Shown: in pieces, positions 1-64,000 of the stretch
Position numbering within the stretch: position 1 is the first letter of the stretch
How the letters are laid out: the number at the start of each line of letters is the position of its first letter
Origin: Yuukianura sp. NJ FZ-2021
Taxonomy: Eukaryota
Length of the DNA: 64,000 bases
Assembly (NCBI GenBank): GCA_046563655.1
Contig: CM102287.1
Coordinates: 5,580,001-5,644,000, forward strand
Direction: 5' to 3'
Notes under the pieces: model-generated
The model's database searches: none
Seen by the model: only the letters and a program-made list of their open reading frames with translations
Told to the model about the DNA's origin: nothing
Made by a program: the position numbers and the translations under genes

Positions 1-90
1 ATTTTCCTAAGCAAGAGAATTTGCCTTTGCCTACTGGCACAGTTTCACGGAATCCTCGGTCCAATTGGAAACTAAAATATGAATTTTTAG

Positions 91-2804
91 GTGACTGTAC
101 AATGGAATGGCTCCAGAGCATCAGTGGACGCATGTCACAAGATCCGAATGCCCATTACCCGGTGATTTTGGACGCTTCAGAAATCCAGTGCTCTCTGTCC
201 TTTGACCGTACGCTTGAAAACTTTTCTCATATCAAGGCTCCCCCAAGCCAGTTTCTGTGCAAATACGACAGCCACTGCTTCTCATCTTGTCATTGCTGCG
301 ACTTTGACGCCTGCGGTAAGTCTCAACTTTTACTATTTCTACAATTTTCCTACATTCAAAAACCTAACACAAAAACCTTAACGTTTCAAAATTATAACAA
401 GAAACACGTTTAACAAAATCCTGAAGAGTGAATACTGTTCGGATTGAAATGGTTAACTTAATCAAGACGACTAACTAAACATCACGTAGAGATGAATTTA
501 GACGTTTATTGAATTAAACACAAAATCTAACCCCTAACCTTAAAGAAATTAAACTTAACTTAACATTTCGTTTCACAGACTGCGAAATGAGTTGTCCCAA
601 GAACTGTTCCTGCTACCACGACCAAGGTTGGTCCACAAACGCCGTCGACTGCTCAATGTTAGAACAAACCCAAATTCCTGGACGGATTCCCATGGACGTC
701 ACTTCTCTATTCCTGGACGGAAACATTTTTCCGTCCTTGGATTCCCATGCCTTCATTGGACACAAGAACCTCAGAGCCCTCTACCTCAACGCATCTCACG
801 TCGAGGTCATTCAGAACCGCTCGTTCCACGGTCTCAAGCAACTCAGCATCCTCCACCTCGAAAACAACTTTATCGAGCGCCTCGACGGATTTGAATTTGA
901 CGAACTCGAGAATCTCGAAGAGCTTTACTTGCAACAAAACAGTATTTCATGGATTTCAAATCAAACTTTCGCGCCACTTCTGCGTCTGCGCGTCCTCTAC
1001 CTCCATGGAAACAACTTCGTGGACTTGCCAATTTGGTCTGTGACAACAGGCGTAGGTCGCCTGAGCAGAACTCTGACTGACCTCACCCTCAGGGGTAACG
1101 AGTGGTCCTGTGACTGTGGATTTACTACAACCATGAGGGAGTGGCTACTTGAAAATCGTGCCAAAATTAGTGACGTGAGCCAAATCCACTGTGTTGACCA
1201 AGTGCCCCCCTCCCCTTCACCGAATACTGCCAATTCCCCCAAGGACTCAGAAGGCGGAACAGACGTTGTCGTCGTTCGACTTTTGGACCAGAGAAACCAC
1301 CGCTGTTCATCTTCCACTGACCTCAGCGTTCTGGAACCCTCGACAAAAGAAAGTTCAACCTGGACAGACTACATTCCGCTCATTTCCGCCCTCGCTACTG
1401 CCCTACTTGTGTTCCTGATCGTCATGTCCATGTCGTTCTACTGGCGACAACCCCTACGCGTGTGGTTCTTTGCAAAATGTGGTGTTCGTTTGGCCTCCTG
1501 CCGAGAACCGATGGCTGAGAGGGACAAACTGTTTGACGCCTTCGTTTCGTACAGTTCCAAGGACGAAGCTTGGGTGAGACAAGTTTTGGCCACGGAATTG
1601 GAGCGACAAGATCCACCTTTTCGGTTGTGTCTTCGCTACAGAGATTTACCCACCGGTGGGACCTACTTGGCCGATACGATTGTCCAAGCATCGGAGGCAT
1701 CTCGTAGAACAGTATTAGTCCTCTCACATCACTTCCTCAAAGGTACGTCTCCTGAAAATTAACTAACCTTTTCTCAAGGTTCGTAAACAAAAAAAACTTT
1801 TTCCACATCAGGTTGTCCAATAACTTTTTTTCTTTCCAATAACAATTTCTGCCAAAAAATTTTCAAAAATGAAACATGTTAAAGTTCACCTGCATTTCTT
1901 TCACAATTTTTGACTTTTATATAGTTTTTTTTTTTATTATTATGCGATTTAGCATGAAAAAAAAATTGGGCAAAAAAGTAAAAACAAAATTAGGGGAAAA
2001 ATCGTTTGATGCAAGAATTTGAAAATCCCGAATTATTGGACAACCTGTTGTAGGAAAACAACTCGGTTGTCAAGGAACCTTGACTCTTCTCATTTCTCCG
2101 CATGATCTTGAATTTTTCGAAACAGGAAAAAAAATCTAGGATTTTTTTAAGAAGAATAATTTTAGAAAAACGAACGACATTGGATCAAGAAAAACTCCCA
2201 AAACATATTATAACCGACTTTCTTTTTCGAAACAGGCGAGTGGAGTCGAAGTGACGTCAAGTCTGCTCATCATTCAGTGCTCAAAGACCGAAATCGGAGA
2301 GTTGTGATTATCCTCCTCGGTGACCTCCCTTCAAAAGACCTTGACCCCGACATTCGACTCTACCTCAAACACCACACCTATATTAACTGTGACGACAAGC
2401 GATTCTGGGACAAACTGTTCTACGCTCTCCCAGACATCAAAGTGAAAGTGCCCATGTCAAGGTGCATTCACAGTCGTGGTAGTTCCAGGTCACACTCCCA
2501 CACCCTCCCCCACTACCAACCCCCTCAGTCAAGTGTCGAAGGTCAACAACCCCCACCCCTCCCCCAGAGCAACCCACCCCCTTCCGCCCCCCACCAGCAC
2601 TACCACCACATTCCTTCGTCTTCGCTCCACCATACACCCCCCTCTCGTCCCCCCACCACCATGATGTGCACAAACACTGGAAATACTCATACGCTCATTC
2701 CAGCCACCCACCACGGCCCCCCACTCCCTCCCCAGCGACTGCCCAGTGCCAGCGGTGGAACTAACAGTGCAAATCCAAATCGACATGTGGCCATCCATAT
2801 TTAG
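91..2804 (+). CDS. Tollo: Toll-like receptor, Tollo/Toll-8-like (long Toll clade); 3' part only, 5' exons lie left of the window
   Basis: Exons 91-315, 579-1742 and 2236-2804 are joined by phase-consistent GT-AG introns. The protein reads CDCTMEWLQ...HCFSSCHCCDFDAC|DCEMSCPKNCSCYHDQ (multiple-cysteine cluster of insect long Tolls), then LRRs, LRR-CT (NEWSCDC), a TM helix (YIPLISALATALLVFLIVMSMSF), a TIR domain (KLFDAFVSYSSKD...SRRTVLVLS...SAHHSVLKDRNRR...LDPDIRLYLK...FWDKLFYALP) and a Pro/His-rich tail. The family call is secure. The Tollo versus Toll-6 assignment rests on recalled TIR motifs. Confidence 0.9.
1809..2047. mobile_element. MITE-like element in a Toll intron
   Basis: Perfect 15-bp terminal inverted repeat CAGGTTGTCCAATAA (1809-1823) / TTATTGGACAACCTG (2033-2047). 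239 bp with an AT-rich interior. No direct target-site duplication seen. Confidence 0.65.
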
Positions 2805-5589
2805 GCTCAAAGTGGGGTCACACAATTAAACTCTCACCCCCTGGGGGGTCAATTTCAGCTCAGAACAGCGAAACGACACAAGGGAAAATGGAAAAAGCGA
2901 TTTTTCATAATTTATTGCCATTGTCTGTAACCCCTCCCGCTGCACCCAGGTCGCAGAACCAGCCGAGGTTTGAACTAAACCGCAGAAGAACCTCGCCTAA
3001 ACCGAATCTGTCATCATCCCCCTGTTGGACCAGAGCCATATGATTTGGGTTAGTGGCAAAGTGAACTAAACGGTTAATTAACCCTCTCTCTCAATTGTCT
3101 CCCCAGAGAGCCCACCATTTTTCTAAAAGTTATTACCAAAAATCCTAGCCTAACAACCGCACAACTCGCAAAAAAGCCAAAACGATCAGTCATACTTTGT
3201 ATCCCCTTAACTTAATATCTTTCTCCCTTGACACTCGTGTGAATAAGTCACAGGGATGAACACCACAAACATCATTTACCATTGTCACTATTGTAATACA
3301 ACCAGAGTTGACTCACAATTTTAATTTTTATTACCCTCAACTCTCGACCCCATTTTGTATTGTCCCGAAATCAAAATAAAAGCAGAAGATGAACCTTGTG
3401 AAGATAAGTATTGTCTGTTGCAGTTCACGTTAGGTTTAATGTCTCTCACAAAGATTGATTTTAGTAATAAGCCAAACACATCTGCTCGTCTCTGGATCTC
3501 AGCAGAGCGTCATTACATCCTGCTGAGACCACCATTTCCATCCATTTGTAATTTCCATCTAGATGCAAAACATTTTAGCACTTCAACTTTTACGATTAGG
3601 ACTCATAAATCATAACACATTTAACGTTGAAACAATAAAACAGGGTCATTTTCATAACACATTCCCGCATCTCTTCTCAAATGAAAGAGAAAGAGAGATA
3701 CTGTGAAAAGAGATTCATTTCAAATTCAAAATTGAATTTAACAAAAGAACTTGCATTCCTCTCTTCTGCATTCCCTTTCATTTCTCTCCGCTCTGTTCTC
3801 TGCTTTTTAGTTGCAAATAATAAAGTGAGAGTAAAGCAGAAAAGAGAATTTGGATCCAACAGCGCATGAAATGTGTCTCTCTACGTCTGTCCATATCCAT
3901 TTTGAACTCATCATCACCTGAGGACTTCACAGCGGATCTAATTGTAATTAATTGGACTGAGATTTGAAAGTGAGAATCTTCACACCTTCCACTAATTAAA
4001 TATCTACCAGTAATAGCATCTAAACTGAAGGAAGCAACAGGATACAAACCCAAACCGAGCTTTAAAAATTTCCTAGTGTAGCGAAAAATTGAAAATTTTC
4101 AGAATCATTTCAAAATTAAGACTTTCTTATTTATACGTAGAATTTATCTTCATTTTGAAAATAAGAATAAGAATCAGTTCAAGATTTTTTGAAAATCAAT
4201 TCTTACGCCATTCAAAAAATTTGTGAAAAGCGACACCACGGTTTCAATAAATTTTAGTTCGTGTGATAGCCCGCTTGTTTTAGAGACAGATTTTCTTAAA
4301 TACTAAATTTTTGAAAGTGTTCTCAAATTAAGTCAGAAGACACTAAAAAGTTGAGAAACAGTCGGCAGATGATTTGGAAATCCAATAAAAGATGTTACAT
4401 AACATACGACAAAGTTCTGAAGAACCGAGAGACAAGAACTTCTATTCATGCTCGTTGCCCCCACCTACTCTCAAGTTACATAATTTCTGGCACCCGAGGA
4501 TTTTTTTTCCCAAGCCAGCAAGCAATTTAGCTTTTCTTTCAGCTGCAATGTTCATCTTCAGTTTTAAGTCCGGGAGCAAAAGAAGAGGAAATTAGGAGGC
4601 GTTACACCATGCCTCAATGACACCGAAAAAGTTGACATCCGATGACTTCTCAGAACGAACAGAAAAAAAAGTTTCAAAATTCAAAGCTAATTTTCATCTT
4701 CAACTTCTTCCTAACCGCAACACGCCGCAAGGCTTGGAACGCTTCGGTGACTAAATTTCCAAATCATCCTAAAAATTTCATCACTTAAATTTTTTTTAGC
4801 TTGAACATGATCATAAAACGATCTCGTTTGAGCATGATTCATCTCCAGGTATTTCACTTGTCAACTTCAACTTTGAAGCAAGATCCTGCCAACTTACATT
4901 TGACAGATCCATCCTGAATCGTTCCTTAATTACTACTCTAACAAAATGGATTTAGAAAAAAACGAAAAAGTCAAGGTTGCTTGTCGGCGGCATCGTTCCA
5001 TTGTTCCAGTTTAACATTTAGTCCCAACTCCTTATGTAAAGAAACCCTGACAAGTAAAAGTAAAAACCAAAAAGTCCAGAAGAGCGTCTCTTTGGAAGTG
5101 ACATGCGACTTTTTCCATCTCACGAACAAAACAAAAGTAAAAACGACTTTGGAAAAAAGATTTTTGTTCCTTGAAGGAATAGGATAGACATCTCCGCCCA
5201 TTTCCTTAGACAAAAGCCCTTGTTCTTTCTAATGGAAATGAATGGTAAAGACTAAAGAAAAGCTACCAACCGAACTTCTTTGGGATTCAGACTTTTGGAA
5301 TTGAATTGAAGAAAAACCAGAGATCCAAGTCAACACTCAATTATTCCAGTCGTCTCCAGGCAACCCCAAGGAGACAGAACAGATCCCAGTTACTCCCTCC
5401 ATCCATATCTTATTTGTAACAAAAGATTTAGAGTAATGAGATGATAATGGACTGGGTACAAAAGGAGGCAAGATTCGGAATCAACTAGTAATTGTTCCTT
5501 CCCTTGTTCAACGGAATTCTACATTGTCTCTACACCCACACAATACAATCTTCACAATCTTCTTCAACTCCACCCTCCTCTTAAAAATA

Positions 5590-5800
5590 ACAATTAATCT
5601 TCAACAAAACAAAATTTACAAGAAATAAACAAAATTTATACAAAAAACAACAAAATTTAAACAAAACAACAACAAAAGTTTAAAAAAAATAAACAAAACC
5701 GGAAAAAGTAAATACCCTAACCTGAAAACCTAACGCAAAAGCAACAAAACAAATTCAAAAACAGAAAACGAAGAAATAAAATTACAAAAAGCAAATAACC
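5590..5800. repeat. A/C-rich low-complexity tract (degenerate AAAAC-type units)
   Basis: Runs such as caacaaaacaaaatttacaagaaataaacaaaatttatacaaaaaacaacaaaattt with almost no G. Confidence 0.6.
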
Positions 5801-8800
5801 TCACCTAACTTATAATTATCATAAAAACGCTTAAATTTTTTGAAAAAGAACAATTTCGGCAAAAATTGGCACAAAAAATTCCAAATTCCTGGAAATCGCA
5901 TCCAAATTCTTGCAGTCAGTCACACCCTCCAATTAAATCCAACAGCTATACACACATCCCATCAGTTGTGAAAAAAAAATTCGAATATAAAGTTCTGCAA
6001 ACATAAATTCGCACAGAAAATTCGCGAATAAAATCCCTATGTAATATAAATTCAGACAGGTAGAACAATGGAGTCTCGTTCCAGAGGGGGATGTAAAATT
6101 TGCATTTTGTAAAATAACATGGACATTTTGTACCTCAAATGAAAAGTCGTTTAATTTTATGAAGCCCAATTTAATCATAGACTAAAGCTGCTCTCCTACT
6201 CCCAAACACCAATTTTCTCTTTTATTTTCCTAATAAGAAACCTCGGCTTCCCTTGTTTTCTGGCTGACCAAAGTCTGTTCCAACTATAAGGATAATAGCT
6301 ATGGCTGTGCAAGAGATCATTACGACCTCTTTTTCCGTAGATGAAATTGTGCGATAACCAACTAATCACGGACTCTCCAACTCACGACTAATCATATCAG
6401 TTTCACTTCAACTTGCATTTGCTCAAATTTGCAAACCCTAGGCATAGCACTCGGAACAACCCTAATAATAGGGACCAAGTGCCCAATTTGTTATGACTCA
6501 TAACTCACATCCCTCCTTTGCAAAAATTCTGCACAAATATTAGTTGATGACACTCCATAAAATTTGGAATTTCGGCCGTTCAACTTTAAATGGATTGGAA
6601 ACAAAAATATAAAAAATTATAATAAAAAGTAAGTTTACCAGTCAAAAACAGCAATTTTACGTTACAAAAACATTTTTGCGCCGTTGTGCAAAACATTTTC
6701 ACATAAATAGGCTCAAAAGTGAGGTGTGTGTTCACCTTAAGCTAACCGGCAACGCTAACGCTGGAGTTAACATTGTCGCCAGAGACACTGCACTGCTCAC
6801 GCCAAAAGAAACACGAAAATGACCGGCCAAACGTCAGCGTCAACTTTAGTGCCACAAAAAGTAAAAATTAGTCAAGTCAGCGTTAAATTAACGTTAAGCT
6901 CGCAGTTACGTTAATATCATCCATGCTAAAGGAAGTCTAGTGGGACTTTAAACAGAAATCAAGAGTTACACAACTTTCCACCGTGGGGAAAACCAGCATT
7001 TCACACCCAATTAACGGATTAATTTCAAGAGCGGAATTCCACTTGAACGAAGCCTCACAGCAGCCTCCTTCAACTTCAACTTCCCCGGTGCACAAGAAAT
7101 AATACAGTTAAATGAAAAGTGACAAAACGTCAAAGTGAAGCCCACAGGTTCTCAAGTTGAAACAGAGGAGGGAGTAACTAATGTTAAGGTAAAAGCAAAA
7201 AAACGTTGATTGAGCATAACCCCTCTCCATTCCTTCATATCCACTTGGACAGAATCTCTCACTGATCTTATTTTTTCTCCTTCCAAAAAGTCTAGAGGAT
7301 GAGTCGACTTCTTTTCAATTTTTTTCAAGTTATTTTCCTCTCTGTGTGATGATAAATTAAACGAATCTTGCACACATAATAATTTTCCAATGGAATGATT
7401 CAAATAATTGCTCTCAGGTTTTTCATGCTTCCCCTTCTTCTTCTCTCCTTTCAGTCAATCTTCTATGACAGGAGAGGCCAAGGAGCATGAATTCCCCGTT
7501 TCAAAAGAAACAACGTTTCTTTCCCCTCTCTTTTGTTTCAAATTCAACATCAAAAAGATGTATGAGTCCGTGGAAATCCTGGAACACCGGTGGAGCAGTT
7601 ACCTTTCGCTGGAAATTTAATTTCATCAACTCAACCGAGTTAGCTACACACCAAACTCCTCAACTAAATTGCCTACACACGCCAAATTCCTCAACAAAAT
7701 CTCACACACAAGCCAAATTCTTTCATGGCTTGGCAAATTTCCGCAAAATCTCACACTCGCAAAACTTAAAATCTATTGCGCAAAATTCGTCAACAAAGAA
7801 TAGCACAAAAACCAAAATGAGCCACTTTCTCCAGTATGACAAGTTTACTCTACATTTAAAAAAACATTCACTTAAGGTTATGTTTAGGTTTTTTGTGCGT
7901 TTGTTTTTGGTGTTTACGTAAGTTGGTGCCTAGCTAACTCATTCTACCCCTAGTAATTTGCAGGAAGAGATAGAACCCTTCACAGTCTAGGTTGAAGATG
8001 CATCACCTAACAAGTGAATCTCTCCATTAAAGTCCTCCAGGAATCCCTTGATTCTAGGTATATCCATCTTAAATTACTCTTGTAAAATATTTAAAACTTT
8101 ATCTTGAGAACAAGAACCAGAGAATCCATCCCACACTACAATCTTTATTCTTCCCAAAGTCAAGAATTCTGCAACCACTTTTCATTCCCTTGCCACTCAA
8201 CATCCCCACCTCATCCTTTATCTTCCCATCTTATTTCTTATACCCTCAAACAATGCAACTCTACCATAAAAACAAATTATAAACACACTGCACTCCTGTT
8301 CAAATAAATTCAACTCACAAATAATTCTGCACAAAAATTAAAAACAAAACTTTTCGTCGCTTTCTCTACTGGAAAACATCCGAATCCTCAGGTGATCTAA
8401 AAAAAAAGTTCAAAATTTCCATAAGTTTCTCCCGAAGTGATTTTCATTGGCGTCAAATCCCAGCAATTATTTTGCAAAAGTAAAGATACTTTACAGTAGA
8501 ACCTAAGCAATATGAACAAAGCAGAGTATCCAGTTTCAAACATTTTGAAAATTTTTGAAATAAATTCCGCGGGCACAGCCATTTTGAAACCAATGCTGAA
8601 TTCCACAAAGGCCGCAGAAGCCAGAGTAACAACAAGATGTGAAGAATAGCAAAGACCAAAGTGTTGTCTGAGTAAATAAGACTGTTTTCCCTGCAAAAGG
8701 AACTTTTGACGTTGGTTTTGTATCTTGGGGGCTAATTAGAAGAATGAAGGATTGGCTCATCATCTTCTTCCGCCGCAGGGACTCCCACCATGAATCAAAC

Positions 8801-11800
8801 CTCTAACTTCTTAACCGTAGGAACAACTCCAACTTTTGCCAAGTTCCAATGTTAAACTCCTCCGAACTTCAACCCCGTCTCACCGGATCCACCAAGAAGC
8901 TGTCAACAGAAACCCAAATCATAAAAAAACAAAGAACCACCTTCCAACCCCTTCCAATCTACATGTAGATTTTATAATTAAAAAATACGCTCAAACAAAC
9001 CGATTCAGAATTCAACTCAACTTCCGACCGCCTTCTGCTTCCTCTTCTTAAACAAAAATGGAAATGACGTTTCAAATTCCCAAATTCCGCAACTTTTTCG
9101 CTTTTCGTCCGGCAAAACATTTTTGGAACTTAAAAACGAAGATTTTGAGGTTGAATTTGAGATAAAACACAAGCATCGTATTGGTGAGACACGCTGTACC
9201 GTTGAAATTTTTACGATTTGGAACAAATTCCCAAACTCCAAATCATGTCCAATTTAAGTCAAACCTATAACATTTTTACTGCCAATTTGAAAATTAGCCG
9301 TTAAATGTTAAACATCATTGGAAACAAGGCGAAAGCAAAGATGTTGAAACTCAAATCCCAAAACAATGGAAGGTGGTTGGTTTGTGATGATCTAGTTAAA
9401 ATCTGCGTGTGATTTATAGCACTTTCACAAACGTTTCATTTTATTATTGGTCCATAATCAAAATGGTGCCGAATATGCACAAAACTTATTCTTCCCAAAA
9501 CTTAATCACATCCCCATCTCCTTAACATTAGCCAGAAAACTTTCATTTTACAATTAACTTTTCCTTTTCTGATCGTGACAGGTTAGGAATTAGGGGATAA
9601 GAAGTTAAACCATATTTTCACTTCCAATTTTGTGTTACTTTACGTTTTGATTGAGATTCTAATTATACCGTATGAAAATACATGCTCAATTTCAGATCCT
9701 GATCTGATCCTTCTACTCACAAATACTCCTGACTCACCTTCCAAATTCCAAATCAAACTCAAATTCATTCCAAAACATTGATCAAAAACCTAACATTGGA
9801 CAGACACCGAAGTGATTATAGGCTTCAGCACAAGCTAACTTCAGTGGAAGGTTAAATTTTCCAAGACAAAAGAGGACATGAATACCTCCTCAACGCCTCA
9901 TCTTATTTTCCTCCTTTCAAAAATGGTGAAAATTCGTAATAATTTATTCAGAGAAGCATTCCGACCATCAAGAAATCGAACTCAAAGTTGAAAACAACTC
10001 ACAAAACCAACCCACTGACAGCTCACTCTTCACTCACTTTTTAACAAAATCTTTATCAGATTCTTAGTAACAAAAAAAAATCCTCTGAACAATATTATTA
10101 CTCACCGCACCGCGTACTTTTTATATTAACAAACAAAATTCTCCACTTCAAAATCAAATCCTCCTCATTTTACATTATAAAAATTCAAAAAGCCTTTTCC
10201 ACCAATCTAAAATTAAAATCTGACTCAAAAATGTTTCATAAGGTACAACGTTTTGTAAAGAAAAAAAAATGAAATCGCTGTTTCGCAATGCTTTCGTCGT
10301 GTAGTTTACAAATGTGACAGAGATTGAACCAAGAAAGAAAACGGAGAACTCAGGAAATTACAAATGTCAAATTTGTTGGCATTTTGTCGCAATTTTTTAT
10401 TCTTTTTGGCATTTCTGACATTTCTTTGCATTTTCTGCCTTATGTTACACAAAAATTGCATCTGAAGTTTACCAAAAATGCTATGCACCAGTGTTAAAAA
10501 AAATTCTGCCATTTAGATTACACATAAATAGGTTTGCTATTTGGTGTTCCAAAAAATTTTCGCAATCAACTATTACATGGCATTTGAAAAGTATTAATTT
10601 TCCGTCACTTCCATGCCAAACATTTTAAATTCCTCTTTGAATCGCGTCGCTTTAGTTCCAAAAAGTTGTGTTTGCGTCACGGGCATCTAAAACTCAAAGC
10701 TCAAATCAAATGAAGCTCAAATCACCAAAAACAAAAGATCGCGTCATTTGTTCATGAAAAATTAAAATTAAGTACTGTGACAGTCCATTTAATTCCGGAA
10801 TCAAAACGAACTTTGAGATGGAAGTTGTAAATTAAACGACTATAGTGAGGCCTCCTCTGACAATGACTCACAGCAGACAAAAATGACACTGAAGAATGTG
10901 TTGGACCAAAAATTAAAAATGAATGAGTAATTTATTAAGTGAAATGGAGACCAGCTCCTGCTCATCTCGTTAATAAGTCATTTGACGGCAAGTTGACTAC
11001 CACCCAAGTCACTCCGCCATTTGTACACAATTCTACGACATCTTTAGACTTCACAGGCACATTCAAAGATGCTGAAGATGCCTTCGCCAAGGCCAAAAGG
11101 CCCTACCTGAGCGAGAGACACGCCTTTCTTCTCAATTAATATTCTGTCTCATGTACAAACTAACAGCCTAAGTTTTCTAAAAGATGAGGAATCTTGGAAA
11201 AACTGAACCTGTCCAGCCACCAACAGCCTCCAACAGATCAAGTTACACATTTCCATTTCCTATCTACACCAAAAACCCATTTAAAACTGAAACTGCAACT
11301 AACTTTGTAACAGAGAACTTAAATCCTCGTTCCACGTTTTACCCAGTTCCAAAAACTTAACAAAACCAATCAATCAAAAAACTACTACTTTTTCTTTCTT
11401 CTTTTTTTCAAAATTTTTTTTGTCTAAGCTTTTTTTCTAAAATTGATTCCCATAATCCCATGACATCCAGAACAGTAAGAACCAAGAGGATTTTCATCCC
11501 TGTCTCGAAAAACTTTCACTCTCAAAACTTTTTCTCAAAGCCTGACATACAGAACTTTCACTTTCAAACTTTGCTCGTAGTAGCCCATAAAATAGCAACT
11601 TCATCGCACCATAGAACTTGGACATTGACGATGAACAGCAAACTTAAGCAAGTTGAAAAATTGAAAAGCGAGATCATTCAATTCACAAAACCATTTCAAT
11701 GTTCTAAGAATTTCAACACTTAGCGTATCTCCGGTGACATTTTAAGGCATTCAATTCAATCAAAAAATTTTCATGTCGGTACTTTATGTGAAAAATTTTT

Positions 11801-14800
11801 ATGGTACTTTTTGTAACAATGAATGCAACACAAAAGGAAATTGAACGATTTCCAAAGAAAATTGTTTTCCCTACTGAGGAAATTTGAGCTTCATAGAACC
11901 AAAATTAAATTTTTGACTTTGAGTTATTTCGTGAAATTTGAATTCTTAGCACTTTCTCAAAAAGGCTTTTGTAACACTTCCTTAATTTAACCTCAAAAGT
12001 ACTAAAAAGTTTGTATTTTTCAACCTGCCGATTTTTTACGGCTGTCAAACAACAAAACAACAAAAACAAGAAAACAGTCTCACAATAACCAAAGTCAAAA
12101 TCCATTTTGTAGCAATACGGAAGACATAAAACACGATCCGAATAACAAAAGTTTCCGGAGAAAGGAAATCATTCTCCCATTTTTCAGGAGAAGTCACTCA
12201 CTTTTTGAAGTGAGTTTTCAAACACTTGGGAAATGGTAGGTCCTTAAAGGGCTCCCATTTTCAGATTCCCACATAAAGAGAAAAACAAGAAGCCCAGATG
12301 ATCAAAATTCTTCATGCTCTGTCTCTATCAATAGAAAAAGTCTCACTTCCTCCATCCTCGTTACATTTTTTCTCTCAAAAGTTTCATTTTTCTTTTGTTT
12401 TGTTTCAAAATGGTCCAGTTTCTCTCCATTTCCAAACTTTTGGCCTCTTTTTCACCCAAAAACCCAATTTCATCCGAATCATTTCAACAGCGGAGCCACA
12501 CCAAGGAAACAATGGGACACAAAAGAGTAGGAGCAGTTGGGCGAATACAAATGAAAATCAGCCACCTAGAACTCACACCCACCACAGCAGGCCTAAATTT
12601 ACACTTGTAGTTGGGAAATAAATCTTCTTCACAAATTAAGCCTCTTCAACACAATTGAATTAGTCCGTAATTCCGGAACTCCCAGACTACAATTCTTCAA
12701 TTCCAGGTTCAATAGGTCCCCTAATTCATAGACCCTCAAATAAGGGGCTACGTGGCCCTTCAATTGAATTAGATACTTCTACACTGCTCTAATTAATTCT
12801 CACTTCAAAATTACACTTCCACATACATTCAGAATTTTTGTGTAAAAGAAATCGCAATGATAATTTTCTGTTTCTCGTTCCTAAAATTCAAAATCTGTCA
12901 AAATACCATGAGTTTTTATGAATGACAATTTCACCATTGAACTATTTTTCCATTTGCTTTTTCGCAATGATTTTTGCAACTTTTTCTCCTTCGGCTTCTA
13001 GATCCACATTCAAATTCATCACTTTTGAATTTTCAAACGCTCCGTGTCAGTGGGCATCGGACGTGTTCGTAAAGCTAATTTGAAAAACGAATGTAAAGTA
13101 GCTACGAAAACTAAACTACAGCGGATATTAGCACATCAAAATTCTGAGACTTTTTAACAGACGTCCAAGTTATACGAAAAATTGCAACGCCTGACCTTTG
13201 CCCTCAGTCACTTTTTCAACATTTTTTTCGACCAAATCCATTTTAATTGCTGGGAAAATGGCCATTAAGACAAGGCTAACGAGATCAAAAATGTGAAAAT
13301 GCGGGAAAGTCGAGAAGCAGAAAAGACATTGACAGATGTCTGCTGAAACAGGAATTAATGGACTACTCCTCGCCTCTCATCTAAACCAAACAGAATTCTC
13401 TCTCACATTCTCATATAAACTTAAAGTTAACTTGTTAAGGTAAAACTAACTTATTTGTCAAGATTTCTACTCTAACGTCCATCTCTCTTGATTCTTTTAT
13501 TCCCCTGACCTCTTGACCTCACCCGCCCCCTTCACCAACCGTTGCTTTTTAGAATTCAATTGAAAATTAATTTCAAGAAAGCACTATAAATCAGAACAAA
13601 AGAAGAAGCAAGAGTTCAAGAGTCTTAAAATCCATAAATTGACACTTGAAACTCCTGTCCTAGGCAATAATTTGTTTGAAGGCGGAGTACACAACAATGG
13701 AAATTGAGGTAGTTAAGTGCCACCTTCTGCTCAAAAAAGCCTGCAAAAAATTCACACCTCTACACATATTAATTAGCACTCGACCAGATGAAGTAAAGTG
13801 CACCTTCCAATAAACACATCACTTTTAACCTTAAAGTCAACAGGAAATTTGCCAAAACTGATAATCCTGCACGACATGTGCTCTTTGTCTAATCGGACAT
13901 TAATCCCTGCACCCTGCATCAACTTAAATTCAATTTCCTACGTTCGAGGCTCGTTCCATACAAGTCACTTCCACATTACAACTTAATTAAAAGAACAATT
14001 AAAAATGAAAAAAAGCAAAATTCTTGTTCCATGACAAATGGCAATTACATGCAACCATCCATTCATATCCCGGTCAAATGTAATTAGTAGAGATTCAGAT
14101 CCAGATTCAGGATTTACTTGTCTGATTTCTTTAAAAGTTCAAAGAAAACAGGAAAATGAACTAAAAAACTGAGGTTTGTGAAAACATGAAGACAATTAGT
14201 AAGTTCATAATGAAAGGAAAAAAAATTTCCCTTGAAAGGAACAAAATAAATCACGCTTGCTACGGAAAAGTTCAAATCCTGCAATAAACAACAGCAGAAA
14301 TTAATAATCCTATGCTTTTGATTCATTACAAAGCGGAATTCAAACTTCAAAAACAAACAAAACAGAAAAAACTAGTTCGCAGGGACTTTGACTTGAGTTA
14401 ATTATTTACAACGTTGCTTTAATTAATTTAGTTAATTCTCCCTATAATAAAGTGAACTAATAAAAATTGTAAAGAAATAAATAACAATAATTAAAAAAAA
14501 ATCTCCTCTTAACAATCTACCCTGCCTTTTTTCAGTTCACTTGAAAATAATTTTCGAAAATGTATCTTTGAAATTTTAAAAAATGAAACCTATTTTGAAA
14601 AAAAATTTAACACCAAACCGATAATTTTCTTCGTCGAATAGAAACAATTAAACGTGTTACACCGAAACAACTAAAACTGAGACGCTATAGATTTTCTTGG
14701 AAATTTTACAAAATTGTAAACGTCATAGACAAAAACTAATTTAGTGCTGTTCAACACTGTCATTTCAAATTCCACAACCAATTTTCAAAAAAACACGATT

Positions 14801-15564
14801 TTCTCCGCAAAATTCCACTCACAACAACAATTCCATAGTCAAAAGTTGTTAACGATTTGACAGCGATCTCCCAGAAGTCATCTGTTCAGAAATCTTTTGT
14901 CCTCATGAAATGAAACTTGAAATTCGACCAGGAATTTGCAACACAACAAGAAGCCATCAACAAGCCATAATCTTGAAAGAAATGTTTCAGTTCCCACTTC
15001 CAAGTGCGATTCCAACACTCTCCCTTAAATTTTATTATAACAAGGTCCGAAAGTCTTAATTAATAAAATCTTCTGAGCTATATACTCTGGGATATGAAAG
15101 ATTCAGGGCGGTAGAATCCTCACGATAAAACTCAAAAGTTAAGATCCTCTGATACTCTTTTCCTGCAGTATTTCCTATCTTCCTCATGTTCTTCATTAGT
15201 ATTTCTCCATAGCCTAACAAGACGAGAAAACAAACTGATCAAAACCTTTTTTTCAAAATGAGTTTTACCACCTATAAAAAGTAAAATGCGTTTTATGACC
15301 CGAAACAATTCCACTTCTTCGCAAAGGCCAAAGACTCTCCGTCCAAGACTTTTTAGCAGCCTCCAGCATTGCGTTGCCATGGAAACAACCTGTTTCCAGT
15401 CCTTCCGATCTTATCCAACAATCTAAATTGTCCTTCCAATTAAAACTTTACAGCCCATGGACCAAGGCTCTACTCAGCACATTCCGAACATCCCTCTCCA
15501 AAACTCTACCCATAAAAACTGAGTAATTAAATTCTCAATTAATTCAAAAAGTAGGCGAAAAATA

Positions 15565-16275
15565 ATGGGCGCCTGTACGGTAAGTCCTAAAGTTACGACT
15601 TGCCAAAAACCACAACGTTCCCACTCACACCTTATCTTGTCGCAAATTTTAATTTTCACACAAAAGTACCCTGTTGTTGCGAAAAGTGAAATTTCGCGCT
15701 TACTTTGCAAACATTTCAGCACTATCCTGTTTTTAATCTACCCTAATTTTAGGTACACACTTTTCATTTTTCCTAAAATTCTCCCGGGAATTTTTTCTCT
15801 CGAGTGAAATTTTTTACCAAAAAAATAATTTTTCTCCCATTTCCAGAGCTTCCACCTTCCTCGAATCCGGAAACTGGACAGAAACCGCCGGAAATCGCCT
15901 GTCCTTCCTGCCAAACTGAACTTTCTGTCCAAGTATTTCCCACAGTATTTTCCTAACAATCGTCCAGAAAAAGATGTCCTTCTGACAGCAATGGAACAGG
16001 AGTCAGAGGAACTTCTCACGACTTGTCGGTTCCAATTCGAGGACGACCTGGACAGCGTCAGTCAAGAGGAGTCGTTGACCGCTGCAGACGCAGCGATGGA
16101 CGAGCCATTGACCATTTCCACGATGGACGACGCTTCAACCTCTGTTCAAATCTCTCTGTCCAACCCGCACTACCGTGAGCCTCTGCGCCTGCGTAGAGTT
16201 TCTTGCAGCGGCGACTCGGAGCCTACACTTCATTACCGAAATACGACTGACAGCCTGCTCGAAGCATTCGAGTAA
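15565..16275 (+). CDS. Two-exon orphan gene; predicted 147-aa N-myristoylated/palmitoylated, largely disordered protein
   Basis: Exon 1 is ATG GGC GCC TGT ACG|gtaagt (15565-15579). The acceptor ttttctcccatttccag| ends at 15846. Exon 2 (15847-16275) is open and in frame with the 94-aa ORF at 15991. The product starts MGACTSFHLPRIRKLDRNRRKSP. The exon is a GC-richer island, and AATAAA signals follow at 16290, 16303, 16309 and 16313. Confidence 0.7.
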
Positions 16276-16289
16276 ATTAATACAAAGCT

Positions 16290-16318
16290 AATAAAAATGA
16301 TTAATAAAAATAAATAAA
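16290..16318 (+). terminator. Clustered polyadenylation signals of the orphan gene
   Basis: Four AATAAA hexamers within 45 bp after the TAA stop at 16275. Confidence 0.55.
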
Positions 16319-19300
16319 TTCACACAAAAATATTAGAAAACGGTTTCAGTACAACCTGAAATTAAACATTCTGCTCTGCTCATGATTTTATCGACCACAC
16401 AGACATGAATAATATGACTTTCAAAATTTGTACATCTCCATGTTCCCGCCATTTTGAAAAATGTTTCGTATAATTTTTCATTTCTAGAATAAAAATTCCA
16501 CATTTCATGTAACTTTTTAATACAAAGTCGCTTCTAATTAGTAGTAGGCAAATAGGACCAGATGGTTTCTCCTGCTACCCCACATAATTTAGCTTAAATT
16601 TATTGCCTTTGTTTCACTGAATAGCTCTCGTGTTAGTATTTCAATTGCAAAGTGTGCAACTACATCTCTCTCTTCCTCTCCATGATCTAAAGTTCTTTGC
16701 AAATACAAGTTGGAAAAAAAAACCTACACTTTTACACTTTTATTCACTTGATCTTCGTACTTCCATGACAAGTTGGGTTACATTTCAACCAAGAATGAGG
16801 AACAATGGTCCCTCTCTAGCCTTCCAGAACAAGAGTCACCAAAATTTATGTCCACCTTTAGGTTCAAAATGGCCGCAGAAAAGCCCAATCCTCCTAGGTT
16901 CCATTTCTCTTCCTCTCTCAGATTCATTTGTTTCACTTTCAGGTTTCATTTGGAATTAATTTGTTCTAAGAGCCTCTCCCCTCTCTCGTTCTTGCCAAAC
17001 CAAACAATCCTCTTCACAAGTTCCATTGATCAAGACATAAAAATTCTCCACAGTAGAACGACATCTGTAAATTAACACGAAACCTGCAAAGACGTCAAAT
17101 TGTTAACTCTGGACCAAGTCAAACTGGTCCACTATATCAGGATAGAGAAGCCAAGACAGGAACAAGACACAGACATAACAAAATGAAGTCATCTTTTAAG
17201 TCCTACCTTCGATAAGTTCCAAACGTCATTGTCACTTCCAAAACTCCCGATTCTGCCTGAGGGTTAAGTAAAACAATGTTTTGCGATATGTCCGTTTTAT
17301 TGACACCTTGACTTCAGATGACCTCGTCACTCCACGCCCTTGTCTTCTGCGTAGGCAATAATGATGTGCCTACCCTAACTTCTGTTCAAATTCACTTCTT
17401 CCGAGGCAGTAAAAAGCCATAACCTATGGTCCTATCCCTTCATCTCCAACTTGTCCCCTGTAATAAAAACCACCAAAGGAATTTTAGTGCTACTTGTTTA
17501 GAAACCAAAACCTCTTGTTAAAATTACTTCACGAAAAACAAAATCTTCCAAAAAAGAAACTTTTCAGACAAAGTCTGATCACGGTGACAAGACCAACATC
17601 TCTCCAAACTACTATCATTGAAAGACGCTTGGATTTAGAAAAGAAAGCAACAGAAGCATGCGTATATTTCTAAACTTCCACCGATAAACTATGGCTTCTC
17701 AACCTTATCCGATTTCAAATCTCAGTTTCTTGTTTTGAAAATAAAATTCTAGCGTCAACGCACTGCGCAGCGCTGTCTCTTCAAACGAAAAAAAGTGTCA
17801 CAACATTTACACATCCTTTATGCACTAAAAATAGACTTCATCTGTCACAATTCAAGCAGGATGAACCATTGCTAGATTTTGCTACAATTCGATTTTACAC
17901 ACAACTTGTGGTAAAATCAAAATGTAACGTGAAAATTTTCAAAATCTGTTTGGGTGGAATCAAAAATCTTCCTAGTTAAAACTAAAATCTTGAAATTAAA
18001 ATAAGTTCTGTTAAAATGAAAACCTATGATTCACTGCTTATGACACATAGACGCTAAGAAACAATTCTTTTTATGATACTTTTAGTACAAGAGACTGCAG
18101 GAAATTCAGAAGCGCTACTACTCAAAGAAGAATAGGAGTAGAATAAATGATAATTTCCATTGAGAAATGAAGAGCTCACCTCCCATGGAGATCAAATTCT
18201 CCAAAGAAAGTGTTCCTCCTTTGAGCCTTTTTATTGTGCCTTCAAGTCCTCTCATTTCAAAAAAGAACTCTGTTACATCATAAGGGCACAAAGGGTTTCA
18301 AAAAGCCCTGTGCTAAATGGCTGAACAGAAGTGAAAGGCCCTTCAGAACCGAACATTCTTCTATCTTCTAGAGACAGTCGTAGTCATAAGCACAAAACAT
18401 GAATCATGGAAACTACAAATGCCACACACAGCTACGCTCATGATCAACAAGTTAGCATTAACAAACTAAAAAGTTAATGGAACACTCAGGCTTTAATTTA
18501 ATTTCAAAATTTTGTTCTAAAAAAATATTTTTTAAAAAAACTGAAACTTCAAAAAATGAAACTCTTTTTTATCTCATAATCTGGGTAGCAACGAATATCT
18601 GCAACCTGAACTACAGTTAAACTAAAAGAAATTATTGTGCACAGAACGCCATGCATTTTTGCCAACGGCGTCCACGTTAGACAAATTTTCTCTGGAAAAT
18701 CATACCCGAATTTTCGCGAAATCAGTTTTTTAAACAATTTTTTGAAAATCTACAATCTTGAACAACTTCCCGCGCGTTAGGCTCTTAAGCCTGTCCAAGT
18801 TGAAATCGTGCACTTACCCCCTTCTCTCCAGACATTCCAAATTGCCTTTAATCAATCCAGACAACATTATTTACCTTTCATCCCCCTCTCATCTCTCAAG
18901 TGGAGGATCAAGACCAAAGATGAAGCTCCTTCAGCATCACTTCCAACCAAATCTTAAGCAATTGACCTCCAATCGTGGCATATGAATAGCCACTCGACAG
19001 AGATCCAGTCTCGACAGTGACATTAGCTGCCTGGAACATCATCAACCACCAACATCCTCGGAATCTCTGAATCCTTCATCTCAGACAATCATGATCTCAT
19101 CACTGTTCAACCTCCCAAATCCAAATTTATTCTCCTTAACAACTTTCTACTCAATCCACTTCATAAAACCCAAAGATCTTCAACCAAGATGATTCTGGAC
19201 CCTGTAAAAAACCATAAAGAGAAACCAAACGAAAATTGTTTGGATTCCATTATTGACCAAAGTCCTTCCAGCATAAGCACACGGTGGTCATCCCTCACTT

Positions 19301-19597
19301 TCACTCGATAATAATTACAGATCCGCCCTGATGAAGTTCCGCCCTCTTCAAGAACTCTTCCCCGTGGGAGAAATAAACAAAACTGGAATTTTTCAATTCA
19401 ACATCTCCCGAATTCCTAAAATTTCCCCACGAATAGGTTAGGGTGGATAGGTTAAGTCAACACATTACCAAAAGATCACACAACATAACCACAAAAATTC
19501 CGAAACCAGCCACTCCTGCGCATCACGCATCACCAGAAACAACAAGGTCGTCGGTGGTCCACTTCTAATCCGTACTGTCTAAACCCAATCACCTCAA

Positions 19598-19610
19598 AGG
19601 TCAAAGGTCA
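19598..19610 (+). promoter_or_regulatory. DR1 nuclear-receptor element
   Basis: AGGTCA-A-AGGTCA, perfect consensus. Confidence 0.45.
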
Positions 19611-22600
19611 CGCCAAATTCAAATTCAAAAAACTAGCATTAGGGCTTGTCCTGATTTAAAAAACAAAGTCTAAACTGTGACAACATTTTTTGTAGTGTAA
19701 ATCCTCTGAAGGGCCCTCAGACAAGTACTTTATTCTGTCCAATTACCATTAAGATCCTGCCGTAAGCCATTCGAGAGAGCCCATAGCCTAAGAAACCGAA
19801 AAGATATCAAGTTCCTTCCTGTTTTTTGCATCGTGAAAACAGTTAATAAGACCTCTGACACTTGACTCCGGCCTGTCACCGAAGCCAACAGGCCCTTGGA
19901 TCCTCTCTCCGCTCATAAAGACATAGGAACCTATTAAGGCCTTAAGGTCGACGACTCAAACGATCTTATAAATCTCTCCTAATAACCCAAGTCCCCATGG
20001 AAAACAAAGTCCTCAAGATGGGTTTATTAGATCCTTCTACCCTTTATCTCAATTACATCTCCGCCAGAACACAGAGATTCAGTTACATCTTCATCCAAAC
20101 ACAAGTGGTTGTCCTACATTCTACACAAAAAAGTCAGCGTTGCAGATTCATTTTCAAAAACAAAATTTTTAAACTAACAATTAAAAAATCTTTTACAATT
20201 TCACTCATCCGAATACACTCAAGTTATCCTATACTCAATACGGAAAAAAATGAACGCTGCAGATTGAGTTTTAAAAATTGAAAAAAAAAATTAAGAAAGT
20301 TTAGACTTTAGATTTGATTAGAAATTGGAATTTTTGAAAATCAAAATGGATTTTTCAAAATCTTACACAAATTCGTGGAAAAAACTACGGATGACAATGG
20401 CAAACTATGAATTGAATTTCAGATTTAATAAAAAATAAAAATTTCTGTTTTTTAAACGGAATGAAAACCTATCGAAAAAAAACTCGAAATTAATGAGCAA
20501 CTTATGCACAGGCAGTTAAACCAATTATAAAGTACAACAAACTCTCACCCTCACTTTTTGATTGGCAGCATGAATTCAATTTAATTATTTAAGTTTAACA
20601 AAAAACAACAACTTTATGACATGTTCACACGTTTGAAAAATCCTCTTTCCGCTCCTCTCGACTTTAAGTTTATGACGGGTGCAATTATTTCGCCCGTTGG
20701 AAAACAATGTTCATTCTTCTCAAGTTCAAACCTTTAACAAAACACATGTCTCTCTAACTTAATCGCAAACTTAAATCTTAAAAAATGCTCCGTTTTAATA
20801 AACCTAAAGTGTTTGTGGAGAGAAGTAATTGGAACATTTTCCGGTTTGCATTTCATACTTCACACTTTCTGAGTAGCAGATAACTTCAAACATGAACAGA
20901 AGAGCACGTTTCCGGACAATTTTCATTGTTTTGTCACAAGGTTCTCATAGAAAAGTGCAAGTTTACTGTGACTTGGTCGCATGATCATCAAAATTCTGTG
21001 AAAATTAGGGCAATTTAGATGTCACCTTACGACACCTCGAAACGGAAATGTACTGATAGTGTATCCGAACACCTTCCAGAAGGTGTTGAAAACGCAATGT
21101 ATATCGATTAAAATGAAAACAGAATTTTCGAAATTTACCAAAACAGAAAATTCAAATTCTCATAAGCTGTGTATTGCGCATTGTGCTGAAAATGTAAGAA
21201 TTGTCCAAATATTAACACAACACACGCATAAGATGGACCAAATCTGCTGGAAGATAAGTTTTACAGAGTCGAAATTTTGCAAATTCTGCATTCGGACTGA
21301 AAGTTATCCGATTTGGAAAAAAAAAATTCTCAAAATTCAAAATTTTTACTACTCGTCCCATGATTTGCTATGCACCGCAGCCTGCTATTATTGAAAAAGC
21401 ACATTTCAAATCCAAAACGCAAAAATGCTCAGAGTTTAAAACATAAAAACCCATTAAAATCCAACTGAAAATTGGATCTGGCTTGACACTAAGAGTCCTA
21501 AATCAGTTTGATATTCCGCAGAGGGACAGACGCCAAGTGCTTTCATCGCCTCCAGTGATAAAGTACACTTCATACTGAGATCATTTCACACTCCAGACCC
21601 CTCACGGCTCCTTTTCCAACACACGCGGGACACGTAAATTCTAACCACTCCACTTGACACTTACCAAGTGCTCAAAAAAACATAGGTTAACTTTACACCT
21701 CAAATTATTTATTGGCCTATTTGTTATTCTCCAGCTCAAATTAAATTCGGAATGAAAAGTTGAACCATTTGCCCTCTGACAACCTCCATCTTCTCCTTAA
21801 CTTAAAAATCTAACCTCTAAGGTTAGCATAACCAAAAATCTACGCACAACTCAAGGTCTCGTCGTTAAACATAAAAAAGACGGTGATGCCTGTTCGACGC
21901 CTCCCGCTAATATTTCATCTCCAACCATTTAAACTTTAGTTATCATTACAGTTCTTTCATGTAGAATAGATCTTCGTATAGAATTTGCTTTGCTTCGGCA
22001 GAACCATTTTTCAAAAACGTAAAAACTCAAAACTAAAATATCACAAATCCAAACTCTCAAGAACAAAACTTAAAAAAAAACTTGTCAACAGTAAAAATCA
22101 AGGAAGTAACGGTTATGAAGCTCAGGATTGACGCGACGCGTGATACTTTGACATCTCAGCTCATCATCATTTGCGTCTCGCCAACAAGGATTTCCATTTG
22201 TCATGTCAATCAAACGGTGTTATACTACTTATGACAACTTATGACCATCCCACGACGCTCCCTTTCCATTTTAACACTAACATATTACAGTCCAATTTTA
22301 AAATAATCGAAATAAACGTCTCATCAAGCTCTCATTTCACCCATCACTTTCACTTTCCATTCCAAATTGAACATTCCACTTCCTCAAACCACAAAATTGA
22401 ACTGCAAACAACAAAAGACATCGAAATTCGAAATTTCTGCATCGACCATGACCGAAATGCAGCAATTCTAACCAGCACCACAGTCCTCTACATGTCACAA
22501 TTGGCCAAATGATGCATAATTACATGCAATTCTGATGCTAAACTTTACTTAATCATAATAGACTTGTCTCTTAAATATGCTTTTGAGTCCACCCCATGGT

Positions 22601-25600
22601 TCCTCCTGTCTTTTCATCAATCCATGTTACTTTTTTAAATTAATCGAGACTTGAATCAAGTAAAAATCTCGTTTGGCTCCGTTTAGTCCACGACTCCCTA
22701 TCGCTCCTTCCTAAAAAATCAACATGAAAACACTGCCCTCAAAATTAATGATGTGTCCAGGAAAAACAATGACTACTACTCTCCCAGTCTCTGGACATCT
22801 CACATACCTTATGCATCTTGGAAGTTATGAAAACTACTTCTTCAGTTTAGTCCTTACGCCATCATGTCAGTCATATCTGCCAAAATCTAAAACAAAAACC
22901 ACCAACGGACATTCTCAACTGACGACGCAAGACGTCAATTCCGTCAAACCAGCATGGAACCCAGTAAAGACAGCAGCGCAGAAGTGTGCGTCTTCCGTTT
23001 ATTCTCAAACCAGCACGAGACAAACTTAATCAAGCTCCTGCATCCTACACTTCACTTCTCAAAATCATCGACATCGTCAATCCTCAATTTTTTTAAAGCA
23101 TATTTGTTTTCGCGCTTTTTTCATTTTCGTATTTTGGTTCTAAAAAGTGCAACCACCCACCGCTGTGTCAATGAAAAGCAAACACCGGAACTCAAAACGA
23201 CACGGATTAAAGTTCAATTTTAAAAATCTAATCCAATTTGTACAACTATAATAGTGCAGCTTGGAAGTAACAATTACGCTGCTCGCCATTCCATGACATA
23301 ATCCTACCGTCCCCCGCCTAAATTTAAAAGTCAACTTTCAATTTCCACTTGTTCTGAACTCTGCATGTCACGCAAAGTCCTGCACTTCGCGAAACTCCAT
23401 ACTTTTCCATCAAAAACTTCAACTTTGCTACACCGTAGTAAAACGACTACTCTGTTTCAAAAACAAGTCAACTGGATTAAAACATAAGAACTCCATTTAG
23501 ACATAATAACTTCCATAGGTTATATAATACTTCCGTACATTATGTGCATTGCCATAGCGTATGTTAGGTTCGGTGCATGTAGTTACTTTCATAGCATTTA
23601 ATTTCACCTTTGTTTTTCCAAAAGTCAATGACTACTTAAATATACTATTTTTTTCGTCCTTGTTTTCTTTTACTACCTTTTACTTAACTAGATGAGAACA
23701 CGAAGGAAAAATCGAGCTCCGAAACGAGCTCACCTCCATCACGCTCCCTACTTTTTCAAACGAATCTTGATCGCAATGATCACGGAAAGGTGCAGGCAAA
23801 ACTATTATGCATTAGTCTTTGGAATTTCAAGAAATTAAACACGAACCAACGGGAGAGGGGTTAAAAAACAAAAGAAAAAAAAACTCAGGGATCGAAATTA
23901 ATACCAGTTACGTGTCCAAGTCTAAATAGAGGCAGAAGTTGTCTAGTCCGAGCTACAAAAGAATAACCTAACCTAAAAACAACAATATGAAAATAAAACA
24001 TAACAAAAACAATACAAGTATAAAAAGTTACAAAATTAATACTTTTTTTCAAATCCAAAATTATTCCAGTCTCTCCTCTAACGTAATCATTACACTTTCG
24101 AAAAAATTAGCCTCCAATCTTGTTCGTCTTCCTTGGTCTAAAATTACACCTCGTTACCAAAAAATCATGATTTCTTCCGATTTCGATTTTTTTTGAAAAT
24201 CCAAACCACTGCTGTCCGAAAACCATTGTTAAACCTCATCTCCTTTTCAATTATCCTCGTTAGACTTGAAGCGACGCTACGGAAAAGGGCGTGTACCTCA
24301 AGTCGAACACTGCCAAATTACTTTGGAAAAACAAAACTCTTTTCAACACTCCTCTCATTGCTCCAAATTGCGGAAAAAGTTTAGCAAGATAGGATCAGTC
24401 TCGACACCTTAAAAAGTCCTATAAACTTATATCCTGCTCCATTTCCAAAAAAAACTATCACTTTCATTATCCACACTTACTTTTCTCAACGTAGTTAAAC
24501 TTTTACACGCAAGAATATAGTTGGAAACAATTAACCCTTCCAGAAATTTATGTCTTCACGTTTCACCCGCTACCAAAAAACATACAAACGGAAAGCACCA
24601 TTCACTCTCAAAAACCACCCTTAACCTAACCACTATTTACATTTGCACAAAAACTTTTCAACAAACCGAAAACAATTTTTTAGCAAGTTGCTCCAAAAGG
24701 TGCGAAACTAAACAACATTTTCAATTCTCTTGTTTTCGTGCAGCCTTTTTAGCCTTCATGTTTTCATTTTCAAAATACTAGTAAATTATTTAGCACAATT
24801 TCGCTTGTCTGCTTATTTTCTCCATACTACAAACGTACAATAACAAACGTATTCAACTTCTCATTGGCGCCCCACGACAATTACTTTTGCAAACAAACCT
24901 TCCACTATTATATCACTAACAACAATCCTTTTTCATTTAGTCGACCTAGTTCACCCAAGTACACACACGGGATGAAACGAGGTGCTAACGCTAATAAGTC
25001 CGACGATGTAACAATTTGTGCTTGTTCACAATTTGCGCTGCACAAATATTTGTCTTTTCCATTGACTCCAAATAGTCCAAAGAATGTTTCTCGTTTAGTA
25101 TGAATGAACGCATCGATGCGATCTTTTTCTTCCATCTTATTATGATCTTCCCAGATTATAAAACATGACTCTGACAGAACAGCAAGCCAAAAAGTTTAGT
25201 TCAAGAGCAAACTTTATACAGCCTCTAAATCTCTTCCAAAGCTGAAAGGATCATCAACTCCTTCAGGTTATAAAAGTATCTCAAGAAGAACACAAAGTTT
25301 ACTTTTTTCAAAAAAGCTCACATGAAATTTGGCCCGAGTTTCTACCTTTGTCTCTATTTATGCATCGCCTTCACAAAAAACAAAACAAAAAAAAACTTTT
25401 ACTTCCACACGTCTAATGAAAAGTAAATGGAAAATAAATCTTATTTTCAGCCAACACAAGAACATCATAAAGTCCATTCAAAACCACCATCAACACTTCT
25501 TCAAACTTTTTATTTTTCGAATCTCCTCGAAAATTTCAAATTCCAAAAAAAATTGAGTTCCAAAGTTATTTCAAGGTTAGAAAAACCGGCTTTCGGCTCA

Positions 25601-28600
25601 TGCTCAATTTCCAATCCCCATCATCATTTATCCTCTTCTGGAAGATCCAAAAAAGTTCCCTGCCGTCACTTAGACACTTTCCAACGGATTAATCAATCAA
25701 ATCACACTTCCAAAATTAAATATACACATTCTTCTAGGTCCAACAAAAGCCTCAAATCCGACGGAACCAATCCGCTTAGTTTCATTTTCATTTCATCATG
25801 TCTCTTCCCTTTGTTTCTCTTATATCTCTCCAACTGGCGTGACAAATTAAACGTCAGATTTAAGTCGTCCCCATTTAAAGGCTTGACCTCAAGGGCCCTC
25901 TCCTAAACCCTTCGTCTAGCCTATTAATAAGGCACTTCCAGGTGAGAAAGGACCACACCTCTCTCCATGCTATTGCCAGTATCATTCCATTACCCAAATT
26001 AAAACTTAGAGGAACAACGGTGTCGGCAAAAGACAGAAAGGCACAATGACACGCTCAGCAAGGAGGACGCCATTCCAAGTTAGTATCTTCGAAAACCGAA
26101 TTTCTTCAACACAAAAAAGTCTCATCATCAACAGCACGCGAACAAACCACCAAAGATTCCTAAACCTCAAGAAACAATTCGGCATGGTTCTCATCTAACA
26201 AATGAAACGGCAGAATAATTCACGGTAATGAAAATGATAAAACACAAGAATCATTCTTAGCTCAAATTCAATTTCAGACAAAAATCAAATTCAATTTTAG
26301 AATTTTCGGTTTCTCAGCAGCGCGTCTTCGGCAAATTCAAAGCAGCAGGGTCACTTTCCTTCAAGATACTGCGCATACCATCAATAAAAATATCCTCATT
26401 GCACAAAAAGCAAACCAGCATTAAAAACAAAACCTAAAATTGCAAGTTCAGATTTTCAGTGTTCTCAAACATGAACTAAATACTAGAATCCTGAAATTAG
26501 TCAAGCTCCAACTTAAATTACTTTATGCCGGCATGATACTTTGCAAAAAAAAAATGAGAAGATGCCGCCAATAAATACGTCCAGTTCCCTTCTTTCAATT
26601 TCACTGTCAGTGACCATTTCACTTTCAAGTGAAAAATTTCAAGTGACCATTGTCACGACTGAGCCTTGTAATAGATGGAACAATAAAAAGTGAAGTGAAG
26701 CTAGTGAAAAATAATAAGTCCATTTCCTTATGACCTGACAAGAATGAGTCAGAGTCATGAGAACTGAGAAAGAGATCGATTGATAAGTCCAAGCACTTAT
26801 GTAATGAACGATACCGCCAAATGGATTATGGTCCAGATACAAACGTCAAACTACATCCTCCATTATACTGTCTCCATTTGACCATCACCAGATCTAAAAA
26901 TCTTCTAAAAAATTAGCTTCTGATCATGGGAAGGACAATCAAATCCGAATTCCTCCAGTCTTAAATGTCCTCCTTCCAACACCACAAAGTTCACCGCCGT
27001 CGCTGTCACATTTCTCAAGTCCACTTGAAGTTCAAACGTCTTTTTAAAATATCACAATTACTCTGCCGTACAAAAATAATAATACAAAATCTAGCCTAAC
27101 ACTGCTCTCATCTCAAGTTTCACGGAATCAAAAAACGTCCTTCCATACAATAACCCTAATAATTTGAAAACTAAGACCGCATTGTTTACGAATAACCTAA
27201 GAATACTAAAAATATCGTCTGCATAGGCTTCCATTATTACTCATGTTCCAATCGGCAATTCTAGACTTTTTTTTAAAAAGAAGAAGTTTTAAAAGAAGAT
27301 TTTTTTTAAACTTGCCAAGCTAACTCGCTTATGCCCAGGGGGCAGGGAGTGAAAGTGACGAAATGAGAAAACGCTTGCTTGTTCAGTCCGAGAGTAATTT
27401 ATTGCGTGGTGAGATAGGAAGATTTTCAAAAGGTTTTTGATTAAATGGGATTCAGGAGAGAAGAAGCGTAGGAGTTGTAGACAATGGATTCTGATCTTTG
27501 ACTTCATTTCAATCCTTCGAGCCAACTCCTGTCACAAATTCAAATCCATCATCCTTTTCCACAGTCAAACTGTCAAAGTCAACTCACAAAAGTTCAAAAT
27601 CCCTCAGAAATCTGCCGCTCACAGAGATCTATCACAAATATTTCAGAGATCTCGGAAACTTTAAACCCTAAAAAATGTGGAGCACAGTTTCCGTCGTTTT
27701 CAAACAAAAGTTTTTACTTTTGTTTCAGTCAAAGCTCTCCTACTGACCCAGGAATGAAAAAACAAAGTCTAAACCTTTCCTCCTGTCAATTTGAAAATGA
27801 CAAACAAGAACAAATAAGTCCAACTTTGAAAAACTGAATCTCTACATCTCTCAATTTTCCCCCCATAAACAGACCAAACCGCATCTGCACTTTGGAAAAA
27901 AATATTAAAAATTCCAGTTTTTTTCATGTACCAGTTCAAATTAATACAAAACCTCCGCCTCCGCATTTCAAAGCGGCCTTTACAACAAAACAACTTGGAA
28001 GTTCCCATTCTTTCATCCATCGTCGTCATTCTCCATATTAGGGTGATTTCAATCTCATAAAAACCAACCAACCAAACCCATCTTCCAGCTTCTGTCTCTC
28101 TTTACAATGACATCATTTTTCTCCATCCAGTTGACAAAAATGGTTCAAAATTCTTTTTAAAAAATACAAAAGCCAAGCTGTACAATGCATCACAAGAGGT
28201 CCAAATACTCCCAATTATTCTGCATCTCCTCATCTCAAATGTCTGTCAACACTAAAAAGGAAGCCGCAGATGCAACGAAATACACGAAGATGAAACTTTA
28301 TGTCACTAAATTCTCTTCATCATGCACAAAATCCGACATAAATTGAATAAAATTTAACTCAAAAAAGGTAAATTTAGTCACAAAAATCAAAATTCTTCTT
28401 TTATGATTTCTCCTTTAACAAAACAGGAAACCTTTGTCAATTCCTCCAGCCCACATTTCATCACCATAAAAGTCGAAATTCTCGATTTTTTTCAGTTGCA
28501 AAAATTACGAGATCCAGCTCCTGTATGTGCTAAAAACGAAACATTTTCTTCTGCAAATTATGAATTTTCGGTTCATTTTTTTAAAACCTTGGAATGAAAC

Positions 28601-31600
28601 CTTGAACAACCGAATTAAGAGCTTGAGGGAAACTTTGTGATATTTAGCACACGCAATTACTGATTTCTTTCCTCAAAAACAGGAGTTGTGTCAATCACTA
28701 CTTGATTCATGTGATTAACCCTGTCGAAAACATAATTAACGTCCTAAGTTGGCCTCAAAAACGGGCAAGAAAAGTGAGAGTTGTTCTAGAGATGAAATAT
28801 TATTGCATGATTAGCAAACTCAACCATCTTTCATCTTTTCCCTTAAGTAGATAGAGGGACTTAGGCCTACCAGGAACCTGTCTTCTGAGGAAGATGATGC
28901 TAAGGAAATTGCATAATCAGAACTCAAAGGAAGGAGGAAACTGTGAGTCAGGCGTCAGGAGGTATGACTGACAGTGAAGAAAGCACCGGAAGATTGAATA
29001 ATCACCAGAAGCAGGTTTACTATCCTTAATCAACAATCTCAAAAAGTCAAAACTCAAACAAGGGCATTTTTCCAAGAAAATTAAACCGAAAAAAAAAGTT
29101 TTACGAACAAAAAAAGTTTTGAAGAAACGAAGAAACCATAGGAAGAAGACAGCTTCTCATTACGTCTAATCAACTCAACATTTATGACTATAACACCACC
29201 AACATCTTCAACTTTTATGCACAAACCGTGCGAAAACAAACAAGGCAACTTTAAGAGCAAAAAGCCGTAAAAATTCTACCCACCTCCAGAAACAAAAAAA
29301 AATCAAAAAAATTCTTGTTATTAAAAACCTACCCCCGTCGTTAGTTGTTAAAACCCCAACAAAAGCGTTGTTCAAAGATGTTCCTCCTCTCTAGTTAGGA
29401 ATTTGAAAACCACCACAAAAACCAATTCTTGTCAAACTAAAAAACCCAAAGGAATTCAGGAATTTTCCAGGAAGCTGCCTTAGCACTTTCAAAAATTTGA
29501 AAAAAAAAGTTCCAAGTTCCTTTCTCTACATAAACTTTCCAATTTTATACTTCCTCGCTCCAGCATCCAGCAGCAGCCCTTGGAGGAGCCCTTAAAGAAA
29601 TCTCACACCTTATCTGGCCATGATCACTTAAAGATCACTGCACAGATTCTTTATTAGTCATGTTGGGAACCGCCTTTACAAAATTAAGGCTGACATTTCA
29701 TTCCACCTCTCATCTCTACAAATCTTGAAAGGATTCGAAATCTATTTTGAAATAACAAAAGACTTCCAAGTACTTCCAGCATCCAGCATTGCCAGCATCG
29801 CAGCCACTAATGAGACCAAATCCTCAACCCTTTCCTTTGAAGTCTGACTATTATTTACCTTCCAAAGGGCCTCAAGTTCCTTCACAAAGCCAAAACCTGA
29901 GCCAAATTCCTAATTATTGCACAGGGATTCCTTCCAGTGCAAAAGATTTCTGGCGGCAAAAACCGAATTCGGGAGAAATCTTTCGCTGAATTGTTTATAA
30001 GCCTCCCGGAGATCACAAAGTAGCAGAACAAAAAAAAAACAAGAAACGAACAGCAAACAACTAATCGTTCACTTTTTTCTGTTTTTGTTTGTTTTTCGCA
30101 CTCCAAAAAAATTTCATTACAAAAAATTTTCTAACTCAGCCTTTTTAGCAGAAGCCGGAATGTCAAAGTTTTTCAAACACAAAAATATCACAAAAAGACT
30201 TGTTTGAAAATCACTCACTGAAAATCTTTGAAAAAAAAACATTCAGAAAAATGTGTTTGACAAGAAAAAATTGGTTGAGAAATCTGCACTTTTTAGATGA
30301 TCATTCAAATGCTCGACAAATCTACGCCTGTCTCCAATACTATGTAACCTTTGTATAACAAAAAATTGAGCAAAATGATCATTAGTATTCGTAAGCAGAC
30401 TTGTTACAGCAAAACCAAAGGGAATTTGTAATACTTACAACAGTTTTTAGCAAAAAGTGAGATTGTAGAAAAAAAAAACGCAAAGGAAACGGGTATATAC
30501 CTAAAAAGTTCTCCATTATCCCATGTCATTTATCAACTTCAGTTTTAGTATCACTTTTTGCAATCTCTCCTCCCTTGTCCAAGTAGGCATGAATCCGCCT
30601 TCAGGAATCCATCATAAAATGTATTCCAAAAGGTACTTGTCCAACTTTTTATAAAAACAAGGCAAACGCTCTACAAAACGACTCTACTAAAAACACTCAA
30701 GCCGAAACTATTTTTCCAAAACACTTCCCTCTATTTTACTAATTCTTACAGTTTTTCAAACTATGTAGCTACGCAACATTTTTTGCATTTTTTTTTGCAA
30801 ATCCAAAAACAATGTTAAGCGTCATCCGAAAACGGTCCATCACTGAAAATTCTACTATTGCTAATAAAAACTATTGCTAAAACTCATTAGTTAAAACAAA
30901 TATAACAACCGCCCTTGACGCATGAGTAATCAAACTCGAAATAACTTGTCTGTGCCGTAATTTCAATTTGCTATTTGTTCATTTTAACAAAAATTTTGAA
31001 AAAAAAATCACTCAAAAACGTGGAATGGCTTGCGAATGTGGTGATGCATTTTCAAGACCACAAACGGTTGCCAAAATTCTAGATTTTGAGTAAGATATAA
31101 AACTCATTCTAAATTCTTCTTTTACAAGTGCAGTTAACTGACTTACATTAAACCAACTAGACAAACCACAAAACAATTGTCTTATTGGTTTGATTTATGA
31201 TCTTATTCAATTAGAAACTCAAAATAATAAATGGAATTGGTAACTTGGCCAAATTCATCTGTCTAACCATGCCTCTTCTGCCTCCTGTCCTGGCTTTAAT
31301 ATATTCCAACAGGCTGACAGGTGCTGTAAATCTGTTATTAAATCATCCTCGTTCCAAACAAAGTAAAAAAAAAACGAAATACAGTCCAACATCCTCGTTT
31401 GTTCCAACTAAAAATCCAACACCTTTCAAATTACCACGATCTCATCCTCTTACACCAACTTTCTTCTGCTGTCTATTAAATAGGTCTGACTTTAAAAACT
31501 AACTTATAAGTAGGAGGATAACAAGGTTCATGTTTGGAATCGAATAAGTGGAAAAGAAGAGTTGAATGCAGAATTAAGAATAGCTTTTGAAATAATAAAT

Positions 31601-32243
31601 TCAAAATCAAAAAGAAAAACTGTAGCCCTTACAAAACAAACCACCTTGTCGATAGAACCTAGTTAGGCACAACAACAAACTAATTGCTTCACCTCATTCA
31701 CTTTTGAGAAAATGGGAGACACGAATATTCTTTTGCTAGCCCTTACAACGCCTTTTCAAAAAAATATAATGATAGGGCATGGAAAAGTTAGAAAGAAACG
31801 AATTCCCGAAAGCCAATTTCCCTTGTTCATGCAATACAAAAATATACAAACAAGGTTCTCAAAAAAAAAGTACAGCCTGAATACAAAAGAAAGTTTGGTC
31901 ATTAAGTCCACACGGACGAACTTTGAGAATCATCTTGCTCCCTTTGCCTCATGCCCTGTTTGGAAATACTTCCAACACATACTTCCAAGTACTAGATTCC
32001 AACATATGACACCCACTCGGCACCCAACTAACACTTAATAATACGGTAGCCCTTTTGGAGCACCCTGTACTTAATTATTATTAAACCCAGATCTTGTTAT
32101 GCCGCATCTAGTTACAAACTAGGTTGAACGCCCAGTTCAACACCAATCTAAAAATACTGCCTTGTTAGTGGAAACAGGATAAGCACTTTGTGATTCTCGG
32201 AAAAAAGTACTTAGTAGTTAGTTAGCGCCAAGGAAGACGCCGT

Positions 32244-32269
32244 CTACTCTTGGTATCGCATAATTTCAA
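32244..32269 (-). CDS. Candidate short terminal exon of LSD1 (adds IEIMRYQE-stop)
   Basis: A strong acceptor on the minus strand (ctttgcttttgcttttgcag|) is phase-compatible with the a|gtaacc donor after NHLT and reaches TAG at 32246-32244. No transcript evidence. Confidence 0.35.
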
Positions 32270-32522
32270 CTGCAAAAGCAAAAGCAAAGCCATTTCAACT
32301 CTAACCTCAAACGGAAGGAAAAACAAAAAATGGAGCGTATAAAAGCATTTTGGGTTTTCAAAATCTTCATTTGGAAAACTGATTTTCTGAATTTCGTATT
32401 AAAATTGTAAATAAATGGCAAAAGGATGGCAGAATGAAAACTGGCGTTTTGATTTCCAGATGAAGACGTCCAAAAACTGCGAAGCATTTTTGCAAAAGCG
32501 GAATAAGGAAGGTTATGGTTAC

Positions 32523-35272
<2,750 letters not shown>

Positions 35273-36767
35273 GGCTGATTAACAGTTTTCTTTCTATGAA
35301 ACACATAAACTTATCGTTAGTATGTTTAATTACAACATTTAAGTCTCAGAGAGACTTCCCCTACAACTTTATCTGAACGGATGACACACCTTTAGTTTCT
35401 TCAGTAATATTCGAATCCAACAATCCAACCCTTTAATGGTACGCGATGAGCCTCGTAAGATATCCGATTCCGGCTAGCTGGCGATCCAAATCCAACGTTA
35501 ATGTTATACAATACGATACCAATCGATTGATTTGCGTTTGATTAGAAGAGGAGTGAAAGGAGAAAAGGATTAAACCAAACCCACAAAACAACAGGTAAAC
35601 TTTTTCTAATTTTCTAATTCTCAAAAAAAAAATAAAGAAACTGGACAAACGGTCTTACACACACAACACTCGAACCGTCACATTTGATTAGATGTATGGG
35701 CACTGTGTTGCGATTGGTTTGATCGGTATTAACGTAGTTACTAAGATAAAACTATACTTATTGTAATTAATAGTAATAACTAAATTCACAGGTTAAATTT
35801 TAGTTACTGTATTCAACTGGAAGTGGACTCTCTCGGTTAAAACTTGCCACAAAACGTTCAAGATATTCTCAGTTATCAAAGATGATGGTGGGCGTAAGCA
35901 GTTTGGAACATAGCCCTTTGTCGAACGCTGTTTATTCCGACTCCCGCCTTTTTGGGTTTCCGCGTTCTCCCGCTCCCACCGCACTTTTGAAGCTTATATT
36001 CTGGACAACGTGAGACGTGCGTTGCATTTGTGAAACAATAGTGCCCGAAAATTTCTATGCACAATTCACTGAAAAGTTTACTGGAAATTAAACCGGAAAT
36101 TCTACTGAAAATTAAACCGGAAATTCCATTTGGAATTTCCCGCGACACATCCTGTCCAATCAATGATGTCCCAATGGAAATTTGAGGTTGAATTGTCCGC
36201 AAATGAGTGTACGGCACATTAAACATGTATTATGTGATACATTTTGATTTTTCGGAATATTTTTGTACGTTTTTGTGACTTATCTGGCTTTTCTGACGAT
36301 TTCCTCAACCCTATACTAATCCTCTGAATAGTCTGAAAATTGTAGGAGTAAGGCAGAGGTGGAGTGACGGAATCCGCCAAATCCCATCCCGTATCCCATC
36401 CCCATGCAATGCTTTGATTCGCGATATTGCCGGTTATGTTAGGTTAGGCATTGCATCATCGGCTGTGTTGGTGGATGGATGGATAAAATATTTCTTCCAC
36501 TCCCCTCGAAAGTGATATCCGGATTTTCTTGGTCTCTTCCGGACAAAACTCACTTACGTCCATCGGAAACTGGATTTCATCCGGATTTATCCATTTACCC
36601 AGTGGATATATCCTGGACGAAATGCTGAAAAAGTGGATATCTATGAGGGGAGATCGACTGCTTTTCAATACGATTTGCTGCAAGATTTTTTTAAAAAACA
36701 CAAGCAAAAATTCCTTGCAGAAAATAGGGACGAACATTTTCTGCAAGCTTTTTTCTTGCAGAGAACG

Positions 36768-36927
36768 GAGGCGTTGTTATAGGAAGTTTGCGCAAAATCG
36801 AGCCGTTGTTATAAGAAACATGCGGAAAATCCAGATGTTGTTATAAAAAGTTTGCGGAAAATCGATGCGTTGTTATAAAAAGATTGCGGAAAATCGAGAC
36901 GTTGTTATAAGAAACATGCGAAAAATT
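36768..36927 (+). repeat. 32-bp subterminal minisatellite, left arm (5 copies)
   Basis: The GTTGTTATA core recurs at 36773, 36805, 36837, 36869 and 36901. Unit approximately GAGxCGTTGTTATAAGAAAxxTGCGGAAAATC. Confidence 0.9.
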
Positions 36928-36932
36928 TGAAG

Positions 36933-39074
36933 AATTGGAATTTTGAAAAATTCAGCTGAAATTCAACTTTTGGATATATTTCCCTTGCCGAGGATTCCCG
37001 CGTACTCTACCGTATTGAAATGTTGGTCTCGTCAAAAATTGACCTGTTCTCTAACTTTTTGACGTGACCAAATTTTTAAAAATTCACTTGTACACTTACT
37101 TTTTGAGAAATTGGAATTTTGAAAAATTCAGCTGAAATTCAACTTTTGGATATATTTGCCTTGCCGAGGATTCACGCGTACTCCACCGTCTTGAAATGTT
37201 GGTCTCGTCAAAAATTGACCTGTTCTCTAACTTTTTGACGTGACCAAATTTTTAAAAATTCACTTGTACACTTACTTTTTGAGAAATTGGAATTTTGAAA
37301 AATTCAGCTGAAATTCAACTTTTGGATATATTTGCCTTGCCGAGGATTCACGCGTACTCTACCGTCTTGAAATGTTGGTCTCGTGAAAAATTGACCTGTT
37401 CTCTAACTTTTTGACGTGACCAAATTTTTAAAAATTCACTTGTACACTTACTTTTTGAGAAATTGGAATTTTGAAAAATTCAGCTGAAATTCAACTTTTG
37501 GATATATTTGCCTTGCCGAGGATTCACGCGTACTCTACCGTCTTGAAATGTTGGTCTCGTGAAAAATTGACCTGTTCTCTAACTTTTTGACGTGACCAAA
37601 TTTTTAAAAATTCACTTGTACACTTACTTTTTGAGAAATTGGAATTTTGAAAAATTCAGCTGAAATTCAACTTTTGGATATATTTGCCTTGCCGAGGATT
37701 CACGCGTACTCTATTGTCTTGAAATGTTGGTCTCGTCAAAAATTGACCTGTTCTCTAACTTTTTGACGTGACCAAATTTTTAAAAATTCACTTGTACACT
37801 TACTTTTTGAGAAATTGGAATTTTGAAAAATTCAGCTGAAATTCAACTTTTGGATATATTTGCCTTGCCGAGGATTCACGCGTACTCTACCGTATTGAAA
37901 TGTTGGTCTCGTCAAAAATTGACCTGTTCTCTAACTTTTTGACGTGACCAAATTTTTAAAAATTCACTTGTACACTTACTTTTTGAGAAATTGGAATTTT
38001 GAAAAATTCAGCTGAAATTGAAGTTTTGGATGTATTTGCCTTGCCGAGGATTCACGCGTACTCTACCGTCTTGAAATGTTGGTCTCGTGAAAAATTGACC
38101 TGTTCTCTAACTTTTTGACGTGACCAAATTTTTAAAAATTCACTTGTACACTTACTTTTTGAGAAATTGGAATTTTGAAAAATTCAACTGAAATTGAAGT
38201 TTTGGATGTATTTGCCTTGCCGAGGATTCACGCGTAATCTACCGTCTTGAAATGTTGGTCTCGTGAAAAATTGACCTGTTCTCTAACTTTTTGACGTGAC
38301 CAAATTTTTAAAAATTCACTTGTACACTTACTTTTTGAGAAATTGGAATTTTGAAAAATTCAGCTGAAATTCAACTTTTGGATATATTTCCCTTGCCGAG
38401 GATTCACGCGTACTCTAACGTATTGAAATGTTGGTCTCGTCAAAAATTGACCTGTTCTCTAACTTTTTGACGTGACCAAATTTTTAAAAATTCACTTGTA
38501 CACTTACTTTTTGAGAAATTGGAATTTTGAAAAATTCAGCTGAAATTCAACTTTTGGATATATTTGCCTTGCCGAGGATTCACGCGTACTCTAAAGTCTT
38601 GAAATGTTGGTCTCGTCAAAAATTGACCTGTTCTCTAACTTTTTGACGTGACCAAATTTTTAAAAATTCACTTGTACACTTACTTTTTGAGAAATTGGAA
38701 TTTTGAAAAATTCAGCTGAAATTCAACTTTTGGATATATTTCCCTTGCCGAGGATTCACGCGTACTCTACCGTCTTGAAATGTTGGTCTCGTGAAAAATT
38801 GACCTGTTCTCTAACTTTTTGACGTGACCAAATTTTTAAAAATTCACTTGTACACTTACTTTTTGAGAAATTGGAATTTTGAAAAATTCAGCTGAAATGC
38901 AACTTTTGGATATATTTGCCTTGCCGAGGATTCACGCGTACTCCACCATCTTGAAATGTTGGTCTCGTGAAAAATTGACCCGTTCTCTAACTTTTTGACG
39001 TGACAAAATTTTTTGACAAAATATAACTTTTACGTTTACTTTTCGAGGAATTCTAACTTGGGAAAATTCAGCTG
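36933..39074. repeat. 176-bp tandem satellite, 12 copies plus degenerate end
   Basis: TTGGAATTTTGAAAAATTCA recurs at 36935, 37111, 37287, 37463, 37639, 37815, 37991, 38167, 38343, 38519, 38695 and 38871, an exact 176-bp period. Copies are nearly identical. Confidence 0.98.
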
Positions 39075-39101
39075 TCGTAAAATCTTAAAAGTGAATTATA
39101 A

Positions 39102-39282
39102 TTTATAACAACGTCTCGATTCTCCGCAAGTTTCCTATAACAGCGGCTCGATTCTTCGCAAGCTTTTTATAACCTCGGCTCGATTCTCCGCAATCTTCTT
39201 ATAACAGCGCTTCGATTCTTCGCAAGCTTTTTATAACAGCTCCTCGATTTTCCGCAAGCTTCTTATAACAACGTCTCGATTT
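39102..39282 (-). repeat. 32-bp subterminal minisatellite, right arm (6 copies, inverted)
   Basis: The TATAAC core recurs at 39104, 39136, 39168, 39200, 39232 and 39264; reverse complement of the left-arm unit. Confidence 0.9.
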
Positions 39283-39628
39283 CTGCAAGAAAAAAACTTG
39301 CAGAAAATGTTCGTTTTGATTTTCTGCAAGGAAATTTAATTGTGTTTTTAAAAAAAAAAAGCTTGCAGCAAATCGCGTTGAAAAGCAGTCGATCTCCCCT
39401 CATAGATATCCACCAACACTGTAGCATGGGATACGGGATGCGAGGTGGGGTATAGGGAACACGCCCACTCCGACTCCACCTCTGCCTTACTCCATCCTAA
39501 TGTTTGCATTTCGGAGTTGCATTTGTTTACATGTGTCAGCTGGTTATGTAAATTCAGAAAAAATTTAAATTACTAATTGAGAGTGATTTTTCATTTAATC
39601 AGCTTCTTTTCACTAAATCTACAAAACA

Positions 39629-40920
39629 ATGGCATCGGCAGATCATTCTGGTATGGAAATCCAAACACCACAGTCGTCACAGAAATCCAAGAAACTGTCA
39701 TACTTGGCTCAGGAAGCGCAAGCTCAGTGCGTTAAAATGTCATCGTTCAACGAAAGTAGAATTGCTGCTTCCTTCACAAATGAATTTGGTCATCAAGGTG
39801 AGCAGTTTTGGGTAAAACCTCGTCTCGTTCATACGCATTCATTCAGCAATAATAAATTGTCTAATAAAATAATAAACCTTGTGTAGGTGAAGGATACGTT
39901 TATGTTCTGGAAAAAAATGAAGATGCCGATGAACTGGAACTTCTGATCAAGATTGACTACCGTGACAACATATTTGATGTCAGTTTTAATGACAAGGATC
40001 CAAATCTGCTTACAACTGCGGCCGGAGACGGCTGGGTACAAATTTGGAACTTGGGCAACAAATATCCTAAAGTGGCTACGCATGAGTTCAAAGGGCATCG
40101 CAAGGAGATGTCATCAGTGGATTGGAATCTGTCGAAATTCTCGGATCATATTTTAGCAGGCAGTTGGTAAGATTTCCTCCAGCCTGTTTTACCAAATACA
40201 TGAGCAAATTGAAGCAAGGAGTAATCGCAAAAACTTGAATTTTTGTTTACTAATCAAGGGATGGAACTGTTTCTACATACGATGTAACCAGCCAGTGGCC
40301 TCTTGTAAAAATCCCTGCTTCAGAATTAGTAGTACATCAAGCAATATGGAGTCCACATAGCGCCAAGTACTGTATATCCGCCAGCAGCGATGGAGTTCTG
40401 CAGCTTTGGGACTTGAACGTCACTCCTCCTAAATCGTCGATCTACTTGTGTGCAAGTGATGAAGAGCTTTTGTCGTGTGACTGGTCCAAATACTATCCAT
40501 GGTTAGTAGCTACGGCCGGCAGCGACGCTTTGGTCAAGGGTTGGGACCTCCGTAACTACTCTCTCCCATTGTTCGTCAACGAAGATCATGGGCAGGCCGT
40601 GAAGAACATAAAATTTTCACCGTGGCATCAAACACTAATCGCCAGTGCAAGCTATGACTGTACTGTCCGGTAAGAATTTTTCATGGCTAACCTAAAGAAA
40701 CCTAACCTACTAAAACTGAATAATTTAATAGATGTAATTTGGTTTTAATTACAGATTATTCGATTACCAAGTGTCCAATTCAAGTCTAGAAATACTGAAT
40801 CACCATACGGAAAACGTTTATGGAGTGGATTGGAACTATCACAAGAAAAATGAACTTGTCACTTGCAGTTGGGATTCAACAGTGCAAGTACTCACCCCGG
40901 AATCTTTGAAGGGTTCCTAG
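39629..40920 (+). CDS. PEX7: Peroxisomal targeting signal 2 receptor (peroxin-7), WD40, 341 aa
   Basis: Exons 39629-39797, 39887-40166, 40259-40669 and 40755-40920, phase-consistent. Motifs IFDVSF...AAGDGWVQIW, GHRKEMSSVDW...GSWDGTV, IWSPH...SASSDG, EELLSCDWSKY...GWDLRN, IKFSPWH...ASASYDCTVR and HHTENVYGVDW...CSWDSTV follow the PEX7 repeat order. Confidence 0.92.
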
Positions 40921-41123
40921 CATTTCCATGTTGTTAGTTCCCGCCACTAAACATTCATGCAGGTCACGTTCGGTTATGTAAGCTCAAGGTCAGACTATTT
41001 TTAATTGAATTTAACCGGATTAATAACTTTTTTACAACAGTATACAATGGCAAGTGGATTTGAATTTGTTAGTCTGTTGGTTCAGTGAACTTAACGTTTC
41101 GAGGGAGAGAGACTTTTGTTAAT

Positions 41124-44100
41124 TTAGGCAGTGGGTCGTGTACGCTTCAAATCGAATGACCCCTTACGAATATCATCCAGTAACATATCAACAATGCTCT
41201 TTTCATTGTTTGTAGGTGATGGCGTCGATTTCAGTTTCTTGGATCCTGCAGTAGTTCCATTGGCAACATTATTCTTGTCATTTTCATCTTGTTTTGCCTT
41301 GAGTGCCGCTTGTCTTGCCTCTCGCTTCCGTCTATCTTCGTTTTCAATTCTAGTTGTCTTGAGTTTCTCACAGACTTGGGCCATTGACTTGAAGAATTCG
41401 TCGACACAGAACTTTTTGAGATCCTCTCCAAATTGTTGTGCTAATTTCTTTTCCAGATCCTTGGTTTTGGACAATTTGTCCTCAGTTTCTTTGATCCGAA
41501 CCTCAGCAGAGGAGATGAAAGAGCCGAACTGGTCCAGAATGTCCGGTGAAGTTTTGCCAGCAGTTTCAACTTGTTTTGACACTTTTGTGAGATTCTTGTG
41601 AAGTTGAGCTGCTTCAGATCCAAGTTGTTCAAGACTCAACCGAGCAGCAGCGGCGAGATGCTTGAAATCAGCGATAAAGCTCAGCCATTGTGGATTTTCC
41701 CGTTCGACGACATCGACTATGAAGTGCATTAAGGTCATCCTAGGCTTGTTTGATTTCGTGTCGTATAGTCGCTCCAGAATTTGAATTTTGAATCCAGATG
41801 CTTCTCCAGCATAACTTCCCTGTAAGTTTTTTGAATCAAATTGGATGTTTGTTTTGTAAATTGAATTGTAAATTGGTGTTTTTCTTTCTTACAGCGTTTA
41901 GAAAGTTGCCAGTGGACAAGACAAACGCGAGGAACGAATGGAAAGATGCGTTGGTCAGGAAATCTTCGGCTGCACTCAAAATCGTGTCCAAGTTTTTGTT
42001 GATTCCATCTATGGCTGGTCCGAAATCTTCCTTCAAGAACATCACTTCTGCTCGGAGTCGATATGCCGGAACAGCCAGAACAAGTTTGAAGAAGTGCTCG
42101 GCGCTGGCCAATTTGTCCAGGTCTCCATCGTAAGCATTCATCATACCAACCTGTAAATTTTTGAAAACGTTTTTCAGAAAGTCGGAAAAGACATCGTCAC
42201 CTCGGGATCCTTTGTTCAAGATTTTTCAAAAAAAATCAGCTCTTTACCTCGTCTTCAACCGGTAGAACATTGAGAATCCCCTTGAGTCGTTCAGCTCCAA
42301 TTTGCTCACTCTTGCCCTCCCGAATCAGCGCCACGATTTCAACGTCCGGCATACGAAATTGTTTCAGAAAAATGTCAATGTTCATACTTCGACGACCGTC
42401 AAGCAAAGACACTTTTGTTGGAGTCGCGGCTTTGGCTGCTGCGGGCTTGTCTGATTGTACTTCCCGGGTTTTTTCACAAAACAGCATTTCGGCTTCACTG
42501 ACATGTGACTTGACCATTTCCGCTGTATTTTGTCCATATTTTGTTAAAATGTCGGTCCATATTGTCGTGGATATTGCTTGGTTAGGGATCTTCGTCCAAG
42601 CTAGCTTCTTTGTTTTCGTAGATGGCCTCGGTAGAATGGATCCAATCACGCCCATGAACGAAACTGGTTGAGATGATGGTGGGGCGGCGTAGTTTTGGCC
42701 AACTCTTACCGGTGGTGGTACAAATTCGCCACCAAAAGGAGGAGGAGGTGGTGGTGGTCCCCCCATCATGGGAGGAGGAGGTGGTGGTCCCCCCATCATC
42801 GGAGGAGGGGGTGGTGGAGGTGGGCCACCCATCATTCCAGGCATCGGTGGCGGTGGTGGAGCTCCTCCGTTCATCATTCCAGGCATCGGGGGTGGAGGTG
42901 GTATTCCACCATTCATCATTCCAGGCATAGGCGGAGGTGGAGGTGGGGCTACACCGCTCGTCATTCCTGGCATTGGTGGTGGTGGTGGTGGAGCAGGACT
43001 GCTCATCATTCCTGGCATGGGAGGCGGAGGTGGTGGTGGGGCTCTGTTATTCATCATTCCAGGCATTGGTGGTGGTGGAGGTGGTGGGGCTCCGCCATTC
43101 ATCATTCCTGGAATAGGAGGCGGAGGTGGTGGGGCAAAACCGCTCGTCATTCCTGGCATGGGAGGCGGAGGTGGTGGAGCAAAGCTGTTCATCATTCCAG
43201 GCATTGGTGGTGGTGGTGGTGGGGCAGCTCCTCCTGAAGTTCTTGGCATTGGAACTGGAACTTCCGTGGCAGCATCCACCATCATCCCTGGCATCGGAGG
43301 TGGAAGTGGTGGCGCGGAAGGTGGCTTTGTTTTGGTTTCTGTACAATGTTGTCCATTCATCACCGGCTCCACGGATCCTTCTGTTTGAACAGCAACATCT
43401 TCCAAGGTAGGTTTTATGCTCTGTTTCTTTGCCAATGCTGACCAAGTTTTGATAATCTTTTGAGTCAAGGTCTGCGTCGCTGTGGTTGTCATTTGTTTGC
43501 CAGAATTTATAGCTCCGGAAGTGATGACTGATGCTTTGAGGAAGTTGTTTGGGTGGGTGGGGTCAGACAGTTGCGTAATAAGTGTCCACATCCGGTCGAC
43601 GTCATCTTGCTGCTTCGACTCCTCCCAGTAGTTCAAATTTTGAAGTAAAATTAAAAAATAGTAAGCTCTTGATCCGTCACTTTCAACAATTTTTTGATGT
43701 AAGAGGTCAAACAATTTGTGATAATCGGACGTGAGTTCGATTCCCAGCTCCTCCGCTGCAAGTTCATCTTTGTACTCACGATCTTCAAACACTTGACACT
43801 GAATGCTCAGTTCCTCATCTTCTGAATCTTGCAGCTTATTCAGAATCTTTTGCAAACCCAAACCTAATTCAAGTTAGAAAATATCAACTTTGACCCAAAT
43901 TTCAAAAAACATCGATCAACTTATTTTAAAATTAAGCATTTCCAACTAGATCTGAAGTAAAACTTACTTTTAAATTCGCGGCGCATGCGCACACGTTCCT
44001 TGAGGTCATCGCAACACCCCAGGATGATACAGTTGACCAGTGCGACGAGCGTAGCTTGGTATGAAGGGACATCAGTACTGGCCAATTCTTCTAGAATGAA

Positions 44101-44995
44101 GCTAAAACGATATCGTAGGTTCTTGGCAACTCTCAGTTTTTCCAATCCATCCAGAACAACAGCATGGCCTGCCTTGTTGTAAATGGAAATGGCACACAGA
44201 AGTTCAAAAACTTGTTTCTTCACGGAAGCATTCGAAGTTTGAACAACTGCACGCAAATGTTTAGTATTTTTAAAAAACTTTTTAGTCTTTTTACATGCTT
44301 TAGTGAACCACTTGGCGCTTACTTTTAATAAGCGTTGCTGCATCGTTGGCACTGTTAATCAAAAACTCCAGTCCAGCTCGACTGTTGATAACTTCCTTGA
44401 TGCAGGCCACTACTTGTAGCACATGCAGAGCTTCTGCCATACTATGGGAATGTCCACCGTGACTTAGACTGTTTAACGCTTCCAGTAAAATACCCAAACC
44501 ATGGAGTGATAGAAATTCTTCGATCCAGCCTTTTTCCGATTTCTCTGTCATTTACAAACAATTTTCAAGGTCAAATGGCTTTTGACAAGGTCAAATGGCT
44601 TTTGACAAGGTCAAATGTTTAGGTTTTAAGTAAATCAATAAACAGATTTGGCTTTAGTTTGATTTAAAAGTGTCAAGGACAACCATGATTGATTTTCTTT
44701 ACATTTTGCAGATACGAATTTGCTTACGAATCAAGTTGCGAAGTCCTCTGAAGTTTTTGACATTGGGATTCCTCAGAGTCATGATAACAAGTTCTGGATC
44801 TGCATTGCCTAAATTACTGAATGTGGCTGATTTCAATGGGATCTTGCCAGATCCCTTGCCACGACGTCCAGAAAGTCCAGCAGAGTGTACATTATTTCCA
44901 GCATTTGAATTTTCTCCATTTGCAGCAGAAGCAGCATTTTGAGCCATCGAGCGCCACTTTGCGCCCATTTTCATCCCGCCGCGTTTTGACGCCAT
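41124..44995 (-). CDS. INF2: Inverted formin 2-like formin (DID/FH3-FH1-FH2-DAD/WH2), 1112 aa
   Basis: Exons (minus strand): 44995-44728, 44544-44323, 44246-43968, 43863-42248, 42150-41893, 41819-41124. Domains: DID (ADPELVI...[18 protein letters not shown]...[12 protein letters not shown]), poly-Pro FH1, FH2 (KKLAWTKIP...[17 protein letters not shown]...[16 protein letters not shown]...[13 protein letters not shown]) and an INF2-type C-terminal DAD/WH2 ([19 protein letters not shown]). An in-frame TGA immediately precedes the ATG. Confidence 0.92.
42737..43320 (-). repeat. Coding tandem repeat of the formin FH1 domain
   Basis: About a dozen poly-Pro tracts with unit P(5-7)MPGMM(N/T/S)xxA, roughly 42-51 bp per unit. 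Confidence 0.85.
44566..44617. repeat. 20-bp tandem repeat (2.6 copies) in formin intron 1
   Basis: CAAGGTCAAATGGCTTTTGA x2 followed by CAAGGTCAAATG. Confidence 0.85.
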
Positions 44996-46884
44996 TCAAA
45001 AAAAAAGATTGAGTTTTGCCACTAAAATTTACAAAATCCACAATCAGTTTACCCGATCCATTTTGCGAAGAAAATTTCTGATATGAAACAGCACATGAAG
45101 ATGAACTGTCTGTCATAAGCGTGCATAGTCATAACTTGCGAGCAAATTTTTGCATTTTCAAGATCATCAAAGTGATTTTGAATAATTTGGAATGAATTGA
45201 ATTAATTTTACTTCGTAATTTTAATTTACCTGTATGTAATAATTTGCTTTCTTTCTTATATGTAAAAGAGTCCAGTTTGTCAGCAGCATCCAGCGTCTCT
45301 GTGCTTCTACTTGAGATGAGTCTATCTTGAATACTGATATTTTCCGTCGTTGATGACAGATTCAGTGGACTCGGACGACTTGAAGAAGACACGATAACCA
45401 AAGTAAACTTTTTATGATTGAAAATTGTAGGTCTTACTTGATAGTCAAACTGACTTTAAAGTGGTAATTAAATTCATATTGCAGGGTGAACACTCTGCAC
45501 TTCTCCTTTTGGAAATCCTTGAACAAGTCTATGGGGGTTGATTTCTTTTGGCATTGGGAAGTCAGAGGGGCTTCAATCAGAAGGAGTTGTGATTCACAAC
45601 ATACTTTAATATTCAACCTTAACAAACTTCAGTCGCACCGCGTTTTTGCTAAAAAGTGATGCTCCACTGAGAAACAAGAAACAATGGGCCGAAATTGGCA
45701 AAAACTTGCGTCTCTCACCACCACAAAACATACCTCGATCATCCACATCTGTAAGAATAACAACCTGCAACTGCCACTGACACAACTGAAGTGCTATACT
45801 AAAAAGCTTAGATGTGTGTTGGATGTTTTGGACTGACCTTGAACGATGAAGAACAGAACAGATCAAGCCAGACACAAGAGATGATGCTACAGATGAAGTT
45901 GGGAAGAAGTGACCTCGGGGGTAGTTGAGGTCCTACATTGCATTCCTCTGTCGGCTTCTCTTCCCACAAAATTTATGTCACAGGAACTTCATTCCGCTGT
46001 GCAGAAAGGCTACTGAATCATCTTCTGGTGACAGATGAATAACTCAACTGAAGAGAAGCCTAAAGTTAGGCTAAAAGTTTGCATATGAATGAAATGTGCT
46101 AAGTGGATGATGAGAGGTTCTAAACACTTTGGCAAATTTTCACACCCTTACTCAGCACAAAATATTGGTTCAGCTCAAAACTTTAAATTTAGTGTCTAAT
46201 TTGGTGTTTAGTCATTTGCACCAGTTCAGCTTAACTGTTGATTTTGTCATCTTAAAAGCTAAGACCAACAGCATCACCATAACCTTAAGACTAACGGCAT
46301 CATGGACTCGAATTAATTAGCCAATATGTCATGGGTTAGAATTAATAGACTAATTTTGAAATCTTGTTTTCAAAAGTTCAAAAATGGTAAAAATCGCTAA
46401 ACTAAAGTAAACAGAATTACTAAAAAGTTTTGCTGATTAGCAAAAGTTTGTGGTAAACAAAAACCACACTTTTGAGTTTTTTTGCAATTAGCAATTAGTC
46501 TTTTTGGTGAAAGTGTAGACAGATGAGTAAGATTTATGATTGTTCCTGGAACGAGGCTTTTTAGGTATGGATGTATGCGTGTATACCAAAAGAAAACAAG
46601 TTTTTATTATGAAAAACTTAACATTTTTTTTACATGCTGCAATGGAAAAATGACCTTTCAAATCTAGATGACATTTGACCCTGAGATTTCTTGAAAAGTT
46701 GCTTCATACTGTCATTACTTTGACTTTATAAGTTTTTTAAATTGACAAGTGGATTATGTCACTTTTCAAATGCATGCCTGAGCGTGGGTCGACTGTCCAG
46801 TCAAAGTCAGTCACTGATCTGACTTTGGAAAAGTTGACAGAGATTTTCAAAGTTTTAACATTTTTTGAAAGGATTAATTCTCCG

Positions 46885-46897
46885 TGACCTCTGACCT
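46885..46897 (-). promoter_or_regulatory. DR1 nuclear-receptor element
   Basis: TGACCT-C-TGACCT. Confidence 0.45.
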
Positions 46898-47830
46898 AGA
46901 AAAGTAAAAGTGATGGAGAGGAAAGAGGGAATGTTTCAAAGAATGAATTTGAAGTTTATGAAATTTTCCTTTATCAAAATACGAATTATTTTTTGGAAAA
47001 ACTTCAAAAGCCGTCAGAAGTGGATTGGCATAAGTTGGCCTTATAATTTTTTTTCTTTGAAATTTTGACTTTTTTTTAATTAGGCTATTTCTAATTTGTG
47101 TTATGTTTAGCACATGGAGCGGAATGAAGAGGCTGTGAAGCGAATTGGTTCCAGGAACTTTCCCAGGGGATGTTGAAGCTGATGTATCGTTTTGAAGGAG
47201 ACAAGCAGTCTGCGTGTTTGTTAGGTTGGTTAGGTTATGCATAGCCTATGTTGTGTTGGTGGAGCTACAAAACTGCCCTCCAGAACATTTCTCCGACATC
47301 TGGATTCTCATTATGAAGCGATAGTGAAGCTGGAACAAAGGCCTGGAGCTTTGGTATCTCCACATGGACCACATTTCAGGAGTCAAATGAGCCAAAACGC
47401 CAATCCACCCAGGTCCACTACAACTTTTCAATTCCTGTTTTCAAAAAAAGCCACAATTTAAGAAAAAATCGAAGATTCAGTGAAGCACGAAATCATTTTA
47501 CCGCAGGTTGGTTTCAGTTTTTATCAAAACCTGACTTCAGTGCCACTCAATTTCCAATTACAAAATGAGTATTAGATTGACTAATGATTCGAAAGTTGGT
47601 AATATTTTGCATTTCGACTTTAGTTTGTTACTGCAATGCACAATTTGAAATTATAATTAGTTCAATTATGTTTATTTTCCAAGTTTCAAAATTTTAAGTT
47701 TGTCAATTTCGAAATTCTGAACCTTGATCGCAGGAACATTCTCCGTTTACAACTTAATTTCAGTGTATTTTGGTAATCAAAAGGCGGGAAATTTGTAAAA
47801 ATGACGCTGAACTGTAGCCAATGGCTTTCC

Positions 47831-47843
47831 AGGTCAAAGGTCA
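47831..47843 (+). promoter_or_regulatory. DR1 nuclear-receptor element
   Basis: AGGTCA-A-AGGTCA. Confidence 0.45.
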
Positions 47844-50800
47844 TCGAAATTTCTATTGTTCTTTTTTTTGACAAGCACATTCACCGATGTGCTCTTCAAG
47901 TTCTTTCGTTTTTGAATGAAGCCTGTCACTCTGTTTACTTTGAAGTTCAGAAATGGGTTGGCATTTTCCGGATTTTGGTTTTCACCGAAATCGGATCTTT
48001 TGAGCCAGCGGCCGTTTCAAACGTAGCCGACCAGCGGAGGCCGACTGGCCGCCAGTATTCACTTCCTAGAAACAAACGGAAAGAGGGAGAGTAAAATAAT
48101 TAGAAAACTAATTTCTAAAACTAACATTTTCAAAGTCACTATTTCCAAAAGTCCGGCGTTTCAAAATGGTAAGCTGGGGAGGGGACTTTTGAAAAGTCCA
48201 TTTTCCTGGAGCATCTGGTTCCTTCCATACCTATTTTCCACAGTACTTAGGCTAATGAACGGCAGAACCTGTCACTTCCCCTGCCACTACTCTATTCTTC
48301 TTCTCCAGAATTGGCCCATTGAACCAAAAATAACGTTGGCCAAAGGAGGGAAAAGTAAATTGAACTCTCTTGGCTTAATTGAATTGCTTTTGCCCAATCC
48401 AGGTCAAGTTTCCTTCGGGAGAGAGGCCAATGACCTCCATTTTAAAGAGTGACCTCAGAGGGATCTCCGTTGATGGCTTCAGTCCAAAGTGCTTTTCCTT
48501 GTCCTCATCTTTAGGTTTTGTTAAGATTTGAAGATGAAAAGTCTCTGAGCGTATTGAATATCGACAGAGGAGCTCCGATTTCATTTTGACAGTCATTTGG
48601 GACGCAAAGATTCAGAGAGCTCCTGGTTTCTATTGAGCGGAGAGGGGGACTTCACCAACCGACAGATCAAATTTCAAGTACTCTCCTCGTTAAGAAAACT
48701 TGGGCGAAGGGACGGTTCTAAAAACCACACAATCAATTCATGCCCTTTTCTAAACAACTTTTTAAGACGAAAACTTTTAAAAAAAGTCTTCTTAGGAATT
48801 GGTGATAAAGACAGTTAAGAAGACGCCTTTCTTTTTCTATTTTTTTTAAAACAACAGTTTACCAACTGCTTTTACTGCTAAGAATGTAAATTCCAACGTT
48901 GAAAATGATTTTTTAATCCATTAAAAAAGTAAAAAGAACAAAATTATTTTACAATAAGTTTCGCCTAAAAATTTTTCTTTAGGTTCGGTTCCGTCTAAAA
49001 ACATTACTCTTGCTCTGTTCGCTTTTTAGTCAGTAAAACAGTTTCCTGCGCATGTTTTTGGTATGGGATAGCAAAATTTTGTTGCCAATTTTTTTGCAAC
49101 ATGATGTGATTCGTGTCCCTTTGTGCCTTTTTGCTCCTTATTTATTGAAAAACACTTTTGTTTGAAACATTTGAAAACAAAATCTTAAATAATTCATTTA
49201 GAAAACGGAATAAAATAAGATTTTTCGAAAATCTATTGAATCAAGGAAGAAACTTCAGCTAGAATTTTAGCGTCCAAAGTGTGCCTGTCGTGTTTAATGG
49301 AAAAAAAATCCAATGTTATTTGAATTGTATAGGTAAGTCAAAAACTTTGAAAAATTCGTTTCATAAAACTAAAAGTGAAATTCAAAGGCTGAAGACCTTA
49401 CGATTACGAAACAGCTTGTGTTTAAAATTATGAAAATATTATTTTTGAAAATGCTCAAACAGCAATTAGCCTTTGTTTATTTAATCTTCACCATATGAAA
49501 AGCGTGTAGAACCAAGTCAAAGTTTGATTTTCGTCTGCTGATTTGATGTTTGTGTGCTGGAACTGGAACTGGCTTTCATTGTACAGAACAATTGCGTCCT
49601 TTGATAGGAGTGACTGGAATGATTCCAATCTCCACTGTAGATCTGTAGTCAATTTCCATTTTGGAATGTAGCCCTTTAGTATAAGTACACACTGTCCGTG
49701 ACAGAGATCTTGAAGGGCTGAAAAAGTGGCGAAGGACTGGGAGAAGTGGCAATAAATCCTTAGAGGACACTTCTGTGTCTTCATTCATAAGACTAGACAG
49801 GAAGGAAATAAATCAGCCACTTCCAAATTCAGCCATTTCCACCATGCTATCCAATGGGAACAGGACTTTTGGCCAAAACCCATTGTAAGCACTCAGCGTA
49901 TCCAGAGATCAAAATCAGCGTCTTTCAAGTGTCAACAACTTGAACAATCCCCTGTACCAGAGGGAATGGTCCTCATTAGACAAGGGAGTTGTAACTTGAC
50001 CCCCAGTTGACATTTGGATTTGTTTATAATTTTTACTAATGCTCACATGCTGCACTTCGCTGTTTCTGTTTTAACGTTAGTCCATTACTCACTGGCCGCT
50101 CCCCTTCAGCCTTCCATGACATGGCACTTATGAACGGGTGAAGACTGTACCGGCATTGCATGGACGAAATACTATGGACGATCAGGCAAGACTTCCCAGA
50201 GTTCAATATACGTTTCATTACAATGTCTAGCAGGACAAATGTCCACAAAGGGAGCTGTCCATACGTGCTTGGTCCTGCCGATACATGAGTTTGCGCACAG
50301 AAATTTGCTCTAGGGTTACGGATATAGTACGAATGTCAAAGATGTCGATTTGTCAGTCTGTTAGTCTCTGGGTTGACCGTCTTCCGTCTATTTCGTCCGT
50401 TCTACATATTGGTCCGTACCTTTCCGTTCAAAAGAGTCGGGGAATTCTGTCCGTCGTCCGAAGACGCTGTTTTAAGCTAGGTTTTAAGATTATATAAATA
50501 TTTGGAAACCTGATTCAGTCCTTCTGTCATCAACTGAAACCTAAACAACTGAATTCGGCAGAAGTTGAATTAAGCCAGGGACAGTTTAGAGTAGTTAATG
50601 CGGCGACTCAGCAGTATAAAGTGGTTGGCTGCCAGCAGTTGACGTTTGGTGGGTGTTGAAATGTATGAAAATGTGGAGCATAAATAAGACAGAAGTGGTG
50701 GTGGTGGATGTAAATAAATAATTTATGAAAAGAGTGAGCCAGAAACCCGGGTTTTCCGTTGGGCTCTTGAATTGGATCATCCGGAATTGGATTTCTTGTT

Positions 50801-53759
50801 TGTTCCTCTCCCGAAAAGTAATTATCTCATTTCTATTCACGAAAAAGACAATAGACTTTAGTCTTCCACGAAATACTGGAACCCCTATAGTATCCAAAAA
50901 CCAAAATGAAAACAAGTTTCAAATTCAAATATAATCGAAAAATTAAAATTTCAACAAAATTTTTAATTTTGACGCGATGAGTTTCAAAATCGGGTTCGAA
51001 AATGCGATTTTCAAACTCATCACAACGCCATGCATAAAAAGTTGGTCTTTAAGGTTGCTATAATTCCCTCTAAAAATGTTTAGCTCTCTCAGGATGTCTC
51101 CTTCGAATTTCGTGTCAGAGAAAGCTGCTACAGATTTGCAATTTTTTGTTATGCTCAAAACCCTTTTTTGAAAATTTTAAAATGTTAGCATTCCCCTTTG
51201 TTCTAGAAATGTTTTGGAAGAGGAACCGGTTGGTCTTGGCCGTCTGTCAGTTGAGTTTCAGACGTCGGAGGGGAAGGACGCGTCTCTTTTCGACTCAACT
51301 TTCACTTGCGGCCTCTTTTGTTCCCACACTTGTGTTCAAACTGTTCTAAAAAGTTGTAAAGTAGTTCTAAATTCTAGGAACAATATACGCACTTGTATGC
51401 CAGACTGTTCTATTTGAACAAGAATTTGTGCAAAATGTGTACTGAAGAACTTGTGCGACTGTATTGATTTAGTCCTTGGAGTGTGACAGACAAAGTGTTA
51501 GAAAGTGACATGTGTATCGGAAGTCTCTGACATTTCTCAACTCCTAATGTTTGTTGTGTTTGTGTGTCCACGAGCACTTTCACTCGCTTTCACTGCCTTT
51601 GTGTTTTCACTTTTGTAGGAACAATTAATTGTAATTGGAAGGTGACACCTACACGTCATACCGTGGTAAGTAACATTCTTTGTACATTACCGCAGTTGTA
51701 CAGTTTTAAAATTGACTTCACAATACCAAACTGCAAGTTTTGACAATTTAGCATCCCCAACACTCAGAAAAAAACATAACGACTTCTCAATCCTACTTTT
51801 TTGTTCTAAAAATTTTGACGCTGAATTTGAACGTTTTGAATTTGAATCATCACAACATTGGCACTGCAAGCGACTGTATGATGTGTACGTACAATCTGTG
51901 GTTTTTAGAAAAATCTTTTTCAAATTCTGTGATTACTGTGGGAAAACTTTTTTTTTTATCAAGATTTCTGGAACAATGAACATTAATTGTGACAGGAAAA
52001 GTTGGTTGGTTGAGATTCTCCATTAGAGATCATGTTTAAGGGCTCCTTTCCTGTCCACTTTTTAATTTCCGGTCCTACCCGTTTCTTATCTAATTCCAAA
52101 AGAGTGGCTCTCATTGTTCAAAAGTTTTCAAATCTTCCAGAAGACGGTTCTCAGGAACCAGGCAACCGAAATAATGTAGTAGGACAAGCCATTGTTAGCA
52201 TCGAGGTCACCGAAGGGGTTACGTTAATTTGAACAGTCAATTGGTAGGGTCTGTAATGGGGCCCTTCCGCTCATTCTTACGTCTGGATTTGTAACCTGTT
52301 TCACTCAACCTTGCCCTTAACATGACACTTTCTCAGAGTAACTGGGGCCCTTGAGCTTGTTCTGGTTAGGTTTTGGAGGGTGCCTGCTACGAGGTAAGTC
52401 AAAGTCAAGTTATATTTCTGTCTGCCCTGGGAATTAAGTCCAGAAGGCAAGAAAAATGTCAAGTTCCAGTTTAGAACGTTAAGATTTGGACGTTCGTTGG
52501 ATCTAACATCACGTTCTTTGGATTTAGGTTTCATCTTCATCTTCCTTTCAGTAGCAAGATCAGGACAGGTTAGGGCCTAACCTAAACCGAGTCTCAGGAG
52601 ATGACTTCTCCCCGCCATTTTCTGCACGGCGGCTAGTGACAATCATTTCATGTGTGATTCCATTATGAACCCGGTTAGGTTTAGGTTTAGTTTAACCTGC
52701 GAATCCAGAAATAGTCTCAGATCTTCCGGTCATACTTTATTTAGCTCCTCAAAGGCGTCTTGCCCTCATTGACCTTGCCTTTTGTCTTGAAGTACCCCTT
52801 GGGGGGTCACTTAGGCCCTATAAAGTGGTCCACTAGCCTAACATAACCTAACCTTGAGGGTCAAAAAAAGCAATAACACAGCAGGATATGTTGGTACTTG
52901 GTGTAGTATCCAGTTTCAAGTTTTCAACAGTGCGGTTAGCTCCACCTTAGGTTTATGGCCCCTCTGAATCTCTCTCCGTAAGTGGTTAATTAGACAGTTG
53001 AGAAAGAATAAAGGCCCGGAATTAATTTGATCTTAAAAGAACTGATTCCATTTAGGGCTAAAAATTTCTCATGTTCAAAAGAGATTTCCTGTTGACTTTA
53101 AGTGTTTAAGGGCTCTTCAACCTAAGTTTAAGAAGTAGCTGGAGCTGTACACCGTGAGTTATGACCAAGGGCTCCACTGGGCCCTTCATTTTTTTCAGAC
53201 AAGACGTGTTTCTCTTGTTCTAAAAGATGGTTCCAAGGGTCCCCCTTCCAAGCCTTCAGGCACTACGTTGCTGCAGCCAGCAAGCATAGAACTGGAGTCA
53301 ATTAGTGATCAAGTGAAAAGCGTCCAAGTTTTGAAAGTACCCAGACATTACAGAAGAAATGTTCAACCAAGGGATAGAATTAGGAACCTTTTTTTAAAAA
53401 TCCAGAACACCATCATCTGCCAAGCTCTCGGCTCTCGCTTCATCTTCTTCTGTTGAAAAGACTAAGGTTAGACTAACTTCTCGACTGAAGCGGTGATGAC
53501 TTAGGTTTTAGGTTCGTACGTTTTGTCTCGGAACGTCGTCGTGAGACTCCTCTATAATTTAGAGTCATTTCAAAACCTTTTGGTTCCTTTTTCACGATCT
53601 CCAAAAAGTTCTAAACAGTTACATGAAAATGGGCTCTAAAACCTACCTCTAAAAACAGTCGTCTTCATAAATGGCTTCCTCTAATTTCTCCTGAAATTCA
53701 CAAAATTTCACTTTAGGTTTACGATTTTGAAACTTTTTTTTACGGTGAGTTTATGTTTT

Positions 53760-54110
53760 ACGATCGCCAACATCTCGAACAATTTTGATCGCGAATCTTG
53801 CATTTTCAAGATTTTCAACGCGAAAACGCGAATCTTGGAAATTGTGAGAGTCTCAACGCCACTCATAAAACTTTCCAAAATTTCAACGTCAATTTTCAGG
53901 AATGTTTAGCTTCCAGAAACATTCTATCCCGAATTTTAGAACGCGAATTTTGAAAATCGTAAGATTTTCAAATCTTAGAAATCGCCCGATTTTCATCTCC
54001 AATCTGGGAAGAAGATTCCCAACCGTGATTGCAGGAAATTTCGAGAATTTCAACGCGAATTCTGAAACTCGCGAGATTTTCATTGTGAATCTTGGGAATC
54101 GAGATAACGC
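53760..54110. repeat. Degenerate minisatellite or decayed mobile-element remnant
   Basis: Recurrent (AA)CGCGAAT(C/T)TTG, GATTTTCA and TTCAACG words in a CpG-rich patch. Confidence 0.45.
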
Positions 54111-56815
54111 CAAAGTAAGTCATAGCGATTTCCTTGGAGAAAGTGCATTGACTTTGTAACGCTAAACCTTGGTTGCTTGAGCTAAGATTCATTACAGAGG
54201 AATTGTAAAAAGCCTTGTTAGGAGCCCATAAAATATGAAAAGTTTGACAGGTGAGTCAATTGACTCTGCGTGAAATGTGCAAAGCGTTTCTTTTTGCAAG
54301 GAAAAACTGTAAGCGTTTCCCTTTAGTATGTCTGTATATGGTCTAAAGCCTTCATTGTTTAGTTTTAGAAAAGATGCGAGAACGATACTAACAACATAAC
54401 CAGTTTTTCCTTTGAAACGTTAGTGGCATTGACATTCTCTCGGCTCAAACCTCCATGGAACAGCCAGTACTTGTCATTAGTGTTTCCGTATGTGTTGTCT
54501 CAAATGGCATGATGATTTTGGTGATAATGATGAGTTGTTGGTTCCTTTTGTTAAGTTCTAACACAAGATGAACAAAGCAGAGCTAACATGTCTCGAAAGG
54601 TATGTACTGTGTATAACGTCTGGAACATCATCGCCAGAGCTTCGTAACATAACATAACATTGTACACTGCATAAGCACAAACTTTAGGAAATACAAACAC
54701 AAGTGGCTTTGAAATTTTGGTAGTAACGAAACGAGGGACGCATCATGTATGTTTATACCATTTACACATTATGCATAATTTGTATTCTTCGGATGCAATC
54801 GTTCGTTAGTGTTCGTTCACTGAAGGAACTCGTTATTTGTTCACATTTCACACCAGGTTTGTAGCTTCCAGTTTCAGCTTAGAGGCTGGAGCAACCAAAT
54901 TTCCAAGATTGAACCTACTTTTTTAAAATTTGATTCTGCTGGAGAAGAATGAGAGGGTGCTGGAAGAATTTTAGATTCGTGTTGATTCTCCCCTCTCTCT
55001 GCTCAATTTCATCACGACTAACAACAACCACTCTGTAATTACCTAACGCTACATTCAGCTACCCTCGTACAAACTTTTAGTAAAAGAGAAGAATATCTAA
55101 AGTACTGCCAAAGAATAGCGTCAGAATTGCGTTATTATGCAGAAGACGAGAGGGATGTCTAATGTATTCATTTCAAAATTCCAGGAGGAGGAGAAGTCGT
55201 GAGAGGCTTTGTACCAAGGCCCCTTTAATTACAATTTAAAACAGGCAAAATGAAAATGAACAAAAAGAGCTCAACACTTTTTTCTCTTAATGAAGAAATG
55301 TATGTTGAAAAATAATCATAATTTATCATGAAATTTTGATGCTGGAGTAGAAATTCAAGTAGGTCTCGCATACTTAACTTTAAGAACGATGGACTGGACT
55401 TGAATTTCTAATTTTCCGGAATTTGGACTGTCCCATCATAGTCATGGGTCGGGTCAGTGAAAGTTGAAAATGAAATTTTCAAAATTTTGAATTTCGGAGA
55501 GATGTAGCTCTTACAGAACTTGGTAGTTTCCAAAAATAAGCTCGTATTTCCAGGTGAAGTTTCTTTCATTGGCTTTAAAGTTAAGCTGTTAAATGCGCGA
55601 ATTTTATTTATTATCTTTAGTAAAATTAAGATTTGAAATAAAGTGAGGCAAATTCTTTGCAAAATTGGCATTTCACTTTCACTTTTCACTTCAACTGTGC
55701 TTGCTTAAGACACAAGTGAAAGCTATACACCAGTCATGTGCTTAATTAGTGTTTGTTCCACTAATGTTAGATTAGATTAGCGTTAGTTATGTTATGCTGG
55801 TTAGGTTAGTAAATTCTAAGCTATGTGTGGTTTGTTTTGTTTCGGAAAAATACTTTTTAGCATTGTTTTCATACGATTGTGGACGTAATTGTGGCGGGCG
55901 ATTATTTGAAGAAGCAAGGAGCATGAAAGTGTGAAAGATGCCAAGTTAGAAACTGTTCTTTGTGATCAAAAGTATCCTGGTGGGAGGTTGTTTGAATGTT
56001 AGGTTAGCAGGCTAACCTAAAGGTTACATTGAAATTTAGAAAACAGCAGGCGGTGAGTGGAAAAGACACAGGGAGAGATGCAATTTTGAGGAAGAACAAA
56101 ATGAAAAGGCGGAATGCTGGGCGTTGAGTTTTCAAAATCCCAGGTTTTTCTGAACAACTGAATAAGTTTATTAGTCGGAATTGCAAGGAGAAGAAGAAGA
56201 AGTTCATTCATTATTTATGATTTTTGATGATGATGATGGGTGGGAGGCCCTTTGAGAAAAACAATCTTAAGGGATTCAAGGGTCATTAATTTATGATGGT
56301 CATTTGAAGTGGGTTTGGATACGGCGGTTAGGTTTAGGCAACTTTTTAGGTTAGGTTAACATTAGGATTTCATTCCAGGATCATATCAAGTCCTCTTCGT
56401 GTTGTGTGGGCTTCATGGGAGGAGGAAAGATCCGATTCCAGTTTCCAGTTTTTTTCCAGTATTTATGGGCAGTATCAAAAGTAATGGTTGGGTTCCCGCA
56501 GAAGTTGGTTTTTGGTGGAGAAAACCTTCATCCTGTATCATTTCCAGTTTCTTCCAGAGAATATACTGCCAGTATCTTGGATAATACTGGAAGGTTGGCT
56601 TTATAATCTGACTGGAAAATCTCCCGGAAGGTGAAATTGATTCACTGTCAACAGATTTCCAAGTTCCCAGAGTTACTCCCCTTGATTTCCAACGGAGATA
56701 AGTAAAAGTCGTTTCCTCAAGCACTGGAAACGGCAAAAGTTAAAGCAACTTCTTGTGAAATCTTGAATTTTAATCTCATGTTGTTAATGGATCCACCTGC
56801 CATAGAGAGCCTAGT

Positions 56816-56828
56816 TGACCTCTGACCT
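56816..56828 (-). promoter_or_regulatory. DR1 nuclear-receptor element
   Basis: TGACCT-C-TGACCT. Confidence 0.45.
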
Positions 56829-58297
56829 CTGGACCTACGTGACAGCATTCCAATTTAGTCCGGAGATTTATTGAGGAGGGGCAGGAGCCCTTTGACTTTA
56901 ATCAATCTAGATGATACTGCAGAAACGAAGGGTTCTGAATTTAGGCCTAACATAACCTTAAGGGCCCCTTAGATTGTGCTAGTGATGTTCATTCTTCGGA
57001 GATATCAAGGTCCAATATGTGTTTTCTGAGGTCAATTCAAGGTCAAATGATCCTGATCCTAAAAAATTCTATGGTTGGTATCGTAAGATCGCTTTAGGAT
57101 TTTGAAAGTGTCAAGATTTTTTGAAAAGTCAGTGAAGGGTTGAGCACTTGAGATGAGATCAGCCCTTGTCGCTTTTCTCCATTTTTCTACTTTTCAAGAT
57201 CTATTTCTTCCAGTACATTTTTTGAAGTTTGAAAAAAAAAGTGAAGTTGTTAGTGCGATGACAGAATTGGAAAAGTGGAGAAAGCAGAGAAGAAATGAAA
57301 TGATTCAGCAGTATATCACTCACTCTCTCACCCAATCATCTTACTTTCTCCTTATTTTGTTGACGAAGATTGAACCAACTTTTCTCCCGCATCGTCCCAA
57401 ATCCAATCTCCTGTATCAAGAATCATTCCCATCTTCACTAGAAATGGAAAGGAAGGAGACATTAATCGCATCGTCCCCTTCACTTTCACGTTAGGTTCTG
57501 GAAAGAATGAATTTCATCTCTTATGAAAGTAAACACAAATTCCAATTTTGATCTTTACTCAAGATTTCCAATTCAATTACTACCTCGTTCTCTCTCATAA
57601 AACTTTAGTTACTCCAACTTTGTTCTCAGTTCACCTAATTCGTCATTTAAGAGCAAAATTGTTCTTTCCAAAGTTTTCAAAACTTTTCACACGCGTAAGT
57701 AAAGTTTTGTGAGAAAGTGATAAAAGATGATGGTACTTGTCTCTGTGAAAATTGATGAGTGATGATGAGTTAAGTTCAATTTTCTCCCACTTCTCTCCAA
57801 AGTTACTTTTTATTAACCAAATCTTTGTCCAAGTAAAGTGGATGCGTAAGTGCATGAAAAATCCTTTTATGCCTGTCACGAACTCATTATGACTTCTATT
57901 GAAATATTGTAACTGGCCATGTACGTAGTACTGCCGAAGGGAAGTTAATTGACTCAATATACAAAAGTTGAATGAATTGCTTCCAGGAAAATGGAGTTCT
58001 CCAGAATAACTTCCTCTGGAAGCTCCAGTATTCCAGTATGACATAACTTCCCCTTTGACCTCACCCCTCGTGTTATGTCATTTAGGCATCGGAGGAGAAT
58101 GGCTTTGTGTAAAACTGCAGTTGAAGCAGAAGATAATAAAGTAACACGTTTTTGTTTGCTTTTTTAGGCTCAATTTTTGACACTGGGAACTGGAGCAGAA
58201 AAGACAAAACGACCAGAAGCCTTTTTAGAAATTAGGAAGATGTCGAGAGACAAAGGAAACTAAAAAGATACTAAAAGAAAGCGCCTCCCAAGACACA

Positions 58298-61200
58298 ATG
58301 GCAAGAACAAAGATGCGCTGCAAAGTTGTGTTTCTATTTTTAACGCAACTCATCCTGGCTTCTGGAGTCGTCGATGTGGAGGGTAAGTAAACATTTAGAG
58401 CGAGAAAAACGTAGCAACTCATTACATAAGGTCAATTACATAAATTTTATTTGCATAAGGTTTAGTTACATACAGAACAAATACATAAGCTGTAGTTGCA
58501 ATTACATAACTATTACAATTAGTACATAAATGTAATGTACGTAAATGCAGCTTATGCAAGGTGTCTTGATAACGAGATAGTTTTTGTATAGCAGGTTAGG
58601 CAATAAGTCAACCTTCGGAAAAAAGTCTCCAAGAAACAAAAAATGGAACCAATTTGAAACCAATTTTGTTTACGAGTTTAAAAAACCAGTTTCAGTTGAC
58701 AAATCAAATTTTCTTGAATTTTCACAGCAATTTTGGTCTTCTGGACCTTTTTCGTGAAATTGGGCGAATTCATTTTCAAAAAGTTTGCTCAAAAATTCAA
58801 AACTGGAGTTATTGCCTAACCTATTAAAGAAAAAGTATTTCTTTGTTTATTAACCTTGCAGCTTAAGTTAGGAAGTTGTGTAGTGAATGGCGTGGAAGCG
58901 CGAGAGGGCTTTCTAATTTACAATTTGTTCAGAAGCAATTAATATCAAAATCTGGGCGTGGCGCAATGTTCAATTTTGTCAGCAGCAGGAGCTTGTTTTT
59001 ATAAACGTTTTTAAAAATGAAGTGCATGTGAAGTGATAATTTGACCATGATTTGAAGAAAGAGACTTGCAACATGTTATGTACCATGTGTGTGTGCGTAC
59101 TAAAATAGTAGGGAAGCATTTGTTTTTATGGAGCTGTTGAGGTGGATTAAAGTCCCATTGATGTTGTGTGTAGACGCTGCGGAGGCTGAAGATTATGGAC
59201 CATTCATTCTTTACGTTGAACTTTTGACATGACATGAGGGGGCAGGATTAGGTTAGGGAGAAGATGATCCTGGAGAAGCAGAATGATAATGAGGTTTCAT
59301 GCAGAGAGAGATGAGATCTCTTAGGAAAGCCAAAATAAACCTAACGAACCTAACCTAACCACAGCAAGCTGGTCTCAAAAGGTAGTTAACAGTTGGTAAT
59401 CCCTATATTAAGTGTTGGCAGTAGTACTGGCAGTATTTTTAGTATGGTAGGGAACAGTTATCTTTTGGGAATCACATCAATTGACTTCGTGCAGGTGAGA
59501 AGAATAATTAAGAACGCTTGTGTAGATTGATTGTTTTCAGGCGTGCATTCAAAATCTTTTCAATCAATTTTTTTATGTATTTTTTAAAATTTCGGCAAGG
59601 CATCTGCTTCAACACCTTTTCAATCATCGGTGATGGCTCCCTTTGTTCAAAAGCCTATTGAAAATCAATTCATGTTCATTAGACACTCGGTTCATTTGGT
59701 TCATTCAGATTCAAAACCTAAAATTTTCAAACTTTTTAAAGTCAAATTTTTAAAATATTGCTTTCACCTTTACGTTTAATTTAGTAGGCATGACCATAAA
59801 GCCTTCAGATCATTAAGTTTTCATTTTATCGTTTTGAAATTTTAGAAAATGTAAATTTGCAGTTAAGATTTTCAAGTTCTTGGATTCAGAAGCCCCACGT
59901 CTGGGAGAAATTCCGTTTCATTTTCTTTTTGGCAAAGAGAAAGTTTGGAATTTTGGTTTTGGAGAAAGTTGAACTTTGGATCTCAAGTTCCTGGAGGGCG
60001 AAGGGAGTAACTAAATTTTCTAAATTCTTTTATACCTTTTGCCAGGATGAAGTTAGGTTTAGGTGAGGTTATGCTCGATAAAGTTAGACAACTAACCTGA
60101 AGTAGTACTAGAAAAAGGAAAAGATGAAGAAACAAAAGCACTTAATTTGAGTTAATCCAGAAGATTTTCGGTTTCTTGGAGGAGAAAGTTGAGATGTTTT
60201 TGATTTCCTCACAAGCTGCAGCGGAGAGCTGCACGTTGTAGGTAGAAGGTTGAGGTCAAAGGTCAAGAGAGCGGGAAAGGTATGAGATTACAGCAGGTTG
60301 TTCTTCCTATCAAGGTAGGTTATCCTGCTGTCCCGAGAGACTAGACTTCTTCCCTGACCTCATCTTCTGGTCGAGAAGAAGCGGCTCTTGTGATTCTGAA
60401 AGATCATTTTAGCCTTTGGGCAAGTTCTTACTTCTTATAAGTTAATGTCTATGAGAAAAGATAAGGTTAGAGTAGCGTTCTCTGTTTCTAGCCATTGTTC
60501 TCCTGATTACAAGGCGGTCCACACGCTAAAATCTTACACAGAAACAAAGGAATCATCAACGCAGCTTTGAAGAAGATGAATTTTATTGTGGTCTCTGTGA
60601 GAGAGTTGCACGAAAGGTGGAATTTGAAGGACCATTTAGGGAGAGATTTGATTGTTAAAAGAAAGAAGATGCAACTCTCAGCATCCTTTCGTGTCTGGGA
60701 ACTGATTCTGGGTAGGTTACTCAGGTACTTTGGGCAACGAAGGGAGTAACTATACGCTTTTTTACATTCAGAAACGGAGGGAGTAACTATGTTTTTGGAA
60801 GGGAATAAACAAATGACTCATGTTGTAGAGGAACAGTTCTTCGGGAAGAATGAAGGGACAGGGCCCTTGATGGATGGTTCTGTAGGTACTCCCTTGAACA
60901 TTGTTGAAAGGATCCTCGGATGAACATCTTCTCCAAAATGGAAGATTAGCTGTTCCTAATGTAGTCCGCCCAACAACGATTTCTTTTTGTTTTATGTTCT
61001 ACGGTTGTTGTTCCATCACCTGAATTTTTAAGCAAGGCTAAGGGCCCCCTCACTATAAGTTTCTCCCTTCGATTCACTACGCAGAAGCAGATGCTTGTTC
61101 AAGGTCTTTTAAACTCATGTTTTGAAAAAACAAAAAAAAAGTACCAATGGTAGCAAGTTTTAGTCGAAATTTGGATATGATATTCAATATTGTTTGATTT

Positions 61201-63478
61201 TGATTAAGATGTCTGCGTTTTAGTCGTTTTATGATATTTTTTATTTTTCAAAAATGAAAGTTAATTTTTTTTTAATACTGTTTTAATTTTTGGGTTACTT
61301 TCGTTTGTTTATTGTTTCAGCTTTTATAATACTTTCTTTCTTTTTTCTTTTAATTGATGCCACAAGACACGCACAACTGTGTAACAGCGTTCAGCAAAAG
61401 CAAGCAATATTTCGTTTTTTCCAGGGGGCGTTTTTGTTTTCGAGTTAAAATTTTAAAAAATGTAATTTTTCTGTTCAAAAAAATTCATGATAATTTAAAA
61501 CGCTAAAGTGAAAACTGGACTTGTTCTTGGAGTTTCAGTTTGCGGACATGTATGATTCGAATTTCAAATTTTTTATGTCTTCGACTACCGCAGTGGAAAG
61601 ATTTTTCCAATTTTTTGTTGTGTAAAATGTAAAATGCATCTTCATCTTGGAAAGAATTTTTGTGGTTGTTCATCTTCCCAATTCTCATTCTGTAGAAGGA
61701 AGTTTGATTAATCGTTCAAGACATGTCCAAGGAGGCAACAAGTTCCTTTAGCAGCAGAAGAACTCATGAGAAAAACGTTATTTCATTTTGCGTTGTATTC
61801 GTCGTGGCCTTTGAAGACTTGCTGCTGAGTTGCATGCGGGAGACTAATGAATAAATAAACAAACAAGGCTTCATGGGCCGCTGCTCCTCAATCGAACAAG
61901 ACCTCAATATTTAAGCAATCCGCCTTTGCTTGGTATTCTACTGCTGCTGCTGTTTTTATTGCGTGTTTTTGCAGTGGAAGAACTAATCCAAAAATTGGTT
62001 TCCTCTTGGTTTATGCATGAGTTGACAGTTGAGAGAAAGGGGAGAAAGTTAGGAGTTGATTGGAAGAATCAAATGAATTGATTCCCTAATGTATTGATTT
62101 TCGTTAAGTATGGACAGAATTTAGCTTAAACGTTTTGGCGATTTCGAAATCGCACGAGTCATAATTTTGTTATGAAAATGATTTGCCCTCAAAATCCATA
62201 ATTTCTGGGGATTTCGTAATTGTGAGTGCCACAATTCTCCGATTTCTATCAAAATTTCGGGAAGTCCGTTGCCTTCTGATTCGGTCGAATTGTTTTTAGT
62301 ATATGTTTTATTGTTTTATTTATTATATTTATTTATTTACTAATTTCAGATGAATCCAAGTTTCCGGATTCGCTTCCGAATGAGCCTTGGGGATACGAAG
62401 TAGTTTGGTTTCAGTTGGAACCAGAAGATTCTTATGTTCTGCGCAATCGTCCAGCAACGCTCGTCTGTCGAGTAGCTTCAGCCCTTAAGGTATTTTAAAA
62501 TTTAATTAAAAGTTAATTTCATAATTTCGAAAATTTTGAAACTTAATACTGAAAGACTGTCAGTGAAAGTGAAACTTCAAAAAAGTTGAAACTGCAACTT
62601 TTTGAAAGTTGGACTTTGAGGATTAACTTTTTTGAAAATGTTTGCAGGTTTACTTCAAATGCAACGGTCAAGTGGTGCCTAATTCCAAACAAGTGTTTCA
62701 AAGCTTTCAACATGAAAATACTGGAGCTCCAATTGTAAGCCAGAAGTTTACCAAATTAAAAATAAGTTTGACTTTTTAAATTCTCATTCTCTCTGCAGAA
62801 AAAAAGAAAGGGAAAAGTTTATGTTCCAAAAATTTAATGGCGGAGCGAACTTTTGAAATTAATTTTTTGGGCGCGCATAATTTTACGATGCCGACACGGT
62901 TATGTTCCAAAAGGAGGCCGAATAAGGATGCTCTTGATTCTGTTTTTGGCTTGAAGTCTTCATTCCGTTTCCTCCGTCCACCATAAGAACCATGGGGAAA
63001 GTGATTTCAAAAAGTCGTTAAGTGGAGACGTGCGTCTTGAAGCCACATTTCCTAGCAGCAGGAAGTCTTCACGCCTTTTTACCAACAAAAACAAAAATGA
63101 ATCCAAACTTTACAAAAGAGTCACCGCTTCAGATGAACAGTTTTTCAAAAGAAAACATTTTAAAACAATTGATCATTGAAATTCTTTAAATCAAAAGTCA
63201 CGCGTTCTGATTCAAAATCAGACGTCAGAACGCTTGACGTTTAATGAATTTTTTTTAACTTGCGAATGTTGAGTTCTTGTTTGTATTCCAGGAAACTTTT
63301 TAGAAAGTTCATAATGCTTGAATCTGTTTGTATTATTTTCAGACGGAAGTTCAGTTGAACGTGAGTCGGAAGGATATTGAGGACTTCCATGGTCCAGGAA
63401 GTTCCTTCAACTGTGAATGTGTCGCATGGAATAAACGCGGAAGTGAACGAAGTCAATCCGTTCGTGTAGAACTTGCCT
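58298..63478 (+). CDS. unc-5: Netrin receptor UNC-5; signal peptide and Ig1 exons, gene continues beyond the window
   Basis: Exons 58298-58382 (MARTKMRCKVVFLFLTQLILASGVVDVE, signal-peptide-like, g|gtaagt), 62350-62489 (...FQLEPEDSYVLRNRPATLVCRVASALK), 62648-62734 (VYFKCNG...) and 63343-63478 (TEVQLNVSRKDIEDFHG...CECVAWNKRG...VELA). Phases are consistent and the motifs match the UNC-5 first Ig domain. The first exon is inferred from phase and hydrophobicity. Confidence 0.85.
58421..58559. promoter_or_regulatory. Homotypic cluster of D-box/PAR-bZIP-like sites
   Basis: ATTACATAA at 58421, 58435 and 58501, plus TTGCATAA, GTTACATAC, ATACATAA, GTACATAA, TACGTAA and TTATGCAA within 140 bp. Confidence 0.4.
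58592..58823. mobile_element. MITE-like element in the unc-5 intron
   Basis: 14-bp inverted repeat AGGTTAGGCAATAA (58593-58606) / TTATTGCCTAACCT (58809-58822); about 230 bp. The terminus resembles that of the 1809-2047 element. Confidence 0.55.
60253..60265 (+). promoter_or_regulatory. DR1 nuclear-receptor element
   Basis: AGGTCA-A-AGGTCA. Confidence 0.45.
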
Positions 63479-64000
63479 GTAAGTTATCCTATTTTTCTTT
63501 GAATTCTGCAAAATCGCAAAATCTTTTAAGGAAGGATTTAGATTCTGATCTGACGAAAATGTTTAGTCTCTCCTTTTGTTCCTTTTTTAAAAACCCGAGA
63601 GCTCTTTATACGTTTTTAGGGCTTAGAATTCCGGTTGTGTTCATCATAAACTTTATACAGTTTAACTTAACTGTAAAAAAAAGAGACGCTGAAGGAAGAG
63701 AGGGAGAACGTTTATTCCTTCATGATTTTTACGACACAAATCTTCTTCATTTCATTATTATGATTTTCCTCATCTTTTCATCGTCTTCATCTCTTCCCCT
63801 TGCATTTCCGTCATCACCGTCTTCTCTTCCCATGCGGAGATCATTTTGACTAAATCCGATCATCGTATCATGAACCCGGTTTTTTCAAAAATAAAATTTT
63901 GAAAGTGGAACGTTTGCTCCAGTTTTCCAATTTTAGAAAACATGTTCCGGAGGATGGAGAGGCATAAAGTTTTTTCTGAAGAGCCCAATTTGTTCGGAAA

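Follow-up and report, generated by a model that had tools for sequence, protein, structure and literature searches.

The window analysed here, a 64,000-nt stretch of the genome of Yuukianura sp. NJ FZ-2021, contains on its minus strand an LSD1 gene whose catalytic half is missing. This raises the question of whether the gene is a truncated demethylase, one part of a split gene, or an intact gene that continues outside the window. We conclude that it is most probably an ordinary, single springtail LSD1/KDM1A orthologue, in which intron 11, longer than 32.5 kb, leaves the window on the left and the 3′ exons lie beyond, to be joined by cis-splicing.

The first-pass annotation described eleven tightly packed minus-strand exons separated by introns of about 70–160 bp, and we find the same arrangement. 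The ten introns measure 68–158 nt and are GT..AG in ten of ten cases, and a script check indicates that the frame is intact. The eleven exons, read and then script-checked, total 1813 nt, corresponding to 604 codons plus one base:

35272–34708, minus strand: exon 1, start codon at 35272–35270, poorly conserved acidic N-terminal region; spliced frame script-checked
34639–34500, minus strand: exon 2, SWIRM part 1 (Pfam SWIRM positions 4–36 of 84, E 2.6e-4; tblastn match; profile E 6e-17)
34401–34240, minus strand: exon 3, SWIRM part 2 (Pfam SWIRM positions 37–84 of 84, E 1e-10; profile E 9e-23)
34143–33945, minus strand: exon 4, FAD-binding Rossmann start of the amine-oxidase domain, GAGVAGL (Pfam Amino_oxidase positions 1–49 of 443, E 2.2e-19)
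33872–33754, minus strand: exon 5 (profile E 2e-13)
33681–33539, minus strand: exon 6, VPKEKDE...ALEWVIK (profile E 8e-26; tblastn match)
33434–33344, minus strand: exon 7, start of the Tower insert (profile E 2.4e-4; tblastn match)
33264–33094, minus strand: exon 8, Tower, placed by frame and splice sites (weak profile match, E 1.1)
33005–32932, minus strand: exon 9, Tower, placed by frame and splice sites (profile E 0.6)
32829–32787, minus strand: exon 10, 14 aa (tblastn 71–79% identity; profile E 0.003)
32628–32523, minus strand: exon 11, the last in the window (tblastn 83–91% identity, E 1e-14 to 1e-17)

The SWIRM domain (PF04433, positions 4–84 of 84 over exons 2 and 3) is complete, and the FAD-binding Rossmann start with its GxGxxG motif (PF01593) is present. 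The Tower insert and, after it, the conserved WDQDDDFEF...HLT segment follow, the former matched weakly in exons 7–9 (E 2.4e-4 to 1.1) and the latter at 71–91% identity in exons 10 and 11. The weak profile match of exon 8 is expected, since the coiled-coil region of the Tower is variable. Exon 4 is 74–91% identical to the listed arthropod LSD1s, while exon 5 carries about eight extra residues at its end relative to other springtails, with a second in-frame GT located 12 nt upstream (exon end 33766). The order of SWIRM, FAD-binding amine-oxidase start and Tower insert is common to animal LSD1/KDM1A, including human KDM1A and Drosophila Su(var)3-3, but the window holds the first 604 residues only, without the catalytic half.

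To locate that half, we searched the whole window by tblastn, using 14 LSD1 proteins (11 full-length LSD1s and three springtail sequences), and by profile HMM. Nowhere in the 64 kb did either method find an exon for the catalytic half, which carries the substrate pocket and the catalytic lysine. The tblastn matches outside the LSD1 gene all had E ≥ 0.1 and lacked conserved motifs, and when all six-frame ORFs of at least 12 aa (3322) were searched with a profile of 210 LSD1 C-terminal halves, the best E was about 1. As a positive control, we used a profile built from 129 sequences and covering the 400 residues that precede the junction; its top ten matches were exons 2–11, and eight of these, among them the 14-aa exon 10, had E ≤ 0.003. 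Three tblastn matches that the profile search did not recover were rejected as chance: 49709–49620 on the minus strand (E 0.1–0.36), which has no conserved motif and lies upstream of LSD1, and 24266–24361 (E 0.15–1.7) and 30729–30779 (E 1.4–4.5) on the plus strand. The first-pass annotation had found no exons for the remaining amine-oxidase part in the 32 kb beyond exon 11; both searches bear this out and extend it to the whole window, with tblastn placing the missing exons neither near 32523 nor elsewhere in the 64 kb.

The part of the gene that is present shows no sign of decay. Residues 192–604 are 68.6% identical to Allacma LSD1 and 65.3% identical to Orchesella LSD1, on par with the 67.6% identity between Allacma and Orchesella themselves. 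The identity of about 65% to Orchesella LSD1 (measured for O. dallaii) indicates that Orchesella represents another springtail lineage. In the comparison with tick, spider, insect and Daphnia LSD1s, the conserved region shows 57–63% identity, while the N-terminal 190 residues lack conservation relative to animal LSD1s; springtail LSD1s as a group diverge more than tick and non-dipteran insect LSD1s do among themselves. Judged by these comparisons, the 5′ half evolves at a normal springtail rate and is an orthologue, not a decaying paralogue. The intact frame, the uniformly GT..AG introns and the normal identity thus argue for an ordinary orthologue.

The way in which exon 11 ends suggests that an intron follows it. 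Specifically, the exon ends in ...FEFSGNHLT plus one base, A, in phase 1 (A/GTAACC, donor GT at 32522–32521). In the full-length springtail proteins P0077 and P0325, the junction residue is Ile, specified by an Axx codon (HLT-I-RNGYS), and the base A in the window fits. The ancestral junction, the GT donor, phase 1 and a base fitting the Ile codon all support the intron reading, although the donor (CCA/GTAACC) is not strong, which counts against a long intron.

Models from other springtails join the two halves at this same position. The Orchesella cincta genome model ODN03220.1 (P0325) is a full-length LSD1 of 868 aa, located on one 331-kb scaffold and joined at the HLT/I-RNGYS junction, which the Orchesella LSD1 models have in common with the window gene. 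In addition, two Logan contigs encode unbroken springtail LSD1s of 869 and 862 aa (P0077 and P0241). The LSD1 of O. dallaii is annotated as two models, CAL8103915 and CAL8103906, on one 2.3-Mb contig; the first breaks at HLT and ends two residues past it, as the frame in the window would run with the donor ignored. The comparison with the Orchesella species covered proteins, contig sizes and accession numbers. Two of the three springtail genome annotations are split (Allacma and O. dallaii), and that of O. cincta is full length.

The same break recurs across hexapods. In 21 of 80 listed junction-motif proteins from one search, the likeness to LSD1 ends right after HLT, and 54 of 120 listed proteins from a second search start at or just before RNGYS. 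The split models of Ischnura, Rhodnius, Apolygus, Nesidiocoris, Gryllus, Polyplax, Hypothenemus and Ranatra have a 5′ model ending at HLT and a 3′ model starting at RNGYS, and in all of these, including both Polyplax assemblies, as well as in O. dallaii, the halves lie on one contig, as judged by equal contig size. Where listed, the accession or locus-tag numbers of paired halves are 2 to 20 apart, corresponding to 1 to 19 numbered models between them on the assumption that accession numbers follow map order. In Cimex, the halves are on scaffolds of different size. Rhodnius is listed with one LSD1 5′ half and one 3′ half, and we infer that these are the two LSD1 copies of a preprint. Many hexapods have full-length RefSeq models (for example Tribolium, Schistocerca, Cloeon, Bemisia and Solenopsis), indicating that the junction is joined collinearly there. 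The hosted genes differ, being Toll-like in the window, while an older Dendroctonus 5′ model (P0038) runs into trypsin-domain sequence. The full-length O. cincta model, together with the same break in many hexapods and other models between the halves, argues for a long, cis-spliced intron.

The sequence to the left of exon 11 contains the following features:

1–32522, minus strand: proposed LSD1 intron 11, open at the left window edge; unique, non-repetitive and G/T-rich on the minus strand
about 3–315, 579–1742 and 2236–2804, plus strand: 3′ part of a Toll-like receptor gene, stop codon at 2802–2804 (Pfam LRR_8 E 1.4e-18, TIR E 2.3e-7; splice sites read)
15991–16275, plus strand: orphan ORF of 94 aa, GC 0.52 against about 0.36 in its surroundings, with an AATAAA cluster after the stop

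The Toll-like gene (3–2804) is convergent with LSD1 and, if 1–32522 is an intron, would lie inside that intron. The ORF at 15991–16275, which is probably the orphan gene of the first-pass annotation, had a single weak match, an RCC1-repeat protein, in a search of 1.84 billion representatives.

The 32 kb show a marked strand asymmetry, and the minus-strand G/T skew noted in the first reading of the sequence is real. The plus-strand GC skew lies between −0.155 and −0.372 in 16 of 16 two-kb intervals of 1–32000, as compared with −0.094 to +0.145 in 16 of 16 intervals of 32001–64000; C exceeds G and A exceeds T on the plus strand in every 2-kb interval from 1 to 32000. The skew continues, weakened but unchanged in sign, to about 35 kb, near the LSD1 start codon. 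On the minus strand, 2805–32522 has a GC skew of +0.23 and an AT skew of −0.10, matching in sign the short LSD1 introns on the sense strand (+0.10 and −0.135), and the Toll gene's own intron (1763–2213) also has the sign of the host. The skew rule is calibrated only on the short introns of the LSD1 gene, 937 nt in all. Exons of unc-5 are located at 62.3–63.5 kb, and since no upstream unc-5 exon was found, 54–62 kb could not serve as an intron for calibration. Repeats or transposons were rejected as the source of the skew, since no internal repeats were found in 1–32.5 kb and no Pfam domain in 22 tested ORFs of 2805–32522. The uniform minus-strand asymmetry is consistent with an LSD1 transcription unit running through 1–32522.

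Other possible marks of a long intron gave null results. A search for intron-hosted RNAs indicating the direction of transcription yielded no Rfam matches and no tRNAs. Allowing one mismatch, the search for recursive splice sites gave two in the window and none in 1–32522, with 1.3 expected by chance. Depletion of minus-strand poly(A) signals was not seen, with 22 AATAAA observed against 20.8 expected from composition. The last two results count against the long intron.

In the reading that we prefer, the intron after ...GNHLT would exceed 32.5 kb, more than 200 times the length of the other LSD1 introns, and would extend out of the window on the left. Further in that direction, on the minus strand, would come the exons encoding the catalytic, substrate-binding half of the amine-oxidase domain, and normal cis-splicing would join the two halves. 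On its opposite strand, the intron would host at least the 3′ part of the Toll-like gene and perhaps the small ORF. The first proposal of the first-pass annotation had been such an intron, longer than 32 kb and hosting the Toll gene; it is the best supported reading, by conservation, the O. cincta model, the recurrent break and the skew, and it stops short of proof in that the 3′ exons are placed by inference.

The first-pass annotation had also allowed for a split or trans-spliced gene or a misassembly, and both retain a low likelihood. A split gene, with its 5′ unit here, its 3′ unit elsewhere (on the other strand, upstream or on another chromosome) and its RNAs trans-spliced at HLT/RNGYS or otherwise joined non-collinearly, is unlikely. 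Such an arrangement would fit the absence of an acceptor from the window, the existence of full-length, mRNA-like springtail contigs beside genome annotations mostly split at the junction, and the two separate genes in many RefSeq annotations (for example Ischnura, Hetaerina, Rhodnius, Halyomorpha, Trichoplusia and Cephus). However, single, collinear models of full length exist for O. cincta and many further hexapods, the halves are on one contig wherever checkable except in Cimex, and the minus-strand asymmetry continues beyond exon 11 for 32 kb or more, in agreement with a long primary transcript that leads to a downstream acceptor. Insect genes of the mod(mdg4) and lola type, known to join exons from separate transcription units, are relevant to the split-gene reading only, and according to Kong et al. 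2015 (PMC4667647) no trans-splicing event other than that of mod(mdg4) is conserved across insect orders. LSD1, demethylase and amine-oxidase terms are absent from the available text passages and four supplements of that paper, whose tables may list gene ids only and whose filter dropped neighbouring same-strand genes, limiting its silence on LSD1. Unlike mod(mdg4) and lola, the window shows no separate 3′ unit, opposite-strand acceptor or alternative 3′ cassettes, and there are relatives with collinear full-length models. A literature search, thin on subscription journals, yielded no publication that deals with trans-splicing of LSD1 or with a split LSD1 gene in arthropods.

An assembly error, in which sequence left of about 32.5 kb was misjoined to exon 11 and the real intron is short, is very improbable. 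The composition does change sharply near 32 kb, as a misjoin would predict, but skew of the same sign is already found inside the exon cluster from about 35 kb, the boundary has no repeats or N runs, and the same long, gene-hosting gap separates the halves in independent assemblies of many hexapods.

It is scarcely credible that the gene is, as the first-pass annotation alternatively proposed, a truncated, catalytically dead LSD1 (SWIRM, first FAD part and Tower) that ends by read-through or polyadenylation after exon 11 and serves as a CoREST-binding scaffold or competitor: the lack of catalytic exons in 64 kb, a frame open for 87 more codons beyond the exon 11 donor and the isoforms ending after HLT that are annotated or read-assembled in other insects speak for it, but divergence is that of a normal orthologue without acceleration, other springtails make the full protein, and a gene that lost its 3′ half long ago is not expected to keep the ancestral junction, a phase 1 end and the GT donor. 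A minor truncated isoform beside full LSD1 is compatible with the long intron. Periplaneta isoform X1 and a Logan contig of a different species (89% identical) have a common 34-residue alternative tail after HLT.

We also consider it possible, albeit rather unlikely, that the LSD1 5′ unit is semi-independent in springtails and many hexapods, being trans-spliced to the catalytic half or regularly ending in the giant intron as a conserved, dead SWIRM–Tower competitor for CoREST. The alternative tail common to the two cockroach-lineage sequences hints at such an ending inside the intron; if true, the HLT/RNGYS break would be more than an annotation nuisance.

In the reading that we favour, that of an ordinary LSD1 with a giant intron, the gene would be cut by the edge of the window, not by evolution. 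A skew as sharp and uniform as that of the 32 kb may offer an inexpensive way of recognising, in this genome, transcription across what look like gene deserts. The wider pattern is of practical use: one conserved hexapod LSD1 intron is long and gene-filled enough that many annotations give the gene as two proteins, and the annotated halves can be mistaken for a truncated enzyme or for two paralogues.

The LSD1 (KDM1A) gene lies on the minus strand of the window, with its start codon at 35272 and eleven coding exons, the last of which ends at 32523. Spliced and translated by script, these exons yield 604 residues plus one base. All ten introns are short (68–158 nt) and bounded by GT..AG; the reading frame is free of frameshifts and stop codons, and every splice site is intact. 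Specifically, Pfam places a complete SWIRM domain across exons 2–3, and exon 4 matches the first 49 of 443 positions in its amine-oxidase profile; exons 7–9 are alignable to the Tower insert of LSD1 homologues, and exons 10–11 are 71–91% identical to the homologue segment that ends at the junction HLT|RNGYS. Exon 11 terminates with the T codon plus an A (phase 1), followed by GTAACC. The description of eleven packed minus-strand exons in the first-pass annotation is accurate, as judged by script splicing, Pfam and homologue alignment.

At the end of exon 5 (33754–33790, minus strand), the protein carries about eight residues more than other springtails, between CPLYESSG and VPKEKDE. Exon 5 has two in-frame GT donors 12 nt apart, giving an exon end at 33766 or 33754. 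In mammalian LSD1, this loop receives the neuron-specific 4-residue micro-exon, and alternative donor choice here could merit attention.

The catalytic half of LSD1 is absent from all 64 kb. A tblastn search with eleven full-length LSD1s (ticks, spiders, insects, a copepod and a shark) recovered the 5′ exons in the window and returned nothing credible for the last ~280 residues across the 64 kb, with no 3′ exons near 32523; three springtail LSD1 sequences likewise failed to find this half in the window. A profile HMM of 210 C-terminal halves gave a best E of ~1 against all 3322 six-frame ORFs with a length of 12 residues or more. A control profile covering the 400 residues preceding the junction (129 sequences) returned exons 2–11 as its top ten matches, eight of them at E ≤ 0.003, including the 14-residue exon 10, indicating that exons from the catalytic half, which is much better conserved, would have shown up. 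The first-pass report that the amine-oxidase exons are missing is thus borne out for the entire window by tblastn, profile HMM and control. The weak LSD1 matches, which fall on the minus strand at 49.7 kb and on the plus strand at 24.3 and 30.7 kb, had E of at least 0.1 and no conserved motifs, and were rejected.

Full-length LSD1 occurs in springtails. Two springtail Logan contigs, P0077 and P0241, encode uninterrupted proteins of 869 and 862 residues, and the Orchesella cincta annotation contains a single 868-residue model (ODN03220.1) on a 331-kb scaffold. The junction reads HLT-I-RNGYS in P0077 and the O. cincta model, and the Ile codon begins with A, in agreement with the phase-1 A at the end of exon 11. 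The annotation of its congener O. dallaii splits LSD1 into two proteins encoded on one 2.3-Mb contig, with accession numbers nine apart; the 5′ protein stops two residues past HLT, and the 3′ protein takes as its start an internal Met that directly follows RNGYSCVP.

The nearest LSD1 sequences among those retrieved are from springtails. Over residues 192–604, the window LSD1 is 68.6% identical to that of Allacma fusca and 65.3% to that of O. dallaii, values close to the 67.6% between these two springtails, so that the gene evolves as a normal orthologue. In the conserved 5′ region, springtail LSD1s are 52–66% identical to those of tick, spider, insect and Daphnia, whereas the range among tick, spider, Daphnia and non-dipteran insects is 69–82%; judged from these identities, LSD1 seems to evolve faster in springtails than in the other arthropods compared.

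Besides LSD1, the window contains the following features.

Genes and ORF in the window
1–2804, plus strand: Toll-like receptor gene, 3′ part, with LRR and TIR domains (stop codon 2802–2804)
15991–16275, plus strand: small acidic ORF of 94 codons (GC 0.52 against a background of 0.36)
40254–40673, plus strand: exon of a WD40-repeat gene
41124–44358, minus strand: formin (FH3, long poly-proline FH1, FH2)
62280–63849, plus strand: first exons of an unc-5 netrin receptor

A repeat region sits some 1.3 kb upstream of the LSD1 start; in it, a 176-bp satellite (12.2 copies, 36926–39074, 97% matches) is flanked by mutually inverted arrays of a 32-bp repeat (36633–36926 and 39119–39413, 82% identity), an arrangement resembling a foldback-type element built around a satellite core.

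To the left of exon 11, the 32 kb consists of unique sequence free of internal repeats; apart from the Toll-like gene and the small ORF on the plus strand, it has no Rfam or tRNA match, and no Pfam domain in any of 22 ORFs tested. On its coding strand, the Toll-like gene is very rich in C, and its final exon, coding for a Pro/His-rich tail, has a GC skew of −0.398. The ORF at 15991–16275 is directly followed by several AATAAA hexamers and has no credible homologue among 1.84 billion representatives; its sole match, to an RCC1-repeat protein, is weak (E 9e-6) and probably due to chance. Possibly, this ORF is a small gene specific to the lineage and located inside the proposed LSD1 intron.

The minus-strand G/T skew noted at first pass is real in both 2-kb and 500-base windows. 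In all sixteen 2-kb windows up to 32000, the plus strand has C over G (skew −0.155 to −0.372) and A over T, while the sixteen windows right of 32000 range from −0.094 to +0.145. In 500-base steps, the sign is negative from ~35 kb, near the start codon, and the skew is weaker over the exon cluster and interrupted at 32.5 kb. Read on the minus strand, the 32 kb has G over C (+0.23) and T over A, the sign also found in the short LSD1 introns on their sense strand (937 nt; +0.10 and −0.135). Furthermore, in the sign of its skew the second intron of the Toll-like gene follows the minus-strand domain around it, not its own sense strand. With a single gene for calibration, the skew would be a trace of minus-strand transcription that starts at the LSD1 promoter and crosses the entire 32 kb.

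Split LSD1 models recur across hexapods. Among the matches listed in our first search, 80 of 120 proteins contain the junction motif; 59 of these run on into RNGYS and 21 lack it, 20 of which terminate 2–65 residues later. One Dendroctonus model continues past the junction into unrelated sequence with a trypsin domain. Conversely, RNGYS occurs in 89 of the 120 short C-terminal-half proteins among the matches listed, at or near the N-terminus in 54, preceded by nothing or by unrelated residues. Among these C-terminal-half proteins are RefSeq models of Odonata, Orthoptera, Blattodea, Hemiptera, Coleoptera, Hymenoptera, Lepidoptera and Diptera. We compared species with both halves listed, judging contigs to be the same by equal size. 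The halves share a same-sized contig in O. dallaii, Ischnura, Rhodnius, both Polyplax assemblies, Apolygus (locus tags 019629/019612), Nesidiocoris (BES93562/BES93542), Hypothenemus (012284/012281), Ranatra (011243/011245) and Gryllus (GLH00623/GLH00618); Cimex is the exception, with scaffolds differing in length. If numbering follows map order, as we assume, the halves are separated by 1–19 further gene models. Single full-length RefSeq models exist in Tribolium, Schistocerca, Cloeon, Neocloeon, Bemisia, Solenopsis, Sitophilus, newer Dendroctonus isoforms and others, indicating that the junction is joined collinearly there. On the simplest reading, the LSD1 intron at this junction is long and filled with genes in hexapods, and prediction programs often split the gene at that point.

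The giant gene-hosting intron proposed at first pass is the best explanation: it is probable that LSD1 has an intron of >32.5 kb hosting the Toll-like gene, in keeping with the normal evolutionary rate, the collinear relatives and the skew, from which we infer the 3′ exons to lie past the window's left edge. Transcription would run leftwards from ~35.3 kb, the ten short introns would be removed, and the eleventh would be spliced across the opposite-strand Toll-like gene to exons encoding the substrate pocket and the catalytic lysine. Trans-splicing, or another non-collinear layout, would account for full-length mRNAs alongside split models, but is improbable given that O. cincta and many insects have collinear models, that the halves share contigs and that the transcription footprint is long. 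In the passages available of Kong et al. 2015 (PMC4667647), mod(mdg4) is described as the one case of trans-splicing that insect orders share; LSD1 is unmentioned in these passages and in a term search of four supplements, whose tables may carry gene ids only, and the filter used there discarded neighbouring same-strand genes. An assembly misjoin near exon 11 is very unlikely, and slighter still is the chance of a truncated, catalytically dead copy, the other first-pass proposal, which is at odds with the preserved junction, donor and evolutionary rate.

The LSD1 of the window is most likely a normal gene that continues past the left edge. In a Periplaneta americana LSD1-like isoform X1 and a Logan contig of a different species (P0079 and P0041; 89% identical), the catalytic half is swapped for a 34-residue tail after HLT. 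The tails, equal in length and ~45% identical, suggest at the sequence level a conserved alternative terminal exon within the long intron in the cockroach lineage, and a truncated isoform is possibly produced alongside the full one. Our literature search, thin on subscription journals, found no papers on split or trans-spliced arthropod LSD1. In the part of a preprint available to us (10.1101/598946), ‘two copies’ of LSD1 in four insects are taken as duplication; for Rhodnius, at least, the matches listed contain two LSD1 halves instead of duplicates. This recurrent break in LSD1 annotation is worth knowing.

Follow-up and report, generated by a model that had tools for sequence, protein, structure and literature searches.

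The window (the whole 64-kb stretch of DNA analysed) is eukaryotic, has a GC content of 34–48% and contains at its left end a Toll/Tollo-type gene (1–2804, + strand) that runs off the 5′ end. The gene encodes LRRs, a transmembrane segment, a TIR domain whose coding sequence is interrupted by a 493-nt intron, and a long Pro/His-rich C-terminal tail. A 380-residue exon of this gene matches 301 proteins at E ≤ 1e-20, the top two with 80% and 76% identity. Among named proteins, the closest are from Orchesella dallaii (62%), Orchesella cincta (55%) and Folsomia candida (53%, covering 73% of the query), and insect Tollo proteins (41–46% identity) rank after these springtail proteins. Because the best named relatives are springtail proteins, the genome is springtail-like.

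The + strand is asymmetric throughout 1–32 kb, intergenic DNA included, with C exceeding G (GC skew of −0.16 to −0.37) and A exceeding T. The skew weakens or reverses past ~32 kb, where the recognisable genes are on the − strand, and may be linked to transcription or to replication. Three weakly coding-like + strand stretches (10817–11136, 13280–13381 and 28904–29026; ~10–12.6 bits per 30 codons) could be small unannotated exons or noise. Further to the right are an acidic open frame of 193 codons with no Pfam family (34697–35278, − strand), a WD40-repeat gene with short introns of ~80–90 nt (39868–40900, + strand), and an adjoining formin-like gene (41124–44358, − strand) whose poly-Pro (FH1-type) repeats correspond to a 42–186 bp tandem array at 42.7–43.2 kb. 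On either side of a 176-bp satellite (36926–39074; 12.2 copies with 97% matches) is an array of a 32-bp unit (36768–36913 and 39103–39289); the two arrays align with one another only between opposite strands (up to 104 nt at 86.5%), and the segment as a whole (36768–39289) resembles a foldback or terminal-inverted-array element. A search of the entire window against Rfam gave no matches.

Organization and coding character of the candidate gene

The candidate gene is located at 15565–16318 on the + strand, 12.8 kb beyond the end of the Toll gene and on the same strand, in keeping with the ~13 kb given in an earlier note on this DNA; a functional link between the two genes is speculation. The coding part of its proposed first exon (15565–15579; ATGGGCGCCTGTACG) contains an ATG and four further codons (M-G-A-C-T), and the ATG (15565–15567) has A at −3 and G at +4. 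The proposed intron is 267 nt long (15580–15846), beginning with GTAAGT (15580–15585) and ending with tttccag at 15846. Exon 2 (15847–16275) encodes 142 residues followed by TAA (16273–16275), for a product of 5 + 142 = 147 residues, and has two parts. The 5′ part (15847–15990) has 48 codons, is basic, contains the sequence RRKS, and could be either coding or 5′ UTR. The 3′ part (15991–16275) starts with an internal ATG that has G at both −3 and +4, and its 94 codons, ending at the TAA, encode an acidic segment containing RRVS. The stop-to-stop frame has 148 codons (15829–16275) with 15847 on its codon boundary; if the intron is retained, the frame from ATG 15565 ends at a stop at 15805–15807. 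The earlier note had described the ATG, the GTAAGT, the ttccag acceptor, the 147-residue product and four AATAAA copies, and all of these are present.

Two alternative 3′ splice sites are also in phase, with exon starts at 15934 and 15946; the latter (cccacag) had been noticed before, and the former is additional. The four AATAAA copies (16290, 16303, 16309 and 16313) lie 15–41 nt past the stop within a single A/T-rich run (16290–16318) that is likely the polyadenylation signal, in a sequence with 42 AATAAA across 1–32000. Upstream of exon 1, two ATGs (15379 and 15457) begin short frames within 15379–15522, each closed by a stop ahead of 15565. Only a transcription start further upstream would make them uORFs; core-promoter motif matching gave weak consensus matches only, a TATA-like CATAAAA at 15511 and TCAATT at 15535, which would put the start site downstream of both ATGs.

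The segment 15991–16272 is clearly protein-coding by composition and codon usage. It falls within the only strong GC island of 3.1–33.9 kb (15851–16300), which reaches a maximum of 0.57 compared with a background of 0.34–0.39. Codon usage was scored using a table of 1828 codons from the recognisable exons of the window (Toll, WD40, formin and the one acidic frame at 34697–35278, taken as coding training data for its composition), with trinucleotides from 27.9 kb of the same strand as background. The exon 2 frame scores 0.316 bits per codon, compared with 0.28–0.29 for the Toll exons and 0.32–0.33 for the WD40 exons, and none of the 15 other + strand frames with 100 codons or more in 3.2–32 kb scores above −0.013 bits per codon. 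The 48-codon windows over 15991–16272 score 33.5 and 18.7 bits, values that are each reached by none of 2789 open non-coding windows. The signal is also frame-specific, with 48.9 bits for 15991–16272 in frame and no more than 26.0 in any of the remaining five frames, and the GC content at the three codon positions of 15991–16275 (0.59/0.44/0.63) resembles that of the Toll exons. The length of the frame is no better than chance, as two of the 15 other + strand frames are longer or equal (150 and 159 codons); the + strand of 1–32 kb is G-poor and has many long open frames, so that ORF length alone is uninformative. A real small gene is very probably present at this locus.

The 5′ part of exon 2 behaves differently. 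Its score is 1.2 bits, with scores as low in 9.8% of 61 held-out real coding windows and as high in 6.3% of the 2789 open non-coding windows (likelihood ratio ~1.1). Only three stop trinucleotides are present in 15847–15990 in any frame and all three frames are nearly open, so that openness there is uninformative too. In sliding windows the coding signal begins at ~15970–15991, coinciding with the good-context ATG 15991, and G content is 0.16 in 15847–15990 versus 0.26 in 15991–16272, although the C-terminal exon of the Toll gene is likewise at 0.16. Because 15847–15990 is statistically neutral, codon statistics cannot choose between products of 147 and 94 residues.

Splice signals and the predicted N-terminus

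The splice signals back the two-exon organization. GTAAGT occurs five times on the + strand of 1–32 kb, one of these being the real Toll donor at 316, and three times in 27.7 kb of + strand background. The same background contains no instance of an ATG followed by an open frame and GTRAGT, and three instances with GTRAG (P ~0.03 within 300 nt); the ATG at 15565 is the only one in 15000–15850 with an ATG–open frame–GTRAG(T) arrangement. The acceptor at 15846 is a CAG with pyrimidines at 16 of the 20 positions before the AG. There are 11 such sites in the 27.7 kb background, and the probability of one falling in phase by chance in the 162-nt open stretch before ATG 15991 is ~0.02. Donor and acceptor together would arise by chance in <0.1% of cases if independent, a figure for which thresholds were set post hoc and independence was assumed, and after a heavy discount for this a real intron is still favoured. 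The pair picked out in the earlier note is thus unusually good and in phase by background counts. The real introns of the window have GTAAGT, GTAAGA, GTAAAG or GTACGT donors and acceptors that are mostly ACAG, TTAG or similar, and their lengths of ~75–490 nt include that of the proposed intron.

If donor 15580 is used, the mRNA necessarily includes ATG 15565, in frame and in good context. A two-exon gene with an MGACTS start is, overall, somewhat more probable than not and is the best single reading of the locus, ahead of a 94-residue product from ATG 15991. Spliced-leader trans-splicing at the 15846 acceptor was considered, as the introns looked nematode-like, and was dropped because the Toll matches are to springtails; trans-splicing of this kind is not known from hexapods.

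When exon 2 starts at 15847, a regular-expression search finds the N-myristoylation pattern, G-{EDRKHPFYW}-x-x-[STAGCN]-{P}, at the N-terminus of the spliced product. The required Gly at position 2 (ATG GGC, 15565–15570) is valid only given a start at ATG 15565. The M-G-x-x-x-S consensus put forward earlier is matched as well, but only via the 15847 acceptor: exon starts at 15934 or 15946 put Tyr at position 6 and break the pattern, bearing out the expectation that use of 15946 would remove Ser6, and the unspliced reading, with Val at position 6, breaks it too. None of 349 background + strand ATGs carries the pattern. A myristoylation-type start is found in ~1–2% of real eukaryotic proteins, and about 1–2% of random ATGs would also carry it. 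As the frequencies are similar, the motif hardly separates a real start from a chance one, and the earlier argument that a motif existing only after splicing speaks against chance is weak. The pattern is also loose. The motif matters only once a start at 15565 is accepted. According to PMC5170614, NMT prefers Ser or Thr at position 6 and palmitoylation requires earlier myristoylation. N-myristoylation of the product in vivo is plausible, at somewhat less than even odds.

The predicted product has its Cys at position 4 instead of 3, and its basic residues begin to cluster only at residue 11. Exon 2 residues 1–48 are basic (11 K/R, pI 11.0) and residues 49–142 are acidic and Ser/Thr-rich (21 D/E, 22 S/T, pI 4.1). 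There are two R-R/K-x-S/T sites, at exon 2 residues 14 and 116; this motif is short and common and is no proof of phosphorylation. The codon-neutral segment 15847–15990 encodes Ser6 as well as the basic cluster and the first RRxS. PKA regulation, a signalling role and palmitoylation are conjecture.

Homology searches and alternative interpretations

Searches with the product reveal no relatives. Pfam has no family for it at E values up to 1, in agreement with the earlier note, which had recognised no domain. A word-index protein search among near lengths gave 13 word-sharing candidates, none of which scored. A phmmer search of 1.84 billion representative proteins gave two matches, a bacterial-type RCC1-like repeat protein and a TPR-kinase, both judged spurious as their scores add up 5–6 weak repeat stretches; the best pairwise stretch is 26.6 bits, with 33% identity over 51 aa. 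Membership of the RCC1-like group was rejected: the 1003-aa protein (P0002) is matched in six weak stretches and the query has a single such stretch, and Pfam matches no RCC1 family at E values of 1 or less. In the Atlas, neither residues 49–142 nor the whole protein had a usable match, and the recognition value of 1571 is lower than the 2300 reached by 91 of 100 known-family proteins. Among PDB sequences there was one match, which is not significant (E 0.75). Single-sequence AlphaFold2 prediction (no alignment) has a mean pLDDT of 37.7, which fits disorder and is equally expected of any orphan.

Metagenome searches gave similar results. A scan with the product yielded 464 pattern matches with none confirmed. 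A scan for synteny with the Toll exon yielded seven loci of no more than 10.5 kb each, and tblastn of the product against these seven gave a best E of 1.0, with flanks too short to extend 13 kb downstream. The description of the gene as an orphan therefore stands in the sense that no relative was detected, in a protein collection where even the conserved Toll exon has nothing closer than a match of 80% identity. No second copy of the gene is present within the 64-kb window and no flanking repeats are present at the locus, and an origin from a transposable element was rejected on these two grounds.

The preferred explanation, held at a little short of even confidence when taken as a whole, is that the locus carries an unannotated, lineage-restricted, two-exon + strand gene with an acylated product held at the membrane. 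Exon 1 (15565–15579) would supply the start codon and four codons, the 267-nt GTAAGT...CAG intron would be removed, and exon 2 (15847–16275) would add 142 codons ahead of the polyadenylation-signal cluster. The three-part predicted product begins with MGACTS, continues with a basic stretch and ends in a long, acidic tail rich in Ser and Thr. After removal of the initiator Met, Gly2 would be N-myristoylated and Cys4 possibly palmitoylated next, with the basic stretch contributing electrostatic affinity for the membrane; the disordered acidic tail would be kept there as a small adaptor or phosphoprotein. An elaborated version, in which the product is a dual-lipidated, disordered, springtail-specific phosphoprotein and the 3′ splice site selected decides whether it is membrane-anchored, is improbable. 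Use of acceptor 15847 would give the form with Ser6 and the basic cluster, acylatable and membrane-binding, and use of 15934 or 15946 would give a Tyr6 form that is not acylatable. If true, an acidic adaptor that is soluble in other respects would owe a conditional anchor to one tiny exon.

The main rival to the acylated two-exon gene is a real gene whose product is only the 94-residue protein from ATG 15991, a soluble, disordered acidic phosphoprotein with no lipid anchor. In this case 15847–15990 would be 5′ UTR or would contain the transcription start, and the MGACT exon would be unused or in phase by chance. It is unlikely, although it has the position of the coding signal in its favour, which starts at ~15970–15991 and rises from 1.2 bits upstream to 33.5 and 18.7 bits downstream, along with the G at −3 and +4 of ATG 15991 and the step in G content at the same point. 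Against these, 9.8% of genuine coding windows have scores as low as that of 15847–15990, the Toll C-terminal exon is equally G-poor, and an out-of-frame ATG at 15974 would form a 3-codon uORF just ahead of ATG 15991. A 94-residue product would also make a coincidence of the ATG, the GTAAGT and the in-phase CAG, at ~0.03 × 0.02 by background counts. A good deal less likely is that the frame is non-functional, being either what is left of a decaying coding sequence (a pseudogene or a piece of some unknown element) or an accident of composition. The lack of any homologue among the 1.84 billion representatives apart from the two spurious repeat-protein matches, the lack of a Pfam family, the low pLDDT and the Atlas recognition value below 2300 all speak for this, and this G-poor strand is rich in long open frames. 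However, none of 2789 open non-coding windows comes near the frame-specific codon usage, the reading frame is uninterrupted and has polyadenylation signals directly past its stop, the locus is without flanking repeats or a second copy in the window, and a piece of any known gene or element should have matched something.

Also improbable is that the exon 2 frame represents the terminal exon of a longer gene with other coding exons further upstream. The C>G and A>T skew over all of 1–32 kb may reflect + strand transcription, and two of the weakly coding-like stretches noted above (10817–11136 and 13280–13381) reach ~10–11 bits in 30-codon windows. Against this, of the four other GTRAGT donors examined upstream (6629, 7918, 12210 and 14199), three are preceded by only 1–10 open in-phase codons; the donor at 12210 has 68 open codons and no ATG. 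No GC island is present in 11150–15851, and no coding-like island is present within 4.7 kb upstream of the gene. Assigning exon 2 to the Toll gene as an alternative terminal exon was also considered and rejected because of its phase, as the Toll donor at 1742 (phase 1) would enter another frame and reach a stop after ~36 codons.

The acylated two-exon gene, if confirmed, would be one more small lineage-restricted gene for a poorly annotated hexapod group. It would also illustrate how a short first coding exon can be missed by ab initio gene finders, such that a lipid-anchored protein is wrongly annotated as soluble and shorter. Orphan disordered proteins are well known, as are acylation motifs at the N-terminus and very small first exons, and no long-standing question is opened. 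The object is a lineage-restricted small disordered protein of an ordinary kind and its interest is modest.

Comparison with known systems

SH4-type N-termini are found in Src-family kinases (Fyn, Lck and Src) and in G-alpha i/o subunits, and the palmitoylatable Cys of such anchors is usually Cys3. The SH4-type recipe combines myristate with palmitate or with electrostatic membrane binding (see PMC5170614). The predicted product resembles these proteins in its Met-Gly start, Ser6, a Cys near Gly2 and basic residues downstream. It differs in having Cys4, a basic cluster that starts only at residue 11, and then a 94-residue acidic tail without a predicted fold. It also has no sequence homology to the Src family or to G-alpha, with no SH3, SH2, kinase or G-alpha domain in Pfam (E up to 1) or phmmer searches. 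The SH4-type anchor named in the earlier note is thus retained for the pattern of Gly2, Ser6, Cys and basic residues, but as an analogy only, given the lack of Src homology and a Cys at position 4 instead of 3.

Small lipid-anchored adaptors and scaffolds such as LAMTOR1/p18, smAKAP, BASP1 and MARCKS are short or disordered and are built mainly around an N-terminal acylation motif that tethers an interaction or phosphorylation region to the membrane. The likeness of the candidate product to these is one of architecture only, as it has no Pfam family and no usable Atlas match. As a gene, the candidate has a parallel in the lineage-restricted genes of Collembola (Orchesella cincta genome, PMC4987106). 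Like collembolan orphan genes, the candidate is small and domain-less, with no relative detected beyond a narrow lineage. In comparison with them, it has the codon usage and GC content of an established gene and not of DNA that was non-coding until recently, and may therefore be a fast-evolving gene, not a young one.
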